Part shown: positions 1-64,000 of the stretch, in pieces
How the letters are laid out: every line of letters begins with the position of its first letter
How positions within the stretch are numbered: the stretch's first letter is position 1
Origin: Bacteroidota bacterium
GTDB taxonomy: Bacteria; Bacteroidota; Ignavibacteria; Kapaibacteriales; DASPKH01
NCBI GenBank assembly: GCA_040386315.1
Contig: JAZKFS010000017.1
Location: 19,251 to 83,250, forward strand
Direction: 5' to 3'
DNA: 64,000 nucleotides
Translations under genes and position numbers: made by a program
The notes under the pieces: generated by a model
What the model was told of the DNA's origin: nothing
The model's database searches: none
What the model saw: only the letters and a program-made list of their open reading frames with translations

Positions 1-1
1 T

Positions 2-130
2 GTTTTTGAAAATGTTGAAATCCCATTTATTGCCTTTGAAGATTTAATATCTGATAAACAGGCAAATGCCAGGATGAAAGATATTTCTGATATTCAACAT
101 CTCAAAATGAGCAAGAAAATGGGCGATTGA
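2..130 (+). CDS. 3' end (about 42 codons) of a gene starting upstream of the window; product unknown
   Basis: Open frame from window edge to TGA at 128-130 (…KDISDIQHLKMSKKMGD*), followed by hairpin plus T-run. Confidence 0.3.
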   Translation, partial: VFENVEIPFIAFEDLISDKQANARMKDISDIQHLKMSKKMGD

Positions 131-138
131 AATTTAAA

Positions 139-178
139 AGGATTTCTGTTTTAAAAAACGGAAATCCTTTTTTGTTTT
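139..178 (+). terminator. Rho-independent terminator-like hairpin (aggatttctg / cggaaatcct) with TTTTAAAAAA loop and T-run
   Basis: Inverted repeat at 139-168 followed by ttttttgtttt. Confidence 0.5.
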
Positions 179-241
179 CAAGACTTATATTTTATTTGGA
201 AATAGTTTTGCCGTAACTTAGATTACAGAGTACTTATTTTA

Positions 242-1129
242 TTGAATTTAAAAACTATGAAACAGTTATTTTCTATTATTCTAATATTCTCTACAGTTTT
301 TTGCTATGGTCAAGATGAGAATAAAGATTTTGAAAATCTTGTCAAGCTTGGTGAGATTTATTCAAAGAATGTAAATGCCACAGGTGAGCAATTTAAGAAA
401 TCAGTTGAGGAACTGCGAACTCCCGCTCTTAATCATATTATAGATGCATTAATCGCTATTGGTCAGGACGATGAAAAACTGCTTACAAAACAATTTCTTG
501 TAAAACCTGATGCAAAAGAATTAAAATATTGGTATGTGCTTCGGGAAATACATTATAACAACCAAAAAAAAGATAGTGCAAGACCGAATAACATTGTAGC
601 TAAAGAGATACTAGAACAGGAAATTGACGAGCGGTGGTTGTTAGATAATTATTATTACAGAATCAGAAGTGGAATTGGTAAGATTTTTAATACAAAAGAT
701 TTAAGTGGATTTAATTTTAGCCTTGATGATTATGGCTTGAAAGATGAAACTGAAAAGGCAATATTATTTTTTGCCATCACAGAAGCTTTGGCTGGTCGCT
801 TTAAGGTTCTACATATGATGAAAAACTACGATAAACTTCTTGAATTTTCAAATAAATTGCCGAAAATTAATGGAAGACCTTACTATGAATACACTTTATT
901 CAGTTTTAAAGACTTTGAATGGATTGGCTACAACAAAATTGAATCATATAAAGAAAGATATATAGGCAACCTATATTCAGTTCTTAATGGACATCTCGCT
1001 GCACTTTCAGAGAAAAATCAAATACCTGAAATGCGTGTACTCTATACAAAATCAGTTTTATCTATCCCTGAGTATTTCCAATATTCTGGAGGAATGAGAA
1101 AACAGTTACAAGAACTTTATAACAAATAA
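242..1129 (+). CDS. Hypothetical secreted protein (N-terminal signal peptide)
   Basis: 295-aa ORF; hydrophobic N-terminus MKQLFSIILIFSTVFCYGQ; no recognisable catalytic motif. Confidence 0.55.
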   Translation: MNLKTMKQLFSIILIFSTVFCYGQDENKDFENLVKLGEIYSKNVNATGEQFKKSVEELRTPALNHIIDALIAIGQDDEKLLTKQFLVKPDAKELKYWYVLREIHYNNQKKDSARPNNIVAKEILEQEIDERWLLDNYYYRIRSGIGKIFNTKDLSGFNFSLDDYGLKDETEKAILFFAITEALAGRFKVLHMMKNYDKLLEFSNKLPKINGRPYYEYTLFSFKDFEWIGYNKIESYKERYIGNLYSVLNGHLAALSEKNQIPEMRVLYTKSVLSIPEYFQYSGGMRKQLQELYNK

Positions 1130-1173
1130 AAATTTGACAAGAGGAGTTTTGAATTATTTTAAACTCCTCTTTA

Positions 1174-2268
1174 CTACCGAAACTTCTTCTTCCGATTGCT
1201 GATATAATCCACAAACAGCATCTCACCAAGTTTATTCAAACCCGAATAAAATGCACGTCCGCCATTTGATTTTGTCAACTCCTCTATAAAATCCACAAGG
1301 TACGGATCTTGCGCAACCATAAATGTCGAGATCGTAATTCCTTCTCGGCGGCAGGCTACTGCTTCGTCGAGCGTTTTATTGACGATCTTCGGGTCGAGGC
1401 CGAAGGAGTTTTTGTATAATCGTCCGGCATCGTCGAACATTGCGGAAGGTTTGCCGTCGGTCACCATAAATATCTGCTTATTTGCCCCGCGCATTCTTTT
1501 TAAAAGCTGGCGCGCCATGCGGAGCCCATCGCGCGTATTCGTGTGAAAAGGGCCGACGGAAATATACGGAATGTCCTGAAGCTGCACGCGTTTTGCCTCA
1601 TCACCAAAAACCAACACTTCAAGGCCGTCTTTCGGGAATTTCGTCGTGATAAGTTCCGTGAGTGCAAGCGCAACCTGCTTGGCAGGTGTGATGCGGTCTT
1701 CGCCGTAGAGGATCATCGAGTGCGAAATATCTATCATCAGCACCGTTGCGCACGAAGCCAGATGTTCCGTTTCATACACGCGGATGTCGTCTTCCTGGAG
1801 ATTGAAAGCGGAAATGTCATTGCGCATGAGCGCGTTCGTGATCATCTGTGTGACGTCTATATTGCTCGCCAGGTCGCCGAAATGATATTCGCGGGTATCA
1901 GGCAGGCGTTCGAGGCCGGAACCGCTGTGCGGCGTTTCGTGCGAGCCAATGCCGGATTTGCGGAGGTTTTTAAAAATCTCATTGAGTGCGTCGGTTTTAA
2001 TTTTCTGCACCGCTTTTCCCGTGATGCCGATCGAGCCGTCCTGCCCGTCGCGCGCCAGCCCCAACTCTTTTAAAAGCTCTTTAAATTCATCCATTGTCAT
2101 GTCGCCGAGCACGCCGTAGCGTTCGTCGAGCTGCTGCATCACGTCGAGCGCGGAGTCCATGCTCATATTCACGTTCAGCAGGATATAGCTGAACATGTCG
2201 AGCAGCTTTTGCAGGCGCTCTTCAAGCGATTGCGCGGTGTCGTCCCATTTCGAATATAGTGCTTTCAT
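1174..2268 (-). CDS. von Willebrand factor A (vWA) domain protein
   Basis: MIDAS-like DxSxS motif (VLMIDISHSM) followed by a vWA-like alpha/beta pattern (VLVFGDE…IFMVTDGKPS); N-terminal helical region. Confidence 0.6.
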   Translation of the reverse strand: MKALYSKWDDTAQSLEERLQKLLDMFSYILLNVNMSMDSALDVMQQLDERYGVLGDMTMDEFKELLKELGLARDGQDGSIGITGKAVQKIKTDALNEIFKNLRKSGIGSHETPHSGSGLERLPDTREYHFGDLASNIDVTQMITNALMRNDISAFNLQEDDIRVYETEHLASCATVLMIDISHSMILYGEDRITPAKQVALALTELITTKFPKDGLEVLVFGDEAKRVQLQDIPYISVGPFHTNTRDGLRMARQLLKRMRGANKQIFMVTDGKPSAMFDDAGRLYKNSFGLDPKIVNKTLDEAVACRREGITISTFMVAQDPYLVDFIEELTKSNGGRAFYSGLNKLGEMLFVDYISNRKKKFR

Positions 2269-2389
2269 GCTTTTTAAAATCTACGGAATTTCAATTTTTC
2301 TTTTTTAAAACTACGGAATGTTTTTAAAAGAAGTTTTAAAGCTTTTAAAAGTGTGGCAGGAAAAATAGTTTTTAAAAGAAGATAAGTTC

Positions 2390-4006
2390 TTACTTTTTAA
2401 AACGCTCAATAATTTTAAAAGCTGCCTGCGAACCATGCGCGAGCGCGCTTTCGATAGCGGGAGAGGAGTCGTTGTCAGTGTGGGCGAAGTAGATGTTCTG
2501 AATTTGCTGTGAAGCGGCTTGCGCAGGGCCATTATGCGAACCCGGTGTAGGTATCACCATGCTGTGCCCCCAGGCGAAACACTGGATTTCTTTTATGGCA
2601 GATTGAGCTTCGGCGCCGAGTGTTCGTGTCGCTTTGTCGGCAGCTTCGCGGGCAAAATTCGCAAAACTTTCGTTGTTTAAAAGCAGCGAGCGCTGAGCGC
2701 GTGGCAGCGGGGAATAGAGCGTATATACATAGGAATTTTCCGGGCGCATCGCCTTCGGGTACATCAGGTGCGGGCTGATGATGTCGCTGAAATGCGGTTC
2801 GGCGTCGAGCATCCATACGTCGAAAGCATCCGGCGGCATGAGTTCTTTTTCTGCGCAGAGTGAGATAGTCGCGTATGGCGCGTAGTGCATGGAGGCGATT
2901 GCGCTGCGCTGTTCGGTGCTCATTTCAGGAATGACGTATTGAGCGATATACTTCGGGAAAGCCATTACGGCGGCTTTTGCTTCAATTTTTACAAGCTCGT
3001 CATTGGCATTAATACATTCTACCGAAACACCAGTTGCAGTATTTTCCGTTTTAAAAACCACGTGCTCGTACAGGAAATACTGCTCGCCGATGATATTTGC
3101 AATTCCCTGCGTCAAGCGGTTCAATCCGCCTGCAAACGTGTAGCGGGGAACACCGAATTCCTCGCCAAATTCAGAAGAATAAAAGTTTAAAAAGCAGTAT
3201 GCGTTCGTTTCATTTGCCGGGGCGCCCATAGCCGAGAGCGAGTAGAGGTTCATCAGCTTTTGCAGGAAGGGCGAACGGTATTTCTGCATGAATGCTTCGG
3301 TCGTCATTGCGTCGAAGCTTTTTTCACTTCCGGTGAGATTTGCTTTTAAAGGATAGAGTGGCACATCCATTTTTAAAAGCTCGTCGCGGAAGCGCTTCAT
3401 TTCGCTTTTTTCAAGCGCGGAAAGCGGGAGAGAGTCCAGCGTGGAATTGCGCCAGGTGTTCGAGTAGAATTTTCCGTCAATATAGATCGCATCTTCCGGC
3501 ACTTTGATCGGGCGAACTCCCGCATCAGCTGACAACTCCTGCATGATGTCGGTATCATCCACGTAATACACCGAACCAAGCGGGAATTTTAAATCGTGCC
3601 ATTCGCCGCTCACGGCTGCTCCGCCCGGACGTGCCTCATTTTCAACAACTAATACATCGAAACCCTGCTTCTGGAGGATTCGCGCGGCGCTTAGTCCGGA
3701 CGGCCCGGCCCCGAGGATGACTACATCACATTTGCGTGTATTTGCGGCTGTGCCTTTTGGTTTGGAACCTTCGCGCAGATACGTATGCGCCTGTTTTGAG
3801 CGCTGCCCGGCAGTAGCGAGCCGGGGTTTATTGGGGGAAATTGCCTTCGGTTGGGAAATGTCCTTAAGTGGCTGTTTCTCATTACAGCCAAGCGAAGCCC
3901 CGAGGAATGTAGCTCCTGTGCCAAGTAGTGCTATTTTTAAAAAGTCGCGGCGGCTATTCACGGTGAAATTGTGGGATTTGCTTTTAAAAAAAGGAAGGGA
4001 AGCCAA
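2390..4006 (-). CDS. Tat-exported FAD-dependent oxidoreductase, flavin amine-oxidase family
   Basis: Twin-arginine motif SRRDFLKIALLGTGATFLGASLGC; Rossmann dinucleotide motif VVILGAGPSGLSAARIL…VLVVENEARPGG. Confidence 0.65.
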   Translation of the reverse strand: MASLPFFKSKSHNFTVNSRRDFLKIALLGTGATFLGASLGCNEKQPLKDISQPKAISPNKPRLATAGQRSKQAHTYLREGSKPKGTAANTRKCDVVILGAGPSGLSAARILQKQGFDVLVVENEARPGGAAVSGEWHDLKFPLGSVYYVDDTDIMQELSADAGVRPIKVPEDAIYIDGKFYSNTWRNSTLDSLPLSALEKSEMKRFRDELLKMDVPLYPLKANLTGSEKSFDAMTTEAFMQKYRSPFLQKLMNLYSLSAMGAPANETNAYCFLNFYSSEFGEEFGVPRYTFAGGLNRLTQGIANIIGEQYFLYEHVVFKTENTATGVSVECINANDELVKIEAKAAVMAFPKYIAQYVIPEMSTEQRSAIASMHYAPYATISLCAEKELMPPDAFDVWMLDAEPHFSDIISPHLMYPKAMRPENSYVYTLYSPLPRAQRSLLLNNESFANFAREAADKATRTLGAEAQSAIKEIQCFAWGHSMVIPTPGSHNGPAQAASQQIQNIYFAHTDNDSSPAIESALAHGSQAAFKIIERFKK

Positions 4007-4063
4007 AAAAATGCCTTCCCTTACGATATACGTTTTAAAGCTTTTAAAAGGTTTTTAAAAGAA

Positions 4064-4780
4064 TTATACTCCTGTCACAACAATATAGGTAGCGCCGATA
4101 TAGCGTTTTCCTTTCGCTGTTTTGCGCATCGGAGGAGGGTTAAGCGGATCAAGCTCTGTGGATGGAGCAATGTTGATACGGGAAGCCGCCACACCTTTTG
4201 AAACAAGGAAATCTTTTAAAGAATTTGCGCGGTCGCGAGTCAGCTTTGTATTCTCATCGCGGCTTTTCATTTCGTCGGGATATGTCTGGATATCCACTTT
4301 TACGCCCGGATTCATCACCAGCATTCCGCGAATATCGTTCAGAATATCCTCCGAACCAGTACGAAGAGCAGATTTTTTTACTTCAAACGGTGCAAGTGGA
4401 AGCAGGATACGAGTGCCTGCCATCATCGGGCTGACGATAAAGTCACGCGAAACCTCAGCATAGCGCGATGTATTTGGCAGGCTGATAGTCTGCTCCATCT
4501 GGAAAAACTCATTTCCTTCCAGGCGGACTTTGTATGATTTTCCCGGTTTTAAACCCGTGACAAGGTAATATCAGTCGGCAGCATTACTGCGCGAACTTCC
4601 TGCCCGGGCGCCACTTTCATCCATAAACAGAACGTTCACACTGACCGGCTCACGATTGAGCTGGTTTAAAACGCTTCCTGTGACTGAAACTACCGGAGCG
4701 GTAAACTGCGCAGTGGCAGCAGCAGTAGAGATCAGCCCCATTGCTAATGTTGCGGCCGTATTTTTAAAAGAAATTTTCAT
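4064..4780 (-). pseudogene. OmpA-family (peptidoglycan-associated) protein interrupted by an in-frame TGA at 4571-4573
   Basis: ORF 4571..4780 (signal peptide) and ORF 4064..4498 (OmpA C-terminal-like motif NTKLTRDRANSLKDFLVSKGVAASRINI) are in the same frame, separated only by one TGA; the flanking translation is continuous (…NAAD*YYLVTGLKPGKSYKVRLEG…). Confidence 0.5.
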
Positions 4781-4782
4781 AA

Positions 4783-5799
4783 TTATTTACCTCCTTTTTT
4801 GCCGGCGCCTTTGCCTGGCTTTTCAATCAACATACGAACAGACCCGTCAGCGCAACCCAGGATGATCTCGCTTGCATCGCTGACCAGATCTACTGACCAT
4901 ATTTCCACACCTGCGTCAAAATCTGTGATATTCTCACCGGTCTTTATATTCCATAATTTCACGTGCTTATCCAGGCTCGCCGTGACAAGCGTTGTGTTAT
5001 CTTCGGCAAATGATATGTCCTGCACTAGCTCGCTATGTGCATTGATCGTGCGCATGAGCTGTCCCGACGGCATTGCCCAGATCTTAATTACTCCATCCTG
5101 ATCTGATGATACCAGTGTTTTCGAATCAAAGCTGTAGAGTACCGTCAGCACATTTGCGTTATGTCCGGTAAGGGTCATCAGCGCTTCTTTATCTGTTCTG
5201 TTAATATCTGTGCTCCAGATCTTAATGGTGCGGTCATCGCTGCATGAAGCAAGATATTTCCCGTCATAGCTGTATGCTATGTTATTCGTGGGCAGGCTGT
5301 GGCCGCGTAATGTTTTTACCTCGGTCTGCAGCTCGGTGTCCCATAGCTTTACGGTTTTGTCAAAGCTGGTGCTGGCAATATAGCGGCTGCTGTCGTCCTG
5401 GCTGAAATACACGCCGATCACTTCCGCTGTATGCCCGCGCAGAACATATTTCTGCGTACCTGTTTCCACATCCCACACACGAACCGTACGGTCAGCGCTG
5501 GCACTTGCCAGAAGCTTGTCATCGCCCGAAAAAGAAATATTATTCACCTGCCCGACGTGTCCGCGCAATGTGCGAAGCTCACGCCCGTCCGGCAAACTCC
5601 AGATCTTGATCGTTTCGTCTAAACTACAGGTAGCAAATCGCGTATCGTCATCATTGACAAACACGCCCAGAACCTCGTCTGTATGCTGTCCGGCGGTGCG
5701 CATCGTATAGCTGCGCGTCTGCGCCTGAAGCATCACTGTGCTCAACCCGCAAACGAGTATAAATGCACTCATCTGTCGAAATTTTACCATAACCTCCAC
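4783..5799 (-). CDS. WD40-repeat protein with signal peptide
   Basis: Multiple canonical WD40 units (GH…ASxSxDxTVRVWD); N-terminal hydrophobic signal; 2-bp gap to the OmpA gene. Confidence 0.8.
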   Translation of the reverse strand: MEVMVKFRQMSAFILVCGLSTVMLQAQTRSYTMRTAGQHTDEVLGVFVNDDDTRFATCSLDETIKIWSLPDGRELRTLRGHVGQVNNISFSGDDKLLASASADRTVRVWDVETGTQKYVLRGHTAEVIGVYFSQDDSSRYIASTSFDKTVKLWDTELQTEVKTLRGHSLPTNNIAYSYDGKYLASCSDDRTIKIWSTDINRTDKEALMTLTGHNANVLTVLYSFDSKTLVSSDQDGVIKIWAMPSGQLMRTINAHSELVQDISFAEDNTTLVTASLDKHVKLWNIKTGENITDFDAGVEIWSVDLVSDASEIILGCADGSVRMLIEKPGKGAGKKGGK

Positions 5800-5892
5800 C
5801 TTTTTAAAATGTATGATTTTTCCGTTCCTAAAATTCTCGTAATAGCTTTCAAAATTGTAAATCGCTTTTAAAAACTGTAATATACTACACTC

Positions 5893-6372
5893 TCAGGCTT
5901 CACGCAAGAGGTTCATCACTTCTTTTAAAAGTAAATATAATTCTTTTACATCTTTCATCGGCAATGTCACCATTTTTTCGCCGTTCTGCGAAGCCGTAAC
6001 TCCATTATTCTGTTCAACTTCAGAGTTTTTAAAACCATTTTCCGGCGCTTCCCGAATAGTTGCAGAATTTTCTTCTTTTTTTAAAGGTTTCGCATACGCT
6101 TCTTCCGTAAATTTCCCGGTTTCCGGATCAAAGTATTTTAAAAGCTCCTTCGCGCCTGAAATTGTATAGCGTTCCTCGCGCAGTAATTTATGAATTGCCT
6201 GCACGATCGCAATATCACGCGGCGAATATGCGCGATTGCCCGCTCGGTTTTTCTGCGGCCGCAGCAGTGGGAATTCCTTTTCCCAATAGCGCAGCACATA
6301 CTGCTCCTCGCCAAGCAGGTCGGCCACTTCGCTAATAGAGTAATATAATCGCTGCGGGGGAAGTTTTACCAC
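5893..6372 (-). CDS. MerR-family transcriptional regulator
   Basis: N-terminal MerR-type HTH (YSISEVADLLGEEQYVLRYWEKEFPLL). Confidence 0.7.
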   Translation of the reverse strand: MVKLPPQRLYYSISEVADLLGEEQYVLRYWEKEFPLLRPQKNRAGNRAYSPRDIAIVQAIHKLLREERYTISGAKELLKYFDPETGKFTEEAYAKPLKKEENSATIREAPENGFKNSEVEQNNGVTASQNGEKMVTLPMKDVKELYLLLKEVMNLLREA

Positions 6373-6542
6373 GTGGTTTTTAAAAGATTTCTTCTACTTT
6401 TTTTCAGAATCTTTTAAAAATACGTAAAAATCTGAATTTTTAAAGCAGAGAGTTTTAAAAAGAAGAGAAATTATTGGAAAAGTTTGTTTTTATGCGCTTT
6501 TCAAGTAGAAAAATTTTAGAATATTAGCAAACTTTTTAAAAC

Positions 6543-6640
6543 TGTCATTCCGGCTCGCCCGGAATCTTTCTTCTTCGTTAAAACATCACGTTAGGTTCTT
6601 CTGACGTGGTAAGAAAGATTCCGGACAAGCCGGAATGACA
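6543..6640. repeat. Family-A palindromic interspersed element (arms tgtcattccggc(t/c)…ccggaatctttcttc)
   Basis: About 30-bp imperfect inverted arms around a ~40-bp centre; second copy at 42636-42767. Confidence 0.7.
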
Positions 6641-6652
6641 ATCTTTAAAAAA

Positions 6653-8383
6653 CTATTCAAGTAGCAATTTCCCGCTTTTAAAAACCTCACCGTCTTTTAA
6701 AAGCCGGTACACATACGCGCCTTTTGCCTTGCCGGATAGGTCAATCATTGCATCTGCTTCGGTGAGCTCCTTTTTAAAAACGGATTGTCCGTCGAGAGTG
6801 TAGATGGTGATAGTCCAGTTGCCGGGCTCAAGATTTGCAATGTGGAATTGGCTGGCTGTGGGGTTGGGGAAGATATTGGGTACACTCTCATTATGAAGCT
6901 CTGTAATATCTGTAATAGAAGTACCAAGCTTTGCGATAAAAACATTACCACTGCCAATCATATTACTTGGACCTTCACTACTTAAACTGTATTTCCCAAA
7001 ATTTATAATAGGACTGTCAAAAATTCCGGTAATATAAATATTAGAACTTGTATCTAACTCAATATCACCTAATCCTTCAAAACTATTCCCACCAACTGAC
7101 TTAGCCCACAAAACTTTTCCCTGAGTATCATATTTGACAATAAACAAATCCGAAGAACCAAATTTAGTATTATTCAATTCAATATTCCCAAAGATGATTT
7201 TACTAGAAAACCATCCACCTAAATAAACATTTCCCTCGTTATCGAAAGTAATATCACTACCGACATCACTTTCAGTACCACCAGTTGATTGTGCCCAAAT
7301 TTTATTTCCATCAACATCGTATTTTACTATAAAAATATCTTCTTTACCTGCATTGAATAATGTGTCATTTTCAATAGTGATGAAAGTATTGGAAAAATAG
7401 CCAGTAATATAAAAGTTATTGCTATTATCTATACCAATTCCAGCAGTATTATCATTTGCATAACCGCCGATTGATTTTGTCCATAGAACAGTACCTTTAG
7501 AATTAAATTTTGCAACAAAAATATCCATTGAACCGCCTGGAGTGTTGTTGAATATTGTGTCTGTTGCGAAATTTATAAAAGTGTTGCTAAAAGTACCTGC
7601 AACATAAATGTTCCCACTACTATCTGTAATAATGGCGTTCCCACTCTCGTGTTTTTCCCCACCTGCAGATTGTGCCCAAATAAAATTACCGTTAGAATCA
7701 TATTTTGCAATAAAAATGTCAGCATCCCCAGAATTGCTTAAAGTGGTTGTTCCAATCGTAATTGGATAGGTATGAAAAAATCCTGTTATATACACGTTTC
7801 TATTAGAGTCTACTGTAATACTGGAACCTTCATCGCCTCCTAAACCTCCTGCTGATTTCGCCCATAATGCATTACCATCAGTATCGTATTTTACAACAAA
7901 TATATCAGAAGTATTACTGTTGAAATTTTGTATTGTAATTCCTCCAAAAGTAATACTAGCTCCATAGAAAGTCCCTGTAATATAAATGTTTCTATCGGCA
8001 TCAGTTATTACACTATTACTCCGGCTACCTAAATTGTTGTCAATCGCAGATTTTACCCATAGCACATTCCCTTTTTTATCATATTTTACTAAAAAAAATG
8101 TACCATTATTATCCTGATTAGAACTATTTAAAGTAACATTTTCAAATGTAATTGATGAACTATTGAAATATCCGGTGACATATACATTGCCTTCATTATC
8201 GGTTGCTATACTATTTCCACAATCTCTTCTGTTTCCACCAGCCGATTTAGCCCACTCCCACTCAGGCGCCTGAGCAAAACTTTTAAAAGAAATAAAGCTC
8301 AAAAGCAAAACTGCACAGAAAAGAATTCGTTGTAGATTTTTCATAGAACCACTTTTAAAAGTATATGGTGAATGTTTCCCCAC
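6653..8383 (-). CDS. Secreted beta-propeller-repeat (SBBP-like) protein with T9SS C-terminal sorting domain (paralog 1)
   Basis: Signal peptide; about 10 repeats of WAKSAGG…D.G.SI..D..GN.YITG.F; C-terminal IFPNPTASQFHIANL…GAYVYRLLKDGEVFKSGKLLLE (Por secretion tail). Confidence 0.8.
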   Translation of the reverse strand: MGKHSPYTFKSGSMKNLQRILFCAVLLLSFISFKSFAQAPEWEWAKSAGGNRRDCGNSIATDNEGNVYVTGYFNSSSITFENVTLNSSNQDNNGTFFLVKYDKKGNVLWVKSAIDNNLGSRSNSVITDADRNIYITGTFYGASITFGGITIQNFNSNTSDIFVVKYDTDGNALWAKSAGGLGGDEGSSITVDSNRNVYITGFFHTYPITIGTTTLSNSGDADIFIAKYDSNGNFIWAQSAGGEKHESGNAIITDSSGNIYVAGTFSNTFINFATDTIFNNTPGGSMDIFVAKFNSKGTVLWTKSIGGYANDNTAGIGIDNSNNFYITGYFSNTFITIENDTLFNAGKEDIFIVKYDVDGNKIWAQSTGGTESDVGSDITFDNEGNVYLGGWFSSKIIFGNIELNNTKFGSSDLFIVKYDTQGKVLWAKSVGGNSFEGLGDIELDTSSNIYITGIFDSPIINFGKYSLSSEGPSNMIGSGNVFIAKLGTSITDITELHNESVPNIFPNPTASQFHIANLEPGNWTITIYTLDGQSVFKKELTEADAMIDLSGKAKGAYVYRLLKDGEVFKSGKLLLE

Positions 8384-8554
8384 AAATTACCTAAACCCCT
8401 TTTAAAAACCAAACTCCTCACCGCCCCAACTCAAACCGCCGCACCTTCGCCCCAAAGCTCTCTTTCGCCGGAGCTTTCCCGCTTTTAAAAACAAAAAGGG
8501 ACAAAGCTTTAAAAAACTCATATCCCTTTCTTTAAATTTACTGTAAAATCACCG

Positions 8555-10276
8555 TTACTCCACCACAATCTTCCCGCTTTTAAAAACCTCGCCATCTTTT
8601 AAAAGCCGGTACACATACGCGCCTTTTGCCTTGCCGGAAAGGTCAATCGTTGCATTTGCTTCGGTGAACTCCTTTTTAAAAACTGACTGCCCATCGAGTG
8701 TGTAGATGGTGATAGTCCAGTTGCCGGGAGAGAGGTTTGCAATGTGGAATTGGCTGGCTGTGGGGTTGGGGAAGATGGTGAGTGGTGTTATTGTAGATTT
8801 TTCTACAATAGAGGTAATTGTAGTGCTAAGCTTAGCTATAAACATACTTCCAGTAGATATAGCTGTAAGTGTGTCTGCCCCAAATGTAATGGGTTCCCTC
8901 ACAAAATAGCCGGTAATATAAGAATCTCCTTCCGGATCTACAGTAATATCACTAATCTCAGTACTACCATAATCAGAACCATTCCCATTAACCAGGGTAC
9001 CTACATAATTTGCCGAAATTGCGTCTCCTTCAGCGTCATATTTTACAATAAATGATTTTTCTGCATAAGAAGAAAATTGGGGAGGATTATTATTCACTAC
9101 AACACCGTCAAACGATATTGCCGGACTTTCGAAGCTACCGGTTACAAAAGCGTTTCCCTGGCTATCCGTGATAATATTTTTACTTACATCCCTCGAACTT
9201 CCGGTTGCTGAACGCGCCCATAACACATTGCCTGCCGAATCATGTTTCACGACAAAAACATCACGGCCGCCGCTATTATGTAAGGTATCACTTCCAAATG
9301 AAACTGTACTATCTGCGAACGAACCTGTTATGAATATATCGCCTTTATTACTAATGGAAATATCTGATATATAAGTTTTTTTATCGAAAGATTCAATCCG
9401 AATTCTATTCCCATTAGAGTCATACTTGATTATAGAAATCCCGTTATTTTCTAAAGGTATGCCATTTAAAGTGAGAGGATTGCTATTAAAGCTACCTGTA
9501 ATATAAACATTACTATTCTTATCTATAGCGATGTTATTAGCTTCATCGTAACCATCCCCACCTATAGACGTAGCCCACACAGCATTTCCTGAAGTATCAT
9601 ATTTTACAATAAAAATATCATTGGTGTGGTTTTGGGTTGAATTATTGGTCAATGTAGTTGCTCCGAAAGTAATGGCGCCCACACCGAAACTTCCGGTAAG
9701 ATAAACATTATTATTCTCGTCAGTGCCTATGGTTAGGCCTTTATCATCTTTGCTTCCTCCAGCTGACTTTGCCCAAAGTACATTTCCCTCAGGATCATAC
9801 TTTGCTATGAAAATGTCGTACTTTCCACTGCTATTGAGGACAGTGTTTCCAAATTCCAGAGTAGGGCTTTGAAAACTTCCCGTGATATATACATTTCCAT
9901 TATTATCTATCGCCAAGCCTGATGCGGCGTCAGTACCCTGACCTCCTACAGATTTAGCCCAAAGAACTGTACCCTGGGGATCATATTTTGCAATGAAAAT
10001 CTCCTGACTGTTACTATAATTAAACAGCAGAATATCCTCAAAATATATTGCATGAAGGGCATAGCTGCCAATTACATAAAGATTTCCACTCTTATCTATA
10101 GCGATATCATTTGCTCTATCCTCTCCGACTCCACCGGTTGTTTTCGCCCAATGCCAATCAAGGGATTGAGCTTGGATGCTTAGAGGATTCACTGTTGAAC
10201 CAATAAAAAGAACTGCATAAGTGATATACTGTAGGAAAGTTTTCATATTTTTTCCTCTAAATAAATACTGATTCAA
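8555..10276 (-). CDS. Secreted beta-propeller-repeat protein with T9SS C-terminal sorting domain (paralog 2)
   Basis: Same architecture as 6653..8383; C-terminal 70 aa nearly identical. Confidence 0.8.
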   Translation of the reverse strand: MNQYLFRGKNMKTFLQYITYAVLFIGSTVNPLSIQAQSLDWHWAKTTGGVGEDRANDIAIDKSGNLYVIGSYALHAIYFEDILLFNYSNSQEIFIAKYDPQGTVLWAKSVGGQGTDAASGLAIDNNGNVYITGSFQSPTLEFGNTVLNSSGKYDIFIAKYDPEGNVLWAKSAGGSKDDKGLTIGTDENNNVYLTGSFGVGAITFGATTLTNNSTQNHTNDIFIVKYDTSGNAVWATSIGGDGYDEANNIAIDKNSNVYITGSFNSNPLTLNGIPLENNGISIIKYDSNGNRIRIESFDKKTYISDISISNKGDIFITGSFADSTVSFGSDTLHNSGGRDVFVVKHDSAGNVLWARSATGSSRDVSKNIITDSQGNAFVTGSFESPAISFDGVVVNNNPPQFSSYAEKSFIVKYDAEGDAISANYVGTLVNGNGSDYGSTEISDITVDPEGDSYITGYFVREPITFGADTLTAISTGSMFIAKLSTTITSIVEKSTITPLTIFPNPTASQFHIANLSPGNWTITIYTLDGQSVFKKEFTEANATIDLSGKAKGAYVYRLLKDGEVFKSGKIVVE

Positions 10277-10442
10277 TAGTGGGCTATACTATATCCTTAC
10301 ATTAATTATACCATAACCACTGATTCATTTTTTTTATAATAAGCTGCCAGTCTAAGTCCTTATTTACCAAACTCTTGTTATTGCCTTTGTGTTTTCAGGA
10401 ATTAAAATCTTCTGTCTTTTTTACTAAACTGTTAAAAAAAAA

Positions 10443-10482
10443 AGTGTCAGATTATTTTCTCACTGTGAAAATAATCTGACAT
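10443..10482 (-). terminator. Strong hairpin (13-bp perfect stem tcagattattttc/gaaaataatctga) flanked by an A10/T-run
   Basis: Seen directly; downstream of the 10607..12307 gene on the minus strand. Confidence 0.6.
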
Positions 10483-10554
10483 AATTTTAAAAACCAAACC
10501 CCCATCACCGCCTCAACTCAAACCTTCGCTCCAAAGCTCTCTTTTAAAAACAAA

Positions 10555-10583
10555 AAAAGGCAGATCTTTTAAAAATCTGCCTT
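10555..10583 (-). terminator. Rho-independent terminator hairpin aaaggcagat-cttttaaaa-atctgccttt
   Basis: Perfect 10-bp stem with TTTTAAAA loop, 25 bp downstream of the paralog-3 stop. Confidence 0.6.
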
Positions 10584-10606
10584 TCCTTTTAAAATTCTAT
10601 CTATAA

Positions 10607-12307
10607 TTACTCCACCACAAGCTTCCCGCTTTTAAAAACCTCACCGTCTTTTAAAAGCCGGTACACATACGCGCCTTTTGCCTTGCCGGAAAGGTCAATC
10701 ATTGCATTTGCTTCGGTGAGTTCCTTTTTAAAAACGGACTGTCCGTCGAGTGTGTAGATGGTGATGGTCCAGTTGCCGGGCTCGAGATTTGTAATGTGGA
10801 ATTGGCTGGCTGTGGGGTTGGGGAAGATGTTTAATTGGGTTCCAGATTTTGGTTCTTTCTCAATTCCTGTTACTGGAAAATTCATCTTTGCAATAAAAAT
10901 ATCTGCAAGGTCGGTTTTTGAATTAGTTAAAGTTTTAGTTCCAAAATCCACATCGGAACTAAAGAAGCAACCTGTAATAAATATAGAACCTGAACTATCG
11001 GAAGTAATACCAAAACCAAAATCTGAGTTTGTACCACCAACTGACTTTGCAAGTAATATATTTCCAATTGAGTCATACTTTGCAATAAATATATCGTAAA
11101 AAATACCTTTCGTATTTATTAACTTAGTTGAACCCAGAGTGATAGATTGACCTGAGTAATATCCTACTACCCAAGGATGACCAGTAATATCCATATGAAT
11201 ATTATATCCCGATACATTCATATCTCCGGTTGTAGTATTTGCCCACTTAACTCCACCTGATGAGTCATATTTTACAATGAAATAATTAACAAGATAATTT
11301 GTATTATTTTCACTAGAGAAGGTTGAATCGCCGAAGCTAATAGATGTACCATAGAATTCACCGGTTAGATACACATTCCCGTTTTTATCAGCAGTAATTC
11401 CTCTGCTAAATATCATGCTGGTTTCTTTGCTATTTCCTCCGGCAGATTTTGCCCATTTTACTTGACCGTTACTGTCATACTTAACTATAAATAAATCATT
11501 TTTTCCACGACTTTGCAGTGTTATAGTGTCAAAAACAATAGAAGTATTTTTAAAATACCCGGTCACATAAATATTCCCAAAAGTATCAGTAGTAACATTT
11601 TGTGCTACACTTCCTGAAGATTCATCTGCTGAGTGTGCCCACTGCACATTACCATTTATATCATATTTCACTAAAAACATATTGTGATTATCCGCAGATG
11701 TTGTATCTCTCTTTAAAATAAAATTTCCAAAAGTTATTGTCTGACTTTTAAAATAGCCCGTTATATAAATATTTCCGACATTGTCCACGGCAGCATTAAA
11801 CGCAATATCAACACCATTTGAGCCTGCGGATTTAGCCCATATTACATTACCATTGATATCATATTTTGCTACAAATATATTTTCTTTTCCTGGCCATTCA
11901 TTTAATAAAGTAATATTGCCAAAAGTAATAGAAGGACTTTTGAAAATACCAGTAATATAAATATTACCAATTTTATCATATACTATACTATAGCTTTCAT
12001 CCAAGCTATCTCCACCTGCGGATCGTGCCCAAATTACATTCCCACTCTTATCATACTTCGCAATAAATACGTCTTCAGCACCCTTACCATTTAGAACAAA
12101 AGTCCCAAATGTTGCCGATGGACTTGTCATACGTCCGGTTATATAAAGATTGCCATCATTATCGGTAGTTGTACCATAGCTATAATCATTACCTTGCCCG
12201 CCTGCTGATTTTGCCCACTCCCATTCCTGCGCTTGAGCAAAGCTTTTAAAAGAAATAATATTTAAAAGAATCGCTATTGAGAAAAGAAGTTGTCTCAACT
12301 TTTTCAT
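10607..12307 (-). CDS. Secreted beta-propeller-repeat protein with T9SS C-terminal sorting domain (paralog 3)
   Basis: Same architecture; signal peptide MKKLRQLLFSIAILLNIISFKSFAQA. Confidence 0.8.
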   Translation of the reverse strand: MKKLRQLLFSIAILLNIISFKSFAQAQEWEWAKSAGGQGNDYSYGTTTDNDGNLYITGRMTSPSATFGTFVLNGKGAEDVFIAKYDKSGNVIWARSAGGDSLDESYSIVYDKIGNIYITGIFKSPSITFGNITLLNEWPGKENIFVAKYDINGNVIWAKSAGSNGVDIAFNAAVDNVGNIYITGYFKSQTITFGNFILKRDTTSADNHNMFLVKYDINGNVQWAHSADESSGSVAQNVTTDTFGNIYVTGYFKNTSIVFDTITLQSRGKNDLFIVKYDSNGQVKWAKSAGGNSKETSMIFSRGITADKNGNVYLTGEFYGTSISFGDSTFSSENNTNYLVNYFIVKYDSSGGVKWANTTTGDMNVSGYNIHMDITGHPWVVGYYSGQSITLGSTKLINTKGIFYDIFIAKYDSIGNILLAKSVGGTNSDFGFGITSDSSGSIFITGCFFSSDVDFGTKTLTNSKTDLADIFIAKMNFPVTGIEKEPKSGTQLNIFPNPTASQFHITNLEPGNWTITIYTLDGQSVFKKELTEANAMIDLSGKAKGAYVYRLLKDGEVFKSGKLVVE

Positions 12308-12399
12308 AATTGATTTCAGGATAAAAATGGTTGGTGTTAGATTTACTTATTAACAGGTAATAATAATAGTATAATGCTTTTGTTACATTTTAAAACATC

Positions 12400-14079
12400 T
12401 CACCGCCCCAACTCAAACCTCCGCACCTTCGCCCCAAAGCTCTCTTTTCCCAACGCTTTCCCGCTTTTAAAAACATACTTTTTAAAAAGCCGCGCTTTGG
12501 CTTCATGCCACGAGAAGCCCCCGAAATTCACCGCCCACCAGAATAGCCCGCGCGCGCCGTGCTGCTCAAAGAGGATATTGTACGACGTCGGGTGCAGCTT
12601 CGGCACCGCCTGCATTACGTCCTGGTACGACCGCCACGTGACCGTATCGCGAAAAATCTCCTCGCCGATATGCCGCGGCACACGATACAGCACGTCCATG
12701 AACATGTTCATCGCGGAGTTCACCGCGCTCGGCTTGTAATGCTTTTTGCCCACGAGGAACGCCGCGAAATTCGCCATGAGCGACACGTGCGGCTCGTACG
12801 CGTTTATCTTTTTTAAAAACCGTTCTTTAAAAAGTCCATCGTCCAGCGCCGTTTTTAAAAGCGTCGTCGTCCGCTCCAGATTCCGCACAAAACTCCCGAA
12901 ACCGCAGTACGTAAGCGGGGAAGACAGCGCCGCCGCATCGCCAAGCGAAATCACATTGTCGCCCGCCGTCCTGCGCACATTGCTCAAACCCGCGTGGAGA
13001 ATGGACGGAATCACGCCAAACGCCGGACGCCCGATGTCAAAATTCTCGTCCGGTTTTTTGTAATCGTGCAGTGTTTTAAAATAGATCTCGTAGAGATTGA
13101 GGAGCGATTTGTCGCGCTCAGAGTTGATTTCATCATAAAAAAACAGGTACGTCACATATTCCGTCCCGCCACTCGGGAAACCTTCCCAAATGAGCTGCCG
13201 CCCCGTTTCGTCCGCGTCGCCGAGCGTCACGAGGATTTCGCCGATGGAATAATCCACTTCATCGCGCGCAGTGCCTTCTTTAAAATTTTTGGAAATCGCG
13301 CCAACCGTCGGGCAGCAATGCGAAAACGGATTTTTTGGATTTAAAAACCGCGCAATCGGCGAAAACGCGCCCATCATATCTATCAGCACACGGCTTTTTA
13401 AAAGCTCCGTTTTTCCCTCGCGCTCAATCTCCGTCACTGCCCATTCGCCATTCGTGTACGCCTTTTTAAAAGCCGCGCCGTCGAGCATTTCGCCGCCCGC
13501 AGCCAGCAGTTTTTCACGCGCCATTTTTAAAAGCTCATTCGCGCTCACGGCCACGTCCAGCACATTTTCAAACCACAGCGGCTCGGCGTGATAGTCCGCA
13601 TTTTCATCAAAAAACTTCACAAAACCGCCGCGATATTTCCGCACGACAATCCGCTGCAACTCATCCTCCGTCAGGAAACCAATCTCCACGAGCCGCCGCA
13701 GCTCCGGCATCGAAATATTCCAGTCGCGATGCGTAATGCCCACCGTAAACCTGTCAAAAACCAGCACCCGCTTTTTAAAAACGTGCGCCATCACCGCCGC
13801 GTGAAGCGTTGCCAGCCCGCCGCCCGCATACACGAGGTCGTATTCCGCCGTTGATTTTTTAAAAACATCATCAGGAATCTTTTTAAAAATCACCTGCTCA
13901 GGTTTCGCCTCAGCGCGCGCCTTCCACGAGGAGTCCAGCGCCACCAGCCGTTCAAACCAGTACGCGCCGTCCTCCAGCACGCGGAAATTCTTCACCGTGA
14001 GCGGATGCGTCGCCTCGTACTTTTTTAAAAGCGATTCGTCGCCGTGCAGGTTTTGTATATCGTGGGAGCAGGTATTCAT
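12400..14079 (-). CDS. FAD-binding oxidoreductase (lycopene-cyclase / geranylgeranyl-reductase-like fold), function unknown
   Basis: DLVYAGGGLATLHAAVM dinucleotide-binding motif about 90 aa from the N-terminus; 559 aa. Confidence 0.45.
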   Translation of the reverse strand: MNTCSHDIQNLHGDESLLKKYEATHPLTVKNFRVLEDGAYWFERLVALDSSWKARAEAKPEQVIFKKIPDDVFKKSTAEYDLVYAGGGLATLHAAVMAHVFKKRVLVFDRFTVGITHRDWNISMPELRRLVEIGFLTEDELQRIVVRKYRGGFVKFFDENADYHAEPLWFENVLDVAVSANELLKMAREKLLAAGGEMLDGAAFKKAYTNGEWAVTEIEREGKTELLKSRVLIDMMGAFSPIARFLNPKNPFSHCCPTVGAISKNFKEGTARDEVDYSIGEILVTLGDADETGRQLIWEGFPSGGTEYVTYLFFYDEINSERDKSLLNLYEIYFKTLHDYKKPDENFDIGRPAFGVIPSILHAGLSNVRRTAGDNVISLGDAAALSSPLTYCGFGSFVRNLERTTTLLKTALDDGLFKERFLKKINAYEPHVSLMANFAAFLVGKKHYKPSAVNSAMNMFMDVLYRVPRHIGEEIFRDTVTWRSYQDVMQAVPKLHPTSYNILFEQHGARGLFWWAVNFGGFSWHEAKARLFKKYVFKSGKALGKESFGAKVRRFELGR

Positions 14080-14175
14080 TTTTTACAAGGATTTTGTCTG
14101 AACTATGATTTTTAGGATTTGAGGATGTTAGGATTTTTCTTTTTAAAAACTTAACTGTCTGAAAATGAATTGGAG

Positions 14176-14289
14176 AATTCCCCTCCTCGGAGGGGTGCCC
14201 GCAGGGCGGGGAGGGTTACGCCAAAAGGACGCGCCATGCCACCGCCGAACCCTCCCCGGCCTATGGCCGCCCCTCCGAGGAGGGGAATT
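14176..14289. repeat. Family-B nested palindromic element (aattcccctcctcggaggggtgccc … gccgcccctccgaggaggggaatt)
   Basis: Terminal 16-bp hairpins cccctcc-NN-ggagggg at both ends plus an inner ggggagggtt/aaccctcccc inverted pair; second copy at 43960-44074. Confidence 0.75.
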
Positions 14290-14300
14290 AATTTTTTAAA

Positions 14301-14430
14301 CCTCATACTGAGCGGCGTCGAAGTATGAGCGCGTCAGAAGTTCGCGTCAGGTTTTTAAAAGCATTGTTAAACTCACCAGACCTGTTGGAAATTTCGTGCT
14401 TCGACGGCGCTCAGCATGAAATTTTGAATG
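14301..14430. repeat. Family-C palindromic element (catactgagcggcgtcgaagtatga … tcgtgcttcgacggcgctcagcatg)
   Basis: About 25-bp inverted arms around a centre containing gcgtcagaag…tttttaaaag; second copy at 48544-48678. Confidence 0.75.
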
Positions 14431-14519
14431 GCTTTTTATAACTGTATCTCGAACCGCAGCCCACGAAGCTCAAAAGCAACATCGCCATCACGAAAATTCG
14501 CATTACAGCACCTTTTAAA

Positions 14520-14568
14520 AAGGGCTTATCGCCATGCAGGTTTTGTATGTCGTGGGAGCAGTTGTTCA
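14520..14568 (-). repeat. Duplicated fragment of the 5' end of gene 12400..14079 (gene remnant)
   Basis: tcgccatgcaggttttgtatgtcgtgggagcagttgttcat matches 14036-14079 with 4 mismatches, i.e. a second copy of MNxCSHDIQNLHGD. Confidence 0.6.
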
Positions 14569-14580
14569 TTCTTTTAAAAA

Positions 14581-15042
14581 TTATTTAACGGCTGGGATTT
14601 CATCACTCCAAAGAATTGATTTTTGGTATTCAGGGTTTGGTCCCCATTCTATCGGATCTTTTGTGTAAAGAATAATCCCGGCTTTCCATGGAAGGTGTGT
14701 AGTTCCATTGTGCACTAAAACTTTAAAAACATTTGGAAGATTCTTAATTCTTGCTGCTGTTGATAGTGAAAAACCATCTTCTCGGTAATCAGTAATTGTC
14801 CATCCTGTATCAAGTCTATATTGGGTTTCAAATTTAGGAAGTGAATCACCCCACCCACCAAACCAAACATCATCGCTATTTTGCGTGTTACGAAGTTCCA
14901 AAATATAAGTCTGTGGCCCGTTCGGTTCTCTATATGTAGAAATATACTTTAGTTCAAGCGGCTTTTTTTCTAGCGGCGAAGTAGTATCATCACAAGCCGT
15001 TATCAGAAATATGGCTATAAAACTAATTATTGCAGTTTTCAT
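14581..15042 (-). CDS. Hypothetical lipoprotein
   Basis: Signal plus lipobox (FLITAC); 153 aa. Confidence 0.5.
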   Translation of the reverse strand: MKTAIISFIAIFLITACDDTTSPLEKKPLELKYISTYREPNGPQTYILELRNTQNSDDVWFGGWGDSLPKFETQYRLDTGWTITDYREDGFSLSTAARIKNLPNVFKVLVHNGTTHLPWKAGIILYTKDPIEWGPNPEYQKSILWSDEIPAVK

Positions 15043-15093
15043 GGACTCCCTTTAAAATGGTAAATAGTTGGCTGCAAATTACTTTTTAAAAAG

Positions 15094-15777
15094 TTATTTT
15101 TCAAAACTAAATCCTTCAGTTTTTCCTTCGGTTTTCACAACCGCAAACCGCGCAAATAAGTCCTCGCTGTACCACGCTTCCTCGCGGGTGAGCCGTATGA
15201 CCTCGCGGTGCTTTGGCGACCTGTACGCGAAGTCCTTCACGCTTTCCTCGTCGTGCCAGAAGGAGAGTGTTGCCTGGCGGAAAAGGGGCGCTTCGCCGAT
15301 GCCGATGGAGGCAATTCGCCCGCGCGCTGCATCCAGTTCAGCGCTTGTCTCTGGAACGAACTGCCAGAAGCGCCTGAGCCGCTGCGGCCGTATCGTCGCG
15401 CGCGTGAGCACAGCAACCGGAGTTTTTAAAACGATATTCTTATCAGTTTTAAAAGGTGCAACGCCGTCCCATTTTCCGTGCGCCTGAAATGGCTGCAATT
15501 TCACCGTAAAATATTCATCGGAATGTTGTAAAAACTTTTTAAAAAGGGGAGAGCTTTTAAAAAACTCATCAGCGACAACTTCCGATTCCCACACACAGAG
15601 CAAACCGTAACGCGAGAAATCCGGGCGAATGCTAAAGCCATTGCCGCGCCCCGTGCCGAGCATTTTAAAAAACTCGAGCCCGCGCACCCTTTTTAAAAGC
15701 GGCGGCGCAAAGGCCATTTGCGAAAAAGCCCACGCCTTTTGAAAACCGGAATATGAGAAGAGTGTGAATGTGGTCAT
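15094..15777 (-). CDS. Hypothetical protein (227 aa), possibly a di-ABM/monooxygenase-like fold (speculative)
   Basis: ORF only; no firm motif. Confidence 0.4.
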   Translation of the reverse strand: MTTFTLFSYSGFQKAWAFSQMAFAPPLLKRVRGLEFFKMLGTGRGNGFSIRPDFSRYGLLCVWESEVVADEFFKSSPLFKKFLQHSDEYFTVKLQPFQAHGKWDGVAPFKTDKNIVLKTPVAVLTRATIRPQRLRRFWQFVPETSAELDAARGRIASIGIGEAPLFRQATLSFWHDEESVKDFAYRSPKHREVIRLTREEAWYSEDLFARFAVVKTEGKTEGFSFEK

Positions 15778-15835
15778 ACGTTTTTTAAAAACAAACGTAC
15801 GGAATTTTTGGGTGCGGTGATTTTAAAGAGGTTGT
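15716..15835. repeat. Direct repeat copy 1 (about 100 bp) flanking the WG-repeat gene
   Basis: cgaaaaagccca(c/t)(g/a)ccttttgaaaaccggaatat…gtggtcatacgttttttaaaaacaaacgtacggaat is repeated at 17951-18070. Confidence 0.7.
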
Positions 15836-15848
15836 TTTTTAATCTTCG

Positions 15849-17813
15849 TTAATTGTTATACGGATCCATTATTCCATTCGGGTAATATTGCTGCTGTCTC
15901 CAGAATTGACCGGGATTAATACTGCTTTCAAATTCGTTGCTGTACACGGTTATTTCCTTTTTATCTTTACTGACTTCTTTATCCGGGTTAGCGTATTGTA
16001 ATTCTATACGCAGTTTTGTCTTAAAATCTCCTTCATATACAGGTGTCAGGAATGTCCAGTAATAGTTGGGTTCAAGAGTTAATGTATGATAACTATTACC
16101 GCACCAGCTGCTTGGTAAATATTCAATGTCTTTCCATTCACCCTGTTTGTTTTTTGCCTGAACTTTCATGCTCAGCCGGCTGTCCTGAGCGTTAAAAAGA
16201 ACGTTGTTTTTTGATGTATTGGCAACAAATACTTTTCTTGCTTTAAATAAACTAATCGTATCCTCAGCTTCAGATGAAACAATTAGACTTAATGTATTTT
16301 CGGGGAAAGAGCTCGATTCGGAGATTTCAACCGGAATATTACGTGAATTTCCATGCCCGCCAAGGTCATTTTTATGCGGCTTGGAATACGCATAAAAATA
16401 CCCTCTGTTCATAAAATCTATATTGAGTTTTGAAATCTGTTTTGTTGTGTCAGGTGATTTTTGCCAGACTGTTTTTCCTTCAGTATTGATGTAGGATACC
16501 TTGTTGCCAATCATGCAACGCAATACTCCTTTATAAAAACCGGAAAAATCATATTGTTGCATTACAGGTTGAATTATAATGCTTCCGTCTTTTTTAGCCA
16601 TACCATATAATTTGTCATAATGGCTATTATTGTCAGGATTCCAATCGTAGAAATAGAAATAATCACCTGTCATTCCTCTTTCATCTATTCCTTCAAACCG
16701 GGGCTGGATAATAAAATTTTCATTCGTATCAATCAGCCCATATTTACCATTTTTTTTTACAAAAGCCACTCCATTATTAAATCTTTCACCGAGTACATAA
16801 GAATATACATTATCTGAAATGCGCTTCCCTTTAGTATCAATTATAAAGCGCTCATATTTTTCATTTCTGACAAATGCACGATTGTCAGAAAACTCTTCCG
16901 CATAGGTATAATTTGTATCATCAATTACAATCTCACCAGTGGTATTTATAAAGCCGCTATAGTTTTTAGTTGATGTAGAGAGCACACCCTTTTCTTCAGG
17001 TATCCAGTATTTGTAAAGGTTGATTTTTGCAAGTCCGGAGTGTAGATTACCTTCTATCCAGGTGTGGTTTTTGTGACTTTTTGCGAAAAGCAGTTTGCCC
17101 TGTTTATCAATAAATCCTGTTTGTTTAGTGCTGCCATCTTCTGTATCCCAGGATTCCGCTGGTATATCAACCCGGAAATAACCATTTTCAAAATCATAAA
17201 TATTTTCGTATTTCCCAAACGGAACAATGAACTGACCAAGCGTATCAATTATACCCGCCTCAAAGCTTGCAGGAGTTCCTTTTTTTGTATCAGCATAAGG
17301 ATGATGATTTGCTCCATATACGACAGCCAATCCATCATTAAACGGGTTAATTCTGGAAAAAACAGTATCAATGATAAGCGCACCTTTTTTATCAATATAT
17401 CCGACTTTCCCAGTTTCCGTGTATACTTTGGCCATCCCGTCAACAAAGCTTTCTATAAATGGAAAATCCGTTTCAAACTGCTTTTTGCCTTGTTTATTTA
17501 TAAAAAAAGGTTTACCCTCCAGATAGGCTAATGCCAAACCTTCGCTAAAATATGTTGCGTAGTCAAACTGCGGCTTGATAACGAAATTGCCCGTAGCATC
17601 AATAAATCCATACGTCCCATTAATCCTTGCGCTGGCAAGCCCTTCAGAAAATTCACCTGCACTCAAAAACACGGGCTTAATGACAACTTTGCCTGTTGAA
17701 TCAATAAACCCAATTTTCCCATTTTCAAAAATCTGGAAAAGCCTGATTTCGCTCGTCTGACTTTTACAAGTCGTAAAAATCATGGTGAATAATGCTATGA
17801 TGAGATATTTCAT
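15849..17813 (-). CDS. WG-repeat (KWG-type) containing protein, secreted
   Basis: Many repeats of GKxGFIDxxGxxVIxPxF…A..FSEGLA; signal peptide. Confidence 0.7.
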   Translation of the reverse strand: MKYLIIALFTMIFTTCKSQTSEIRLFQIFENGKIGFIDSTGKVVIKPVFLSAGEFSEGLASARINGTYGFIDATGNFVIKPQFDYATYFSEGLALAYLEGKPFFINKQGKKQFETDFPFIESFVDGMAKVYTETGKVGYIDKKGALIIDTVFSRINPFNDGLAVVYGANHHPYADTKKGTPASFEAGIIDTLGQFIVPFGKYENIYDFENGYFRVDIPAESWDTEDGSTKQTGFIDKQGKLLFAKSHKNHTWIEGNLHSGLAKINLYKYWIPEEKGVLSTSTKNYSGFINTTGEIVIDDTNYTYAEEFSDNRAFVRNEKYERFIIDTKGKRISDNVYSYVLGERFNNGVAFVKKNGKYGLIDTNENFIIQPRFEGIDERGMTGDYFYFYDWNPDNNSHYDKLYGMAKKDGSIIIQPVMQQYDFSGFYKGVLRCMIGNKVSYINTEGKTVWQKSPDTTKQISKLNIDFMNRGYFYAYSKPHKNDLGGHGNSRNIPVEISESSSFPENTLSLIVSSEAEDTISLFKARKVFVANTSKNNVLFNAQDSRLSMKVQAKNKQGEWKDIEYLPSSWCGNSYHTLTLEPNYYWTFLTPVYEGDFKTKLRIELQYANPDKEVSKDKKEITVYSNEFESSINPGQFWRQQQYYPNGIMDPYNN

Positions 17814-17950
17814 ATTTTGGGTAGATTTAGGAATTTTAAAAACAGAATTTCCTTGTCCTGATTTTATTAAATATAGAACGAAAATCCGTAATAAAAAATA
17901 TTCCTGACCAACAGAAAGTTGAATTCTTTTAAAACTTTAATGCTTTAAAG

Positions 17951-18070
17951 TACCTGCGAAAAAGCCCATACCTTTTGAAAACCGGAATATCGGAAGAGTG
18001 TGAATGTGGTCATACGTTTTTTAAAAACAAACGTACGGAATCTTTTGATAGGGTTAATTTAAAAAAAAAA
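17951..18070. repeat. Direct repeat copy 2 (duplicate of the 5' end and upstream region of gene 15094..15777)
   Basis: Near-identical to 15716-15835. Confidence 0.7.
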
Positions 18071-18124
18071 CCGTTTTTTAAAACTCCTGTTTTTAAAAAA
18101 TTCGCGACGCATTTCTTTTAAAAA

Positions 18125-18160
18125 CAAAAAAGGGATCTGTTTTTACAACAGATCCTTTTT
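18125..18160. terminator. Bidirectional terminator-like hairpin aaaaaagggatctgtt…aacagatcctttttt
   Basis: Perfect inverted repeat with A-run and T-run flanks, downstream of the multicopper oxidase gene. Confidence 0.6.
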
Positions 18161-18221
18161 TGTTTTAGTTTTTCTTTAGTATTCTACTCTCTCTCGTGCT
18201 TTTATTAAATTTTTTCAGCCG

Positions 18222-20060
18222 CTAATTCAAGTTAAGCTTTTGCACATAACGATGTTTTTCGGAAGTAAATACAACGATGACAACGCCTTTTGGCAGATGT
18301 TGAAGCGGAATTGCGGAATTGCCCAAAGACGTAATATCGAGCTGCTGTAGCAGGCGGCCATTCAGATCGTAAAAGCTCAATTGTCCGGGTTTAGTAAATT
18401 CGCTATTAAAAGTAAGCTGATCTTTGGCCTGGTTAAGGAATACCGTAAGTTGCTCTGTATCAGGTTCTGACAAAATCCCTGTGAAAAAATCTACGGAATC
18501 CACTACTACAAACTGGTGCATCATACTTGTATCTTCGTGAGGAAGAATATGGCAATGATACATATAGCTTTCCTCGGCCATCAATGGGCTTGGGAAGAAA
18601 TCGAAACGTGCTTCAAAGACCATGGTGGCGTTGGCACGGATGAGCTGTACGTCCTTATACCCGATTAGTTCATCCGGCAAATTTGGATACGTATATGTCT
18701 TGACCGTCGTATCGGTCCCCATCATACCCTTATATTCTACTATCTGAAATTGTACTTTGTGAATGTGGAAGGGATGCGCATTACCTGTCTCGTTGATAAT
18801 GGTCCAGCGTTCTTTTGTATTGACCAGAACGGTGTCATTGATCATCATCATATCCATTGGAATGCTGTCAATTGTCCACATGGTGCCGTGCCCGCTACTC
18901 TGTCCGGAACCGCCCATGAGGCGTTTTGTCCGCTCTTTGAATACAGGGCCGGGAGCAAGCGAGTATGATGGTAATAGCGTAGCAGGAATCGAAGTGACCG
19001 GATCAGCGGACGAGAGAGAATGATCCACTACAAAAGCCATCAAAGCATTGCCGGGAGTTGTGCCATAATTGGCATCAGCCGGTACTGGGAGGTTGCTCAT
19101 ATAAACAGTATCACCATTTGCATAGACAGAGAAGTCTATTACAAACTCCCGGCGGTCTCCGGTTGACATGAGCGTGGTCTTTACCTGACGGGGTTTGTCA
19201 ATGTAGCCGCCGCCGGTAGCTATCATGTTCATATCAGCAAAAGTAGTTGGATTTTTAAACTGGGTTGATAATCCGATATTAAACATTTTGCGGGCTGAGC
19301 CATTTAAGATTCTCAAACGTATCATTTCCGGGGCTACGCGCAAAACACCACCCACGACACCGTTAATGAGTGTATATGGACCATTCCCCGGTTTACCGCC
19401 GGCCTGTATAGCAATTGCCGTAGGCGGTTTCGTAGTGGTATCCAATACAAATCCCTTATCCTGAATGACGATAGGGAAATCATTTACACCATAGCTGTGC
19501 GGTAAAAGTTTTTCTAATGGGTCAGTTGTATCCTGCACAATGATCAGCCCGGCTAAACCCCGTACTACCTGATCAGTTGTCTGGTCCATCAGGTGAGTGT
19601 GATACCAGACTGTTTGTGCATTATCAATGAGAGTAAAGTCAGGAGTCCAGTTGCCACCATTGAGAATTATCTCATGCGGCCCTCCGTCCATCATAGCAGG
19701 TATATTGAGGCCGTGCCAATGCACTGTAGTATTTATACCAGATGGAAGATTGTTTTTAAAATTAAAATCAAGCTCTGCCCCTTTATTGAAGATAAGAGTA
19801 GGGCCGAGGTAAGTCATGCCATTTTTTCCCGACTGATTGTAGCAGTAAGCAGGAAGCGAAACGTTGAGATTAATGTCTGTTTGAAAGCCATTCGGATCAA
19901 AGTTGTGCGTGGCACTACCAATATCAATCGCAAAAGAATTTCCTGTCATCAGGTAGGGAGTCGGTATAGGGTTGCGGAAATTCTGTGCATTACTGCCCGA
20001 AGTCATAGAGAATAGTACTGCAAGACATAGCAGATGCATTAAGTAAAAATTTTTCTTCAT
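18222..20060 (-). CDS. Multicopper oxidase (laccase-like) with T9SS C-terminal sorting domain
   Basis: Copper-ligand motifs TVHWHG and HCHILPHED…MM; signal peptide; C-terminal about 80 aa resemble a Por secretion tail. Confidence 0.85.
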   Translation of the reverse strand: MKKNFYLMHLLCLAVLFSMTSGSNAQNFRNPIPTPYLMTGNSFAIDIGSATHNFDPNGFQTDINLNVSLPAYCYNQSGKNGMTYLGPTLIFNKGAELDFNFKNNLPSGINTTVHWHGLNIPAMMDGGPHEIILNGGNWTPDFTLIDNAQTVWYHTHLMDQTTDQVVRGLAGLIIVQDTTDPLEKLLPHSYGVNDFPIVIQDKGFVLDTTTKPPTAIAIQAGGKPGNGPYTLINGVVGGVLRVAPEMIRLRILNGSARKMFNIGLSTQFKNPTTFADMNMIATGGGYIDKPRQVKTTLMSTGDRREFVIDFSVYANGDTVYMSNLPVPADANYGTTPGNALMAFVVDHSLSSADPVTSIPATLLPSYSLAPGPVFKERTKRLMGGSGQSSGHGTMWTIDSIPMDMMMINDTVLVNTKERWTIINETGNAHPFHIHKVQFQIVEYKGMMGTDTTVKTYTYPNLPDELIGYKDVQLIRANATMVFEARFDFFPSPLMAEESYMYHCHILPHEDTSMMHQFVVVDSVDFFTGILSEPDTEQLTVFLNQAKDQLTFNSEFTKPGQLSFYDLNGRLLQQLDITSLGNSAIPLQHLPKGVVIVVFTSEKHRYVQKLNLN

Positions 20061-20383
20061 AAAAATTGCTCCTGGTGAATGTGATGAATGGAAAATACAT
20101 TACATTTCTATCGATTGATAAAAGCATAAATTCTATTAAAATGTAACTTAACTTAGATAAATATTCCGATTTTACCAAAAAAAGAATGTATTGAAATGTG
20201 TAATGCGGTACCGATATCCGGTATAACCGGGAACTCCCCGTAAGTAGGCACCTCTAACCCTTTATGCTTCATATGTATATCAGCAAGGGATCAATCAAAG
20301 CGATCCAAAGCCCGACGGATAAAATCACCTTTTAAAAAACAAAAAAGCCGGGGTTCTTTTTAAAAAACTTCCGGCTTTAAAAA

Positions 20384-20977
20384 CTACGGCGTTACCTTCC
20401 CATATTTTAAATGCACGATTTTCGGTTTATCAGCATGCAAACTTGCAATAAACAAATTATCATACTGGCTTTCCGCGATCTGCACGACGAACGAATTATT
20501 GCTGAAGCTTTTTAAAAGCTCGGGAATCGTATTTGAGTGCCCGACGACAACTGCTGTTTTGCCCTTGTTTTCAGCTTTTACCTTATTGGCTAATTGAGCA
20601 GCGGAAATATTGGCGTCGTATTCAATTGCTGTAAGGCCTTTGCTTTCGGCGAGTTGCGTTATGGTTTGGCGCGTGCGGTTGAAAGGTGTTGTGTAGATAT
20701 TACTGACGGTGACATTGCTGAGAATGCGGGTAAGTTCTTGCGCGCGGAGCTGTCCGTCAGCGTTTAAAATTGGATCAGCGCCTTGTGAGTCTTTCTCGGC
20801 GTGGCGAAGGAGAATTACTGTTGTCAGCGTATCGTCAATTATATTTGGGATTGAAACTGTATCGTGGATTGTAATAGTTACGGTATCACGCTCAATCACA
20901 GTATTTGTAACAGTTTCCGTGCAGGAAGCTGTGAAAATGGAAAATACGATAAGAAGTGCAGGAATAATGATGTGCAT
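20384..20977 (-). CDS. Histidine phosphatase (phosphoglycerate-mutase-like) family protein, secreted
   Basis: RHG motif (VILLRHAEKD), later GHSNT; signal peptide. Confidence 0.7.
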   Translation of the reverse strand: MHIIIPALLIVFSIFTASCTETVTNTVIERDTVTITIHDTVSIPNIIDDTLTTVILLRHAEKDSQGADPILNADGQLRAQELTRILSNVTVSNIYTTPFNRTRQTITQLAESKGLTAIEYDANISAAQLANKVKAENKGKTAVVVGHSNTIPELLKSFSNNSFVVQIAESQYDNLFIASLHADKPKIVHLKYGKVTP

Positions 20978-20992
20978 GGTTTTAAAAGGTTT

Positions 20993-21370
20993 CTAAATCA
21001 ATGAATATTTATTTATAAGTATTAAAAATATAAGAAACATCAAAATATGAATCATGATGCTGATACCAACTTCTTTTCGACGAAAAAATCTTGCAATATC
21101 TATAATGAGTAGAAGCCAGATAACGAACGGCCATAGCATGATCAGTAGTGCCCCTAATCCCGGAGTGCAAGGTCCGGAGGGCGAAAGATTTTCTAATATT
21201 AACGCAAGTACAAAGTATACGGCGTAGGACAAACCTGTAAAAAGTGCATTTCGGGTTTTACCATTAAAGCCGGTAAATATCCTGCCTAAAGCATGTTTTA
21301 TCATTGATGCATTTTCCTGTATTATCCAAAATAGTTGTATTTCGAGATAACTAATTGTACGAATATACAT
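20993..21370 (-). CDS. Small integral membrane protein, hypothetical
   Basis: 125-aa ORF with 3-4 hydrophobic helices. Confidence 0.4.
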   Translation of the reverse strand: MYIRTISYLEIQLFWIIQENASMIKHALGRIFTGFNGKTRNALFTGLSYAVYFVLALILENLSPSGPCTPGLGALLIMLWPFVIWLLLIIDIARFFRRKEVGISIMIHILMFLIFLILINKYSLI

Positions 21371-21473
21371 TGAAATTGGACGAGTAACATTTACTTTTTA
21401 AAAACAAAAAAGCCGAAGTCTTTTTTAAAGATCTCGGCTTTATAAATATCCTGAAAATTTACCCTTTTATAAT

Positions 21474-22103
21474 TTAATCCTTTAATAAATAATCACTAGG
21501 AAATGTAAAATCTGCTGGTTTTAGTTCTAGAGTTGACACTTCAATTGCAGTTGAAGTCCATACATATCCATTTTTTTTATTTGTAAGAATAAATTTTAAT
21601 GGCAAGGCTCCATTCGTTGCTTCTAAATATTGATTCCAGCTTCCAAAACTGTGTTTTTCAAATTTTTTAGAATCTGTTTTAATTGATGGATTAAAGTAAT
21701 AGATAGTTGAAGAATTGTCATTCTCAATTCGTATTGATTCACATTCGTAACCAGCAATAGTTTCCTTCGTGTCTAACTTCATTACTGTGGATAATGTAGA
21801 GGTTTGTAAAGCTCCATCAAATCTTTTAGCTGTTTTATCCTTTTTAAAAGAATAATAACTATTGCTTTCACTATTATAAAGTTGCGTCCATGAATTATTT
21901 TCATCATAAGCTTTATAATTTGTATTATTTATAAAGTAGTGCTGTTCATGCCCAAAATAAGGAGCAAGTTTATCTGTAATATTATTTCCTTCCAAATCTA
22001 CAAACGAGAATTTATAAAGGATTTTGCCAACAAAAAAATCCTTCTCTTCTGTAAATGAAGATAATGCTAAAATTAAAAAGGAAAATATGAAAATTTTTTT
22101 CAT
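21474..22103 (-). CDS. Hypothetical secreted protein
   Basis: Signal peptide MKKIFIFSFLILALSSF; terminator hairpin at 21406-21445. Confidence 0.5.
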   Translation of the reverse strand: MKKIFIFSFLILALSSFTEEKDFFVGKILYKFSFVDLEGNNITDKLAPYFGHEQHYFINNTNYKAYDENNSWTQLYNSESNSYYSFKKDKTAKRFDGALQTSTLSTVMKLDTKETIAGYECESIRIENDNSSTIYYFNPSIKTDSKKFEKHSFGSWNQYLEATNGALPLKFILTNKKNGYVWTSTAIEVSTLELKPADFTFPSDYLLKD

Positions 22104-22232
22104 AGAGTTTAAAGTATTGAAATGAACTTAACTTAGTACCAGTTTATAAAATTAACGACAATCAGGTCAAAAAACAAAAAGCCATAGTTTTTTAAAAACT
22201 ACGGCTTTAAAAATAATTTCTTTTAAAAACTA

Positions 22233-23978
22233 TTATGCTTCTTTTATGTCAATTTTTAAACCTTTGATCTGCGAATTTTTCATTACACGCATTACGTCTT
22301 TAGCAACGTCTTTTGGAACGTCAACAGTTGAGAATTTTTCGTGAATTTCAATTGCACCGATCATTTTTCCGGGCAAACCGGTTTCACCGGCTACTGCGCC
22401 AAGGATGTCTTTAGCACGGATCTTTTTGTTATCACCGATATTGATCGCGAGGCGTACCATATTTTCGTCGCCTTCGCGGGTTTCACGGCGTGGCCTGCGT
22501 TCGCGCATTTCGCGTCCGCCTGATGAGGATTCGCGTCCACGGCTCCCACCGCTGTCACGTCCGCCTCTGCCGCCACTATCACGTCCGCCGCGTCCACCTG
22601 AATCACGTCCGTAACCGCCGTCGCGGTCATTAGAGGCGCGACGCTCATTATACTGGCTTTCCATTGCGATCGTATCTTCTTTTTCATTTGAGCCAATGCT
22701 CATTTTAATAAGTGCAGCAGCCACGTCAACCGTGTTGCATTCCTCACCGTCCATGAAATTTTCCACCATCTGCGTGTATTTTTCCAAACCGCCTTCTGCA
22801 ATCACTCCTTTGACTTTTTCAAAGAAAAGTGTTACACGGTTTTTTTCTACGTCGCTGTATGTTGGAATTGTTTCGCGTGGGATTTTCGTCTTAGTGTAGC
22901 GCTGAATGTCGTTCAGCTTATAAAAATCACGCGGCCCGACGAACGTAAATGCACGTCCTGAGCGTCCGGCGCGTCCTGTACGGCCGATACGGTGAACGTA
23001 TGATTCTTCATCCTGCGGAACGTCGTAATTGAAAACTGCCTCAACATCGTCTACGTCAATACCGCGCGCTGCAACGTCTGTCGCCACAAGCAATTCAACC
23101 TGTCCGCTGCGGAATTTTTTCATCACCTGGTCGCGCTGCGCCTGGCGAAGATCACCATGAAGCCCGTCAGCTGAATAGCCGCGCGCCTGAAGGTGATTGA
23201 TCACTTCTTCAACTACACGTTTCGTATTACAGAATACAAGCGCAAGTTTGATGTTGTGCAGATCTACGATACGCGAAAGCACTTCCGGCTTGTCACGGTC
23301 GCGCACTTCAAAGTACGACTGATCAATTTTTGGAATAGTCAGTTGTGTGTGCTCAACTTTAACGTGCTCAGGATTGTTCTGATATTTTTTCGTCAGGTCA
23401 AGGATCGGTTTCGCCATTGTCGCCGAGAAAAATACCGTTTGGCGTTCTTTTGGTGTTTCTTTTAAAATCGTTTCGATGTCATCGCGGAAGCCCATGTCGA
23501 GCATTTCGTCCGCTTCATCGAGAACGACCATTTTAATATTTTCAAGTTTTAAGGTCTTGCGCTGGATGTGGTCCATCACGCGTCCGGGAGTTCCAATTAC
23601 GACATGTACGCCGCGATATAAACCCGAAATCTGGCGCTCAATAGACTGCCCGCCATAGATCGGCAGAAGCGAAACACCTTTTTTGTGGCGCGCCAGTTTT
23701 GAAATTTCTTCCGCAACCTGGATAGCAAGTTCTCGCGTCGGGCAAAGAACAATTGCCTGAACGTGGCGCTTTGTAACGTCGAGCATTTCCAGAATTGGAA
23801 TACCGAATGCCGCTGTTTTTCCTGTGCCGGTTTGTGCCTGACCGATTACATCGCCGCCTTTTAAAAGGACTGGAATAGCTGCCGATTGAATGGGTGAAGC
23901 TTCTTCAAAGCCCATTTCGGAAACTGCTTTTAAAACTTCCTTAGAAAGTCCTAATTCATCAAATTTTAATTTTACCAT
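22233..23978 (-). CDS. deaD: DEAD-box ATP-dependent RNA helicase (DeaD/CsdA-like) with RGG-rich linker and DbpA-type C-terminal RNA-binding domain
   Basis: Q-motif, AQTGTGKT, DEAD, SAT and HRIGRTGRAG motifs; GGRGGRDSGG repeats. Confidence 0.9.
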   Translation of the reverse strand: MVKLKFDELGLSKEVLKAVSEMGFEEASPIQSAAIPVLLKGGDVIGQAQTGTGKTAAFGIPILEMLDVTKRHVQAIVLCPTRELAIQVAEEISKLARHKKGVSLLPIYGGQSIERQISGLYRGVHVVIGTPGRVMDHIQRKTLKLENIKMVVLDEADEMLDMGFRDDIETILKETPKERQTVFFSATMAKPILDLTKKYQNNPEHVKVEHTQLTIPKIDQSYFEVRDRDKPEVLSRIVDLHNIKLALVFCNTKRVVEEVINHLQARGYSADGLHGDLRQAQRDQVMKKFRSGQVELLVATDVAARGIDVDDVEAVFNYDVPQDEESYVHRIGRTGRAGRSGRAFTFVGPRDFYKLNDIQRYTKTKIPRETIPTYSDVEKNRVTLFFEKVKGVIAEGGLEKYTQMVENFMDGEECNTVDVAAALIKMSIGSNEKEDTIAMESQYNERRASNDRDGGYGRDSGGRGGRDSGGRGGRDSGGSRGRESSSGGREMRERRPRRETREGDENMVRLAINIGDNKKIRAKDILGAVAGETGLPGKMIGAIEIHEKFSTVDVPKDVAKDVMRVMKNSQIKGLKIDIKEA

Positions 23979-24134
23979 GTTTTTTACTCTACTCTAAATG
24001 GAGGTATCGTCATTCGTCGGGGCAGGAAAATCGACTAGGGAAAATCTGCGGCTTGGCGTCTAACGGTGAATTCTTTAAAAAAGCCATTGACTCGCCACCT
24101 GCGAACTTATTGTTTATTCTTTTTAAAAAGAAAT

Positions 24135-24167
24135 AACAACCCGGCCATTTTACATAACCGGGTTGTT
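24135..24167 (-). terminator. Terminator hairpin aacaacccgg…ccgggttgtt
   Basis: Perfect 10-bp stem; T-rich tail on the minus strand; just downstream of the transporter-like gene. Confidence 0.6.
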
Positions 24168-24184
24168 TAAAAAGTTTTTAAAAC

Positions 24185-26149
24185 TTATCCACCAACGTGG
24201 ACAGATGGACGGCGCTCGGACTCCGGCTCTGCCTGGCGGAGAACTTCCCTTGTAACAGGCGCAGTATCACCTTCGCCAAACGCGACATATTTCATCATGT
24301 GCGTAATCGGATTTCCTTCAGTCCAGCCAAAATAAATATGCGGAATCTGACCGGTTTTGTCACGCAGGTAGAGCATAAAAGCGGCAATTGCATTTGGAAC
24401 AGCTGAGCTTTCCGCACGTAACACTTTAAAACCGTCAATTTCTGTACCGCATACTTTTAAAACCCCGGTGAAAGTCGAAGCATCTGCCACGCTTACTTCA
24501 AAGAAAAGCACGTCGTCGGTCATCGGAATGTGGTTGTCCTCACGTTTTCCTTTTTCTTTAAAAGCGTATTCTTTTGCATCGCCCTTGTCCTTGCGATTGG
24601 CAATAATTCGGATTGGGCCGTGTGCTACGGACTGGATAAGACGTTGTGCCTCATCATCCACTTCAATTGTATCAACGCGAAGTTCAGTTGACCGCATTAC
24701 ACGAGAAATAAGCGAGAAGAGAATAATTGCCCCGACAAAAATCAGCGCAATAACCAAACCGTCAGGCCGCTCAATAATATTTGTAATGGTCGTATAGGCA
24801 AAAACAAGCGCAATAAGTATAAACCCCCATTTTAAAAAAGTACTGCCGCCGCGTTTCCATTGCGACAGGGCCACGGCTACGGCGGCTGAGGTCATGAGTA
24901 CCAATACACCGGTAGCATACGCACTGCCCTGGGCATCAACATCTGCCTGGAAAATAATGGTGACAAGAAATGCAATTCCCGTAAAAACTACCACGAGAGG
25001 GCGGATAGCACGTGCCCATTCAGGCGCCATACCGTAGCGCGGAAGGTAGCGCGGCACAATGTTTAAAAGCCCTGCCATCGCCGACGATCCGGCAAACCAC
25101 AGGATCATAATGGTACTTATATCGTAAAACGTTCCGAAAAAATCGCCAAGCAAGGTATGCGCCAGATATGCCAGAGCCCGCCCGTTTGCCTCACCGCCTT
25201 TAGCAAATTCAGCAGCAGGGATAAGGGTAGTCGTGATAAGACTACTGAGAATAAGCGCAACACTCATTATCAAGGCAGCAGATTTTAAAAGCTTTTTTGT
25301 ATTGCGGATACGCGCTTCCGGTTTCGCCGGATCATCGCCGGGCGCACCCTGCACAAGTGGCATCACAGCTACCCCGGTTTCAAAACCGGAAAGCCCGAGC
25401 GCCAGCTTTGGAAAGAGCAGCATCGAAAGCCCCACCATTGCGAGTGGATTACCGTGGCTCTGAAATAATTTTCCTGTCCAGTTGCTGAGTACGTCCGGAT
25501 GCGTGATCATGTGATACATGCCAACCGATAAAACAACAGCATTTAAAAACAAGTACATCACTACCAGCACAACAGCCAGCCCGATCGCTTCTTTAAAACC
25601 TTTTAAAAAGACTAAACCGAGAAATAAAACCAGCGCAAGGGTAATAATAACAGGATGATGCAGGAATCCTACATCCTTCGCAAAAGGGTTTTCTATAATA
25701 TGCGCCGTAGCATCAGCCGCCGACAGCGTAATGGTAATAATAAAATCAGTCGCCACAAACCCCAGCAGCACCAGTACAAATAATTTTCCTTTCCAGCGTG
25801 GAAGTAATGCCTCCAACATGGAAATAGAACCCTCGCCGTGCGGACTCTCTTCCGCCACCCGCCCATACACCGGCAATGCCGCAAACAGCGTCAGCAGCAC
25901 CAGGATAAAAGTAGCGATCGGCGAAAGAATCCCCGCGGCAAGAAATGCAATACCGGGCTGATAGCCCAGCGTCGAAAAATAATCCACACCCGTCAGGCAC
26001 ATCACTTTCCACCACGGATGCTCGTGATGGCTGTTCTCTTTTTCATACGGCCCTTCAGGTTCCTTTACCTGGCCCTCCAGGAACCACTTTTTAAAACCCG
26101 TATGGATTTTTACAGGTTTGTCTTTATGCGTACTAATTACTTCTACCAT
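24185..26149 (-). CDS. Polytopic membrane protein, putative APC-superfamily-like permease with a C-terminal cytoplasmic domain
   Basis: About 12 hydrophobic helices followed by a 200-aa soluble tail; family assignment by resemblance only. Confidence 0.4.
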
Positions 26150-26297
26150 CAGTTTTTAAAACCTTCCATTTTTCTGTAACAATATTAATTGTAATGCTTT
26201 TAAAAAGTTTTAAAAGTTTACAATACATTTCAAAATTACTATAAATACTATTCTATTATATAAAATCTTTTTAAAAGTAACCTCACTTTTTAAAACC

Positions 26298-26717
26298 TTA
26301 CTTCACAGTCGGCTTTTCGCTTGCTTCGGGGGTACTTTCCTGAATCGCTGCGATTTCCACTTTATCCAGCTTGATCGTAATCCGCAGCCGCGCAAATAAA
26401 CTCATGTACATATTGGCTATCCACACAATGGAAAATAGCGCGATCACAATACCACGCCAGTCATCAAACATCAGCCGGTAACCCGTGATAAACAGGAAAA
26501 ACGCCGTCACATAATGGCTGAAACAGTATTCGCAGGTGAAAAGGTAGAAGAATTTTCTTTGAAGGATATGCTTGCAGCGGTCGCTTTTTTTTATGCAATA
26601 TTCACGCGGCTCGCGGAAGACTTCCTCATGCGTCACTGTCCACGCCACACACGCCACGGGAATCGCCAGGAGAAAAAGGTAGATAACCTGAAGGCCAATA
26701 TCGGAAGTTAGGTGCAT
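26298..26717 (-). CDS. Small membrane protein, hypothetical
   Basis: 139-aa ORF with 4 predicted TM helices. Confidence 0.4.
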   Translation of the reverse strand: MHLTSDIGLQVIYLFLLAIPVACVAWTVTHEEVFREPREYCIKKSDRCKHILQRKFFYLFTCEYCFSHYVTAFFLFITGYRLMFDDWRGIVIALFSIVWIANMYMSLFARLRITIKLDKVEIAAIQESTPEASEKPTVK

Positions 26718-26790
26718 ACGAGCCGAAACATTTAGTTTTAAAAGGTTGTTCCGGCTCGTTTTTTTAAAGGAAGTTTTAAAGAGTGAGTTT

Positions 26791-27555
26791 TTAAAGAGGT
26801 TTTTTCGCCGTCAATAATCTCGTCGGGATAATACGCATAAACCCGCCCCGCGTCTGGTGAATCTCGTGCAGGTCGGCGTCGTGGCACATATCTTCATATT
26901 CATCTGTATTGTGATTATCCAGGATAGCGAGTATTCCACCGGGTTTTAAAACGCGGATAATTTCCTTTACGGCGTGCTTGCGCCCGGCTTCATCATAGAT
27001 CGTATGTAGCGCCCAACCCGACACGATCACATCAAAACTATCGCTCGGAAACGGCAGCTGGCGCGGATCAACACTTTTTAAAACGATTTTACTTTCCGCC
27101 CCCTCGTACTGCGCATTTTTTAAAAGGTTTTTAAAGCTCTCTTCCGGTTTAAAACCATTTTGAATAAAATCAATTCCCGTCACCATTCCGTCAATTAGCT
27201 CCGCAGCAATTGGCACCGTCAGCAAACCCTGCCCGCAGCCAATATCCAGCACTTTTTCATCACCATGCAAATCCAGTTTTAAAAGCAATTTATCGCGCAT
27301 CCGCAGCTTGTGGTAGCGGCTGCCCCACAGCATCAGCCCCGCCGAGCCCAGATACATGATCCCGGTGATAAATCCCGCCGCGCCGCCATAATGCGAAACA
27401 CCCGGATTGCTCTCTCGAAAAACCACAAGCAAAACAGCACCAAGCGCAATAGCAAGCGCCCCGCTGATAAAAAAACGCTTGACGATCTGCGGCGCGTCAA
27501 TGCCGTAATCCGGCTTGGGAAGGTCGTCCTGTGAAATCGGTATCGAATTGTCCAC
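26791..27555 (-). CDS. Class I SAM-dependent methyltransferase with N-terminal membrane anchor
   Basis: Motif I VLDIGCGQGLL, later DVIVSGWALH; TM helix near the N-terminus. Confidence 0.7.
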   Translation of the reverse strand: MDNSIPISQDDLPKPDYGIDAPQIVKRFFISGALAIALGAVLLVVFRESNPGVSHYGGAAGFITGIMYLGSAGLMLWGSRYHKLRMRDKLLLKLDLHGDEKVLDIGCGQGLLTVPIAAELIDGMVTGIDFIQNGFKPEESFKNLLKNAQYEGAESKIVLKSVDPRQLPFPSDSFDVIVSGWALHTIYDEAGRKHAVKEIIRVLKPGGILAILDNHNTDEYEDMCHDADLHEIHQTRGGFMRIIPTRLLTAKKPL

Positions 27556-27642
27556 GTAATCCTTTTAAAAACTGCAACATCATTACTTTTTTAAAATTAT
27601 AGCTTTTTCCAAACTTTAAAAAAGAATTTTTAAAAACTCCTG

Positions 27643-28185
27643 TCAAACCTTTTTGTAAATCTGGGGCAAACGATTAAATTCCTCGCTTTTCCCACGCGCA
27701 ATACTCAGTGTTTTCCAGTTCTCATTTTTCAAATGTTTCCCCAGAAAAACGATCTGCCCGACGTGATACGAATAATGCGAAATTTGCCGGTTAATCGCCT
27801 GCACAACGGTAAATTTCTCGCCGCGAATCGTAATCGTTTTTAAAACATCACCTTCATTCAATTCCGCAACACTTTTTAAAACCACATCCCAGCCGTTTTC
27901 CCACAGTTTTAAAAGATTTTCTTTTGAAAAATCTTCGTCAGTTTCAAACTCGGAATCGCGATTGCGATTCGGTTTTTCGCCGTCGCTCGTGAGAAAATCC
28001 GTCCAGCGCGACACCATATTTCCGTGCAGATGCTTGATAATTATCGCAATCGAATTCGACTCCGCATCCAGCGGTTTTAAAAAGTCTTCATCGTCTAATT
28101 GCACAAATGTCTTATCGCCAAGCGCTTTTATTTTTTGAAATTGTAAAAGCGCGTCTTCCAGAAAATGATGTGCGAGATTCTTCAT
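27643..28185 (-). CDS. DinB/YfiT-like (DUF1572-type) four-helix-bundle protein
   Basis: Length and HxxxH-type pattern (IIKHLHGNMVSRW…HYSYHVGQIV). Confidence 0.5.
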   Translation of the reverse strand: MKNLAHHFLEDALLQFQKIKALGDKTFVQLDDEDFLKPLDAESNSIAIIIKHLHGNMVSRWTDFLTSDGEKPNRNRDSEFETDEDFSKENLLKLWENGWDVVLKSVAELNEGDVLKTITIRGEKFTVVQAINRQISHYSYHVGQIVFLGKHLKNENWKTLSIARGKSEEFNRLPQIYKKV

Positions 28186-28259
28186 GTGATTTGTGACTGG
28201 TAACTCGTGACTCGTCAGTTTCTGTCTTAAAATCTGTGAGATATGAGTAATCCTTAAAA

Positions 28260-29069
28260 TCAGTGATCAAAATTACCTTTTAAAAACTTCACCAAATGTT
28301 TATTAAATTCCTCGACATTCTCCAAATTACTCATGTGGGCCGCATTTTTTAAAACGTGGAGCTCTGACTTTTTAATCAGTTTTTGCATCGAACGTGCATT
28401 TTCCGGCGTCGTGAGTTTGTCTTCCTCGCCAACAAGAATGAGTGTTGGAATAGAGATATTTTTTAAAGATTCTGTTGTATCTGTCCGCGAAGCAAGTGCC
28501 AGGAGCGTTCCGCAAATTGCGGTCGGCGAATTTTTCTCAATAATTTTCCTGACCTTTACAACCGCGTCAGGATTCTTTTTAAAAGTTTTTTCCGCAAAAA
28601 TACTTTTTACAAACGCACGGGCAAAAACTTCCACGCCTTTTTCGCGCACAGATTTCATTGTTTCCGAACGCTTAACTTTTGCTTCATTCGTGTCTGCTTC
28701 GCTTTTTGTATCGCAGAGAATTAATCCTTTAAAACGCTTCGGCTCGCGCTCCACAGCCCGCAGCGCAATATACCCGCCCATGGAAAGCCCGCACAGGATC
28801 ACCTTTTTAAAACCTAATTTGTCGCAAAGCGCAAAAAGGTCGTCTACGAAAATTTCCACGGAATACTGTCCGCTGTCCACTGACGATTTGCCGTGCCCAC
28901 GAATATCAGCCGCAATTGCCTGAAAACCAGCGAGGTTTTTAAAAAGTGCAAGCTGCGAATCCCACATTTTGCGCGAGAAAGGAAATCCGTGGAGGAAAAT
29001 GACAGGCGTTCCTGCTGTATCGCCGGACTGTGAGTATGAGATGGAAATACCGTTTGCTGTGATTTTCAT
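28260..29069 (-). CDS. Alpha/beta-fold hydrolase
   Basis: Nucleophile elbow GLSMGG, HGFPFS oxyanion region, C-terminal His. Confidence 0.8.
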   Translation of the reverse strand: MKITANGISISYSQSGDTAGTPVIFLHGFPFSRKMWDSQLALFKNLAGFQAIAADIRGHGKSSVDSGQYSVEIFVDDLFALCDKLGFKKVILCGLSMGGYIALRAVEREPKRFKGLILCDTKSEADTNEAKVKRSETMKSVREKGVEVFARAFVKSIFAEKTFKKNPDAVVKVRKIIEKNSPTAICGTLLALASRTDTTESLKNISIPTLILVGEEDKLTTPENARSMQKLIKKSELHVLKNAAHMSNLENVEEFNKHLVKFLKGNFDH

Positions 29070-29189
29070 GATCTTTTTAAAAAGCCGTTTTTAAAAAACT
29101 AAACTGAAAATTACAGAAAATTCTTTTAAAAACTTCTATAAAATTGATAAGTTTTCCATTCGAATCGGTGAGCTTTTCAGTTGGTTTCT

Positions 29190-31265
29190 TTAAAGATTTT
29201 CTGTGGTGGTAATAGGAAACTGCACAGTAAAATTCGCGCCATTGCCTTCGGTGGAATCACAGGAAACAATACCGTTCATAGCTTCGGTAAATTTTTTAAC
29301 AATAGAAAGGCCCAGGCCGGTGGAATCTTCGCCCCCGGTAGGTTGCGCCGAAAGCCGTGCGAATTTTAAAAAGAGCCTTGCCTTGTCGTCCTCGCTGATA
29401 CCAGGGCCTTCATCTTTTATGGTGAAGGAGACGAAATTATTTTGTACCGCAGTCTGTATAATGATCTTTTTGCCGAAAGGGGAGTATTTGATGGCGTTTG
29501 AAAGAAGATTATCAATGACAAGGCGCAGTGTGCCTTCATCACCGCTGATCTCATGATTTGCGTCATTTTTAAAAATGATGGAAATATCTTTTAAAGTCGC
29601 GCGGCTACGGTAATCTTCGATCGAAGACCGAACTACATCCGTCAGGCTGACCGTTTTAAAAGCTATGTATGCAGGGCTGGTATCGAATTCGCTCGACTCC
29701 AGCAGGCGCGAGATAATCCCGGTCATACGGCCGGCTGTCTGAGTGATAGTCTGGGCGTGCTTTTTGATCTCGGCCGGTCCCATTCTCTCGTTATAGCTAT
29801 CCAGCAGGGTAGCGGCTAGGCTGATGCCGGTAAGCGGATTTTTCAGATCATGGGCCACGATGGCCAGCAGGTCGCTGCGCTCTTCGATCAGCGTTGTGAG
29901 CCGCTCATTGGCTTCTGCCAAATCTAAGTTCGTAAGACGGTAAATTTCGGATTCTTTTCGCGCATTTTCGAGATGGTAGCTTACCTCGAGGATCTTTGCC
30001 TTGCGTGCCATTTCGGCATTATACAACTCATCTTTTATGTCGTAAAATTTTTCATAATGCTTTAAAGATTTTTCAAAATCCTTTCTTCGCTTATATAGCT
30101 GTGAAAGAACAAGGTGCGCCTCGTACATTTGCGGCCGTGTATGTTGTGCTTCGGCGATCTTAAGCGCTTCTTTTGCAAAAGGCAGCCCTTTTTCCGGATC
30201 ATTCCGCTCAATAAAAATCTGTGCCACGCAGGTAAGAATTTCAGATCTTTTGTCACTGTCGCCAATCTCGCTTAAAATCTGGATGCTCGTCATGAGCAAC
30301 TTATAGGCTTCTGTGATTTCACCAAATTTCAGATGGATCTTACCAAGATTGCCCAGGCATGATGCTACCTGGCGTTTATCACCAAGAGTTTCTGCGAGCT
30401 GTAAAGCTTTTTGAAAGTAAGATTGTGCCAGGTCAAATTCCATCAGGCTGAGGTAAACACTACCAATATGCTCAAGAGCAATAGCCTGGCTGTGCGTATC
30501 TTTTTCCTTTTGAGCTGAATCGTGGTAGCGCTCATAATAATTGAGCGCATTTGTAAAATCACCGAGGTGAAAATAGATGCCGCCGATGTTATTAAAACTG
30601 GTGGCCTGTGCGCGATGATCATCAATGCTTTCTTTTAAAGAAAAACTCTGGAGGTAGTATTCAAGCGCCTTTGCGTAATTTCCTGCCGCGTGATGAGCGC
30701 TGCCCATATTGTTCAGCGCAAATGCCTGCCCGGTGATGTCTTCCGCAGCAAGGTATAATTCATAAGCGCTGTGCTGTGCTTTTAAAGATTCGGCATGGTT
30801 GCCTGTATGATGATGTACATTCCCGATAAAAATCAGGGAGTTTGCTTCAGATAGTACATTTTTGATTTCACGGCTCAGGTTGTATGCGCGAAAGTGAAGT
30901 GCCAACGCTTCCTGTGAGCGGCCTGTGCTGTTATAAATATGCCCGATATTATTCAGCGCGCCGATAATTCCTGCATTATCGCTGATGATCTGTAAAATTT
31001 CAAGCGCTTTTTCAAGCTGCTCAAGGCCTTTATCGTAGCACGAAAAAAAGCGGTTTGCCTTGCCAAGATTCAGCAGCGCATTTGCCTGTCCGGGGAGATA
31101 GTTGTGTTTTTTTGAAAGGTCATATGCTTCCTGTGCCAGCATTGCCGCGCGTTGTGTTTCAGAACGAATGATCTTTTCTGCAGTTGCATTCAGGCTTGTG
31201 ATTCGTTCCTCTAATTGCTCGCTTAGGCTATTTTCGACATCAATATCATATGATGAGTTTTTCAT
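29190..31265 (-). CDS. Cytoplasmic TPR-repeat sensor histidine kinase
   Basis: Many TPR units (…ALNNIG…Y..A…), coiled coil, H-box VAHDLKNPLTGI, N/G1/G2 boxes (NLLSNAIKYS, DEGPGI, GGEDSTGLGLSIVK); no TM segments. Confidence 0.85.
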   Translation of the reverse strand: MKNSSYDIDVENSLSEQLEERITSLNATAEKIIRSETQRAAMLAQEAYDLSKKHNYLPGQANALLNLGKANRFFSCYDKGLEQLEKALEILQIISDNAGIIGALNNIGHIYNSTGRSQEALALHFRAYNLSREIKNVLSEANSLIFIGNVHHHTGNHAESLKAQHSAYELYLAAEDITGQAFALNNMGSAHHAAGNYAKALEYYLQSFSLKESIDDHRAQATSFNNIGGIYFHLGDFTNALNYYERYHDSAQKEKDTHSQAIALEHIGSVYLSLMEFDLAQSYFQKALQLAETLGDKRQVASCLGNLGKIHLKFGEITEAYKLLMTSIQILSEIGDSDKRSEILTCVAQIFIERNDPEKGLPFAKEALKIAEAQHTRPQMYEAHLVLSQLYKRRKDFEKSLKHYEKFYDIKDELYNAEMARKAKILEVSYHLENARKESEIYRLTNLDLAEANERLTTLIEERSDLLAIVAHDLKNPLTGISLAATLLDSYNERMGPAEIKKHAQTITQTAGRMTGIISRLLESSEFDTSPAYIAFKTVSLTDVVRSSIEDYRSRATLKDISIIFKNDANHEISGDEGTLRLVIDNLLSNAIKYSPFGKKIIIQTAVQNNFVSFTIKDEGPGISEDDKARLFLKFARLSAQPTGGEDSTGLGLSIVKKFTEAMNGIVSCDSTEGNGANFTVQFPITTTENL

Positions 31266-31398
31266 TCAGTATTATATGGTGATCCTACGTTTTCCGGTGT
31301 GGAAGATCGCAGAGAGGATGTAAAGTTACCACAATTTTCCGTAGTATTTGCTACGTAGAAACCATGATTTTTCAAAGAGTTACCATTAAATGTACAAT

Positions 31399-33783
31399 TC
31401 AGGCATGTTCTCGTATTTCTTTTAAAAGCGCTTCAGCACGGGATTTACCTGCTGCATATCCGATCTCATTGGAAATTGAAATGCTTTGATGGAGATATGT
31501 TCCCGCTTCGGTAAACTTCTGCAGCTCATAATACGCCTGGCCGATATTCATCAGGGTTTCAGTCTCACCGCGTTTGTCTCCTATTTCCTGCTTAATACGA
31601 AGGCTGGCCTCATAATGTTCCAGCGCTTGCAACGGTTCATTCATATACAAGAATGTGCTGCCGATATTATTTAAAAACGCCGCTTCACCAAACCTGTCGC
31701 CGGATATTCTACAGATATCCAATGACTGCTCATAATACGGCCGCGCTTTTAAAAACTCATTTTGCTTGGAATATACATTCGCTATATTATTCAGAAGAGT
31801 CGCCTGTGCCTGCCGGTAATTTTCCTGCTGAAGGATCTTTAAAGCTTTTTCATAATATTCCAGGCCCATTTCAAAGCGATCCTGCTGTATATATGTCACG
31901 CCAAGATTACTCAGCGCCATTGCCTCGCCATAATGATCGGAAAGCTCCTGCTGGATTTTTAAAACTTCATCATAATTTTTAAAAGCAACGTCATATTCGC
32001 CTGAACGCAACGCCACATTTCCCAGTAAATTCAGCGCCATTGACTTTTCTTTTAAAAAGCCTTTTTCACTTGCCTTTAAAAGTACTTCCCGCGCAATTTC
32101 CTCCGCTTTTAAAAACTCGCTTTGCAGCCAGTAAACGCCCGACATTCCAAGTTGTGTTTTTAAAAACAATTCTTCCAAAGAAATTTCTTTAAAAATATTC
32201 CCGGCTTTTAAAAACTCCTCCAGCGCTTCCGCATACCGCGCACGATGACGATGAATTTCTGCTTTTAAAAAGTATAATTCACCACGCAGGGCATTCGTTT
32301 TAAAATCAATTTTCTTGACATTTTCCAGCGATTGCAATGCCAGCGAAATTTTCTGCAAAGCCTCACTTTCCGCATATTCCCGCCAGCTCGATTCAGCGCC
32401 TTTTAAAAGAACCTCGGCGGCAAAAATGTGGTCCTTTGCAATATTGGCATGAACAGCGATCCGTGCTGAAATTCCCGCAAGATTCGTACCACTTTCAAGC
32501 GCATCCGACCACTCATTTTTTAAAACATCCAGGATCGCTTCGTGCAGCAGTTCGCGCTCTTCCTCGCCGAGGGTTTCATACATCGCGCGGTGGAGGAGAG
32601 TGTGGGAAAATTGGTACGCGGTGCTTTCCTTAGAATATAGGATCTGCTTGCCGAGTGATTTTAAAACGCGATGGGTTTCTTCCAGAAGACGCAGTTTTTG
32701 CAGGATTTTCAGCTGCGGGATTTCCGTTGTTTTTGAAAGGATATTTGCAGTAAATGTTTCGCCTTCCACGCTTGCGTAGCGCAGCAGTTCGCGGTTATCT
32801 TCATTTAATCTCCTGATGCGCTCGCTCACTACTGCATACGCTGAGGCGGGGACTTTGACATTTTTATATTCATCGCTGAAGATTCCCGTTTCACGATTAA
32901 TATAGCCGTCTTCCTCCAGCGTATTTAAAAACTCCGTAATGAACAGCGCATTGCCGCCGCCCACGTGCGCCAGCCATTCTTCAAATTTATCGTTATTCTG
33001 GTAATTCGGGTAGCGCCGGTGCAAGAGTGCGTCCAGGTTTGAAGCGGTAAATTTTGGAATTTGCACATCACGGCAAAGATCATATCGCTCAAATTCCGTT
33101 TTGATATGCAGCAGCGGATGTCCCTCGCCGCCGCGCGAACTCCCCGCATCATCAGGACGATAAGCAATAAGGAACGTTATAGGTTTGCCCTGCAGCTGGC
33201 GCGCTGCTGCAAAAAGAAGATTGCACGACGACGTGTCAGCCCAGTGAAAATCATCTAGAATTATGACAAGCGGCGTGGAATCGGAGAGTTTTAAAAGCAA
33301 ATTAATATATTGCTGGAATATCTGCTGCTGATTTGCTGCTCCGGAAGATTGCTCCCTGGCCATCATTTTATTCATATACACCTGGTTATACCCCGCGCCA
33401 AGTATATCAAGCGCCGCGCCTACCGATGGCCCCAGTACCGGGATCATCGTCACCCACGCCGGGGCTGTATCCACCATGAATTTACCAATGTCAAACTTCC
33501 GCTTTTTCTTTTCGGCCGAATTATCGCGTGCCAGCGAATCAATGATATCCGCCCACGGTTTTAAAGCCTCCACCTCGCCAATGTCGTGACCGGCGACCGG
33601 CGTAGAGCATTCCGCCGAAGCGAACACAACCTGCAGATTTTCACACTCCTTTTGTACAGCTTTTAAAAGCGTCGTTTTCCCGATGCCCGCCTCACCCGTT
33701 ACGAAAACGACGGACTGCGCCGCAGCGCCCGCTGAGCGGACCATGTCCACAAGAATATCCAGTTCCTCACGGCGGCCGATCAT
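31399..33783 (-). CDS. STAND-type AAA+ ATPase fused to a TPR array (signal-transduction ATPase)
   Basis: Walker A GEAGIGKTTLLKA at residue about 30, Walker B VIILDDFHWAD, then about 10 TPR units. Confidence 0.75.
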   Translation of the reverse strand: MIGRREELDILVDMVRSAGAAAQSVVFVTGEAGIGKTTLLKAVQKECENLQVVFASAECSTPVAGHDIGEVEALKPWADIIDSLARDNSAEKKKRKFDIGKFMVDTAPAWVTMIPVLGPSVGAALDILGAGYNQVYMNKMMAREQSSGAANQQQIFQQYINLLLKLSDSTPLVIILDDFHWADTSSCNLLFAAARQLQGKPITFLIAYRPDDAGSSRGGEGHPLLHIKTEFERYDLCRDVQIPKFTASNLDALLHRRYPNYQNNDKFEEWLAHVGGGNALFITEFLNTLEEDGYINRETGIFSDEYKNVKVPASAYAVVSERIRRLNEDNRELLRYASVEGETFTANILSKTTEIPQLKILQKLRLLEETHRVLKSLGKQILYSKESTAYQFSHTLLHRAMYETLGEEERELLHEAILDVLKNEWSDALESGTNLAGISARIAVHANIAKDHIFAAEVLLKGAESSWREYAESEALQKISLALQSLENVKKIDFKTNALRGELYFLKAEIHRHRARYAEALEEFLKAGNIFKEISLEELFLKTQLGMSGVYWLQSEFLKAEEIAREVLLKASEKGFLKEKSMALNLLGNVALRSGEYDVAFKNYDEVLKIQQELSDHYGEAMALSNLGVTYIQQDRFEMGLEYYEKALKILQQENYRQAQATLLNNIANVYSKQNEFLKARPYYEQSLDICRISGDRFGEAAFLNNIGSTFLYMNEPLQALEHYEASLRIKQEIGDKRGETETLMNIGQAYYELQKFTEAGTYLHQSISISNEIGYAAGKSRAEALLKEIREHA

Positions 33784-33876
33784 ATTTACCTTTTAAAATC
33801 AGGTTTTAAAAAAAAGTAAATTTACTTCGGAAATTGGTTTTAAAAAATAAAAAAGCTCCGTTGCACAACGAAGCTT

Positions 33877-34656
33877 TTAAAAATTCTCGTTCGGCAGGTC
33901 CATCAGGTCGGGATATTTGAAATTATAATCCAGAAATTCCTTTACTTTTTCATTGCTGATAATTTTAAAACCCTTCATATTACCCTCAGCAAATTGAGGC
34001 GCCTCGATTCCTAAATCCAACGCCGCTTTTGTATAGAATTCCCGCTTCACCGGGTGCGTATTGGCGCAGCAATTGAACGTTTCGCCCCACACATTTTTCT
34101 CGATCACGCGCTCGATTATTGCAATGCAATCATCCCGATGGATCATATTCACCCGCGCGTCCGGCTGGGGCACGATTTTACTATTTTTAAAAAATCTGCC
34201 CGGATGACGTTCACCACCAATTAATCCGCCAAAACGCAAAATCACCGTTTTAAAAAAACTGCTGTTTTTAAAAAAATTTTCGATCTCGGCAAGTGCGCCG
34301 CTCACGGCAAAATCTTCCGTCACAATTCCATTTGCATCGCCATACACCGACGTTGAGCTGATGAAAATTACCTTTAAAACCGGTGAAGATTCAATTTTTA
34401 CAACAAGTTTTTTAAAAGCAACAATATTTTTGGAAGGAATCGCTAAAATGAGAATTTCCGCTTTTAAAAACCCGTCAATATTTTCTATTGGATTTTCAAT
34501 ATCAAGCACAAACGGTTCAATTCCCACAGCTTTTAATAATTCAACCTTTTCAGCAGAAGTCGTCGAACCTTTTACAGAAAATCCTTTTTTTAAAAGATGT
34601 TGGGCGAGAGAAAGTCCAAGCCAGCCGCAGCCAAGAATAGAGATTGTTTGTGGCAT
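33877..34656 (-). CDS. NAD(P)-binding Rossmann-fold protein (atypical SDR/epimerase-like)
   Basis: ISILGCGWLGLSLAQHLLKKGFSVKG N-terminal dinucleotide motif. Confidence 0.5.
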   Translation of the reverse strand: MPQTISILGCGWLGLSLAQHLLKKGFSVKGSTTSAEKVELLKAVGIEPFVLDIENPIENIDGFLKAEILILAIPSKNIVAFKKLVVKIESSPVLKVIFISSTSVYGDANGIVTEDFAVSGALAEIENFFKNSSFFKTVILRFGGLIGGERHPGRFFKNSKIVPQPDARVNMIHRDDCIAIIERVIEKNVWGETFNCCANTHPVKREFYTKAALDLGIEAPQFAEGNMKGFKIISNEKVKEFLDYNFKYPDLMDLPNENF

Positions 34657-34745
34657 TTATGTAAATTAACTGCTAAAATTCTGTTTTTAAAAGAAATGTT
34701 GTAAATTGCAAAATGCAATTTTAAAAACCGTCAGCCAAAATCCTT

Positions 34746-35471
34746 ATGAAAAATGTATTTTCAAAAGTTCTTTGCGCCTTTCTTGTAAGTTTTGCAACAT
34801 CATGCGATAACAGTACAACAGAAGTAGTTCCGGAAAAGCCAGCGTTAGAGCAAGCGCACATCATGATTGACTGGATGAAGGCAAAGGAGAGTTTTGAACA
34901 GCGTTTTTACAATAGTGAAGGTACATTGATTGGATCAAAGGATACGACTTTTTTAAATGGTTCAGTTTATTGCTCGAATTCATTTGGGAAGATTGAATCT
35001 TCTATTATGATTCCTGTGCAGGAAACAAAAGGTGATACTTTTTTGCTCAGTTGGAGTAAAGGTGATACTTCTGTATTAGAGCCGAAATTCTTCCGATATG
35101 ACTATCAGGATTATCGTATCACTGTTGTTCTGGATAAAGCTAACCGCAAAGTCAAACATCTAAATTATTCTTACTCTTCAACGCTCAGATCTTGCGCGGG
35201 CGGTTCTATTGAAAATATAGCATCTACAACAGTATTTTCTATAAATGACAAGTCATATTCACACATTTCATCTGATGAAATTATAATCAATTGCCAGGCT
35301 TCAGATTTGAAAAATTTAACTGATGAATTTGTCAATGCTATTGAAAGTTGGACAAGTACGGATCAGATCGTACCGCATCAATCCTCCAAATCAGCTTTTC
35401 TTGAATTTTCAGCAGACCAAAAATCTCAGTCTTTTTTTATAAAGTTGAAATTCAATAGAACGGATTTTTAA
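34746..35471 (+). CDS. Hypothetical lipoprotein
   Basis: Signal peptide ending …FATSCDN. Confidence 0.5.
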   Translation: MKNVFSKVLCAFLVSFATSCDNSTTEVVPEKPALEQAHIMIDWMKAKESFEQRFYNSEGTLIGSKDTTFLNGSVYCSNSFGKIESSIMIPVQETKGDTFLLSWSKGDTSVLEPKFFRYDYQDYRITVVLDKANRKVKHLNYSYSSTLRSCAGGSIENIASTTVFSINDKSYSHISSDEIIINCQASDLKNLTDEFVNAIESWTSTDQIVPHQSSKSAFLEFSADQKSQSFFIKLKFNRTDF

Positions 35472-35480
35472 AAACAAAAA

Positions 35481-35506
35481 AGCCCTGCTTTTAAAAACAG
35501 GGCTTT
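35481..35506. terminator. Bidirectional terminator hairpin agccctg-cttttaaaaa-cagggct between convergent genes
   Basis: Perfect 7-bp stem; A/T flanks on both strands. Confidence 0.6.
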
Positions 35507-35522
35507 AAAAACTTTTAAAACG

Positions 35523-36809
35523 CTACTTCGCCCACGCTTTTTCCTTCACAATTCTTTCCACGCCCGCCATATACGGTTTTAAAACGTCCGGCACGAGGAT
35601 GCTGCCGTCTGCCTGCTGATAATTTTCCAGGATAGCAATGATCGCACGCGGCACTGCAACAGCCGTTCCGTTCAGCGTGTGGACGAACTGTAAATTATTT
35701 TCCTCATCGCGATACCTGATATTCAGGCGGCGGCTTTGAAATTCCGTGCAGTTGCTCGTGCTCGTCACTTCACCGAAATCTGCACGCGATGGCATCCACG
35801 CTTCAAGGTCGTACTTGCGATACGCCGGCGCGCCGAGGTCGCCCGTGGGAATATCTATCACGCGGAAACAAAGCCCCAGTTCTTTAAAGATCTCAATTTC
35901 AATATCGCGCATTTCCTCATGAACGCGCTCGCTGTCTTCCGGCGCGGTGAAGGCGAACATCTCCACTTTTGAAAACTGGTGAACACGGTACAATCCGCGT
36001 GATTCCTTGCCATACGCGCCTGATTCCGTACGGAAGCAGTGTGAGAATCCACCCATTTTTACCGGCATATCTTTCTTTAAAAGAATTTTATCTTTTAAAA
36101 ACCCGCCGAGCGTGATTTCCGCTGTTCCAACTAAACACAAATCCGAATCCGCAACGCTGTACACCTGCGTTTCCTCGCCGCGCGGATTAAAACCGATCGC
36201 TTCGAGAATATTGATGCGTGCTAAATCCGGCGTTAAATAGGGCGTAAATCCCTTTTTTAAAAGTTTTCCCATCGCGTAATTGATGAGCGCAAGTTCAAGC
36301 AACGCACCTTCATTTTTTAAATAATAAAACTTCTGCCCGCTCACCTGCGCTGCGCTTTCAAAGTCTATCAGGTCAAGCTCCATGCCAAGCGTTACGTGGT
36401 CTTTCGGCTCAAAATCAAATTTCGGCGGCTCGCCAACGGTTTGTAAAAGATTGAATTCGCCTTCCATTCCAACCGGAACGTCCGGGTGCGTCATATTCGG
36501 AATGTTTTTAAAAGCTGCGTTGAATTCTGTATCGATCATTTCGATCTGCGACTCCAGCCCGGCAAGCATTTCCTTGATTTCCTTTCCACGGGCGATCAAT
36601 TGCTCGCGCTCATCGGCTTCCAGTTTACTCTTCATTTTCTGTGAGGAAAGATTCCGCTCGGCACGCAGCGATTCCACTTCCTGCAGCAGCAGCACGCGGT
36701 TTCCATACAATTCTAAAACCTTGTCAGGATCAGCGTTTTTGATCCCGCGATTCTGAATATTTGTTTTGACAGCGTCAAGATTTTCGCGGATAAATTTAAT
36801 ATCAAGCAT
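35523..36809 (-). CDS. serS: Seryl-tRNA synthetase
   Basis: N-terminal coiled-coil arm (MLDIKFIRENLD…), class-II motifs (…FRxE…GxGxERxxxxL). Confidence 0.9.
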   Translation of the reverse strand: MLDIKFIRENLDAVKTNIQNRGIKNADPDKVLELYGNRVLLLQEVESLRAERNLSSQKMKSKLEADEREQLIARGKEIKEMLAGLESQIEMIDTEFNAAFKNIPNMTHPDVPVGMEGEFNLLQTVGEPPKFDFEPKDHVTLGMELDLIDFESAAQVSGQKFYYLKNEGALLELALINYAMGKLLKKGFTPYLTPDLARINILEAIGFNPRGEETQVYSVADSDLCLVGTAEITLGGFLKDKILLKKDMPVKMGGFSHCFRTESGAYGKESRGLYRVHQFSKVEMFAFTAPEDSERVHEEMRDIEIEIFKELGLCFRVIDIPTGDLGAPAYRKYDLEAWMPSRADFGEVTSTSNCTEFQSRRLNIRYRDEENNLQFVHTLNGTAVAVPRAIIAILENYQQADGSILVPDVLKPYMAGVERIVKEKAWAK

Positions 36810-36812
36810 TTT

Positions 36813-36846
36813 TGTGACTCGTAACTGGTAATTCGTAACTGGTAAT
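36813..36846. repeat. Tandem 14-mer tcgtaactggtaat x2 abutting the serS start codon
   Basis: Seen directly; related tandem 14-mers at 46293-46320 and a degenerate copy at 28186-28219. Confidence 0.6.
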
Positions 36847-36964
36847 TTTAAAAAGCGTACTGCTTACAGCATGAAGCATACAGCTAAAAAAACAAAAATA
36901 CGATGAAGCCGGAAAACTTCACCGTATGATTTATTAATTCTTTTTAAAAAGCGAACGCTAAAAA

Positions 36965-37690
36965 TTATTTTGCTTTTGTGCTGTCGCCGGGCAGCGGATT
37001 GGTATTGCACGGATTGGCGCGGATGAGGCGGCCTTTTTCAATGAATACTTTCTGCTTTGGCGCTTCGCCGTCCATGCTTTTTAAAACCTTCAGTCCAACG
37101 TCATACAGCGTTTTGATACGCTGATTGACCACTTCGAGTTGTGAGAGATTTTCCTTTTCGCGGTCCTGTTTCAGCTTTTCAAGCGTCGCCTGGGCTTTTT
37201 CTAATGGAAGCAGTACCGCTGCAACATTCTGCTTGCGCCGGGCTTCCTGCTCAAACACTTCCATACGGGCTTTAAAACCATCAATCTTCGGCTTATTGGC
37301 GGCGAGCTGCGCCTCTTTAAACTTGCGGTATTCGGCCATGTATTTTGAAGTATCGCCAAAGTGTTTTTTGTCGAGCGCTCTCCGCAGATTTCCGATCCTG
37401 GTATTGACCTCACCTTCGGAATTTTTAATACGGCTTTTTAAATAATTAGTCTGCACATCGTACCACGCGCGTTCTTTTGCGAGTTTCGGTGTGAGGTCTT
37501 TTATAATGCTGTCCTGCGTATTGATGCGTTTGGCAAATCTCGCATATACTTTTGCTGTCACCTGCGAGGAATCGCACATGGCTTTCTGGTAGTCAGCCAG
37601 CCATTCTTCACTTGATGGAAGTGTCTTTTTAAAATAGTAAAATGCTGCAATGCCCGCGGCCAATACGGCAATAATTATAAAGCGTTTCAT
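36965..37690 (-). CDS. Hypothetical secreted coiled-coil protein
   Basis: Signal peptide; helical, K/E-rich. Confidence 0.5.
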   Translation of the reverse strand: MKRFIIIAVLAAGIAAFYYFKKTLPSSEEWLADYQKAMCDSSQVTAKVYARFAKRINTQDSIIKDLTPKLAKERAWYDVQTNYLKSRIKNSEGEVNTRIGNLRRALDKKHFGDTSKYMAEYRKFKEAQLAANKPKIDGFKARMEVFEQEARRKQNVAAVLLPLEKAQATLEKLKQDREKENLSQLEVVNQRIKTLYDVGLKVLKSMDGEAPKQKVFIEKGRLIRANPCNTNPLPGDSTKAK

Positions 37691-38265
37691 GAAATAGCGA
37701 TGTCTGTATAGAATATGATATGCGAAATTAACACACTTTTAAAGGAAATGGTTGTAAAAAGAATATTTGTTAGTTAAAGGTCATTATCTAAAGAAAGCCA
37801 AATAATGAAACTTTTTCAAAATTTAGTGAGATTATGAAAAATTATTTTTAAAATACAAGTCTTTACTCCTACAAGAATTACCGGGAAACAAGGATTTTTT
37901 TTAAAAAAAAAGTTGCAATAAGTAATTTTTTATACTTATGTTTGAGTAGTTGAAAATCGGTATAAGTTGTTGAAAATTAATCTAGTTAGTTTTACGTACG
38001 TACTTCTACTGACAAAATAAAAGAGAATTTTTTTATAAAGTTCTATCTCCTTAACAATGTATTCACTCCTACAATTAACGTGGGTTTTATTCTTACAGAA
38101 TTTTTAATAGTAATATTTTTCAATGATTAGGTAGAGATCTTTCTATACAATAATCATCAATAACGGAACCGACATTTCCTGCTTGTATATCTCAAAATTT
38201 GAGAATATGAGTGTAAAATATTCACCAATTTCACTACTGTAATTTTAAATTTTTAAGGTATCACT

Positions 38266-39327
38266 ATGATCACACTTTTACAAAAATCAAAAGGCCTCAC
38301 CGTGAATTTTCAAAATGTTCGATTCAGTCTCATGTATGTTCTTGCTGCAATTATGCTGGTTACCGGCGGGAGTTCTGCCTGGGCTCTTGCAGGTGATAAT
38401 CTTGCGATATCTTCAAAAACAGCAACAACTGTAACTTTGACCTGGAGCAGTGGCCAAAAGGTACTGTGTGTAATAGCTCTAGGTACTTCGACAGCTACTC
38501 CTACTAATGGTGTTATTTATACTGCAAGCACAGTATTTGGCAGTGGTCAGCAAACTCAAACTAATCCTAGCTCAGGTACATTTGTTGCACTTAGTGATAA
38601 TTCAGGCCCGGGAACAACGGGTGTGACTATTACCGGCCTTACTACAGGTTCCACATATACAGTAAAAACATATAAGTTTGATAATCAAGAAAATTACACT
38701 GCATCTACTGCTGGTACCCAAACCTTCATCGCACAAGATGCCCCGCTTCCTGTAGAGCTTGCCTCATTTGACCTGAAAGCAATGGGAGAGAAAGTAAAAC
38801 TATCATGGGTCACAGCGTCAGAGACAGAAAATGCAGGATTTGAACTGATGCGTGCTGAAGGAAACGGCCAATACAGAATGATCGCTTCTCACTATACTGA
38901 TGATGCTTTAAAAGGACTTGGAAATAGCCCAACCGGAAAAAAATATACATTTACTGATGACCAGGATCTTCAGCCGGGCAGAACATATACTTACAAGCTT
39001 GTTGATGTGAGCACGGACGGTATCCGCACTGAGAAAGATCAAAAAAGCATAGAGATCATCGATGAAATCAAATGGTCGGCGAAACTCTATCCAAATCCGG
39101 CGATTGAATTTGCAACAATAGATTTTACACTTGCAGAAGATGATGCTGTGACGATAAATATTTTTGACATCACAGGGAAAAGCATGATGGCTATTGCGCC
39201 AAAGGATTATACGGCAGGTAGCAATACAGAGCGTATTTCACTGGCGGGCTTTCCGATAGGATTCTATACAGTTCGCATCAGCAGCTCCAATGGTATATCT
39301 ACCAAGAGCTTAATTGTCTCGAAATAA
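38266..39327 (+). CDS. Hypothetical T9SS cargo protein (Fn3/Ig-like region plus Por C-terminal sorting domain)
   Basis: C-terminal KLYPNPAIEFATIDFTL…GFYTVRISSSNGISTKSLIVSK. Confidence 0.65.
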   Translation: MITLLQKSKGLTVNFQNVRFSLMYVLAAIMLVTGGSSAWALAGDNLAISSKTATTVTLTWSSGQKVLCVIALGTSTATPTNGVIYTASTVFGSGQQTQTNPSSGTFVALSDNSGPGTTGVTITGLTTGSTYTVKTYKFDNQENYTASTAGTQTFIAQDAPLPVELASFDLKAMGEKVKLSWVTASETENAGFELMRAEGNGQYRMIASHYTDDALKGLGNSPTGKKYTFTDDQDLQPGRTYTYKLVDVSTDGIRTEKDQKSIEIIDEIKWSAKLYPNPAIEFATIDFTLAEDDAVTINIFDITGKSMMAIAPKDYTAGSNTERISLAGFPIGFYTVRISSSNGISTKSLIVSK

Positions 39328-39392
39328 GCTTTTTAAAAAAGAATTCTATTATTTACAAAATTTAAAACAAAATAAAAATACGGTATAATACA

Positions 39393-39611
39393 ATGCAAGC
39401 AAACCTACAAATTCGCACTCAAGTTCTTGAAAATACTATCCAGGATTATGTTGGAAAAGGATATCAAATAGTAAAAAAGGAATCTACACGCGCCTATTTA
39501 AAAAAACGCGCCGCTGCAAAAAATATGTTTAAGTTCATCTTCCAGAGCAGTGAGAATGTCTATATCTATGTAGATACAGACGGAAGCATTTCGACCGCAG
39601 TTGTTTCCTAA
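39393..39611 (+). CDS. Small hypothetical protein (72 aa)
   Basis: ORF only. Confidence 0.25.
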   Translation: MQANLQIRTQVLENTIQDYVGKGYQIVKKESTRAYLKKRAAAKNMFKFIFQSSENVYIYVDTDGSISTAVVS

Positions 39612-39612
39612 G

Positions 39613-41091
39613 TTATTTTATCCTGGATATTTCACGTTTCACCTGTTTCTGCAAATATTCTTCCTGTTCAAAATCTTTAAAAGAAGCCGCCTTTTCAAAA
39701 CTTGAAAGTGCGGCTTCTTTATTGCCGCTTTTTACCTGAGCCAGGCCAAGTCTGTAATACGAAAACGGTGTCACCCAAACATCATCTTCCGGTTTTAAAA
39801 CCGTTGCTTTTAAAAACCTTTTTTCCGCTTCCGCAAAACTTCCTTTTTCAAAAAATGCTCGTCCGGCAATATATTCCAGCCGCGCTTTGATGTTATCCGG
39901 AAAATTACTTTTTAAAGGTTCATTTGTCGAAGAAATCGCTTCATCATAATCACCAGCACGAAAAAAATTATCCGCTTTTACAACTGCAATGTCACCCGAC
40001 GTCATCGGCTTTTTTAAAAGCTTTTTCACATCATCGCGTTCCGCTGCTTTTTGATAATAATTGACAGCGCCTACACGATTTCCCGAAATTTCCAGCATCA
40101 TGCCAAGCTGAATATTTGCCTCGCGGACGAGATTTACATTAGAATTATCAACTATCACCTTTTTTAAAAACTCTGACGATTCTGCATAATTATTTTTAAA
40201 AAAGTGTGCTACGCCAAGTCCGAAATTTGCCTGAACATTTAATTTCGCACGTTCCGGCTGCGGGATTTCATTTATAATGAGGAGAATTTTCTGCCCCTGC
40301 ATAATCGCCTCATCACTTTTTCTCATTTGAAAAAGCAGCAATTGCGCCAATTGAAGCCGAAACCAGCCATTTTTCGGAAACTGTGTGACAAGCGCACTTA
40401 AATGACTTTGCGCACGCGGAAAATTCTCCTCGCTCTGGTAAAAAGATGCCAGCCACGCACGCGCTTCAGGTTTGCTATAAATACCATTCGCAGCTGCAAA
40501 TTCCAACTGGCGCAAACCTTTCGCACGGTCGCCGGAAAGCCCTGCAAGCGAGAGAGCAGGTTTTAAAAAAGGGGGTGCTTGCGAGATCAAGTATTGAAAA
40601 AGCCCCAAACCCATTTTTGCATCAGCATTCGACGAATCTGCCTCAAGCGCATCTTCCAAAAAGCCAACAGCTTTTTTACCGTCAGAAACCGCATCGAGAT
40701 GTTTTTCAGCCTTATAATGTAAAAGTCCGCGATAGCCGAGAATTCCACCCATATAGAACATCGCGCGTGAGTCTTTCCCGTTATTTTTTAAAAGCTTCGC
40801 ACAAACCTGCTCGACCTGCTGCGATGTTTTTAAAAACGCTTTGTAATCCGCATCATCGCCCGCATTGCTAAAGCGTGTATAATACACCATCGCTTTATAG
40901 AAATACCCACGCGGCTCGCCCGGCGCTTGCTTTATTACGTCATTGCAGCCCGCTTCGGCTTCGGCGTAGCGCAGATTATACAGGTCGTCAATTGCCGCTG
41001 CCGTCGTTGAGTGGACTTTTGCCCAGTCAATCGTTTGTGCAACGGCGGGAGTTTTTAAAAGGAGAAATATGGCGAGAAGGAGGAATTTCAT
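39613..41091 (-). CDS. Secreted TPR-repeat protein
   Basis: Signal peptide; multiple TPR-like helices. Confidence 0.65.
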   Translation of the reverse strand: MKFLLLAIFLLLKTPAVAQTIDWAKVHSTTAAAIDDLYNLRYAEAEAGCNDVIKQAPGEPRGYFYKAMVYYTRFSNAGDDADYKAFLKTSQQVEQVCAKLLKNNGKDSRAMFYMGGILGYRGLLHYKAEKHLDAVSDGKKAVGFLEDALEADSSNADAKMGLGLFQYLISQAPPFLKPALSLAGLSGDRAKGLRQLEFAAANGIYSKPEARAWLASFYQSEENFPRAQSHLSALVTQFPKNGWFRLQLAQLLLFQMRKSDEAIMQGQKILLIINEIPQPERAKLNVQANFGLGVAHFFKNNYAESSEFLKKVIVDNSNVNLVREANIQLGMMLEISGNRVGAVNYYQKAAERDDVKKLLKKPMTSGDIAVVKADNFFRAGDYDEAISSTNEPLKSNFPDNIKARLEYIAGRAFFEKGSFAEAEKRFLKATVLKPEDDVWVTPFSYYRLGLAQVKSGNKEAALSSFEKAASFKDFEQEEYLQKQVKREISRIK

Positions 41092-41286
41092 TAGAAGAAT
41101 ATTTATTAAAAACCCTTTGGAAAATATCTGAACTCGAATTTATGGAATTTGTAGAATTATAAGAATTTTAAAATCAATTCAATGGAGAATTCAAGTAATT
41201 CGGTAATTCCAAAAATTCCAGTTCAGACAAAAAAAGCCGAAGTTTAAAAAAACTCCGGCTTTTAAGAATCCTCAAAAACCAAAACC

Positions 41287-42402
41287 TTAATTCAACGACG
41301 GCTCAGTTTCTTTATACGGCATGTCAAACGCTTCAGCAACTGCTTTGTACACGATATCGCCGCCAACAACATTCAGGCCATAATACAATTCTTTGTTGTC
41401 GCGTGTTGCAGCTTCCCAGCCTTTGTTTGCAAGTTGAAGTGCGTATGGAAGAGTTGCGTTTGTAAGCGCAATAGTCGAAGTGTAAGGCACCGCGCCCGGC
41501 ATATTCGCCACGCAATAGTGAACCACGTCGTCCACAACGTATGTCGGGTTTTCGTGCGTGGTCGGCTTGCAGGTTTCGATACAGCCGCCCTGGTCAACCG
41601 ATACATCCACAACAACGCTGCCTTTTTTCATGTCGCCAAGCATTTCGCGCGTCACAAGATACGGAGCTTTCGCGCCCGGAATCAGAACCGCGCCAATCAC
41701 CAAATCGGCATCTTTTAAAGCCGCGCGGATGTTCGCAGGCGTGGACATAATGGTGTTCACATTTTTCGGCATCACATCATCGAGGTAGCGCAGGCGATAC
41801 AGGTTATTGTCAAAAATCGAAACATTCGCGCCAAAACCAGCCGCGATTTTCGCTGCATTCGTACCAACGATACCGCCGCCAAGCACCATTACGTTCGCCG
41901 GCTGCGTTCCCGGAACGCCACCAAGCAATACGCCACGTCCGCCCATCGTGCGCTCAAGATACTTCGCGCCTTCCTGCGGGGCCATACGTCCGGCCACTTC
42001 ACTCATCGGAATCAAAAGTGGAAGCGAACCGTCAGGGCGCATTACCGTTTCGTACGCAATCGCGATACATTTCGACGCCACCATCGCCTCAGTCAGAGGG
42101 CGCGACGCCGCAAAGTGGAAATACGTAAACAAAATCTGGCCTTCACGGATCAGGTTATATTCCGGCTCAATCGGCTCCTTCACTTTCATAATCATTTCCG
42201 CCTGAGCGAAAACTTCCGCCGCACTTTTCACGATTTCCGCGCCGACAGCACGATAATCATCATCTTCATAGCCCGAGCCAACGCCCGCGTGCGTTTCTAC
42301 CAGCACTGTATGTCCGTTCTTCTGAAGCAAGTCCGCACCGCCCGGCGTAAGGGCTACACGGTTCTCGTTCGTTTTAATCTCGCGAGGAACTCCGATAATC
42401 AT
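41287..42402 (-). CDS. ald: Alanine dehydrogenase
   Basis: MIIGVPREIKTNENRVALTPGG…, NAD motif VMVLGGGIVGTNAAKIAAGFGANVSIFD; 371 aa. Confidence 0.9.
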   Translation of the reverse strand: MIIGVPREIKTNENRVALTPGGADLLQKNGHTVLVETHAGVGSGYEDDDYRAVGAEIVKSAAEVFAQAEMIMKVKEPIEPEYNLIREGQILFTYFHFAASRPLTEAMVASKCIAIAYETVMRPDGSLPLLIPMSEVAGRMAPQEGAKYLERTMGGRGVLLGGVPGTQPANVMVLGGGIVGTNAAKIAAGFGANVSIFDNNLYRLRYLDDVMPKNVNTIMSTPANIRAALKDADLVIGAVLIPGAKAPYLVTREMLGDMKKGSVVVDVSVDQGGCIETCKPTTHENPTYVVDDVVHYCVANMPGAVPYTSTIALTNATLPYALQLANKGWEAATRDNKELYYGLNVVGGDIVYKAVAEAFDMPYKETEPSLN

Positions 42403-42510
42403 TGGTATTCTCTTTTAAAATGGTTTTTAAAAACGGTGTCTAAAAATCAGAATTCAAAAATACAAAATGTTTTTAAAAGCCGCTTTTAAAAAAGAAAATT
42501 TAGGTTCCCT

Positions 42511-42556
42511 GACCTACATCATTCCACCAATTGTGGGCGGCCACCCTTGCCGTCCC
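42511..42556. repeat. Family-D repeat (tcattcc…tgggcgg(c/t)cacccttgccgtcc) followed by a T-run
   Basis: Second copy at 51914-51959, directly downstream of argH. Confidence 0.6.
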
Positions 42557-42635
42557 ACCACCTGTTTTGAAAAGAAATTAAGATTTTTAAAAACCTGTTT
42601 TGGAATTGCATTCTTATATTACAACCCAGTAATAC

Positions 42636-42767
42636 TGTCATTCCGGCTTGTCCGGAATCTTCAAATAATGCCTAAAGACAATTTGTTTTAAAACTATTGC
42701 AGAAGGGCAAGTAGCCTTTAACAACGCCTAGCGCCGATGAAGAAGATTCCGGACAAGCCAGAATGAC
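42636..42767. repeat. Family-A palindromic element, copy 2 (longer centre)
   Basis: Arms gtcattccggcttgtccggaatcttc / gaagattccggacaagccagaatgac. Confidence 0.7.
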
Positions 42768-43233
42768 TATTTTTTTGCATCAATATATTTAAAACCAAAA
42801 TCAAAAAAACTTTTTAAAAACTGAAACTTGAAAAACATTCACTTCTGTTACAATAAATACGCCAAAAAAAAGTTTATTCACTTCCTGAAAAAAAACAGCG
42901 CGATTACAAATTTTTTGTGCAGTTTTGCACCCGAAAATTTTCTCAGCTGTCAAAGCAGGATTTACTCCAAAAATCAACTGAAATGAAAAAAAACAAGTCT
43001 GCAATTGCGACCGGCTTCTCATTCTTTTTTAAAAGAATCGCCGCCTTGTTTTCTGCTCCCGCCCCGGGATTAGTTTTTGTCCCTGTCCGAAGACAGTTCC
43101 ACAGCCGACGTTGATAGCGTAGCTGTGTAGCCCGGTCATCCATTTTCTGCGTTTTAAAAGCGCGGAATTCCTTACAATTCAACATTACTTTAAAAAAAAC
43201 TCCGTCGGCTGCGGCTGATGGCGAATATATATT

Positions 43234-43935
43234 TTGTATTCAATGCACAACGACCAATATATTGTGCGTGTGGCCGAAAGCGGCGATGCGCATTTTGCAG
43301 AATTGATTTGTGATGAGATGGCTTCATCGGCGCAGGCGCGCGGCACAGGTATCGCGCGGCGAAATCCCGAGTACGTCGCCCAGAAAATGAACGAAGGAAA
43401 AGCCGTCATCGCGCTCACGGACAAGGGCGAATGGGCAGGATTTTGCTATATCGAAACGTGGGAAGGCCAGTACGTAGCGAATTCCGGACTGATCGTCGCG
43501 CCGCAATTCCGCAAAAGCGGCTTAGCAAAACGCATTAAGGAAAAAGTGTTTGAGCTGTCACGCCAGAAATATCCCGATGCGAAAATATTTGGTTTGACAA
43601 CCGGACTTGCCGTAATGAAAATTAATTCCGATCTCGGCTACGAACCCGTCACATACTCCGAGCTGACGGACGATGAAGCATTCTGGGCGGGTTGCAAAAG
43701 CTGTGTGAATTACGAAATTCTCATGAGCAAAGACCGCAAAAACTGCCTTTGCACAGCCATGCTCTATGACCCGAAAGACCATTACGAACCGGCAGAAACG
43801 AAGGCGCATTTTGAAAAGAAAACAAAGTTTTTCGAGCGGCTGCTGGCGCTGAAGCAAAGTAAATTCCTGCGCCCGTTTTTTAAAGGAGACAGCGATTTGA
43901 AGTCAATTTTTAAAATCTTTTTAAAACCTTTTTAA
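43234..43935 (+). CDS. GNAT-family N-acetyltransferase at the head of the arginine operon (ArgA-like role proposed)
   Basis: Acetyl-CoA-binding motif (…APQFRKSGLAKRI…) and its position before argG, as in Bacteroidetes. Confidence 0.6.
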   Translation: MYSMHNDQYIVRVAESGDAHFAELICDEMASSAQARGTGIARRNPEYVAQKMNEGKAVIALTDKGEWAGFCYIETWEGQYVANSGLIVAPQFRKSGLAKRIKEKVFELSRQKYPDAKIFGLTTGLAVMKINSDLGYEPVTYSELTDDEAFWAGCKSCVNYEILMSKDRKNCLCTAMLYDPKDHYEPAETKAHFEKKTKFFERLLALKQSKFLRPFFKGDSDLKSIFKIFLKPF

Positions 43936-43959
43936 AAAATATTAAGACTGAAGTTTTAA

Positions 43960-44074
43960 AATTCCCCTCCTCGGAGGGGTGCCCATCGGGTGGGGAGGGT
44001 TCCCGCGAAAGAAGGGCGTGATAGCTGACGCAAACCCTCCCCGGCTTGCAGCCGCCCCTCCGAGGAGGGGAATT
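43960..44074. repeat. Family-B nested palindromic element, copy 2, inserted between the GNAT gene and argG
   Basis: Same termini as 14176-14289. Confidence 0.75.
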
Positions 44075-44121
44075 GACGTAGTCAACTTTTAAAAAAAACA
44101 ACGCACACTTTTTAAAAACAA

Positions 44122-45318
44122 ATGAAAAAAATAGTTCTTGGTTTTAGCGGCGGCCTCGATACGTCGTATTGCGCGAAATGGCTCAGCGAGCAGGGGCATG
44201 AAGTTCACAGCATCGTGGTGAATACGGGTGGTTTTTCGGCAGAGGAATTGCAGAAAATCGAAGCGCACGCGTATAAGCTCGGCGTGAAAACGCACACGGC
44301 ATTTGACGCAGTCGAGGGCTATTACGACCGCATCGTGCGCTACCTCATTTACGGGAATGTTTTAAAAAATAGCACGTACCCGTTGAGCGTGAGCGCCGAA
44401 CGCCTGAGCCAGGCCATCCACATCGCCGAGCACGCCAAAAATCTGAACGCCGACGCCGTCGCGCACGGAAGCACAGGCGCAGGGAACGACCAGGTGCGGT
44501 TTGACATGATCTTTCACATCATGATTCCCGGCGTGGAAATCATTACGCCAATCCGCGATTTCAAGCTGAGCCGCGAGGAGGAAATCGGGTTTTTAAAAAG
44601 CCACGGCGTGGAAATGAATTTTGAAAAAGCCGCATATTCCATCAACAAAGGCCTGTGGGGAACGAGCATCGGCGGGAAGGAAACGCTCAATTCAAACGGC
44701 GCGCTGCCGGAAGAAGCGTGGCCGACGCAGGTTTCAAAAAGCGACAGCAAGGCGGTGAAATTATCTTTTAAAAAGGGTGAATTAATCGCGATTGACGACA
44801 AAAAATTTCCGCATCCGGTTGGCGCAATTCAGCATTTGCAGGAGCTCGCCGGCAGCTACGGCATCGGCCGCGACATCCACATCGGCGACACGATTATCGG
44901 CATCAAAGGCCGCGTTGGCTTTGAAGCTGCCGCGCCGATGGTGATTTTAAAAGCGCACCACGCACTCGAAAAGCACGTTCTCACGAAGTGGCAGCTGAAC
45001 TGGAAGGACACGCTGGCGCAATTCTACGGCAACTGGCTGCACGAAGGGCAAATCCTTGACCCCGTCATGCGCGACATCGAAGCGTTTTTAAAAAGCTCGC
45101 AGGAAAATGTGACGGGCGACGTGTTCGTGCTGCTGCAACCGTACCGTTTTCAAATTACGGGCATCGAATCCGACTACGACCTGATGAGCGGGAAATTCGG
45201 CAAATACGGCGAAATGAACAGCGGCTGGACGGGTGAAGACGTTCGCGGATTCAGCAAAATTTTTGGCAATCAAACGGCGATTTACCAGCAGGTAAAGGAA
45301 AGTGCGCGTGAAAATTAA
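44122..45318 (+). CDS. argG: Argininosuccinate synthase
   Basis: PP-loop AFSGGLDTS at the N-terminus; 398 aa. Confidence 0.9.
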   Translation: MKKIVLGFSGGLDTSYCAKWLSEQGHEVHSIVVNTGGFSAEELQKIEAHAYKLGVKTHTAFDAVEGYYDRIVRYLIYGNVLKNSTYPLSVSAERLSQAIHIAEHAKNLNADAVAHGSTGAGNDQVRFDMIFHIMIPGVEIITPIRDFKLSREEEIGFLKSHGVEMNFEKAAYSINKGLWGTSIGGKETLNSNGALPEEAWPTQVSKSDSKAVKLSFKKGELIAIDDKKFPHPVGAIQHLQELAGSYGIGRDIHIGDTIIGIKGRVGFEAAAPMVILKAHHALEKHVLTKWQLNWKDTLAQFYGNWLHEGQILDPVMRDIEAFLKSSQENVTGDVFVLLQPYRFQITGIESDYDLMSGKFGKYGEMNSGWTGEDVRGFSKIFGNQTAIYQQVKESAREN

Positions 45319-46285
45319 AGCAGGAATCATCGGCGGCGCGGGCTACACAGGCGGCGAACTTTTGCGGCTTTTGTTGCGGCATCCGAATGCAGAAATCGCG
45401 TTTATTCAGAGCACGAGCAATGCGGGGAAATTCGTGCACGACGTTCATCACGACCTTTTTGGTGAAACCGAACTGCGGTTTTTAAAAGAATTCTCAAATG
45501 ATATTGACGTGCTTTTTCTCTGTGCCGGACATGGCGCGGCGCGGGAGTTTTTAAAAGAAAATGAGATTAATGAGAATATTAAAATCATTGACCTTTCGCA
45601 CGATTTTCGTTTAAAAAATGCATCGCAAATTGGTAATCGAACATTCGTTTATGGGTTGCCGGAATTGCAAAAAGATGGAATTGCGCAAGCGAAAAATATC
45701 GCAAATCCGGGCTGTTTTGCAACGTCGATTCAGCTTGGGCTGCTGCCGCTTGCGAAAGCCGGGCTTTTAAAAGAAGTGTACACGACGGGCATTACGGGTT
45801 CGACCGGCGCGGGACAAAGCCTGAGCGCGACGTCGCACTTCAGCTGGCGCGCGAATAATATCCAGGCGTACAAAACGCTTGCGCACCAGCACATCGCCGA
45901 GATCCACGAGTCTTTAAAAACGCTCATGCCGAACGGCGAACCTGCCGTGAATTTTGTGCCGTGGCGCGGCGATTTTGCACGGGGAATTTATGCGAGCTCA
46001 ATTGTGGAAAGTGATTTGTCTTTAAAAGACGCGAATGAACTGTATCACGAGTTTTTTAAAAACGCTGCGTTCACACATTTTAGCGAAAGAATGATTGATT
46101 TGAAGCAGGTCGTGAACACGAATAAATGCCTGATTCACATCGAAAAACAAGGCAACAAACTCGCGGTTCATTCAGCAATTGACAATCTTTTAAAAGGCGC
46201 GTCGGGACAGGCTGTGCAGAATATGAACCTGATGTTCGGCATTGGCGAAACGGCAGGCTTGCTTTTAAAAGCGAGTGCATTTTAA
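45302..46285 (+). CDS. argC: N-acetyl-gamma-glutamyl-phosphate reductase
   Basis: GIIGGAGYTGGELLRLL Rossmann motif; catalytic Cys region (NPGCFATS). Confidence 0.9.
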   Translation: MRVKIKAGIIGGAGYTGGELLRLLLRHPNAEIAFIQSTSNAGKFVHDVHHDLFGETELRFLKEFSNDIDVLFLCAGHGAAREFLKENEINENIKIIDLSHDFRLKNASQIGNRTFVYGLPELQKDGIAQAKNIANPGCFATSIQLGLLPLAKAGLLKEVYTTGITGSTGAGQSLSATSHFSWRANNIQAYKTLAHQHIAEIHESLKTLMPNGEPAVNFVPWRGDFARGIYASSIVESDLSLKDANELYHEFFKNAAFTHFSERMIDLKQVVNTNKCLIHIEKQGNKLAVHSAIDNLLKGASGQAVQNMNLMFGIGETAGLLLKASAF

Positions 46286-46292
46286 AAGACAT

Positions 46293-46320
46293 GATTCGTA
46301 AATCGTGATTCGTAAATCGT
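46293..46320. repeat. Tandem 14-mer gattcgtaaatcgt x2 between argC and argD
   Basis: Seen directly. Confidence 0.6.
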
Positions 46321-46389
46321 CTTTAAAAACTCTGCGAACTCAATTTCTTAAACTCCGCGCACTCTGCGTGAAGCCTTTAAAACAAAAAC

Positions 46390-47550
46390 ATGAAACCATT
46401 TGACGTATATCCATTATTTGACATCGAGCCGGTGCGCGCGCTGGGGTCTCAATTGTGGGACAAGAACGGGCAGCAATACCTCGACCTCTACGGCGGGCAC
46501 GCGGTAATTTCCATCGGGCATTCTCACCCGCATTATGTTGCGAAAATGACGGAGCAATTGAACAATATCGCGTTTTATTCCAACTCTGTGAAAATCCCGC
46601 TTCAGAATGAACTGGCTTTAAAACTCGGTGAAATGTCGGGCTACACGGATTACGATTTATTCCTCTGCAATTCCGGTGCGGAAGCGAACGAAAATGCTTT
46701 AAAGCTGGCGTCATTTCACAATAAGCGCAAAAAAATTATCGCTTTTAAAAAGTCGTTCCACGGGCGCACGTCGCTGGCTGTGGCGGCGACGGATGATGCG
46801 AAAATCGTGTCGCCGGTGAATGAAACGGAGAACGTGATTTTCCTTCCGCTGAATGACGAAGTGCTTTTAAAAGAATATCTGACCGAGGAAATCTGCGCGG
46901 TAATAATTGAAGGAATCCAGGGCGTTGGCGGCATTCAAATTCCAAATACAAGCTTTTTAAAACTCTTGCGCGAACTATGCGATAAAACCGGTGCAGTAAT
47001 GATTTTGGACGAAGTTCAATCCGGCTACGGGCGTTCCGGTAAGTTTTTCGCACATCAATATGCCGATGTAAAACCGGATTTAATCACAATTGCGAAAGGA
47101 ATGGGAAATGGCTTTCCCGTTGGCGGCGTGCTGATAGCGCCGAAATTTGAAGCGAAGCACGGATTGCTGGGCACGACGTTTGGCGGGAATTACCTCGCGT
47201 GCGCGGCAGCGATTGCCGTTCTGGAGGTAATTGAGCAGGAAAATCTTTTAAAAAATGCGCTCGACATGGGGGCTTACCTGATGGACGAAATCCGCAGTTT
47301 TAAAAATGTGAAGGAAGTGCGTGGGCTTGGGCTGATGATTGGTATTGAGCTGGAGGTGCCGTGCGCGCCGATTCGCAACGAGCTTTTAAAAACTCACAAA
47401 ATTTTCACCGGTTCATCTTCGGACAAAAATACGCTGCGTATCTTGCCCGCACTTAATCTTTTAAAAAGCGATGCAGATATTTTTCTCGCAGCTTTTAAAA
47501 ACGTTTTACAAACGATTTCAACAACAGAAAACGCGGCGGTGCAATTATGA
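46390..47550 (+). CDS. argD: Acetylornithine (or succinylornithine) aminotransferase, class-III PLP enzyme
   Basis: …DEVQSGYGRSGKFFA… PLP-lysine region; stop TGA overlaps the next ATG (ATGA). Confidence 0.85.
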   Translation: MKPFDVYPLFDIEPVRALGSQLWDKNGQQYLDLYGGHAVISIGHSHPHYVAKMTEQLNNIAFYSNSVKIPLQNELALKLGEMSGYTDYDLFLCNSGAEANENALKLASFHNKRKKIIAFKKSFHGRTSLAVAATDDAKIVSPVNETENVIFLPLNDEVLLKEYLTEEICAVIIEGIQGVGGIQIPNTSFLKLLRELCDKTGAVMILDEVQSGYGRSGKFFAHQYADVKPDLITIAKGMGNGFPVGGVLIAPKFEAKHGLLGTTFGGNYLACAAAIAVLEVIEQENLLKNALDMGAYLMDEIRSFKNVKEVRGLGLMIGIELEVPCAPIRNELLKTHKIFTGSSSDKNTLRILPALNLLKSDADIFLAAFKNVLQTISTTENAAVQL

Positions 47551-48500
47551 GAAATTTCACAAGTGTAAAAGATGTGGCGGACGTAAACGCGCTCGTAGAG
47601 GAGGCAATCGCCATCAAGCGCTATCCGAACGCGAATCATGACCTCGGGCGCAATAAAACGCTCGGGCTGATATTTATGAATCCCAGCCTACGCACGCGCC
47701 TAAGCACTCAAAAAGCCGCGATGAACCTTGGCATGAACGTGATGGTGATGAACATGGACAAGGAAGGCTGGGCGCTGGAATTTGGCGACGGCGCGGTGAT
47801 GAACGGCACGACCGTGGAGCACATCAAGGACGCGGCGGCGACGATGGGACAGTACTGCGACGTGCTCGGCATCCGCTGTTTCCCGCTTTTAAAAGACCGC
47901 GCGGAGGATTATTCTGAAACGATGCTGAATAAATTTATCAAATACAGTAATGTGCCGGTTGTGAGCCTGGAGTCCGCCACGCTGCACCCGCTGCAAAGCT
48001 TTACCGACCTCATCACCATCCGCGAAAACTGGCAGGAGGCGCGTAAACCGAAGGTCGTTCTCACGTGGGCGCCGCATGTGAAGGCGCTTCCGCAGGCGGT
48101 TTCCAATTCATTTTCGGAATGGATGTGCCGCGCTGATGTGGACTTTACGATCACGCATCCTGAAGGTTTGGAACTGGACGAACAATTCACACAGGGCGCG
48201 AAAATCGAGCACGACCAGCACGTCGCGCTTGAAGGTGCCGATTTTATTTACGTAAAAAACTGGTCGTCTTTTAAAGAATACGGAAAAGTGGTGACGGGGC
48301 ATGACGACTGGCTGCTGAATAACGAAAAAATCGCGCACACGAACGCCGCAAAAATCATGCACTGTCTCCCCGTTCGCCGGAATGTGGAACTGACGGACGA
48401 GCTACTCGACAGCCCGCAGTCGCTTGTTTTAAAAGAAGCGGGAAATAGGTTGTACGCGGCACAGGCGGTTTTAAAAAATATTCTCATGGGCCTGCAATAG
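47547..48500 (+). CDS. argF: N-acyl-L-ornithine carbamoyltransferase (ArgF'; acetyl- or succinyl-ornithine specific)
   Basis: Carbamoyl-phosphate motif SLRTR, HCLP motif near the C-terminus; position within the Bacteroidetes-type arg operon. Confidence 0.75.
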   Translation: MRNFTSVKDVADVNALVEEAIAIKRYPNANHDLGRNKTLGLIFMNPSLRTRLSTQKAAMNLGMNVMVMNMDKEGWALEFGDGAVMNGTTVEHIKDAAATMGQYCDVLGIRCFPLLKDRAEDYSETMLNKFIKYSNVPVVSLESATLHPLQSFTDLITIRENWQEARKPKVVLTWAPHVKALPQAVSNSFSEWMCRADVDFTITHPEGLELDEQFTQGAKIEHDQHVALEGADFIYVKNWSSFKEYGKVVTGHDDWLLNNEKIAHTNAAKIMHCLPVRRNVELTDELLDSPQSLVLKEAGNRLYAAQAVLKNILMGLQ

Positions 48501-48543
48501 TTTTAAAAAATCAGGTTGTTTGACTTTTAAAATCATTTTCCTT

Positions 48544-48678
48544 CTTCATACTGAGCCCCGTCGAAGTATGAAGACGTCAGAAGATCGCGGTAGTTTTTAA
48601 AAGGTTCGTTGTCTTCATTGAACCTGTGTGGAAATTTCGTACTTCGACAGGCTCAGTATGAAATTTTGGAATTGTTTT
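48544..48678. repeat. Family-C palindromic element, copy 2, inserted between argF' and argB
   Basis: Same arms as 14301-14430. Confidence 0.75.
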
Positions 48679-48703
48679 AAAAAGACTTTAATAGATAATC
48701 TGA

Positions 48704-49498
48704 ATGGAAAAACTCTACGTTGTAAAAATCGGCGGAAATGTCATTGATGACGAAAATTTGCTGCACAGTTTTTTAAAAGAATTCGCGGCAATTCCCGGCA
48801 AGAAAATCCTCGTTCACGGCGGCGGAAAAGTAGCTTCGGAGCTTGGCAAAAAGCTCGGCATTGAACCGAAAATGGTAGATGGGCGGCGCATTACAGATGC
48901 TGAAACACTTGACGTTGTTGTGATGGTGTATGCGGGACTTTTAAACAAAAAAGTTGTTGCACAGCTACAGGCGAATTCATGTGATGCAATCGGACTGAGC
49001 GGTGCGGACGGAAATTGCATTACAGCAGAAAAGCGCAAAATAAAGGACATTGATTACGGTTTTGTCGGCGATATTCTTGCTGAAAAAATCAACACGGAAT
49101 TTTTTAAAAATCTGCTTTTAAAAAACATTACGCCGGTTATGTCGCCGATAATGCACGACGGCAGTGGGCAATTGCTCAATACAAATGCCGACACGGTTGC
49201 GTCTGCGCTTGCTATTGCGCTGACGAAATTGTACGAAGTGCAGCTCATATATTGCTTTGAAAAACGCGGCGTTTTAAAAGATGTGGACGATGAAAATTCG
49301 CTGATTGCGCAGATAACGAAAAGTGAATACGACGTTTTAAAACGTGACGGCGTTGTTTCAAAAGGGATGATCCCAAAGCTGGACAATGCGTTTGATGCGA
49401 TTGAAAAAGGCGTGAAAAGTGTGGTAATTGGTGATGCAAAATTTTTAAAAAGTATGATTGAGCAAAATGAAAATGCAGCAACAAAACTTGTCGCCTGA
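48704..49498 (+). CDS. argB: Acetylglutamate kinase
   Basis: VVKIGG…VHGGG amino-acid-kinase motifs. Confidence 0.9.
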   Translation: MEKLYVVKIGGNVIDDENLLHSFLKEFAAIPGKKILVHGGGKVASELGKKLGIEPKMVDGRRITDAETLDVVVMVYAGLLNKKVVAQLQANSCDAIGLSGADGNCITAEKRKIKDIDYGFVGDILAEKINTEFFKNLLLKNITPVMSPIMHDGSGQLLNTNADTVASALAIALTKLYEVQLIYCFEKRGVLKDVDDENSLIAQITKSEYDVLKRDGVVSKGMIPKLDNAFDAIEKGVKSVVIGDAKFLKSMIEQNENAATKLVA

Positions 49499-50555
49499 CG
49501 TAAAAACGCTGTATGATGAAGCGGTGGAACTGCTGCAAAATCTTATCGCAATTCCGTCCTTCAGCCGCGAAGAAAACCTGACTGCCGACCTGCTGGAAAA
49601 CTTTTTAAAAAGGAAAAATATCGAGGTTGAGCGCAAGGGAAATAATGTGTGGGCGCGGAATAAATATTTTGATGTTTTAAAACCGACGATCCTTTTAAAC
49701 TCGCATCACGACACGGTCAAGCCAAATCCTGCGTACACGCTGGACCCATTTACCCCAATTGTAAAAGACGGAAAATTATACGGCCTGGGAAGCAATGATG
49801 CGGGCGCTTCGCTTGTGTCGCTTTTGGCAACATTCCTGTACTTTTTTAAAAAGGAATATCTCTCACATAATTTCATTTTTGCAGCAAGCGCGGAAGAGGA
49901 AATTTCGGGTGCAAATGGCATTGAATCCATTATTTCCGAGCTTGGAAAAATTGACCTCGCTATCATCGGCGAGCCAACGCAGATGCACCTTGCGATTGCC
50001 GAAAAAGGTTTACTCGTGCTGGACTGCATTGCTCACGGGAAAGCCGGACACGCCGCGCGCGAGGAAGGCGACAATGCGATTTACAAAGCTTTAAAAGATA
50101 TTGAGTGGTTTCGCACGTTTCAATTTCCGAACGTTTCTGAAGCGCTCGGGCCTGTGAAAATGACGGTGACGGTGGTTCAGGCGGGCGCCCAGCACAACGT
50201 CGTTCCGGCGGAATGTCGCTTTACGGTGGATGTTCGCTGCACGGACGCGTATTCGCACGAGGATGTTTTAAAAATTATCCGCGAGCACGTCAGCGCCGAA
50301 GTTCAGCCGCGTTCCATGCGTTTAAAACCGTCGTCCATTCCGAAAGAACATCCGTTCGTGCAGGTGGGAATTGCTTTAAAAAGAAAAACTTATGGCTCGC
50401 CGACGACATCCGATCAGGCGCTCATGCCGTACACGTCGGTGAAAATCGGGCCTGGTGATTCTGCGCGCTCGCACACGTCGGACGAGTTTGTTTTCCTGCA
50501 TGAAATTGAGGAAGGAATTTCGCTCTATATTCAGCTAATTTCTGCGATCCTTTAA
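49458..50555 (+). CDS. argE: M20-family deacylase (acetylornithine deacetylase / succinylornithine desuccinylase)
   Basis: HHDTV, GSNDAGAS, GEPT and E/H metal-ligand pattern; overlaps the argB 3' end. Confidence 0.75.
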   Translation: MSKMKMQQQNLSPDVKTLYDEAVELLQNLIAIPSFSREENLTADLLENFLKRKNIEVERKGNNVWARNKYFDVLKPTILLNSHHDTVKPNPAYTLDPFTPIVKDGKLYGLGSNDAGASLVSLLATFLYFFKKEYLSHNFIFAASAEEEISGANGIESIISELGKIDLAIIGEPTQMHLAIAEKGLLVLDCIAHGKAGHAAREEGDNAIYKALKDIEWFRTFQFPNVSEALGPVKMTVTVVQAGAQHNVVPAECRFTVDVRCTDAYSHEDVLKIIREHVSAEVQPRSMRLKPSSIPKEHPFVQVGIALKRKTYGSPTTSDQALMPYTSVKIGPGDSARSHTSDEFVFLHEIEEGISLYIQLISAIL

Positions 50556-50594
50556 AACTTTAAAAACTCCTTTTAAAACCATCACATTTTAAAA

Positions 50595-51859
50595 ATGAAA
50601 CTCTGGCAAAAAGAAACGTCGGCTGCAAATGATTTCGCTGCAATAATCGAAGAATTCACCGTCGGGAAAGACCGAGAACTTGACCTTTTGCTTGCAGAAC
50701 ACGACGTGATTGGTTCACTCGCGCACACGCAAATGCTGGAGAGTATTGGCCTGCTGACAAGCGCAGAATTGACAGAAATCCACCGCGAACTGAACGCAAT
50801 TTTAAAAGAAATCCGTGCGGGAAATTTTAATTTATGCTCACGCAGCGCATCGGCGACGTGGGCAAAAAAATCCACAGCGGACGTTCGCGCAATGACCAGG
50901 TTTTACTTGATATAAAGCTGTTTTTGCGCGCCGCGCTTTTAAAAATGTCGCAGGAAATTAATGCACTGTTTTTAAAACTTTTGGAATTAAGCGAAGCGCA
51001 CAAAGACGCGCTGCTGCCGGGTTACACGCATTTCCAGATCGCAATGCCGTCGTCGTTTGGGCTGTGGTTTGGCGCGTATGCCGAGGGCCTGGTGGACGAT
51101 ATGGAATTCGTGCAGGCGGCGTATAATATATGCGACAAAAACCCGCTCGGTTCCGGCGCGGGCTACGGTTCGTCCTTCCCACTGAACCGCGAAATGACGA
51201 CGGAGCTGATGTCTTTTAAAAGCATGAATCACAACGTCGTGTATGCGCAAATGACGCGCGGCAAAAGCGAAAAATCCGTTGCCATGGCGCTCTCATCCGT
51301 TGCCGCGACGCTTTCAAAATTTGCGTACGACGTGTGCCTGTACATGAGCCAGAACTTCGGTTTTATCACGTTCCCAGACGAACTCACGACCGGCTCCAGC
51401 ATCATGCCGCACAAAAAAAATCCCGATGTTTTCGAGCTCATCCGCGCAAAATGCAACCGCATCCAGGCGCTGCCGAACGAGCTCACGCTGCTCATCAACA
51501 ACCTGCCCAGCGGCTACCACCGCGACATGCAGCTCACAAAAGAAATCCTCTTTCCCGCACTTGCCGATATGCACGCGTGCCTGCGCGTCGCCGAATTTAT
51601 GCTCCGCCACATAATCGTGAAAAATGACATCCTCAGCGACGAAAAATACGCGCATCTTTTCAGCGTCGAGCGCGTGAACGAGCTGGTTTTAAAAGGCACC
51701 CCATTCCGCGACGCCTACCGCATAGTTGGGCAGGAAATCGCCGACGGCACTTTTAAAACGCAACCCACCGTCAACCACACGCACACCGGCAGCATCGGTA
51801 ATTTGGGCAACGATCAGATCAAAAAATCAATGGAAAAATTCGCCCATCTCACAAAGTAA
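50595..51859 (+). pseudogene. argH: Argininosuccinate lyase disrupted by an internal deletion/frameshift (ORFs 50595..50915 and 50834..51859)
   Basis: N-terminal ORF matches the ArgH start (MKLWQKE…LAHTQMLESIGLL…). The second ORF carries GKKIHSGRSRNDQV and the fumarate-lyase signature (GSSIMPHKKNPD). About 12-14 residues expected before …LTQRIGDVG are missing and the frame shifts. Confidence 0.8.
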
Positions 51860-52025
51860 AATTCCTTTTAAAAACACATACTTTTAAAAAGAATTCTTTG
51901 TGTTCGGTCGTACTTCATTCCGGCAGCAATGGGCGGTCACCCTTGCCGTCCGAGCAGTTGTTTTTTAGACTCGTTGCATTATCAAATTTTAAAGTATATT
52001 TACTTTTTTTAAATCTGCAAATATT

Positions 52026-52223
52026 ATGGAATCTCCTCAACCTAAAAAAAGAAATAAATATCTTAAGAATATAGGTATAGCATTGATAATGATAGGTTCA
52101 GTGATGTGCATAAATCCTTATTGGTGGCTATTTGCCGTACCAATTTTAATTATTGGAATTATCCTTAATAGCCTCTCAAAACCAAGTTCCAGAAAATACA
52201 CAGGCAGGTTATATGAAAATTAA
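52026..52223 (+). CDS. Small membrane protein, hypothetical
   Basis: 65-aa ORF with two hydrophobic helices. Confidence 0.3.
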   Translation: MESPQPKKRNKYLKNIGIALIMIGSVMCINPYWWLFAVPILIIGIILNSLSKPSSRKYTGRLYEN

Positions 52224-52280
52224 GAAATCCAAGATAATTTAAGATTGCTGATATTAGTTACCTATTTAAAAAATATATAA

Positions 52281-52862
52281 TTGGACACATCCTTACTTTT
52301 AAAAGAATTTCAAGCGCGCACGAATATCACAAGCGAAGAATTCGAGCAATATCTTGCGCTGTGCGAGCCGCGCCGTTTTAAAAAGAACGAGATAATAATG
52401 CAGGCGGGCGATATTCCGAAGTTCACACTTTTTGTTGTAAGCGGATGTCTGCGGCAATATTACGTGAGCGCGGAAGGCGTCGAGCGGATCATCTATTTTG
52501 CCGAGGAGCGCTGGTGGGCGGGCGACCTGCTGAGTATGCGCAATGGCACACCGACCGAACTCAACCTGCAAGCGCTCGAAGCCACCGACACGCTCACAAT
52601 CAGCAAAGAAAACTGGGAATACGCTTTTAAAAACTTCCCGTGGTACGCCGAGCTGCACATAAAAGGGCAGCAACGCTGGAACGGTAAAATGCAAAATCAA
52701 CTGGGACAATCGCTCGCCGACTCGCCGGAAACGAAATATCTCCGGCTTTTAAAAGAACGCCCGAAGTTGCTCCAACGCGTGCCGCAATACCACATCGCCA
52801 CGTATCTCGGCATCACTCCCGAAACGCTCAGCCGCATCCGCAAAAAGATTTCTTTAAAATGA
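52281..52862 (+). CDS. Crp/Fnr-family transcriptional regulator
   Basis: cNMP-binding beta-roll followed by a C-terminal HTH (VPQYHIATYLGITPETLSRIRKK). Confidence 0.8.
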   Translation: MDTSLLLKEFQARTNITSEEFEQYLALCEPRRFKKNEIIMQAGDIPKFTLFVVSGCLRQYYVSAEGVERIIYFAEERWWAGDLLSMRNGTPTELNLQALEATDTLTISKENWEYAFKNFPWYAELHIKGQQRWNGKMQNQLGQSLADSPETKYLRLLKERPKLLQRVPQYHIATYLGITPETLSRIRKKISLK

Positions 52863-52879
52863 GAGTTTTTAAAAACTTC

Positions 52880-52893
52880 TTGACCAAAGTCAA
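52880..52893. promoter_or_regulatory. Perfect 14-bp palindrome TTGACcaaaGTCAA, candidate Crp/Fnr-type operator
   Basis: Lies between the Crp/Fnr gene stop and the first small paralog, about 70 bp upstream of its ATG. Confidence 0.4.
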
Positions 52894-52965
52894 TGACTTT
52901 CACCTCGTAAAAGCGGTAAGTTTGCCTATCAGTTATTTTTAAAAACATTTTTAAAAGGAATAATC

Positions 52966-53232
52966 ATGGCAACAACGACAATTGTGCAAACCGAAGTACC
53001 AAACTACGATGAATGGCGTAGAGGCTTTGACGGCAACGAGCAGAAACGCGCCAACGCGGGAATTTTCATCCAGGGCGTGTACCGCGATGTGGATAATAGA
53101 AATAAAGTTACGGTAATTTCAAAAGCAGAAAGTGTGGAAGCTGCAAAGAATTTTTTCCAGAGCTCCGCATGGAGCGCAGCGATGGAAAAATCCGGCAAAA
53201 CCGCACATGTGATGATCCTCGAAACTACGTAG
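52966..53232 (+). CDS. Small conserved hypothetical protein (88 aa), tandem paralog A
   Basis: Shares Y(D)EWRxGFD…RDVDNxNxVTVI…S.E.A..F motifs with the next ORF. Confidence 0.55.
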   Translation: MATTTIVQTEVPNYDEWRRGFDGNEQKRANAGIFIQGVYRDVDNRNKVTVISKAESVEAAKNFFQSSAWSAAMEKSGKTAHVMILETT

Positions 53233-53315
53233 AAAAATACGTACCATAATTCAAAAACATAAAGTGTAAATTTGCTCACTAATATTTTTAAAACTTTTCA
53301 CCGGAGAACACTACA

Positions 53316-53585
53316 ATGGCAGTAACAACAATCCTCACACACGACGTAAAAAACTATGACGAATGGCGCACAGGCTTTGACGCACACGAGCCGGTTCGCG
53401 CAGAAGCTGGCTTCAATATCAAATCCGTACACAGAGATGTGGATAATCCAAACCGCGTAACCGTCATCGCTGAAGCTACAAGCGAAGAGCATGCAAAAAC
53501 TTTTATTGGTAATCCCGGCCTGAAAGCCGCTATGGACAGCCTAGGCGTTTCCAACTTGAACTACAGCATTCTCAATAAAGCGTAA
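53316..53585 (+). CDS. Small conserved hypothetical protein (89 aa), tandem paralog B
   Basis: About 45% identical to 52966..53232. Confidence 0.55.
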   Translation: MAVTTILTHDVKNYDEWRTGFDAHEPVRAEAGFNIKSVHRDVDNPNRVTVIAEATSEEHAKTFIGNPGLKAAMDSLGVSNLNYSILNKA

Positions 53586-53615
53586 GATTTCTTTTCAAAG
53601 AAATTCTTTCTAAAA

Positions 53616-53646
53616 AGGGCTTAGCAATAAGCCCTTTTTTTGTTTT
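53616..53646 (+). terminator. Rho-independent terminator agggctta-gcaa-taagccct plus T7
   Basis: Perfect 8-bp stem with tetraloop, then tttttttg. Confidence 0.7.
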
Positions 53647-53764
53647 TAAAAACCACTTTTCGGGAACTTCCATTTCATTTTAAAACTTTCCTCTTGATTG
53701 GCAATTACCTCTGCTAATTTCTTTTCTCGCAACTTTTTATTCATTCCATTACATAGAGATAGCT

Positions 53765-55903
53765 ATGGCGAAAAAAAATGAAAAACCCGCAACTGATAAT
53801 AAGAAAGTTCGCGATTTGGCGGTCAATACTGAGGAGAGTTCAGGCGAATTCCTAACAACGAATCAGGGCGTGCGCATTAATGACAACCAGAATTCTTTAA
53901 AAGCTGGCGAGCGCGGCCCAACGCTGCTGGAAGATTTTATTTTCCGTGAGAAAATGACGCATTTCGACCACGAGCGTATTCCGGAGCGTATTGTTCATGC
54001 GCGTGGTGCGGCGGCGCACGGATTTTTCCAGGTGTATGAGTCTATGGCAAAATACACGAAAGCGGGATTTCTGCAAGACCCATCTTTAAAAACACCTGTT
54101 TTTGTGCGGTTCTCGACTGTTGCGGGTTCGCGCGGCTCAACTGATTTGGCTCGCGATGCGCGTGGTTTTGCTGTGAAATTTTATACCGAAGAAGGAAATT
54201 ATGATCTTGTGGGAAATAATATCCCGGTCTTTTTTATCCAGGATGCGATGAAATTTCCCGACCTTGTTCATGCTGTAAAACCCGAGCCGCATAATGAAAT
54301 TCCGCAGGCGGCGGCGGCGCACGATACATTCTGGGATTTTATTTCGCTTATGCCCGAGTCTATGCACATGATCTTCTGGGCGATGAGCGACCGTGCTATT
54401 CCGCGCAGCTACCGCATGATGGAGGGTTTTGGCGTTCACACGTTCCGATTCATCAATGAGGAAGGCAAAGGCCGTTTTGTAAAATTCCACTGGAAGCCGC
54501 TTTTGGGTGTGCATTCAGTCATGTGGGACGAAGCGACACGTATTTCCGGCAAAGACCCTGATTTCCACCGTCGCGACCTGTGGGAAGCAATTGAAAATGG
54601 CGATTTTCCTGAATATGAGCTGGGCGTGCAAATCGTGGAGGAAGATGACGAGCACAAGTTTGAATTCGACCTGCTCGACCCGACGAAAATCATTCCCGAA
54701 GAGCTCGTTCCTGTGCAGCGCATCGGCAAAATGACGCTGAATCGCAATCCGGACAACTTTTTTGCTGAAACTGAGCAGGTTGCATATCATCCCGGACACG
54801 TCGTTCCCGGTATTGATTTTACGAATGACCCGCTCTTGCAGGGACGGCTATTTTCCTATGTAGATACGCAGCTGAAGCGCCTCGGCGGGCCAAACTTCCA
54901 TGAAATTCCTATCAACCGTCCTGTAGCGCCAGTGCATAATAACCAGCGCGACGGCCACATGCGCCAGACAATCAATAAAGGCAAAACTGCATACGACCCG
55001 AACACAATTTCAAGCGGCTGCCCGTTCCAAGCGAAAGCGGCGCAGGGCGGTTTCGTGAGCCATACAGAACGAATTGACGCGCAGAAAATCCGTGCCCGTA
55101 GCGATAGTTTCCGCGACCATTTCAGCCAGGCGACGCTTTTTTATAACAGCCAAGCGGAACATGAAAAAAATCATATCGTAGACGCTTTTAGCTTTGAGCT
55201 AGGCAAGGTGGAATCTGTAGAAATCCGCCAGCGTATGATTGGATTAATTTCACAGGTGGATAAAGCCCTGGCGAAAAAAGTTGCGGATAAGCTCGGGCTG
55301 GATGTTTTAAAACCGGAAGAGCCAATGAACCGTTCATTCGGCGCCGATACCGACCCGAAATCTGTTCAGCCGGTAAAAGCAAAATCTTCGATTAAAGAAT
55401 CTGCCGCGTTGAGTATGGACAATACGAAAAAAGATTCCATCAAAACACGGAAAGTCGCTGCGCTGATCGCTGATGGCTTCAACGGCGACGAACTGAACGC
55501 AATGAAAAAAGCTTTAAAAGCAGAAGGCGCAATGCTGAAAACCGTTGCAACGCGGCTCGGCATGATAAAAAGCGCAAGCGGAGAAGAAGTAAAAGCCGAT
55601 TTTAGCTTTTTCACAACGGCTTCTGTTTTATTTGATGCAGTGTACGTGCCGGGCGGCGCTAAAAGCATCACGGCTTTAAAAGGCGAAGCCGACGCGTATC
55701 ATTTCGTTGACGAAGCTTTTAAACATTGCAAAGCGATCGCTGCAACAAGCGAAGGCGCAGACTTTATCGCTGATACATTTGCCGGAAAAGCAAAAGATGA
55801 TAAAGCGGTCATTATAGGAAAAAACATCGAAAAAGATTTTATAAAAGCAATTGCTCAGCATCGCAATTGGGAACGCGAAAAAGCGAGAAAAATCCCGGCG
55901 TAG
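53765..55903 (+). CDS. katE: Large-subunit catalase HPII with C-terminal DJ-1/PfpI-like domain
   Basis: FDHERIPERIVHARGAAAHGFF catalase signature, heme-pocket motifs, 712 aa. Confidence 0.9.
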   Translation: MAKKNEKPATDNKKVRDLAVNTEESSGEFLTTNQGVRINDNQNSLKAGERGPTLLEDFIFREKMTHFDHERIPERIVHARGAAAHGFFQVYESMAKYTKAGFLQDPSLKTPVFVRFSTVAGSRGSTDLARDARGFAVKFYTEEGNYDLVGNNIPVFFIQDAMKFPDLVHAVKPEPHNEIPQAAAAHDTFWDFISLMPESMHMIFWAMSDRAIPRSYRMMEGFGVHTFRFINEEGKGRFVKFHWKPLLGVHSVMWDEATRISGKDPDFHRRDLWEAIENGDFPEYELGVQIVEEDDEHKFEFDLLDPTKIIPEELVPVQRIGKMTLNRNPDNFFAETEQVAYHPGHVVPGIDFTNDPLLQGRLFSYVDTQLKRLGGPNFHEIPINRPVAPVHNNQRDGHMRQTINKGKTAYDPNTISSGCPFQAKAAQGGFVSHTERIDAQKIRARSDSFRDHFSQATLFYNSQAEHEKNHIVDAFSFELGKVESVEIRQRMIGLISQVDKALAKKVADKLGLDVLKPEEPMNRSFGADTDPKSVQPVKAKSSIKESAALSMDNTKKDSIKTRKVAALIADGFNGDELNAMKKALKAEGAMLKTVATRLGMIKSASGEEVKADFSFFTTASVLFDAVYVPGGAKSITALKGEADAYHFVDEAFKHCKAIAATSEGADFIADTFAGKAKDDKAVIIGKNIEKDFIKAIAQHRNWEREKARKIPA

Positions 55904-55926
55904 TTTTTAAAAGAAATTAGTTTTTA

Positions 55927-55965
55927 AAAAGGTCAGTCTTTTAAAAAAGGGCTGGCCTTTTTTGT
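55927..55965 (+). terminator. Terminator-like hairpin (aaggtcag…ctggcctt) plus T-run after katE
   Basis: 8-bp stem with one G·U pair, then ttttttgttttt. Confidence 0.5.
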
Positions 55966-56194
55966 TTTTAGAAGGTTCTAAGTAATCGCTTTTTTTGTAT
56001 TTACCCCGGATATATCTTCTGCATTTCTCGCATTCCTGCTAGATCTTCTCCCAAATCGCGATGTAAAAAACTATCTTCTTTTTTAAAAACTCATGAGTAT
56101 TTTTTGAGTAAGGTGAGCACGAAGTAATCCCTATACTTTTGCATGAAAGAAAGACGGCTTTTAAAACCTTTTTAAAAAGTAACGGAGAGAATGT

Positions 56195-57307
56195 ATGAAA
56201 AAGCAAATGTACAAACGCGGATTGGCAGGAGTGGCGATGTGGATAGTGCTTACCTTTGGAGTGCAGATTGTGTCGGCGAATACAGTGGAATATGCGCATG
56301 TTTTTGTGCCGGATAGAGCACATGGTGCTACGTATGACCGCACACGCTATGAGCAGACGTGGGGGAGTTTTACTGCCGTATATCCAAAGGATATTCCGGG
56401 ATACGGGATTGATCAGAACATAACAGACGGGCGGATTGTCTATAATGGAAATCGCTATCGTATGCCGTTTTTAAACGGATATGACCACGTTGTAGGAATT
56501 GCCGGGCACCTGACGGACATGCTGGACAGAGTAGAAATTGTAGTGAATGGAAATGTCGTTCGCACGATCCGTAAATCAGCACTGCTGTATAGCGGCGCTA
56601 CGAAGCGCGATCATCCGGAAACCCGCGAGCAGCAGAGAAAAGGGATGGTGGCTTTTAAGGTCAATAAAGCCGATCTGCCAAACCTGAACGAGGATTTTCA
56701 GATACGTATTCGCTTTGCAGTGGAGGTAGCGGGTTTTGACAAATTGGATTGCAAGGTCGTACACGGGAGCGGGCAGATTAAAAGTATGCACTGGACAACG
56801 TATAACGGAGCCGAGCTACCCGAAATCATTTCAAGGCCTAATAAATATAATGGATATAAAACCAACTGTAGTCCTAACCGCTTATATAATTTGCGCATGA
56901 TAATTATGAAAGCGCCGCAAAGTATACAGGTAGGAGATGGCATCAATAAAAAGATTCTGGAGCGTAATGTTACAAATTTCCGAAAAATTGAAGGAACGAG
57001 AATGATGGATACGGTTGATGTGACATTTACCGAGAAGTATGTCAGCATGGTTGAATCTGAAATGGGTGAAGATCCCGAAAGATTTGTACTGTTGTGTGAT
57101 GGCGAAGTGGGTAATATTCCCGGTGGATGGGGAAGCTATATTTATATGAGTATTGCTGATAATCTTTCCGGTTCTACCGGGCCGAATGGGTATCAGACAA
57201 ATTTGACAGGGCTTAATTTATGTGGCGAAGCTGGTGGAACAGTTGCCCCACCAAGACAGATACGAAGCAAAAATAACAATCTGGATTCAACAGGATGCGT
57301 ACCATAA
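56195..57307 (+). CDS. Hypothetical secreted protein (370 aa)
   Basis: Signal peptide; no recognisable domain. Confidence 0.5.
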   Translation: MKKQMYKRGLAGVAMWIVLTFGVQIVSANTVEYAHVFVPDRAHGATYDRTRYEQTWGSFTAVYPKDIPGYGIDQNITDGRIVYNGNRYRMPFLNGYDHVVGIAGHLTDMLDRVEIVVNGNVVRTIRKSALLYSGATKRDHPETREQQRKGMVAFKVNKADLPNLNEDFQIRIRFAVEVAGFDKLDCKVVHGSGQIKSMHWTTYNGAELPEIISRPNKYNGYKTNCSPNRLYNLRMIIMKAPQSIQVGDGINKKILERNVTNFRKIEGTRMMDTVDVTFTEKYVSMVESEMGEDPERFVLLCDGEVGNIPGGWGSYIYMSIADNLSGSTGPNGYQTNLTGLNLCGEAGGTVAPPRQIRSKNNNLDSTGCVP

Positions 57308-57387
57308 ATCTTAGATAAAAAAAACACTTTTCCGGATGCAATGATAATCACTTGTGTAAATTTTTAAAAACATAACAGGCCATCACC

Positions 57388-59496
57388 ATGAAATATATAT
57401 GTATCATCTTGCTGAGTTTCTTTGTGGCTCACTCCTCCTATGCGCAGCCAAAGGGCGAGTTTAAAAAGCTCTATAAAAACGGGCGTGTGTACCAGGAGTC
57501 GAAGAAGTTGCAGGTTTTAAAAGGGTTGGGTTTTACACTCAATACGTATTATGACAATGGCGAGATAATGCGCCAGGAAGAATGGGCAAATGGAAAGCGC
57601 AATGGCCTGACAAAAATATTTTTAAAAAACAACCAACTTGTAAAAGAAGCGCGTTTTCGTGATGATTACTTGCTGGAATACACAGCTTTTAAAAATAATC
57701 AACCCTACACCAAAATCAGCGCCGATCGCAGAACGATCATCAATAAAGGAAGACTAATTACTCCACGCTGGGATAAATATTATGAAATGCGGGGAAGCAA
57801 CCGCCTACTGGTATTCGACAAAAAGCAACTTGTTGACTGGATGAGTGGATGGATGATACCGGAAGAAGTGACTCAGATAATGGAAGATCTGGCTACTTAT
57901 TATGATTCGCAAACCAAAGCTGGTGGCGCTGATGATATGGTGACATGCGGAGGTAGTACAAGTATCATGAATGACCTGGGCGCTGATATGACAAGTCTGG
58001 GCAGCGGGGCAGGTTCCGGCAAGACTACGAGTAGAACCTCTATGGGTAGCAGCCAGCAGAATAATAAGAGAACAACCGCTCTTGAAGCTGTAGGAGCAAT
58101 TGCCAACACATGTGCAGGCACCTCCAAAGCCAACCTTGCAGGTGGCAGCGGCGGTATTGCCGGGATGAATGCTTCCCGAAACAAGAAAGTAAATAAAGCC
58201 CGTGCTACTATGGCAAATGCCATAGCAGAATGTCAAAGCGGCAATCGTGGTGGAAATGGTATGTTTGCGATGGATATAGGAGGCATATTTAAAGGTGCTG
58301 CCTTTGTCGAAGAAATGATATTAGCAGAAGCCGCTGAAGCTGGAACTATGGTAACGACTGCAGTTGAAGCTACTGAGGGAGCGGCTATCATTGATGCAAC
58401 CATTGTAGATGGCTTAGCAACCGGGGCAACAACTGAAACTGCTGCGGCAAGTGTAGCTCGCGGTGCAGCCGTAAATGCAGTTCGGGGTTTTATCCTGGCA
58501 GATGTAGCTGTTGCTGCTACCGGTGTAACGGTAGCAGCAGGAGTAGGCTGGGCAATTGGTACATGGTTCAATGAAACTGCTGCGGGTAAAGCTCTTACAG
58601 CTGCTATAGCCGAAGCGCAGGAGTCAGGTGACGCGGCACTTCAAAAAGCAATAGCTGATGCTGCTGCCGCTCAGGCAGCTGCGGAAGAAAAACGAGCAAA
58701 AGAAGAAAATGCAAAGAAGGAAGAAGACAAAAAGAAAGAAGACGATAAAACAAAAACCGGGGGCAGCACACCTAAGACTCCCTTGCCGGATGGCATTGGC
58801 TCCGGAGATCCATGCGAGCGGATGAAAGCTTTTAACAGATATTGTGAAAGCACAGACTGGAAAGACATGCGGTGTGAAAATTTTGTCAGGTTAGTCAACG
58901 GTTGTAAAGGTAATATTACGCAAATGTATGTAGCCGGTGACGGTAATGTCATGGACGTAGGCTGTCCGGGCGGGGGTACTGATCAGGAAAAGCGTGCACA
59001 GCAGGCGGCAATCGACTGTCAGAAAAGAGGAATGATCAGTCAGCCGGGAGGAGATGGCATTAGTCCATGCCGGTCAGGTAACATAGACCGGGCAATTCCC
59101 GGAGGGAATAATCCTTTAGTGACTGATCCTGTTCGTGGAGAGTTCAGCGATGCTTTTTCAAATACTGCTGTGAAAGTAATCTCAGCTAATGAACTCGGAG
59201 CTGCTTTAAATTCAGCGAAACCTACAATGATCGTATTTATGGACCCTGATTGCTCATCATGCAAGGACTTCAACCGTACTTTAAAAGACCCTTCAATGGC
59301 GGCTTCATATGCCGGAATGGACGTGCGTGTTGTTGATGCGTCTCAATCTCCTGACCTGCTCCAGCAGTATAATATCCAATATTTCCCATCATATTTTGTG
59401 GCAAAAAGCGGAAAGAAAACTGACATGTCCATCGGTGCCATGAAGCCTGCTGACCTGAAAAAGTTCATGACAGATAATACCAATGGAATGAAATAA
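57388..59496 (+). CDS. Hypothetical secreted multi-domain protein (N-terminal YwqK/MORN-like repeats, central Ala/Gly/Thr-rich low-complexity region, Cys-rich segment, C-terminal thioredoxin-like CxxC domain)
   Basis: Signal peptide; YYDNGEIMRQEEWANGKRNG repeats; …MIVFMDPDCSSCKDF… CxxC about 90 aa from the C-terminus. Confidence 0.5.
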   Translation: MKYICIILLSFFVAHSSYAQPKGEFKKLYKNGRVYQESKKLQVLKGLGFTLNTYYDNGEIMRQEEWANGKRNGLTKIFLKNNQLVKEARFRDDYLLEYTAFKNNQPYTKISADRRTIINKGRLITPRWDKYYEMRGSNRLLVFDKKQLVDWMSGWMIPEEVTQIMEDLATYYDSQTKAGGADDMVTCGGSTSIMNDLGADMTSLGSGAGSGKTTSRTSMGSSQQNNKRTTALEAVGAIANTCAGTSKANLAGGSGGIAGMNASRNKKVNKARATMANAIAECQSGNRGGNGMFAMDIGGIFKGAAFVEEMILAEAAEAGTMVTTAVEATEGAAIIDATIVDGLATGATTETAAASVARGAAVNAVRGFILADVAVAATGVTVAAGVGWAIGTWFNETAAGKALTAAIAEAQESGDAALQKAIADAAAAQAAAEEKRAKEENAKKEEDKKKEDDKTKTGGSTPKTPLPDGIGSGDPCERMKAFNRYCESTDWKDMRCENFVRLVNGCKGNITQMYVAGDGNVMDVGCPGGGTDQEKRAQQAAIDCQKRGMISQPGGDGISPCRSGNIDRAIPGGNNPLVTDPVRGEFSDAFSNTAVKVISANELGAALNSAKPTMIVFMDPDCSSCKDFNRTLKDPSMAASYAGMDVRVVDASQSPDLLQQYNIQYFPSYFVAKSGKKTDMSIGAMKPADLKKFMTDNTNGMK

Positions 59497-59535
59497 TTTT
59501 TTAAAGAAATTCTTTTAAAAACCCTTTAAAAAATT

Positions 59536-62178
59536 ATGTGCAGATTCACTTTCTTTTTAAAAACAATCATCTGTTTCTGGTGTACAATGATGTACTCCGC
59601 CGCATTTGCACAGACTGATGCGCCCGCGCTTGCACCTATTCTCATCGGCCCATACGACGGCTCGGACGTCGTAGAGCAGCAGGTGATCTGGACGTGGTTT
59701 ATGCAGTCCAAAGCAGGCGGCGCAGATATTTTCTGTGACCTCGTCGTTGCTGAAATTTTAAGCGGACAAACACCAGAGGAAGCGCTGCGGCAAAATCCTC
59801 CGGTGATCCTGCGGAAAAATCTCACAACATCTGCCTGGCAGACGGGTTTTAACGCGCGTGAACTGCATGACGGAAGTAAATATGCCTGGCAGGTAATTGC
59901 AAAAGTAAAACGTGACGGTGCAGCAACAGCCGAACGCATTGTAAGCACAAGTGAGATATGGACATTTCTCTATCAGGCGCCGAAAGAAATCGTTGAGGAA
60001 AAGCCGGAACCTCCGCAATCTTTCATCGCAGATACAGCGCTTCCGCCGTCATCTGCGGCGGGTGAGGAATCGCATCCTGACGCTTTATCAACAAATCCGC
60101 TTACGGATACAGTTACTGTTGAAAATCGTGATACGGCAATTACTTCTGATAATTCTGCTTTTGCTTTTGATGGAGCAGCACGATTAACGCTGGAACATTC
60201 TAATCAAAGGCCGATTTTAGCCGCAAGTCCGCCGAATTTTGCACGCTGGCAGATCGATCCTACGATCAAGTTGTTTGGATCGCCATTGCGCTTAAATTTT
60301 CTTTTGTCAACAGAATCGCTCGCCGGGCAGCAGGCGGAAGAGCGTAATCTGCTCAGTCGCGGCGCTATCGGCAGTCAGAATGTTCGGAGCGGACTAAATC
60401 TTGCATTGCGACAGCAACTGGATGAAGAAATCAATCGTTTGGAAAGCAAACGCGATTCTGCTTCGATTGATACATTGCGAACATTTTCACTCTCAGATTC
60501 ACTGGCCATTGCTTCGCGTTTGAATGAATTGTATGAATTTCAAAACACTGATCTTAGTCAGAATATGGAAGCGCTTCAGCAGTTCGGGCTGGCTTCTGAA
60601 GAGCAAAAAGTATTGTCTGATTTTCCTGCATTCGGTTTTGGTAATGTCGCGCCGCGCTTTGGTAAATTGCTTTTAAATAATGTCACTGTGAACGGTGGAT
60701 TTGTTGAGTATAATCCTTCCAGTTTATATGTGGCAGGTTCTATCGGCAAAGTGCAGCGACTGGCGGACATCAGCAATGTTTCGCAGGATGTGATCGAATC
60801 TGATTCGTTGCTTTTTAAAAATCAAACTTTATCACAGTTTGAATTATTCAGGAATCTTTATTCCATGCGCGTAGGCTTTGGAAAAGTGAATAGCGATCAT
60901 ATTATTCTCACGGGTTTATACGCTGAAGACGATGAGCAGAGCGTGGCTTTGCAAAATACCGTCAATAGAATTCGAATTGACACCGCACTTGTCGTTCTAG
61001 ACAGTTTGGGCGAAATAATTGATTTGCGTGATTCCACATTTTTCCGGCAGAATACGATTATTTCAAAGCAAAAAAACTACGGTATTGGAGCTGTCGCACA
61101 TTACGAACCGCCAATTGAAAACCTGACTCTTGACGGTGAAGCAAACCTGATGTATTTTGAAGATAAAGGAAATTTTGACGTTTTAAAAAGAATTGAGCCG
61201 GTGAAAAATCTTCCTGATTTCCTGCGAAAAGGTGAAAGTGATAGCACAATTACCGATTACAGTTTTGCCGCAAAAGCTATTTACACACCTTTTAAAAAAA
61301 CTGCAAATTTCTCTACGGGAATCCGCTACGTTGGCGGCGGCTACCGTTCGGTGGGAACGGCGGGACTTCGCACAGATGCACTGCGCTGGGACGGGCTTTA
61401 TACGCAGACTTTTTTTAAAAAGCAGTTTCGGTTATCTGTAAATTCATCGCTTGATCAATCGGGTTTTAAAGACCTTGTGAATTCTTCGGATATTCTTTCA
61501 ACCGGTGCAGGAATTGATGTCAGAATTCCTCAATTTCCAGCATTCCATCTCGGCTATCAACGTCACGCACAGTCGTTAAAAACAAATAAAAATGTCACCG
61601 AATTAAAAAGCGAAGTAGATAATGCGATAGATAATGTCACGACGAATCTTACCTATTTATGGGGCAGCAATTTCGCACGAATGTCCAGCTTTGCTTCGTA
61701 CAATTTTCAAAACGGTTCATCGAATTCAGCAGATGAACAAAGCAAGCCGGATTCGGTTGGAATATTTACTTCTCAGGCAGTTCTGCTGAGTCAGCAAATT
61801 AGTTTCGGCCCGCAGATCAGTTTGGGAATTACCGGTAACTACACAAAAACGCGTTCATTTCCTTTAAAAGAATTTAAAATTATTAATCCTGATGATTCCA
61901 CTGATTTTACAGCAGGAACACGCCACGCTGAGGAAACTGCCGAAGTTTCAGGCTTTGGTGTTTCGGTTATTACCAATCCTTTCTCCTGGATAGAATCTTC
62001 CGTTGGCGCGACGTATTTTGATCTGGGGATTAATAGCTCATTTGCATTTCACAGCAATACAACACTACGCTTTTTAAAAGATTTTTCCACAGATATCCAG
62101 CTTTCGTACAGGCGGTTGCCCGGCGTGAAAATACCGGAGGAAATTGTTGCAAGAATTGTGAATAATTATACGTGGTGA
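59536..62178 (+). CDS. Large hypothetical secreted or outer-membrane protein (880 aa), possible beta-barrel
   Basis: Signal peptide; Ser/Asn/Thr-rich alternating pattern; C-terminal aromatic residue (…NNYTW). Confidence 0.45.
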   Translation: MCRFTFFLKTIICFWCTMMYSAAFAQTDAPALAPILIGPYDGSDVVEQQVIWTWFMQSKAGGADIFCDLVVAEILSGQTPEEALRQNPPVILRKNLTTSAWQTGFNARELHDGSKYAWQVIAKVKRDGAATAERIVSTSEIWTFLYQAPKEIVEEKPEPPQSFIADTALPPSSAAGEESHPDALSTNPLTDTVTVENRDTAITSDNSAFAFDGAARLTLEHSNQRPILAASPPNFARWQIDPTIKLFGSPLRLNFLLSTESLAGQQAEERNLLSRGAIGSQNVRSGLNLALRQQLDEEINRLESKRDSASIDTLRTFSLSDSLAIASRLNELYEFQNTDLSQNMEALQQFGLASEEQKVLSDFPAFGFGNVAPRFGKLLLNNVTVNGGFVEYNPSSLYVAGSIGKVQRLADISNVSQDVIESDSLLFKNQTLSQFELFRNLYSMRVGFGKVNSDHIILTGLYAEDDEQSVALQNTVNRIRIDTALVVLDSLGEIIDLRDSTFFRQNTIISKQKNYGIGAVAHYEPPIENLTLDGEANLMYFEDKGNFDVLKRIEPVKNLPDFLRKGESDSTITDYSFAAKAIYTPFKKTANFSTGIRYVGGGYRSVGTAGLRTDALRWDGLYTQTFFKKQFRLSVNSSLDQSGFKDLVNSSDILSTGAGIDVRIPQFPAFHLGYQRHAQSLKTNKNVTELKSEVDNAIDNVTTNLTYLWGSNFARMSSFASYNFQNGSSNSADEQSKPDSVGIFTSQAVLLSQQISFGPQISLGITGNYTKTRSFPLKEFKIINPDDSTDFTAGTRHAEETAEVSGFGVSVITNPFSWIESSVGATYFDLGINSSFAFHSNTTLRFLKDFSTDIQLSYRRLPGVKIPEEIVARIVNNYTW

Positions 62179-62278
62179 TAAAGACTGGAATTCTTTTTAA
62201 AAGCCGTAGTTTTAAAAGATTTTATTCATGCTTTTTTAAAAGTATTTATAGAGAGGTTCTTCTGTGCCGGACGTCAAT

Positions 62279-64000
62279 ATGCAGGCAAAAATCAGGCAAT
62301 TAGAAAAGCAAATTGAAAAAGCAAAAAACAATGATGAAAAAGTTTTGCTGCTGCTTTCCATGAGCGCTTTGGTGAAACGCTCCGATGTTCGCCTTGCAGA
62401 AGAAAAAGGATATGAGGCGCTTGAGATTGCAAGGCGTAGCGATAATCTGCATAATCTTGGTAGAGCATTATATTTTCTGGCAGATATAAATAATAATGTA
62501 AAAACGGATACTGAAAAAGCGCTGGAATTGGCCCTGGAAGCGATGGAATATTTTTTAAAAGCTAACGACAATAGCTACATTAGCCGTACGCTGGGGATGA
62601 TAGGCCGTATTTACACGAATCGCTCGGAATTTTTAAAAGCGCATGAATATCTTTTAAAAGGCCTTGAAATTGCTATTGTCTCCGGCGATGCAGATTGTAT
62701 CCATACGGCTCATAATAGGCTTGGCATGTATTACCATCACCACGGTGAATACGATGCGGCGATCCGCGAGCAGGAGTTCGCACTTCAGGCAGCCAGATCA
62801 ATGAATAATATACCTGTCATGGCCTCTGTTTTAAACAATCTTTCGCTTTCATATCTCGATGGTGGTAATTATGCACAGGCGTATAAATATGCTGCTGAAA
62901 GCCTCCTGATGCGGCAAAACACAGATGATATTACAGGCATTTCTAATTGCCATATAGCTCTTGCGCTTGTCCTTATACGTTTTAATGATTATGAAAAAGC
63001 ACTTGAGCATTTGTACAAAGCGTTGGCGCTCCGGCGCGGAATAGCTGATAATGCGCTAACTGCCCGGATTCTTTTTTATATCGGTGGTATATATTTTGAT
63101 CGCGCCCAATTCCGTCCGGCACTGGAAGAATTCCTGAAGTCAAAGGAATTACTTGATGGCTTTCACCATCCGATCACGGAATTAAATACTCTGCTCTATA
63201 TCGGTGCATCCAAGTCTGAACTTGGTGATGTACACGGAGGCATAAAAGATATAGAACACGCATATCGCAAACTAACAGAGCTTCAGGATATTAAATATAT
63301 TTCTCAGGCATGTTGCCATTTTGCCGCAGTATATAGAAAAGCCGGTGAAAATAACACTTCATTGTTTTATGGATTGAAAGGAATACGTGCCGGCTACGCA
63401 TCAAATTTTAAAGAAGCTCTTATAAAAAATTATCTTGAATTAGCTATTACCTACAATCAAAACAATCAGTTTTTAAAAGCGCAGAAAGCTGCTTCAAAAG
63501 CTGCCGCAATAGCCGAAGAATGTAATAATAAAGAACTTCTGCCAAAAGCTTTTAAAATCCTGGCTGAATCATATTTGCAGGGTAACGATTTTCAGAAATC
63601 CGTGAATTTTTATAAACGGTATGTAGAAGCAAAGGAAGAGTTTGTAAATGACTGTACAAACCACAAAATTCAAACGCTTCTTGTTGAATTCGATGTAGAG
63701 CAAATGAAGCACGAAGCAGAAATAAACAAACTGAAATCAGAACAATACGAGCGGGAGCTTGCTTTGAAAAATAAGGAATTAACAACATTAGCGTTGCACC
63801 TTGTCAACAAAAACGAGTTTTTAAAAACAATCGGCGACCAGATCTCCGAAGATGTTTCCAATACAAGTCAGATTATTAAAAATCTTTCAAAACTTGTAGA
63901 AAACGACGCAAACACAGAAGCCGAATGGAAGCTTTTTGAAAAGCAGTTTATACAGGTAAATCCTGATTTTACCACACGTCTTGCTGAAACATCAGGCGAA
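62279..64000 (+). CDS. TPR-repeat regulator (probably C-terminal LuxR-type HTH); 3' end beyond the window
   Basis: Repeated …LNNLS…Y..A… TPR units, a coiled coil, then …TLALHLVNKNEFLKTIGDQI…FEKQFIQVNPDFTTRLAE…, typical of Bacteroidetes TPR/HTH regulators; no stop before 64000. Confidence 0.6.
   Translation, partial: MQAKIRQLEKQIEKAKNNDEKVLLLLSMSALVKRSDVRLAEEKGYEALEIARRSDNLHNLGRALYFLADINNNVKTDTEKALELALEAMEYFLKANDNSYISRTLGMIGRIYTNRSEFLKAHEYLLKGLEIAIVSGDADCIHTAHNRLGMYYHHHGEYDAAIREQEFALQAARSMNNIPVMASVLNNLSLSYLDGGNYAQAYKYAAESLLMRQNTDDITGISNCHIALALVLIRFNDYEKALEHLYKALALRRGIADNALTARILFYIGGIYFDRAQFRPALEEFLKSKELLDGFHHPITELNTLLYIGASKSELGDVHGGIKDIEHAYRKLTELQDIKYISQACCHFAAVYRKAGENNTSLFYGLKGIRAGYASNFKEALIKNYLELAITYNQNNQFLKAQKAASKAAAIAEECNNKELLPKAFKILAESYLQGNDFQKSVNFYKRYVEAKEEFVNDCTNHKIQTLLVEFDVEQMKHEAEINKLKSEQYERELALKNKELTTLALHLVNKNEFLKTIGDQISEDVSNTSQIIKNLSKLVENDANTEAEWKLFEKQFIQVNPDFTTRLAETSGE

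What the first reader, a model, noticed from the sequence alone, without database searches (positions are those of the whole stretch)
1..64000. Massively over-represented palindromic octamer TTTTAAAA (HIP-like genome signature)
TTTTAAAA, often extended to (C/G)TTTTTAAAAA(G/C), recurs throughout the window. By eye there are hundreds of copies. I counted seven within 2268-2420 alone. A single AT-rich 8-mer would be expected only a handful of times in 64 kb at this base composition. It occurs in intergenic DNA and terminator loops. It also occurs inside GC-rich conserved coding genes (arg genes, katE, serS), where it can only sit in the two non-stop frames and encodes x-Leu-Lys or x-Phe-Lys. The translations are correspondingly rich in LK/FK dipeptides. 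This resembles the cyanobacterial HIP1 (GCGATCGC) phenomenon. It suggests an active process, for example a sequence-specific methyltransferase or repair bias, a nucleoid-protein site, or an uptake/replication signal, rather than chance. I do not know of this motif having been described as a highly iterated palindrome.
Basis: seen in the sequence. Interest (0 to 1): 0.8.

Follow-up and report, generated by a model that had tools for sequence, protein, structure and literature searches.

The report
Hyper-abundant TTTTAAAA palindrome genome signature
An uncultured Kapabacteria-like bacterium carries the 8-base palindrome TTTTAAAA about once every 230 bases, even changing its proteins to fit it in; this is an independent, cytosine-free counterpart of the long-unexplained cyanobacterial HIP1 repeat.

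Summary
TTTTAAAA occurs 276 times in 64 kb and is by far the commonest 8-mer. About 2.7 copies are expected from base composition and about 10 from a motif-masked order-3 background. AAAATTTT occurs 12 times.

- **Coding DNA:** 170 copies, against 21±4 under a synonymous-codon shuffle (z=39). All lie in the two non-stop frames. 60-65% of all Leu-Lys and Phe-Lys dipeptides are written as the full motif.
- **Non-coding DNA:** 13 copies per kb.
- **Shape of the site:** there is no longer conserved element, only a symmetric Y-T4A4-R preference. Sites differ between species by point substitutions, not insertions.
- **Distribution:** the one close relative (SerS 91% identical) shows the same signature, also on contigs from other genome regions. 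Eight more distant Kapabacteria-like relatives have 0-2 copies, including one of identical GC content.
- **Conservation:** motif positions are conserved 2.5 times more often than other 8-mers.

I read it as a lineage-specific highly iterated palindrome, driven genome-wide by a factor that reads double-stranded DNA symmetrically. The most likely role is a self-DNA tag for uptake or recombination, possibly dependent on methylation. The factor itself could not be identified. I found no earlier description of this motif.

The parts
1..64000 (.). Window-wide signature: 276 copies of TTTTAAAA (extended form Y-TTTTAAAA-R), or 4.3 per kb. Blocks of at least 4 T followed by at least 4 A cover 4.0% of all bases.
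2272..2420 (.). Densest cluster. Seven copies lie in the spacer between two minus-strand genes and in the first codons of the gene at 2390-4006.
35523..36809 (-). serS, with four in-frame copies at 35577, 36093, 36255 and 36506. They encode VLK, FLK, LLK and AFKN. Outgroup SerS proteins have VLR, MLA/LLQ, LVA/LIA and AARN at these positions. All four copies are shared with the sister genome.
44122..51859 (+). Arginine biosynthesis genes (argG, argC, argD, argF, argB, argE-like, argH; 42-53% GC). Each carries 3-8 in-frame copies.
31399..33783 (-). ATPase/TPR gene with the most copies: 15, against 7.2 expected from the coding average.
12400..14079 (-). Gene of unknown function, 54% GC, with 12 copies (5.1 expected).
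10552..10588 (-). Intrinsic terminator hairpin with T4A4 at the tip of the stem. Similar hairpins lie at about 136-177(+), 20344-20378(-), 22178-22208(-), 35479-35506(-) and 55926-55962(+).
15849..17813 (-). Motif-free gene (WG-repeat protein, 37% GC): 0 copies against 6.0 expected. Candidate for recent acquisition.
53765..55903 (+). katE, a large-subunit catalase. It is motif-poor, with 1 copy against 6.5 expected. Either a recent acquisition or a strongly constrained protein.
41287..42402 (-). Alanine dehydrogenase with no copies. It is 99.2% identical in protein and 89% in DNA to the sister genome. A strongly constrained protein seems to leave no room for the motif.
42403..42942 (.). Intergenic region with 7 copies. 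The four nearest the ald gene are conserved in the sister genome, but so is the sequence between them.

Best explanation
**Shown.** TTTTAAAA, in its 10-bp form Y-T4A4-R, is a lineage-specific highly iterated palindrome. The host is an uncultured Kapabacteria-like bacterium of the FCB group.
- A genome-wide directional pressure writes the motif in place, by point substitutions.
- It does so wherever constraint allows. Non-coding DNA has 13 copies per kb. In coding DNA the motif occupies 60-65% of all Leu-Lys and Phe-Lys slots, and it has caused extra amino-acid replacements.
- The pressure also maintains the motif: positions are conserved 2.5 times more than other 8-mers.
- The flanks are symmetric in every context. 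Both facts point to recognition of double-stranded DNA by a symmetric (dimeric) factor, not to an RNA or protein signal.

**Inferred (about 0.4).** It most likely works like Neisseria/Haemophilus uptake sequences and like cyanobacterial HIP1 as now interpreted. It would be a 'self' tag that biases DNA uptake and/or recombination, so that alleles carrying the motif are preferentially re-incorporated (molecular drive). The tag may be read in an m6A-methylated state by an orphan methyltransferase acting on the inner TTTAAA, as in Campylobacter's methylated RAATTY. The flexible central TpA step between two A-tracts would suit a site where DNA is kinked or handled during uptake.
For: **Excess**
- 276 copies against 2.7-10.7 expected.
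- Coding DNA: 170 against 21±4 under a synonymous shuffle. Non-coding DNA: 102 against 1.5.

**DNA-level recognition**
- Symmetric flanks in both coding frames and in intergenic DNA; A at -1 is only 8.6% in intergenic DNA.
- LK is written TTA-AAA in 139 of 168 cases, and FK is written TTT-AAA in 91 of 99.
- The frame ratio 106/64 equals the ratio of expected LK to FK counts, 117/68.

**Made in place**
- Sites present in only one of the two genomes differ by 1-2 substitutions, not by indels. There is no conserved flanking sequence.
- The graded mismatch spectrum (26x, 2.5x, 1.1x for 0, 1, 2 mismatches) resembles the one reported for uptake sequences and HIP1 (PMC1939737).
- One-base variants are concentrated at the outer positions, as in HIP1 (PMC4390886).

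**Derived and lineage-specific**
- SerS outgroups lack the LK/FK residues at the motif sites.
- Eight relatives at 60-72% SerS identity have 0-2 copies, including one at 44.4% GC.
- The sister genome has 3.2-3.9 copies per kb, also on contigs carrying housekeeping genes from elsewhere in that genome.

**Maintenance**
- 17 of 33 positions are shared with the sister genome, against 21-27% for control 8-mers (Fisher p about 1e-4 to 8e-4).

**Parallels with uptake signals**
- About 38% of copies lie in the 12.5% of the window that is non-coding.
- Copies sit at the tips of terminator hairpins.
- AT-rich, probably foreign genes lack the motif.

**Literature**
- C. jejuni takes up only DNA methylated at RAATTY (PMC10046745).
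Against: - No competence gene, DNA methyltransferase or candidate reader protein is encoded in the window or in the roughly 40 kb of sister-genome DNA I could fetch. The mechanistic step is therefore pure inference.
- The density of 4.3 per kb is about four times that of uptake sequences or HIP1. The motif is shorter and, unlike known uptake sequences, palindromic.
- Excess conservation does not separate selection from a continuing neutral drive.
- With only two genomes and no close outgroup, gains and losses cannot be told apart. A slowly decaying relic is made unlikely by the higher-than-average retention, but it is not formally excluded.
- Natural transformation has not been shown in this class of bacteria.
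Confidence: 0.4

Rival explanations
1. A mutational ratchet coupled to a methyltransferase or repair system, with no uptake function (Elhai-type model). An orphan methyltransferase, probably m6A, marks TTTAAA or T4A4. A methylation-aware mismatch or short-patch repair system then corrects near-matches towards the full site. The motif accumulates as a neutral by-product.
For: - The motif is a palindromic octamer with a known hexamer restriction-type site (TTTAAA, the DraI site; from my own knowledge) inside it.
- One-base variants are biased to the outer positions: CTTTAAAA 41 and TTTTAAAG 27, against inner C/G substitutions at or below expectation. HIP1 shows the same pattern (PMC4390886).
- Density is highest where constraint is weakest.
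- Sites arise by substitution.
Against: - The motif contains no cytosine. The only well-understood ratchet of this kind, repair of deaminated m5C (T:G), cannot act here.
- Bare TTTAAA without the outer T/A is not enriched: 15 observed against about 14 expected (and my own arithmetic).
- No methyltransferase could be examined.
- No m6A-directed repair system that creates sites is known.
Confidence: 0.2
2. Architectural sites under selection. T4A4 would be the binding or handling site of a lineage-specific nucleoid-associated protein, or a mechanical element (a flexible TpA hinge between A-tracts) selected at high density to organise the chromosome.
For: - Symmetric recognition.
- Conservation above background.
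- A strong contrast with AAAATTTT, 12 copies against 276. The two differ in intrinsic bending: by my own knowledge of Hagerman's work, A4T4 repeats are curved and T4A4 repeats are not.
- HIP1 was proposed to serve nucleoid structure (PMC5861425).
Against: - Nucleoid proteins usually tolerate degenerate sites. Here exact 8-mers are 26x enriched and one-mismatch sites only 2.5x.
- There is no regular spacing, no 10-11 bp phasing, and no clustering beyond the coding/non-coding difference.
- The fourfold excess in non-coding DNA fits 'wherever it is cheap' better than placement for architecture.
- Kilobase-scale periodicity cannot be tested in 64 kb.
Confidence: 0.15
3. A Chi-like or defence-related self marker. 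The motif would tell a nuclease or helicase (of the RecBCD/AddAB type, or a new defence system) to stop degrading DNA, so that DNA poor in the motif, such as phage or plasmid DNA, is destroyed.
For: - Over-representation in native genes and absence from AT-rich, probably foreign genes.
- High density everywhere else.
Against: - By my own knowledge, known Chi sites are asymmetric, are read on single-stranded DNA, and are oriented with replication. T4A4 is a perfect palindrome with symmetric flanks.
- No such system is encoded in the sequence examined.
- The scans of viral contigs gave no informative phage.
Confidence: 0.07
4. An RNA-level or translational signal: UUUUAAAA as an RNase site, a terminator element, or a slippery site for ribosomal frameshifting.
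For: - Six terminator hairpins carry the motif at the tip of the stem.
- In the commoner frame the motif reads U_UUA_AAA, which fits the X_XXY_YYZ pattern of slippery heptamers (and my own knowledge).
Against: - Only about 6 of 106 non-coding copies are in terminators.
- Flanks are symmetric whatever the direction of transcription.
- Frame use only mirrors dipeptide availability.
- An RNA signal has no need to be a DNA palindrome.
Confidence: 0.03
5. A trivial cause: base composition or codon usage, footprints or target-site duplications of a small mobile element, or an assembly or adapter artefact.
For: - The window contains short repeated elements resembling miniature transposons. One of them has T5A4 at its centre.
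Against: - Codon-aware and masked nulls fail by 8- to 26-fold.
- Density rises with GC content, and a relative of the same GC content has none.
- There is no conserved flank, and no indels at sites that differ between species.
- All copies inside genes are in frame, at positions aligned with normal residues in orthologues.
- The signal is reproduced in independent assemblies.
Confidence: 0.01

Closest known systems
HIP1 (GCGATCGC) and alternate HIPs of cyanobacteria
   Same: - A perfect palindromic octamer and the commonest 8-mer in the genome.
- Tens- to hundreds-fold over-represented, in both coding and non-coding DNA.
- Positions conserved between related genomes more than control octamers.
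- One-base variants concentrated at the first and last positions.
- A known hexamer restriction-type site inside it (PvuI CGATCG in HIP1, DraI TTTAAA here).
- Poor in genes likely to be foreign.
(PMC5861425, PMC4390886, PMC3497702)
   Different: - The sequence is A/T only. There is no cytosine, so no m5C chemistry and no GATC core.
- The host belongs to a different phylum (FCB/Kapabacteria-like) and a very narrow lineage: two species so far, absent from sister clades.
- Density is about 4.3 per kb, against about 1 per kb for HIPs (PMC4390886).
- Cognate methyltransferases, which define the HIP-methylation link, could not be checked.
- Kilobase-scale periodicity is untestable in 64 kb.
DNA uptake sequences (Neisseria DUS, Pasteurellaceae USS)
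   Same: - A short exact motif with a graded excess by mismatch load.
- More copies in non-coding DNA than its share of the genome.
- Copies within transcription terminators.
- In genes, copies placed in permissive frames and positions, with effects on the peptides encoded.
- No strand bias.
- Shared by related species.
(PMC1939737)
   Different: - Uptake sequences are 9-12 nt, not palindromic, and occur about once per kb.
- Their function is shown experimentally in naturally competent hosts.
- Here competence, uptake bias and a receptor are all untested.
Methylation-dependent discrimination of incoming DNA in Campylobacter jejuni (methylated RAATTY)
   Same: An A/T-only palindromic site that marks self DNA for uptake when methylated at adenine (PMC10046745). 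This is the best precedent for how a cytosine-free palindrome could act as a tag.
   Different: - RAATTY is a degenerate hexamer that is frequent anyway in an AT-rich genome.
- No hyper-accumulation against composition comparable to T4A4 was documented in what I read.
- Methylation of T4A4 is unknown.
Chi sites
   Same: A short over-represented motif, native to the genome, that distinguishes self DNA during recombination.
   Different: By my own knowledge, Chi is asymmetric, read on one strand, oriented with replication, and far less dense. T4A4 is a symmetric palindrome.
REP/BIME elements and miniature transposons (e.g. Rickettsia palindromic elements)
   Same: Repeated palindromic DNA. Rickettsia palindromic elements also occur inside genes (my own knowledge).
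   Different: Those are elements of 20-150 nt, spread by insertion and with conserved sequence. T4A4 has no conserved flanks, and sites that differ between the two species do so by substitutions, not by insertions.

Membership tests
Highly iterated palindrome (HIP) phenomenon | A perfect palindromic octamer that is the most abundant 8-mer, over-represented at least 15-fold | tested here: met
   276 copies and the top 8-mer. The excess is 104x (order 0) and 26-42x (motif-masked background).
Highly iterated palindrome (HIP) phenomenon | Present in both coding and non-coding DNA, beyond what codon usage or amino-acid sequence explains | tested here: met
   170 copies in coding sequence against 21±4 after synonymous shuffling; 102 in non-coding DNA against 1.5.
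Highly iterated palindrome (HIP) phenomenon | Motif positions conserved between related genomes more than control octamers | tested here: met
   52% against 21-27% for controls, Fisher p about 1e-4 to 8e-4. One genome pair, 33 sites.
Highly iterated palindrome (HIP) phenomenon | One-base variants biased to the first and last positions | tested here: met
   Outer-position variants total 110 (CTTTAAAA 41, TTTTAAAG 27). Positions 2 and 7 total 19, at or below expectation for C/G substitutions. Central-position variants are also moderately enriched, so the bias is only partly HIP1-like.
Highly iterated palindrome (HIP) phenomenon | Cognate (orphan) DNA methyltransferase(s) for the motif or its core in the same genome | not testable with these tools
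   No DNA methyltransferase in the window or the fetched sister loci. The full genomes could not be read.
Highly iterated palindrome (HIP) phenomenon | Kilobase-scale (10-90 kb) periodic distribution | not testable with these tools
   The window is only 64 kb. At short range there is no periodicity.
DNA uptake sequences (DUS/USS) | The host is naturally competent and preferentially takes up DNA carrying the motif | not testable with these tools
   Needs experiments or full-genome gene content. No competence genes in the DNA examined.
DNA uptake sequences (DUS/USS) | Genomic pattern: a graded excess by mismatch load, enrichment in non-coding DNA and terminators, permissive placement in genes, no strand bias | tested here: met
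   Excess of 26x / 2.5x / 1.1x for 0 / 1 / 2 mismatches. Density of 13.3 per kb non-coding against 3.0 per kb coding. Copies at terminator hairpin tips. Copies at variable SerS positions.
DNA uptake sequences (DUS/USS) | An asymmetric 9-12 nt motif | tested here: not met
   The motif is a perfect 8-bp palindrome with symmetric flanks.
REP elements / miniature transposons | A longer conserved element spread by insertion | tested here: not met
   No information content beyond positions ±1-2. Sites that differ between species do so by substitutions, without indels.
Chi-type recombination hotspot | An asymmetric motif with strand or replication orientation bias | tested here: not met
   The motif is a palindrome, so orientation is undefined. 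The flanks are symmetric.
Restriction-modification target | The recognition site is avoided in the host genome | tested here: not met
   The opposite holds: the site is massively enriched. Bare TTTAAA is neutral, 15 observed against about 14 expected.

The most novel reading that the evidence does not exclude
T4A4 may be the product of a previously unknown system that actively writes an exact A/T-only 8-mer into DNA. This would be a sequence-directed gene-conversion or repair system, independent both of cytosine methylation/deamination and of DNA uptake. Such a drive would be strong enough to saturate about 60% of the usable codon slots and to override protein sequence. It arose recently in one narrow Kapabacteria-like lineage, so comparison with motif-free sister genomes could pinpoint the responsible gene or genes. 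That could in turn explain how HIPs in general are made.
Probability: 0.15. Interest if true: 0.9.

Novelty: new variant of a known kind. Interest (0 to 1): 0.72.

Why it matters
- **A second test case for HIP1.** HIP1 has been unexplained for about 30 years, and all known HIPs are GC-rich cyanobacterial sequences tied to cytosine methyltransferases. An independent, cytosine-free, roughly fourfold denser case in another phylum shows that the phenomenon is not a cyanobacterial or m5C peculiarity. It rules out deamination repair as a general explanation.
- **A clean comparison.** Two motif-rich species sit next to motif-free sister clades. That contrast could be used to find the responsible gene set: a methyltransferase, an uptake receptor, a repair system or a nucleoid protein.
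- **A drive that overrides proteins.** The case shows how far a DNA-level drive can reshape proteins. [FLIV]LK tripeptides are 3.6 times more common than expected.
- **Practical uses.** The motif gives a sharp marker for binning contigs of this lineage and for flagging foreign genes. It is also a rational element to add to DNA constructs if these organisms are ever transformed.

Tried and rejected
- **High-order Markov nulls.** Orders 4-6 give observed/expected of 1.0-1.8 only because the model is trained on the motif's own overlapping subwords. I replaced them with motif-masked and codon-aware nulls.
- **A longer hidden element.** The position matrix out to ±20 shows none.
- **Palindrome extending beyond 8 bp.** The -1 and +1 bases vary independently of each other.
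- **Short-range periodicity or clustering.** None beyond the coding/non-coding density difference.
- **Hairpin context as a general feature.** A perfect flanking stem of 6 bp or more is found at only 3 of 276 copies, the same as the null. Six terminators are confirmed by folding.
- **Replication origin at the strand switch near 43 kb.** There is no cluster of DnaA boxes, and the skew follows gene orientation.
- **Phages of the host.**
  - Two viral scans returned AT-rich chance hits and one unrelated promoter-like motif.
  - Both scans looked for clusters of the motif, so they could not have detected a phage that avoids it.
- **Within-species polymorphism.** The four assemblies of the sister genome are identical over the shared stretch, so gains and losses could not be polarised.
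- **Finding the driver gene.** No DNA methyltransferase or competence gene is in the window, L001, L225 or L226. The full genomes cannot be fetched with these tools.
- **Literature.** Five searches of the held library found no report of this motif as a genome signature. The library is mostly open-access papers and preprints.
- **Rfam.** No hits in the window.
Full report
**1. The observation**

The window is 64,000 bases at 43.3% GC. It holds 276 overlapping-counted copies of TTTTAAAA, one per 232 bases. This is by far the commonest 8-mer; the next commonest are its own shifted versions.
- Expected counts are 2.7 (order 0), 11.6 (order 1), 17 (order 2) and 37.6 (order 3).
- Orders 4-6 'explain' the count only because they are trained on the motif's own subwords.
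- With all copies masked, the background predicts 6.6 (order 1), 9.9 (order 3, analytic) or 10.7 (order 3, simulated).
- The reverse arrangement, AAAATTTT, occurs 12 times. T8 and A8 occur 6 and 19 times.
- A table of T-run/A-run junctions peaks sharply at T4-5/A4-5: 72, 54, 56 and 38 for the four combinations. T3A3 occurs only 15 times. The unit is therefore at least four T followed by at least four A.

**2. Anatomy of the site**

- Sequence out to ±20 around the 276 copies carries no information beyond positions ±1-2. This is not part of a longer repeat.
- Position -1 is T 131, C 86, G 40, A 19, and position +1 mirrors it.
- The two flanks vary independently of each other: C...G occurs 23 times against about 26 expected. 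The palindrome does not extend; the rule is Y-T4A4-R.
- The flank rule is the same in both coding frames and in intergenic DNA, where A at -1 is 8.6%. It is symmetric whatever the direction of transcription.

**3. Genes and frames**

Fifty open reading frames cover 87.5% of the window. The recognisable genes include:
- serS and an arginine biosynthesis cluster;
- katE and the alanine dehydrogenase gene ald;
- a DEAD-box helicase;
- three tandem T9SS-sorted beta-propeller proteins;
- sensor kinases with TPR repeats.

How the motif sits in them:
- 170 copies lie inside coding sequence (3.0 per kb) and 106 outside it or straddling a gene end (13.3 per kb).
- None is in the TTT-TAA frame. 106 are xTT-TTA-AAA and 64 are xxT-TTT-AAA-A.
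- Five genes end with a stop codon that overlaps or directly adjoins a copy.
- Shuffling synonymous codons within each gene, which keeps protein and codon usage, gives 21.0±3.8 (maximum 32 of 300; z=39). Shuffling codon order gives 5.8±2.3.
- Non-coding segments shuffled by base give 1.5±1.2, against 102 observed.
- Leu-Lys is written TTA-AAA in 139 of 168 cases, although TTA is only 20% of Leu codons. Phe-Lys is TTT-AAA in 91 of 99.
- 60% of all LK and 65% of all FK dipeptides sit in a full 8-mer.
- At the protein level, LK and FK are 1.5 times expected. [FLIV]LK is 113 against 31.5, and FK[IMTNKSR] is 71 against 26.
- The frame ratio 106/64 equals the ratio of expected LK to FK counts, 117/68. 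Translation does not seem to choose between the frames.

**4. Who carries it**

- T9SS sorting domains place the organism in the FCB group.
- SerS relatives at 65-72% identity are labelled Candidatus Kapabacteria, Kapaibacterium or Chlorobi.
- Among 5.8 billion proteins, the only close SerS is P0001 at 91% identity.
- P0001 is encoded on contig DASPKH010000206.1 (L001, GCA_035628175.1). That record is labelled 'Patescibacteria group', which is probably wrong.
- L001 has 69 copies in 21 kb, and TTTTAAAA is again its top 8-mer.
- A metagenome scan with a terminator-shaped pattern found four contigs from one JGI sample, at 40-44% GC and 2.1-3.9 copies per kb. One of them, L213, is 99.96% identical to L001. 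Two larger ones, L225 and L226, match neither the window nor L001. They carry housekeeping genes (a class II aminoacyl-tRNA synthetase, ClpB, OmpA) and so come from other genome regions.
- The signature is therefore genome-wide in at least the sister species.
- Loci from eight more distant relatives have 0 copies, or 2 in one case. They are L082, L084, L085, L086, L207, L235 and L234; a second contig, L083, carries the same SerS as L082. Their SerS identity is 60-72% and their GC content 31-64%. One of them, L235, has the same GC content (44.4%) as the motif-rich genomes and no copies in 14 kb.
- None of 79 loci from other phyla approaches this density.

**5. The motif is derived, made in place and maintained**

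- In SerS the four motif sites encode AFKN, LLK, FLK and VLK. About 70 outgroup proteins mostly have AARN, LVA/LIA, MLA/LLQ and VLR at these positions. The motif therefore cost amino-acid replacements at moderately variable positions.
- The window's SerS and P0001 have 7-8 LK/FK dipeptides. Most relatives have 1-4; one AT-rich outlier, P0074, has 6.
- The window and L001 are syntenic over 33875-42493, with 77% DNA identity in the aligned blocks.
- 17 of 33 window copies, and 17 of 28 L001 copies, lie in the same alignment column. The rest face sequences 1-2 substitutions away (TTTTACAA, TTTTAAGA, TTTTCAAA and the like), without indels.
- Perfect conservation is 52% for T4A4. It is 21% for all other 8-mers, 24% for 8-mers with at least 7 A/T, and 27% for A/T-only 8-mers (Fisher p 9e-5 to 8e-4).
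- By mismatch load the excess is 26x, 2.5x, 1.1x and 0.9x for 0, 1, 2 and 3 mismatches. This is the graded profile reported for uptake sequences and HIP1 (PMC1939737).
- One-base variants concentrate at the outer positions: CTTTAAAA 41 and TTTTAAAG 27. C/G substitutions at positions 2 and 7 are at or below expectation.

**6. Distribution**

- Neighbour spacing shows no 10-11 bp phasing and no clustering beyond the coding/non-coding difference: 47 pairs within 30 bases, against 44.7±5.5 expected.
- Counts per gene are over-dispersed (p=2e-7). The WG-repeat gene has 0 against 6.0 expected, and katE has 1 against 6.5. At the other extreme, the genes at 12400-14079 and 31399-33783 have 12 and 15 copies.
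- Density rises with gene GC content (rho 0.46, p=0.0045). Genes at or above 42% GC have 134 copies against 0.8 expected from composition. Genes below 42% GC have 15 against 1.1. The AT-rich, motif-poor genes are candidates for recent acquisition.
- ald has no copies but is 99.2% identical in protein to L001, so there constraint is the likelier reason.
- Six intrinsic terminators have U4A4 at the top of the hairpin. Perfect flanking stems of at least 6 bp are no commoner than chance.

**7. What it is**

- Chance, composition, codon usage, a longer mobile element and assembly artefact are all excluded (sections 1-5). The window's sequence also recurs in an independent Logan assembly.
- The pattern is that of a highly iterated palindrome, produced by a pressure that acts on double-stranded DNA with two-fold symmetry.
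- That pressure fills whatever positions are cheap and keeps them filled.
- Because the motif has no cytosine, the only well-understood site-restoring repair, that of deaminated m5C, cannot be the cause (inference).

**8. How it most likely works**

My best estimate (about 0.4) is a self-DNA tag in uptake and/or recombination that spreads by molecular drive, possibly read in an m6A-methylated state.
- The genomic pattern matches uptake sequences: non-coding excess, terminators, permissive coding sites, absence from likely foreign genes, and sharing by sister species.
- C. jejuni takes up only DNA methylated at the A/T-only palindrome RAATTY (PMC10046745).

The rivals are:
- a methyltransferase-coupled repair ratchet with no uptake role (0.2);
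- selected architectural or nucleoid-protein sites (0.15);
- a Chi-like or defence self marker (0.07);
- an RNA-level signal (0.03);
- trivial causes (0.01).

Nothing in the DNA I could read encodes a candidate reader. This step is therefore inference, not demonstration.

**9. Comparison and novelty**

- The closest known thing is cyanobacterial HIP1. T4A4 meets the tested descriptive criteria (palindromic octamer, excess, coding plus non-coding, conservation), and the outer-position bias of variants in part.
- The cognate methyltransferase and the long-range periodicity are untestable here.
- T4A4 differs in being A/T only, in phylum, in its narrow phyletic range, and in a density about four times higher (HIPs run at about 1 per kb; PMC4390886).
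- It behaves like an uptake sequence but fails the 'asymmetric 9-12-mer' feature.
- Five literature searches of the held library found no report of this motif as a genome signature.
- I rate it a new variant of a known kind.

**10. Limits**

- Only 64 kb of this genome and about 40 kb of the sister genome were available.
- There is one genome pair, no close outgroup and no polymorphism, since the four assemblies of the sister genome are identical.
- No methylation data exist and no complete gene inventory could be read.
- My gene calls are open reading frames backed by domain hits, not a curated annotation.

Noticed in passing
window 50595-50915 and 50834-51859: argH seems to be split into two overlapping reading frames. 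The second ORF matches only positions 100-311 of the lyase profile. The N-terminal part is in another frame. The join near 50825-50835 appears to lack the usual segment before the conserved GRSRNDQ motif. This could be a frameshift or deletion (a pseudogene) or an assembly error.
   Followed up: partly
window 14176-14289 and 43960-44074: A GC-rich palindromic repeat of about 115 bp. Its arms read AATTCCCCTCCTCGGAGGGG...GGGGAGGGTT and are 79-88% complementary. It is present twice in intergenic DNA, resembles a REP element or miniature transposon, and is absent from L001.
   Followed up: partly
window about 14303-14425 and 48548-48672: A second repeat of about 125 bp resembling a miniature transposon. 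The two copies align with 87% mean column identity. It has terminal inverted repeats (CATACTGAGC..CGTCGAAGTATGA) and a conserved T5A4 exactly at its centre.
   Followed up: partly
window 6533-6650 and 42584-42820: A third inverted-repeat element, with arms CTGTCATTCCGGCTYGYCCGGAATCTT and their complement, present in two intergenic regions.
   Followed up: no
window 28186-28225, 36810-36845, 46286-46320: A shared leader of about 25 nt lies directly upstream of the start codons of serS and of a DinB-like gene (ACGAGTTACCAGTCACAAATCAC-type, built from short direct repeats). A related repeat, GATTCGTAAATCGT repeated twice, precedes argD. There is no Rfam match.
   Followed up: partly
window 6653-12307: Three tandem paralogous genes for T9SS-sorted beta-propeller (SBBP-repeat) proteins. 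They share a 235-nt 3' block (86-91% identical) and a 62-nt internal repeat present 17 times. The downstream spacer is also duplicated, together with its motif copies.
   Followed up: no
window 41287-42402 and L001 2031-3146: Alanine dehydrogenase is 99.2% identical in protein but only 89% in DNA between the two species. Neighbouring orthologues are 56-91% identical in protein. This indicates very strong purifying selection, and it gives a rough measure of synonymous divergence.
   Followed up: partly
L001 (DASPKH010000206.1, GCA_035628175.1): The public record is labelled 'Patescibacteria group bacterium'. Its SerS relatives are labelled Kapabacteria or Chlorobi, and the closely related window encodes T9SS-sorted proteins, which points to the FCB group. 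The label is probably wrong.
   Followed up: partly
L176 (IMGVR_UViG contig, 29% GC), whole locus: An AT-rich viral contig has 42 copies of T4A4 in 9.9 kb. There they are embedded in a conserved intergenic motif of about 25 nt (...GAAAAWTNNTAATTTTTAAAAAYTAAA...ATTGTA). That looks like a viral promoter and is a different phenomenon from the host-wide signature.
   Followed up: partly
window, 106 sites in frame xTT-TTA-AAA: In its commoner frame the motif reads U_UUA_AAA, which fits the X_XXY_YYZ pattern of -1 frameshift slippery heptamers. There are about two such sites per gene. Frame use shows no sign of avoidance.
   Followed up: partly
window about 42-44 kb: Gene orientation and GC skew both switch sign here. 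Genes are mostly on the minus strand to the left (34746-35471 and 38266-39327 are on plus) and mostly on the plus strand to the right. No cluster of DnaA boxes was found, so this is probably a divergent transcription boundary and not an origin of replication.
   Followed up: yes

What the first reader, a model, noticed from the sequence alone, without database searches (positions are those of the whole stretch)
14020..14580. Back-to-back family-B and family-C palindromic elements bracketed by a duplicated gene 5' end
Immediately upstream of gene 12400..14079 lie a family-B element (14176-14289) and a family-C element (14301-14430). Both are highly structured nested inverted repeats. Beyond them a 40-60-bp stretch repeats the start of the gene (the MNxCSHDIQNLHGD coding sequence and its RBS-proximal sequence) at 14505-14568 versus 14020-14079. 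This looks like a composite insertion that duplicated or displaced the gene start, or a very long target duplication. The same B and C elements recur separately inside the arginine operon.
Basis: seen in the sequence. Interest (0 to 1): 0.6.

Follow-up and report, generated by a model that had tools for sequence, protein, structure and literature searches.

The report
Palindromic mini-elements beside a duplicated gene start
Upstream of a carotenoid gene in a Bacteroidota genome lie two unrelated small hairpin-forming repeat elements and a decayed copy of the gene's first 60 bases. One element looks like the gene-less form of a small endonuclease-carrying element, while the duplication probably comes from a separate event.

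Summary
B (14176-14289) and C (14303-14435) are strongly structured inverted-repeat doublets. Each has a second copy in the arg operon (43960-44074; 48546-48678). The first ~60 nt of cruA (14019-14088) recur at 14510-14579 (83%).

B and C are independent, non-autonomous REPIN/MITE-like elements built from hairpin modules found across bacterial phyla. In 5 Bacteroidota loci where both flanks are readable, a ~125-aa DUF559 (Vsr-like nuclease) gene is flanked by B-type arms in B's own orientation; 3 more loci show one flank. B is therefore most likely the ORF-less form of such an element. No parent was found for C.

The duplication is probably not their target duplication:
- It does not abut either element.
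- The other B and C copies lack it.
- Both copies derive from native sequence.
- A second 109-nt duplication of a gene start, 1.7 kb away, brackets an unrelated low-GC gene and no B or C.

A long target duplication bounded by TTTTAAAA is not excluded. That octamer occurs 276 times in the window. I file this as a new variant of a known kind, of moderate interest. The mobilising enzyme, genome-wide copy numbers and close-range empty sites are untested.

The parts
12400..14079 (-). cruA, a CruA-type lycopene cyclase gene (559 aa); the gene whose start is duplicated
   Evidence: ORF. Homologues are named lycopene cyclase CruA by their sources. The best hit is 92% identical; the next is 56%. The gene holds 12 TTTTAAAA sites, all conserved in relative L001.
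14019..14088 (-). Real copy of the duplicated segment: cruA codons 1-20 plus about 9 nt upstream. It is bounded by TTTTAAAA (14023-14030) and a degenerate TTTTTACAA (14080-14088).
14080..14175 (-). 96-nt AT-rich spacer between B and the cruA ATG. It carries four ATCCT direct repeats on the minus strand and is the probable cruA 5' UTR and promoter region (inferred).
   Evidence: Sequence. No exact Bacteroidetes-type TAnnTTTG box was found; there is only TAAGTTTT at 14153.
14176..14289 (.). B1, an inverted doublet. Each arm is AATT + hairpin CCCCTCC-TC-GGAGGGG + a small variable hairpin + GGGGAGGGTT. The spacer is 30 nt.
   Evidence: The same termini and orientation flank DUF559 genes in other Bacteroidota.
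14290..14302 (.). 13-nt T-rich linker (AATTTTTTAAACC) between B1 and C1
14303..14435 (.). C1, an inverted doublet. Each arm is a small stem-loop with conserved loop GAGC-N3-GTCGA. The core contains CGCGTCAG twice and a central TTTTAAAA. The right tail AAATTTTG is conserved.
   Evidence: Compensatory changes between arms are seen across 3 copies.
14436..14509 (-). 74-nt segment which, on the minus strand, reads as a lipoprotein-type signal peptide (MRIFVMAMLLLSFVGC). It is a possible remnant of an inserted gene.
   Evidence: Translation of ORF 14411-14569. The lipobox reading is my inference. No family match was found.
14510..14579 (-). Pseudo-copy of the cruA start (MNNCSHDIQNLHGDKPFLKG), bounded by TTTTAAAA at 14513 and 14572
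   Evidence: It is 88.7% identical to relative L001 over 62 nt.
14411..14569 (-). 52-aa chimeric ORF: the pseudo start fused to the signal-peptide-like stretch, with its stop codon inside C1
   Evidence: No family match.
14581..15042 (-). Low-GC (0.37), TTTTAAAA-free 153-aa putative lipoprotein gene. It lies immediately beyond the pseudo-copy and is probably a recent acquisition.
43960..44074 (.). B2, in the GNAT-argG spacer of the arg operon
   Evidence: This spacer is 186 nt here, against 119 nt in Lacibacter and 15 nt in a Bacteroidota MAG.
48546..48678 (.). C2, in the argF'-argB spacer of the arg operon
   Evidence: This spacer is 203 nt here. The homologous Lacibacter position holds a DUF559 gene.
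15719..15827 (-). Real copy of a second gene-start duplication: the crtA-like gene's first 58 nt plus 50 nt upstream, including a TAcgTTTG -7-type box
17955..18063 (-). Pseudo-copy of the crtA-like start (22-aa ORF 17945-18013). It lies upstream of the low-GC WG-repeat gene 15849-17813.

Best explanation
The cruA upstream spacer holds three separate things.

(1) B is an ORF-less miniature of a small element whose full form is AATT-hairpin-GGGGTGGGTT, then a ~125-aa DUF559 (Vsr-like PD-(D/E)xK nuclease) gene, then AACCCACCCC-hairpin-AATT. B keeps both termini in the same orientation but has only a 30-nt spacer between them.

(2) C is an unrelated inverted doublet of small stem-loops with a conserved GAGC-N3-GTCGA loop. 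It is REPIN-like, and its parent is unknown.

Both are non-autonomous. They are presumably moved or copied in trans by a nuclease or transposase encoded elsewhere, acting on their hairpin or cruciform ends. They settle in short intergenic spacers. There the hairpins may act as terminator or insulator, or as an mRNA-stability structure. These last three points are inferred.

(3) The 62-71-nt pseudo-copy of the cruA start is a relic of a different event. New DNA was placed in the 5' end of cruA while a local duplication, bounded by TTTTAAAA, kept an intact start. A lipoprotein-signal fragment may be what remains of that DNA. The same kind of event 1.7 kb away left a 109-nt duplication around a WG-repeat gene.

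Shown: the anatomy, the copies, conserved structure with variable sequence, the DUF559 flank architecture, and the native origin of both duplicated copies.

Inferred: mobility, the enzyme, the order of events, and any regulatory effect.
For: Structure and copies:
- Searches give the arms, second copies, fold z-scores and consensus structures.
- B's outer arms are identical between copies, while the 30-nt spacer is unrelated.
- C's arms differ between three copies but stay complementary: GTA/TAC in one, GGC/GCC in another.

Spread of the modules:
- The B-arm 20-mer occurs in more than 117 stretches from Bacteroidota, Gammaproteobacteria, Acidobacteriota, Cyanobacteria, Firmicutes and Ignavibacteriae.
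- 12 of 14 variable inserts between GGAGGGG and GGGGTGG fold as hairpins better than 95% or more of their shuffles.
- The C-arm loop is closed by a covarying stem. Positions 2-4 pair in 21, 19 and 17 of 21 cases, above all 1000 shuffles.
- B-type and C-type modules also sit about 100 nt apart in Agitococcus.

DUF559 link:
- DUF559 was the top recurrent family next to B-arms.
- 8 loci have a DUF559 homologue ending at the motif.
- Where both flanks are readable (5 loci), both are B-type arms in B's orientation.

Insertion into spacers: the same arg-operon spacers are 15-119 nt and 20 nt in relatives, against 186 and 203 nt here.

Duplication separate from B and C:
- The other copies lack a comparable flanking duplication.
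- The second 109-nt duplication contains no B or C.
- The relative L124 has different genes between the same conserved flanks.
- Real and pseudo copies each share states with relatives.
Against: - Only two copies each of B and C are seen in 64 kb, plus one C elsewhere. Genome-wide copy number is unknown.
- No DUF559, Y1 (RAYT) or other transposase gene is in the window.
- There is no close-range empty site for the cruA spacer. The 92% relative's contig ends 66 nt upstream of cruA.
- The duplicated unit starts and ends at TTTTAAAA in both copies. C3 and B2 also have 15-27-nt TTTTAAAA-containing flank repeats. A TTTTAAAA-targeted insertion with a variable-length target duplication would give this pattern, so the one-event reading is not excluded.
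- The DUF559-flanked elements could instead be endonuclease genes that invaded pre-existing doublets. In that case B would be an uninvaded site, not a deletion derivative.
- The DUF559 loci came from a scan that required the B-arm 20-mer, so the association rate is only a rough enrichment.
Confidence: 0.55

Rival explanations
1. One composite insertion with a very long target duplication. A block containing B, C and the flanking ~170 nt entered the 5' end of cruA by staggered cuts at two neighbouring TTTTAAAA sites. Fill-in then duplicated the 59-70 nt between them.
For: - All four ends of the repeat coincide with TTTTAAAA or a one-mismatch version.
- C3 is flanked by a 25-27-nt repeat holding two such motifs (z 7.6). 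B2 is flanked by AGTCAA[T/C]TTTTAAAA (z 4.0).
- The window/relative homology upstream of the crtA-like gene also breaks at a TTTTAAAA.
Against: - TTTTAAAA occurs every ~93 nt in intergenic DNA, so proximity is weak evidence.
- The downstream breakpoint of the 109-nt duplication is not at the motif.
- B and C are separate families elsewhere.
- The B2 and C2 flank repeats are short or distant.
- No enzyme is known or found here.
Confidence: 0.2
2. The two copies are attL and attR of a decayed integrative element that targeted the 5' end of cruA and carried a replacement gene start.
For: - Imperfect direct repeats bracket non-native DNA.
- Low-GC, TTTTAAAA-free genes lie alongside.
Against: - There is no integrase or recombinase anywhere nearby.
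- The bracketed DNA is only 421 nt.
- Both copies look native, not foreign: the pseudo-copy is closer to the relative at 3 sites, the real copy at the others.
Confidence: 0.07
3. B and C are resident regulatory structures of these spacers (terminators, attenuators or a structured leader). They would not be mobile DNA, and the pseudo-start would be a decoy or upstream ORF.
For: - B1 scores as a terminator-like hairpin with T-runs on both strands.
- All copies are intergenic.
Against: - The same elements occur at unrelated loci with conserved arms and free spacers.
- The arg spacers of relatives lack them.
- B2 has no T-run.
- There is no Rfam family match.
Confidence: 0.08
4. Assembly artefact of a metagenome-assembled genome.
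For: The source is a MAG.
Against: - The copies are only 83% identical, and the longest exact run is 14 nt. Assemblers do not create diverged repeats.
- The relative's contigs break at repeats as expected, not through them.
Confidence: 0.03

Closest known systems
REPINs (inverted REP doublets mobilised by RAYT / TnpA-REP Y1 transposases)
   Same: - Two short palindromic units in inverted orientation with a free spacer form one long hairpin.
- The elements are extragenic and occur in several copies.
- The arms are conserved and the spacer is variable.
- REP families are documented in several phyla, and TnpA-REP subclasses are abundant in Bacteroidetes and Cyanobacteria (papers read).
   Different: - There is no GTAG or CGTC tag.
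- No RAYT gene was seen.
- B's arms flank a DUF559 nuclease gene in other genomes, not a Y1 transposase gene.
- The identical 20-mer arm is shared across phyla, whereas REPINs are described as mostly lineage-specific and vertically inherited (abstracts listed).
MITEs (ORF-less derivatives of insertion sequences)
   Same: B has the termini and orientation of a longer ORF-carrying element, with a short unrelated interior.
   Different: - The putative parent encodes a ~125-aa PD-(D/E)xK (DUF559) protein, not a known transposase.
- No clear target-site duplication is seen. AATT could be either target or terminus.
Free-standing or intron-borne homing endonucleases of the Vsr-like fold (I-Bth0305I type; listed in the same PD-(D/E)xK clade as DUF559 in PMC3424549)
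   Same: A small nuclease gene that appears in intergenic spacers of conserved operons. One example sits between argF' and argB in Lacibacter.
   Different: - Homing endonuclease genes are not known to be bounded by ~35-nt hairpin inverted repeats or to leave ORF-less doublets.
- No cleavage activity was tested here.
HIP1 (GCGATCGC) of cyanobacteria, as a comparison for the TTTTAAAA background
   Same: - An 8-nt palindrome roughly 100-fold over-represented.
- It is present inside genes and between them.
- Sites are conserved between relatives (HIP1 papers listed).
   Different: - The sequence and the phylum both differ.
- Neither the HIP paper I searched nor the full-text search mentions TTTTAAAA.

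Membership tests
REPIN | Two REP-like palindromic units in inverted orientation, separated by a short spacer, able to form one long hairpin | tested here: met
   B has 42-nt arms and a 30-nt spacer. C has ~28-31-nt arms and a 65-nt core.
REPIN | Associated RAYT (Y1 HUH transposase) gene, typically flanked by the same REPs | tested here: not met
   No Y1_Tnp match among the ~50 window ORFs I scanned, nor in the output shown for the 150 ORFs next to B-arms in other genomes (that output lists only the 25 families that most members match). The rest of the source genome could not be searched.
REPIN | High copy number within one genome (tens to hundreds) | not testable with these tools
   Only 2 copies each in 64 kb. 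The source genome was not among the retrieved loci. In Pontibacter mangrovi the B-arm 20-mer occurs in at least 9 separate stretches of a truncated scan.
GTAG/CGTC-tagged REPs | Conserved unpaired GTAG or CGTC tetranucleotide at one end of the stem-loop | tested here: not met
   B has neither tag. C1 and C2 contain CGTC in the loop, but other family members have AGTC or TGTC there.
MITE | Terminal inverted repeats shared with an ORF-carrying parent element | tested here: met
   For B, DUF559 genes are flanked by the same arms in the same orientation in the 5 loci where both flanks are readable (L098, L047, L010; L028; L023, where the downstream arm is in the ORF's last codons). For C, no parent was found.
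MITE | Short target-site duplication directly flanking the element | tested here: inconclusive
   AATT lies at both ends of B and of the DUF559 elements. It cannot be told apart from the terminus. No direct flanking repeat was found for C1 or C2.
Transposon target-site duplication (for the cruA repeat) | Duplication directly abuts the inserted element and has a fixed short length | tested here: not met
   The repeat is 62-71 nt. It lies 87 nt from B and 74 nt from C, and it is absent around the other copies.
Integrative element att sites (for the cruA repeat) | Integrase or recombinase within the bracketed DNA, and a foreign-derived copy of the gene end | tested here: not met
   No recombinase is present. 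Both copies are native-like.
Known RNA families (Rfam) | Match at the gathering score | tested here: not met
   No match in the window at the gathering threshold. Only generic long-hairpin (miRNA-type) matches appear far below threshold.

The most novel reading that the evidence does not exclude
Two linked readings are not excluded.

(a) B-type doublets and the DUF559 genes they flank form a previously undescribed class of small mobile element. It would be driven by a Vsr-like PD-(D/E)xK nuclease acting on hairpin termini. It would have spread across bacterial phyla with near-identical ends and would leave ORF-less miniatures such as B.

(b) In this lineage the hyper-abundant TTTTAAAA palindrome would be the cutting or joining site for DNA insertion. 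It would give variable-length target duplications (15-109 nt) that preserve gene starts, as at cruA and the crtA-like gene.
Probability: 0.25. Interest if true: 0.75.

Novelty: new variant of a known kind. Interest (0 to 1): 0.5.

Why it matters
Small palindromic repeats are usually linked to Y1 transposases or treated as lineage-specific. Here one such element shares its exact termini with DUF559 nuclease genes in many Bacteroidota, and its arm recurs in at least six phyla. This gives a concrete, testable candidate for what makes and moves a widespread class of intergenic hairpins.

The locus also shows how a gene can survive insertion into its own 5' end. A short duplication of the start preserves it, and at the neighbouring gene the duplication includes the promoter. 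All this happens in a genome with a HIP1-like octamer that no paper in the searched library describes. That combination could be used to study how iterated palindromes relate to recombination.

If the plain reading holds, this is ordinary intergenic repeat clutter with a useful annotation lesson. The 52-aa and 22-aa ORFs are pseudo-starts, not genes.

Tried and rejected
- **Rfam.** The gathering and permissive thresholds gave nothing beyond generic hairpin hits.
- **Exact look-ups.** Look-ups of cruA, argG and the 100%-identical CrtA-like protein found no source contig.
- **ArgG search.** It found no relative above 83%, so there is no close empty site for B2 or C2. Only distant synteny could be compared.
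- **Literature.** Full-text search for the arm sequences found no relevant paper. Searches on REPIN/RAYT, DUF559 and HIP gave context only.
- **Parent of C.** I tested a recalled link to small GIY-YIG or '23S rRNA IVP' genes. ORFs near C-type motifs showed nothing relevant, and the Lacibacter IVP gene has different flanks. I dropped this lead.
- **Wider duplication.** Homology ends after 71 nt, so this is rejected.
- **Other apparent repeats.** The direct repeats at 20329/21394 and 22167/55972 are terminator-like hairpins with TTTTAAAA in them, not duplications.
- **C-like module in L001.** A C-internal-like 19-mer upstream of cruA in L001 is too weak (E 1.1) to show that C is ancestral there.
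- **Promoters.** The sigma-70 scan was uninformative for a Bacteroidota genome.
Full report
**Observation**

The region reads as described.
- B is an inverted repeat with 42-nt arms (14176-14217 and 14248-14289, 88% complementary) and a 30-nt spacer.
- C has arms at 14298-14328 and 14394-14424. By homology it spans 14303-14435.
- A self-BLAST of the window finds one further copy of each: B at 43960-44074 (80%, E 9e-22) and C at 48546-48678 (79%, E 2e-24).
- The arm cores are far above chance: 8 matches against 0.05 expected for B, and 3 against 0 for C.
- Folded as single strands, the elements have z-scores of -8.5 and -6.6 (B) and -4.3 and -6.1 (C) against shuffles.
- The start of gene 12400-14079 recurs upstream: 14019-14088 versus 14510-14579, 83% over 71 nt, E 1e-13. 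The flank-versus-flank z-score is 26.6.

**Context**

- The gene is a CruA-type lycopene cyclase.
- Its upstream neighbour 15094-15777 is a CrtA-like spheroidene-monooxygenase homologue.
- ArgG is 81-83% identical to Chitinophagaceae proteins. The CrtA-like protein is 100% identical to a protein of an NCBI 'Bacteroidota bacterium' MAG. The source is therefore a Bacteroidota MAG without close sequenced relatives.
- None of the roughly 50 ORFs I scanned (most ORFs of 70 aa or more) matches a transposase, recombinase or DUF559 family.
- Rfam has no match.

**What B is**

The two B copies share identical outer arms, while the 30-nt centre is unrelated. The consensus fold is an outer 21-bp stem, an inner 10-bp stem (GGGGAGGGTT/AACCCTCCCC) and a small hairpin in each arm.

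The hits cover many Pontibacter, Rufibacter and Adhaeribacter, plus Agitococcus/Moraxellaceae, Terriglobia, Chamaesiphon, Oscillospiraceae and Ignavibacteriae.

The general module is a hairpin CCCCTCC-NN-GGAGGGG, an optional variable insert, then GGGG[T/A]GGG. Of 14 inserts, 12 fold as hairpins better than at least 95% of their shuffles, although their sequences differ. So structure is conserved while sequence is not.

Scanning 150 ORFs next to the motif gave DUF559 (PF04480, a Vsr-like PD-(D/E)xK domain) as the top recurrent family. tblastn then found a DUF559 homologue ending at the motif in 8 loci.

Five of these loci show both flanks: L098, L047 and L010, L028 and L023 (where the downstream arm is translated as the last residues of the ORF). 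The other three show only the downstream arm. The architecture is:

AATT-hairpin-GGGGTGGGTT, then 10-25 nt, then the ORF, then AACCCACCCC-hairpin-AATT.

These are B's own termini in B's own orientation. I therefore read B as the ORF-less form of such an element. The alternative is that DUF559 genes invade pre-existing doublets. That is not excluded.

DUF559 shares a PD-(D/E)xK clade with Vsr and with a group I intron homing endonuclease (PMC3424549). Of the 25 papers in the library that mention DUF559, none appears from its title or abstract to describe such a flanked element; I opened only one of them.

**What C is**

Each arm is a small stem-loop, TCATACT-GAGCNNNGTCGA-AGTATGA. The loop GAGC-N2-4-GTCGA also occurs in Agitococcus, Moraxellaceae and Chitinophaga loci, closed by different stems. 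Stem positions 2-4 pair in 21, 19 and 17 of 21 cases, above every one of 1000 partner shuffles, with 3-5 pair types.

A metagenome scan found a third full C copy on contig MWVZ01014375.1 (locus L123). It comes from a TTTTAAAA-rich relative and sits in yet another spacer. Across the three copies the variable loop triplets differ but stay matched between the two arms, and two pairs show compensatory changes. No ORF-carrying parent was found.

B-type and C-type modules also lie about 100 nt apart in an Agitococcus locus. The back-to-back placement here is therefore not unique, and it need not mean a single element.

**Insertion into spacers**

Gene order in the arg operon is the same in Lacibacter cauensis. 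Its GNAT-argG spacer is 119 nt, against 15 nt in another Bacteroidota MAG. Its argF'-argB gap is 20 nt, followed by a DUF559 gene fused to argB. The window has 186 nt and 203 nt at these positions, of which B2 and C2 account for 115 and 133 nt. This fits insertion, but only across a large evolutionary distance.

**The duplicated gene start**

Several results bear on whether it belongs to B and C.
- Homology is limited to 62-71 nt and is bounded on both sides, in both copies, by TTTTAAAA or a one-mismatch form.
- Against the 92% relative L001, the real copy differs at 3 of 62 positions and the pseudo-copy at 7. At those 3 positions the pseudo-copy keeps the relative's state. Both copies therefore descend from the native gene start, not from a foreign att-type sequence.
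- The repeat does not abut B or C, and B2, C2 and C3 lack anything comparable.
- A second case lies 1.7 kb away. 15719-15827 holds the first 58 nt of the crtA-like gene plus 50 nt upstream, including a TAcgTTTG box of the Bacteroidetes -7 type. It recurs at 17955-18063 (90%). The pair brackets the low-GC, TTTTAAAA-free WG-repeat gene 15849-17813.
- In relative L124 the crtA-like gene and a His_Phos_1 gene are conserved, but different genes lie between them. Homology upstream of the crtA-like gene stops at a TTTTAAAA about 50 nt before the ATG.

So this neighbourhood exchanges gene cassettes, and gene-start duplications mark two such events. In the cruA case the pseudo-start runs in frame into a lipoprotein-type signal (MRIFVMAMLLLSFVGC) and stops inside C. 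I read that signal as a remnant of an inserted gene, by analogy with the WG-repeat gene, which also begins with a lipoprotein-type signal. That step is inference.

**What remains open**

The repeat ends coincide with TTTTAAAA. C3 is flanked by a 25-27-nt repeat containing two such motifs (z 7.6), and B2 by a 15-nt one (z 4.0). Both fit a model in which insertions use neighbouring TTTTAAAA sites and duplicate what lies between them.

Against that, the motif occurs every ~93 nt between genes, and one breakpoint of the 109-nt repeat is not at the motif. I give this rival a probability of 0.2.

An att-site remnant, a resident regulatory structure and an assembly artefact are each unlikely, for the reasons given under the rival explanations.

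**Comparison with known kinds**

B and C work like REPINs or MITEs: inverted palindromic units, a free centre, and an intergenic location. They fail two REPIN features that I could test, namely a RAYT gene nearby and a GTAG or CGTC tag (papers). B's putative parent encodes a DUF559 nuclease, not a transposase of a known family. I therefore file the finding as a new variant of a known kind.

**Verdict**

Interest is 0.5.

Noticed in passing
whole window, e.g. 14023, 14141, 14353, 14513, 14572: The palindrome TTTTAAAA occurs 276 times in 64 kb, against 12 for AAAATTTT and about 3 expected by chance. The density is 3.0 per kb in genes, only in the two frames that avoid a stop, and 10.7 per kb between genes. 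All 12 sites in cruA are conserved in a relative that is 92% identical. More distant CruA loci have none. Low-GC genes lack the motif. It resembles HIP1 of cyanobacteria, and I found no description of it in the searched library.
   Followed up: partly
15719-15827 and 17955-18063: A second gene-start duplication (109 nt, 90%) carries the crtA-like gene's -7-type box, ATG and 19 codons. It brackets the low-GC WG-repeat gene and leaves a 22-aa pseudo-ORF at 17945-18013.
   Followed up: yes
15691-15698 and 17927-17934: Unexplained: in both copies of the 109-nt duplication a TTTTAAAA lies exactly 20 nt beyond the breakpoint, yet the 20 nt in between are unrelated (2 of 19 identical).
   Followed up: no
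10505-10545, about 8400-8493, and 12400-12448: Decayed copies of the cruA 3' end precede two of the three tandem SBBP/T9SS-tail paralogues. The duplicated unit therefore started inside cruA's last codons. The C-terminal sorting-domain ends of the three paralogues are 92-96% identical while the rest is 65-80%, which suggests gene conversion.
   Followed up: partly
It is a 105-nt inverted doublet with arms CTGTCATTCCGG-loop-CCGGAATC, plus a solo arm that is 100% identical over 26 nt.
   Followed up: partly
50595-50828 and 50831-51859: argH is split. Residues 1-75 are in one frame and residue ~90 onward in another, with about 14 residues missing. This is either a frameshifted pseudogene or a sequence error in the MAG.
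   Followed up: partly
L121 11660-12240 and 14168-14560 (Lacibacter cauensis arg operon): A DUF559 gene sits between argF' and argB, the position homologous to C2. It is fused to argB and flanked by inverted CCCC-TGAA-GGGG hairpin modules that lie inside the coding ends of argF' and argB. A '23S rRNA IVP' gene with its own inverted flanks sits between argE and argH.
   Followed up: partly
20329-20383, 21394-21446, 22167-22232, 55901-55972: Terminator-like hairpins of the form AAAAAAGCC...GGCTTT that carry TTTTTAAAAA in or next to the loop. They resemble each other at 82% without being duplications.
   Followed up: partly
L001 1-66: In the 92% relative, the 66 nt upstream of cruA hold a GTAG-tagged palindrome (GTAGGGACATGCCACGGCATGTCC on the other strand). 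This is a canonical REP form, also seen in Pontibacter composite repeats, and the contig ends there. No such REP is in the window.
   Followed up: partly
L124 523-2917 versus window 15778-20977: Between the conserved His_Phos_1 and crtA-like genes, the relative has Lactamase_B, HTH_3 and DUF2199 genes. The window instead has a multicopper oxidase and the WG-repeat gene. This is a gene-content hot spot.
   Followed up: partly

Follow-up and report, generated by a model that had tools for sequence, protein, structure and literature searches.

A predicted outer-membrane barrel with a tethered Fn3-like domain, a swappable slot of exported proteins and a candidate regulator-operator pair in a Kapaibacteriales genome

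The gene block and its boundaries

The window analyzed here is a 64,000-nucleotide stretch of DNA from a Kapaibacteriales genome. Its right-hand end carries three + strand ORFs at 56195..57307 (370 aa, P1), 57388..59496 (702 aa, P2) and 59536..62178 (880 aa, P3), followed by the 5' part of a gene for a TPR/LuxR-type transcription regulator (573 codons, 62279..64000, +, with an alternative start at 62264). P1 and P2 are separated by 80 bp, P2 and P3 by 39 bp, and P3 and the regulator gene by approximately 85-100 bp; re-reading of the ORFs gave exactly the coordinates, + strand and 80/39 bp gaps listed in the initial annotation of this DNA. The four-ORF block is genuine and not an assembly artefact; window positions 54929-61156 are reproduced with 0 mismatches in an independent Logan assembly, made from run SRR26324626 (L015). 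Signal peptides had been claimed for all three envelope proteins, and signal-peptide-like N-termini could indeed be read directly from the translations, with VSA before NT in P1, SYA before QP in P2 and AFA before QT in P3, the orthologues being alike.

Pfam and NCBIfam scans identify the gene preceding the unit as that of catalase HPII. On its 3' side lies a strong intrinsic-terminator-like hairpin (55926..55962, +) with a 17-pair stem followed by a T run, and no convincing terminator was found between the P1, P2, P3 and regulator genes. Together, the terminator and the conserved promoter element at 56095-56141, described below, move the start of the unit to approximately 56095 from the 56195 of the first start codon. 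P1-P2-P3 is one transcription unit starting at the conserved promoter, and it probably extends into the regulator gene, in keeping with the earlier proposal of an operon; the unit is co-directional and has a dedicated regulator. PADLOC and PHROGs scans returned only generic TPR and thioredoxin matches and indicated no defence or phage origin.

P1, the first gene of the unit, encodes an exported protein without a Pfam, NCBIfam, PADLOC or PHROG match at E<=0.1. Its structural model is of low confidence (pLDDT 50.6), with a core at residues 70-190 that forms a beta-sandwich, and Foldseek returned generic tandem Ig domains only; on the model, P1 is classed as beta-sandwich/Ig-like and no more finely. 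Nine homologues were detected, and the mature N-terminus ANTVE[FY] is invariant. Other members of the family are approximately 500 aa long and carry a C-terminal CARDB domain (PF07705 in homologues P0181 and P0186). This domain is absent from the P1 of the window, which stops at a Gly-rich linker and is, by sequence comparison, a truncated form that has lost CARDB. Besides the window, four loci from two distinct genomes, the closest relatives, have P1 immediately 5' of P3. A fourth P1 homologue and one P3 homologue are each found on a contig of 5,167 bp.

According to domain scans and homologue comparison, P2 is an exported multidomain protein composed, in order, of a MORN-like N-terminal region, an Ala/Gly/Thr-rich region with one hydrophobic segment, a Lys/Glu-rich stretch, a Cys-rich region and a thioredoxin fold. 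The hydrophobic segment (residues 364-391; 58477..58560, +) is glycine-zipper-like, reaches a Kyte-Doolittle maximum of 1.96 over 19 residues and is kept in all four homologues. It is possibly membrane-inserting, a role that we infer. The thioredoxin-fold domain (residues 597-695; 59176..59472, +) matches PF00085 over profile positions 4-102 of 103 (E 2.7e-09, 37.4 bits versus a cutoff of 23.5), and its CSSC, residues 622-625 (nt 59251-59262), aligns by BLASTP with the CGPC of E. coli TrxA. By profile and alignment, the P2 C-terminus is a member of the thioredoxin superfamily with a CxxC at the canonical position. The initial description of P2 as a secreted, redox-capable multidomain protein therefore stands as regards signal peptide, domain composition and the CxxC thioredoxin fold, with the redox capacity itself a prediction from the sequence. 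No recognizable enzymatic family had been noted for any of the three proteins; P1 and P3 lack matches at E<=0.1, and the Thioredoxin domain of P2 scores above the Pfam threshold. P2 has only four homologues. Identical copies aside, the nearest of them (52% identity) is surrounded by unrelated genes, and P2 adjoins P3 in this genome only, being absent from all approximately 20 other distinct P3 loci.

P3, its family and its split relatives

The conserved core protein, P3, was studied through an AF2 model, Foldseek and a family profile. It consists of a signal peptide, an Fn3-like N-domain, a disordered linker and a large outer-membrane beta-barrel. The N-domain (residues ~28-148; 59617..59979, +) is modelled as an Fn3/Ig-like beta-sandwich with strands over residues 35-146, and it is the most conserved part among P3 orthologues, with dense invariant columns. 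The Pro/Ser/Glu-rich linker that follows (residues ~150-206; 59983..60153, +; pLDDT 21-30) varies in length across orthologues, and its alignment columns are gappy and unconserved. The barrel (residues ~209-880; 60160..62175, +) was delimited using the DSSP strand list, Foldseek and family-wide motifs. It is predicted to comprise approximately 28-30 strands, includes a helical insert at residues 283-361 and ends in W.

The model is of moderate quality, with a pLDDT of 66.5 overall and of 75-90 in the C-terminal half. Foldseek returned outer-membrane barrels only (MtrB, FimD, PapC, TonB-dependent transporters, Occ porins, FadL, LptD and SlpA), with MtrB as the top match (E 1.2e-07, TMt 0.41). 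Against known translocon structures the TM values are 0.2-0.4 and generic, and the assignment is therefore "outer-membrane barrel" and nothing more specific. A C-terminal W, F or Y is present in 128 of 162 P3 family representatives (79%). We predict that P3 forms a large beta-barrel in the outer membrane; the initial annotation had proposed as much for the 880-aa protein, and the barrel model, the exclusively outer-membrane Foldseek matches and the terminal W agree with it.

How widespread is this protein? The P3 profile retrieved 1,625 cluster representatives with a cutoff of E<=1e-3, and 475 when this was tightened to E<=1e-10. P3 itself has no Pfam, NCBIfam, PADLOC or PHROG match at E<=0.1, and Pfam scans of all 18 close and ten distant barrel homologues gave no consistent family. 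In a sequence search of the PDB the P3 profile reached a best E of 1.6, and the profile of the module described below likewise found nothing meaningful. The homologues traced to a source name are without exception called "hypothetical", and the family members traced to a source all derive from a MAG or metagenome. We conclude that P3 is a member of a sizeable outer-membrane family modelled by no domain database, and the word "undescribed" in the earlier proposal was apt: there is no Pfam or NCBIfam model, no PDB sequence relative and, among the homologues checked, no informative name. Literature searches on the Kapabacteria outer membrane and on cytolysin-like proteins with lipase in Bacteroidetes gave nothing relevant. 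The family has a patchy distribution, and certain genomes carry more than one copy, each in its own context (L007 and L009; L053 and L054).

Elsewhere, the barrel and the Fn3-like module each have a gene of their own, side by side, and the module frequently forms the N-terminus of a giant protein. In these partner proteins, the second domain of the module is a homologue of the P3 N-domain (hhalign probability 99.8%, E 5e-28). When 24 distinct loci were retrieved by means of the N-domain alone, 13 held a barrel-only member adjoining or one gene away; the remainder, without a barrel-only member, are mostly short contigs. One related MAG carries both split versions, L053 and L054. Because barrel and module are separately encoded, and adjacent, in many genomes, P3 is on sequence grounds a fusion of an outer-membrane barrel with the Fn3-like module of a secreted partner, in which the module has two domains. 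This pattern of fusion and splitting argues that barrel and module are obligate partners, and it predicts a physical interaction between them. Among 22 module sequences, weak matches were seen to Ig_Rha78A_N (14), fn3 (4) and DUF928 (6), the DUF928 matches all being below threshold and a lead only. P1 was considered as a split-off partner module of P3 and rejected (hhalign probability 0.3-0.5%).

The promoter signature, the regulator and the slot

Upstream of P1 lies a direct repeat, GAGTA-N6-GAGTA (56095..56110, +). The 18-nt element that holds it, AGTATTTTTTGAGTAAGG at 56096-56113, does not vary across three genomes; the window contains it exactly once, and in L001 and L006 it is kept 5' of P1. 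A second element, TACTTTTG (56134..56141, +), conforms to TAnnTTTG, which we take, from established knowledge of Bacteroidota sigma-A promoters, to be the -7 box; it starts 39 nt past the repeat start and stands approximately 54 nt ahead of the P1 start codon. The 39-nt spacing is identical in seven loci. A scan of 1.16 Mb of related DNA gave seven occurrences of the composite pattern nnGTA-N6-nnGTA-N23-TAnnTT[TC]G, each at the head of a P3-type operon, on the coding strand and ahead of the first gene whatever its identity. All seven loci that have both a co-directional regulator and visible upstream DNA contain the pattern, compared with none of five loci lacking a co-directional regulator; P3-clade loci L008, L009, L011, L017 and L018 have neither such a regulator nor the promoter motif. 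The half-site also varies with the recognition helix of the regulator, GAGTA accompanying TVENHRY, ACGTA accompanying TIDTHRH, and AAGTA or GCGTA accompanying TIEGHRL. On the basis of the co-occurrence and these three covariation classes, the direct repeat is a candidate operator of the TPR/LuxR regulator.

Only the TPR half of that regulator is visible, with TPR_12 matching in six stretches (E 1.7e-26); the ORF is cut by the window end at 64000, just 5' of the expected HTH. Its orthologues, 24-40% identical over the visible 573 residues, are found directly after P3 in nine distinct loci and have a GerE/LuxR HTH at residues ~578-628, and the last visible residues align with the segment preceding the HTH in L006. 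The gene had been annotated as a TPR regulator with a C-terminal HTH; the TPR part is confirmed, while the HTH falls outside the window and its GerE/LuxR type is known from the orthologues. Weak TPR_MalT and weak SusR_C matches occur among regulators of this type. In its TPR sensor half and its orthologues' C-terminal HTH the regulator resembles MalT-type and other LuxR activators, although it has no STAND/AAA ATPase, receiver or autoinducer domain. MalT-dependent promoters carry direct-repeat MalT boxes just upstream of the core promoter, and the candidate site here is likewise a direct repeat just 5' of the core promoter; the half-site sequence differs, and binding is predicted from the sequence.

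Between promoter and P3, the gene content changes. A same-strand gene lies within 190 bp 5' of P3 in 16 of 17 P3-clade loci, and in other genomes this position is filled by a class-3 lipase fused to a ricin-type lectin, a GDSL-like hydrolase, cholesterol-dependent-cytolysin-like (Thiol_cytolysin) proteins, a Vitellogenin_N-like lipid binder or unknowns, all of them unrelated signal-peptide proteins. Comparison of the loci indicates that P1 and P2 occupy a swappable slot and that what is stable through evolution is the promoter signature, P3 and the regulator, not a four-part machine. The type-9 secretion tail is absent from all slot proteins scanned, and inspection by eye revealed no shared N- or C-terminal targeting motif among them. 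Por_Secre_tail is present on unrelated neighbouring genes in L003, L005 and L053, and the lineage therefore has type 9 secretion.

Known systems and a possible function

To which known systems can the locus be compared? The split relatives recall two-partner secretion (type Vb): a barrel gene of ~560-630 aa lies directly beside the gene of a secreted protein, usually in the order barrel then partner; the partner is often a giant repeat protein of 1,600 to >3,400 aa; and its N-terminal module of ~290 aa is the sole part common to the split systems. Unlike two-partner secretion, however, the barrel has no POTRA, ShlB or Bac_surface_Ag and the partner no TPS/Haemagg_act, the barrel is predicted to have ~28-30 strands versus 16, and P3 carries barrel and module in one chain, with no passenger. 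P3 likewise shows no POTRA or Bac_surface_Ag/ShlB match that would place it with Omp85/TpsB proteins, its N-domain being Fn3-like. The ushers FimD and PapC, at Foldseek ranks 3 and 7 (E ~1e-06), share with P3 a large barrel preceded by a beta-sandwich domain on a linker, and Ig-like exported proteins, here P1, are the neighbours in both cases. Nevertheless, the TM is only 0.2-0.35, there is no chaperone gene, plug and C-terminal domains are not predicted, and Usher, PapC_N and PapC_C were found neither in P3 nor in the 17 homologues (Pfam/NCBIfam, E<=0.1-1).

LptD-LptE and MtrB-MtrA offer a comparison by size, as P3 is very large and both LptD and MtrB, with 26 strands, are among its Foldseek matches. 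LptD and MtrB work only with a partner protein in the lumen. Neither is related to P3 in sequence, and no cytochrome or LPS-transport genes lie nearby. P3 has the domain order of type Va autotransporters (signal peptide, N-terminal folded domain, flexible linker, C-terminal barrel), and its barrel gene beside variable cargo genes is reminiscent of Slam/type 11 systems, but the P3 barrel is over twice as large as that of either system and its "passenger" is a single domain of ~120 aa. Pfam/NCBIfam profiles for MtrB/PioB, LptD, autotransporters (PF03797) and Slam (DUF560) gave no match in P3. Nor did Plug or TonB_dep_Rec, and Foldseek alignments to TonB-dependent transporters reach a TM of 0.15-0.32 only. 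P1, P2 and P3 contain no Por_Secre_tail/type-B domain, PorV, PorP/SprF or SprA.

We tentatively favour, at somewhat less than an even chance, the reading of P3 as a pore in the outer membrane, under regulation, through which the slot proteins exit or by which they are anchored. In such a scheme, the regulator would sense a signal through its TPR half, and its LuxR-type HTH would bind the direct repeat overlapping the -33 region and activate the operon, as MalT does at MalT boxes. Slot proteins would cross the inner membrane via Sec and then meet the P3 barrel as their dedicated outer-membrane exit or anchoring pore. The tethered Fn3-like domain would serve as a docking or plug element, a role taken by the free partner protein in split systems, and the thioredoxin domain of P2 may handle disulfides of cysteine-containing exported proteins. 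Counterpoints to the exit-pore reading are that the slot proteins have no common targeting motif and that P1 is unrelated to the N-domain module. A broader and more doubtful proposal is that barrel plus Fn3-like module constitute a new export or anchoring system of the Bacteroidota-Ignavibacteria-Kapabacteria group, under a TPR/LuxR switch and analogous, not related, to two-partner secretion. Its cargo might then be type-9-independent, consisting of giant Ig-repeat adhesins in the split form and of lipases, cytolysins or Ig-like proteins in the fused form, a suggestion that we hold no more firmly.

Could P3 import instead of export? In a locus resembling those for polysaccharide utilization (PUL-like), it would take up hydrophobic or lipid-derived products freed by the secreted slot proteins, with the regulator responding to the substrate. 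Thiol_cytolysin proteins are sterol-binding toxins, and with Lipase_3 plus ricin lectin, the GDSL-like hydrolase and the Vitellogenin_N-like protein they give the slots of other genomes a lipid theme; the combination of a barrel, changing enzymes and a regulator of its own (weak SusR_C) mirrors the Bacteroidota loci, and Foldseek matched FadL, Occ and TonB-dependent importers, among others. We nonetheless consider uptake unlikely: no TonB box, Plug domain or FadL/Toluene_X signature was found in P3, a barrel of ~28-30 strands is far above the size of known lipid importers, and neither slot gene of the window, that of the Ig-like P1 or that of the MORN/thioredoxin P2, encodes a lipid enzyme. 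The pairing of barrels with giant Ig-repeat proteins in the split relatives fits display or secretion better.

That P3 is a general porin, or has a structural or tethering role, with the N-domain reaching into the periplasm on a flexible linker and the slot genes sharing a promoter but not a function, we regard as improbable. The domain order does resemble SlpA/OmpM-type tethers, SlpA barrels are among the Foldseek matches, and the N-domain is the most conserved part, as expected if it binds an invariant cell component. Yet this domain is Fn3-like and not SLH or OmpA-like, a dedicated TPR/LuxR-controlled promoter and a variable toxin/enzyme slot are not what is normally seen with a housekeeping structural protein, and the family is patchy, with several copies in different contexts in some genomes. 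Read literally, the initial annotation would make P1, P2, P3 and the regulator four obligate parts of one conserved surface assembly, a model suggested by tight co-directional spacing and three signal peptides, and P1 does precede P3 in the closest relatives. It is very unlikely to hold, as the four-gene neighbourhood is not conserved: none of the ~20 other distinct P3 loci has P2, whose nearest homologue sits among unrelated genes; P1 is directly 5' of P3 only in the window and two other distinct genomes, with CARDB lost here; and at other loci both are replaced by unrelated proteins.

If the barrel and its module are an export or anchoring device, they would provide an extra secretion route for a large group of environmental bacteria and would explain how proteins that have a signal peptide and no type-9 tail, lipases and cytolysin-like toxins among them, leave the cell. 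Even without an export role, a sizeable outer-membrane family that domain databases do not model has been defined. The variable slot is a natural hunting ground for new secreted effectors. Finally, the regulator and its repeat form a candidate regulator-operator pair with a readable specificity code (GAGTA/VENHRY, ACGTA/IDTHRH), which is predicted and testable.

Gene block and variable slot

P1 (56195-57307, 370 aa), P2 (57388-59496, 702 aa) and P3 (59536-62178, 880 aa) are encoded on the plus strand with intergenic gaps of 80 and 39 bp, and signal-peptide-like starts were read in all three; the initial annotation had described the same reading frames, spacing and exported character. A fourth plus-strand ORF begins 85-100 bp past P3 and reaches past the window end. 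The gene order is no assembly artefact, since positions 54929-61156 are identical in an independent Logan assembly (L015). Upstream of the block lie an arginine-biosynthesis cluster, a Crp-family regulator and catalase HPII. Because the catalase gene closes with a strong terminator hairpin (55926-55962), the block is a separate unit. The catalase (53765-55903) is of the large-subunit, HPII type with a DJ-1/PfpI-like C-terminal domain; the Crp/Fnr-family regulator (52281-52862) lies about 900 bp upstream of it, with two small unassigned ORFs in between. argH is seemingly split into overlapping ORFs in different frames, 50595-50915 (106 aa, ArgH profile positions 22-74) and 50834-51859 (341 aa, positions 89-392 of 455), which could reflect a frameshift, a pseudogene or a sequencing error.

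What is conserved in this arrangement? Our comparison covered about 20 distinct loci in which barrel and Fn3-like module form one protein, the fused (P3) type. A same-strand TPR/LuxR regulator gene directly follows P3 in nine of them (the window, L001, L003 with two tandem copies, L005, L006, L010, L012, L013 and L020), and in L008 and L009 a regulator lies nearby on the opposite strand. In 16 of 17 loci P3 is preceded, within 190 bp, by a same-strand gene whose identity is variable. This slot holds P1-type proteins in the window, L001/L002 and L006/L021; Lipase_3 plus ricin-B lectin proteins in L003, L010, L012 and L013; a GDSL-like protein, by weak matches, in L003, L017, L019, L020 and L026; Thiol_cytolysin proteins in L012 and L017; a Vitellogenin_N-like protein (E 1e-8) in L008 and L023; and unknowns in L005, L009 and L018. 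No type-9 secretion tail was found in the scanned slot proteins; such tails are present on unrelated nearby genes. The unit is a single regulated one, combining a conserved barrel-plus-module fusion with a variable slot of exported proteins.

P2 was absent from all of the roughly 20 distinct fused-type loci besides the window. By this comparison the window differs twice from its closest relatives, in a P1 lacking its CARDB-type domain and in P2 standing between P1 and P3. The surface assembly proposed for 56195-64000, taken literally as four obligate parts, is contradicted by these data, as the slot gene changes and P2 stands beside P3 in the window alone; an obligate assembly of all four products is very improbable.

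The cholesterol-dependent-cytolysin-like genes (L012 2-1678, E 1e-15; L017 12329-14146, E 5e-15) share P3-type operons with lipases, which is unexpected in free-living Kapabacteria-like bacteria. Their presence hints at an attack on sterol-containing membranes.

P1 matched no family in Pfam, NCBIfam, PADLOC or PHROG, and only nine homologues were present among 5.8 billion clusters. Most are about 500 aa long, with the P1 core joined through a Gly-rich linker to a CARDB-type domain at the C-terminus. The P1 of the window ends at the linker, and no remnant of the CARDB-type domain was detectable in the window. The mature N-terminus, (A)NTVE[FY], is invariant in all nine homologues. It corresponds to 56279-56296 (P1 residues 29-34), directly past the predicted signal-peptide cleavage site, and makes the first predicted strand. 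The AlphaFold2 (AF2) model is weak (pLDDT 50.6), comprising a beta-sandwich core only with generic Ig-like structural matches. A strand so strictly conserved and exposed at the N-terminus could take part in strand complementation or recognition.

P2 carries a genuine thioredoxin fold above the Pfam threshold at residues 597-695, its CSSC aligned to the CGPC of TrxA. The remainder comprises five regions: a MORN-like region at the N-terminus, a second region in which Ala makes up 23%, Gly 13% and Thr 10%, one hydrophobic segment that is conserved (residues 364-391), a stretch rich in Lys and Glu, and a part where seven cysteines are conserved. There are only four homologues, two of which have the thioredoxin domain; one, 52% identical, has a response-regulator gene on one side and a VWA gene on the other. 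One might speculate that the thioredoxin domain services disulfides of exported proteins or, alternatively, that the glycine-zipper-like hydrophobic segment marks P2 as a membrane-active slot protein.

The P3 barrel and its module

The AF2 model of P3, built on an 18-sequence alignment (pLDDT 66.5), has a signal helix, a beta-sandwich (35-146), a disordered linker (150-206) and about 28-30 strands over 209-879 with a helical insert (283-361). Foldseek searches of the PDB returned outer-membrane barrels exclusively: MtrB (E 1.2e-07), BtuB, FimD, Occ porins, PapC, SlpA and LptD, with TM-scores of 0.15-0.44. These matches place P3 among outer-membrane barrels, though in no recognisable family; Pfam and NCBIfam gave no family match, and its profile found nothing among PDB sequences. 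Modelled strands, Foldseek barrels and a terminal W agree with the barrel and aromatic end first read from the sequence.

In a word-indexed search the relatives numbered just 17, with identities of 34-69%; each is named "hypothetical" and comes from a MAG of Kapabacteria, Ignavibacteria or Bacteroidota. In a full HMMER profile search 1,625 cluster representatives passed a cutoff of E<=1e-3, 475 of them one of E<=1e-10 and 137 one of E<=1e-30. Ten distant members contain no Pfam domains, and 20 members that were looked up have uninformative names; every member whose source was looked up is of MAG or metagenome origin. A 153-sequence alignment retains motifs such as E-x-NPG-x-FY and GPGY-x-S-x-G-x-P-LR-x-D, and the terminal residue is W, F or Y in 128 of 162 representatives. 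The family to which P3 belongs is large and described in no database.

A metagenome scan retrieved many loci through the P3 N-domain alone. There a separate signal-peptide protein starts with a two-domain module, whose second half is the N-domain; these proteins are short (265-400 aa) in some cases and giant (1,588 to >3,000 aa, with CarboxypepD_reg/Ig-like repeats) in others. Of 24 distinct loci, 13 encode a barrel-only family member (560-790 aa) beside the module protein or at a distance of one gene; the others are mostly short contigs. The P3 N-domain aligns to the partner module with 99.8% probability (hhalign, E 5e-28), and the module is Fn3/Ig-like, with weak matches to Ig_Rha78A_N (14 of 22 sequences) and fn3 (4/22) and sub-threshold ones to DUF928 (6/22). 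Both split forms occur in one related MAG, GCA_020850315.1: in L053 a 674-aa barrel lies after a module protein of 601 aa, and in L054 a 560-aa barrel and a divergent TPR regulator lie ahead of a 3,400-aa protein that repeats the N-domain seven times. In L054 (JADZEY010000138.1) the N-domain copies of the 3,400-aa protein (8001-18203) are in tandem, and its gene is followed by one for a 720-aa protein also seen in other split loci. The "Armatimonadetes" label of this MAG is doubtful.

By these comparisons P3 is a fusion of two partners. Fusion of neighbouring genes is classical evidence for physical cooperation of their products, and we infer from it that barrel and Fn3-like module probably work together physically.

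Possible roles of the barrel

How might such a unit work? We tentatively favor, with somewhat less than even confidence, export or anchoring: the P3 barrel would form an outer-membrane exit or anchoring pore for slot proteins, the Fn3-like module would be a docking or plug element, and in split systems the barrel would serve the giant module-bearing proteins. Could P3 instead serve uptake, as the channel of a lipid-harvesting locus organised like a PUL? The slot genes do have a lipid theme; however, no importer signature of any kind is present, and barrel size and giant-protein partners also speak against uptake, which we consider unlikely. Slightly less likely again is a structural or tethering porin merely sharing the promoter.

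By analogy, the system stands nearest to two-partner secretion, ushers and partner-enclosing barrels (LptDE, MtrAB), and the P3 domain order is that of an autotransporter. POTRA/ShlB, Usher, Plug/TonB, autotransporter, DUF560, MtrB_PioB, LptD and type-9 signatures (Pfam/NCBIfam) were all absent, and we therefore class the system as an outer-membrane barrel that has a partner and is controlled by a dedicated activator. That the system is a genuinely new export system is possible but doubtful.

Regulator and candidate operator

The fourth gene encodes a TPR protein (TPR_12, E 1.7e-26) whose orthologues have a GerE/LuxR HTH at the C-terminus. Of the TPR regulator with C-terminal HTH originally proposed, the TPR part holds; the HTH was seen in orthologues only, as the window stops just short of where it would lie, and the presumed HTH and all downstream DNA fall beyond its end. 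By analogy the regulator may work like a MalT-type LuxR activator, but it lacks the ATPase domain. In L003, tandem regulator copies (12683-14593 and 14801-16798) past the P3 homologue are identical over their final 150 residues.

The 240 bp upstream of P1 can be aligned with the matching regions of L001 and L006 and contain an invariant 18-mer, AGTATTTTTTGAGTAAGG, followed by TAnnTTTG, although flanking proteins are merely 64-70% identical. The 18-mer has a single exact copy in the window, the nearest other site (<=3 mismatches allowed) being 39842-39859 on the minus strand with three mismatches; among the loci it is limited to sites upstream of P1 in these three. Its core is a direct repeat, GAGTA-N6-GAGTA, beginning exactly 39 nt ahead of the -7-type box. 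An equivalent layout precedes unrelated first genes in L005 (GAGTA...GAGTA, TAGTTTCG), L003 (AAGTA...GCGTA, TATATTTG) and L013 and L010 (ACGTA...ACGTA, TAAGTTCG). Scanning both strands of 1.16 Mb of non-redundant DNA for nnGTA-N6-nnGTA-N23-TAnnTT[TC]G gave seven matches, each one of the P3-operon sites, and thus zero background. A co-directional regulator together with visible upstream DNA is present at these seven loci and no others; the five P3-clade loci without a co-directional regulator had no match.

The predicted recognition helices fall into three classes matching the half-sites: TVENHRY with GAGTA (L001, L005, L006), TIDTHRH with ACGTA (L010, L013) and TIEGHRL with AAGTA/GCGTA (L003). 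By this pairing the truncated regulator of the window would be expected to have a ...SKRTVENHRY... helix, in keeping with its GAGTA half-site. We read the repeat, which co-occurs with the regulator and may be bound by it, as a candidate activator site overlapping the -33 region of a Bacteroidota-type promoter. Such a specific promoter and candidate operator would tie the unit to its TPR/LuxR regulator.

L006 (DASPKH010000206.1), labelled "Patescibacteria group bacterium", a label that looks wrong, carries a P1-P3-regulator operon with 64-67% identity to the window, plus outer-membrane proteins and an enrichment of the palindromic octamer TTTTAAAA. This octamer has 276 copies in the 64-kb window against 11.7 +/- 3.2 expected (4.3 per kb), concentrated intergenically (e.g., 55905, 55922, 55939, 56081, 56159, 56170, 62195, 62210 and 62234). 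Its density is 2.5 and 3.0 per kb in the two closest relatives, L001 and L006, and 0-0.2 per kb in more distant Kapabacteria-like loci of similar GC. TTTTAAAA is a lineage-specific, highly iterated palindrome.
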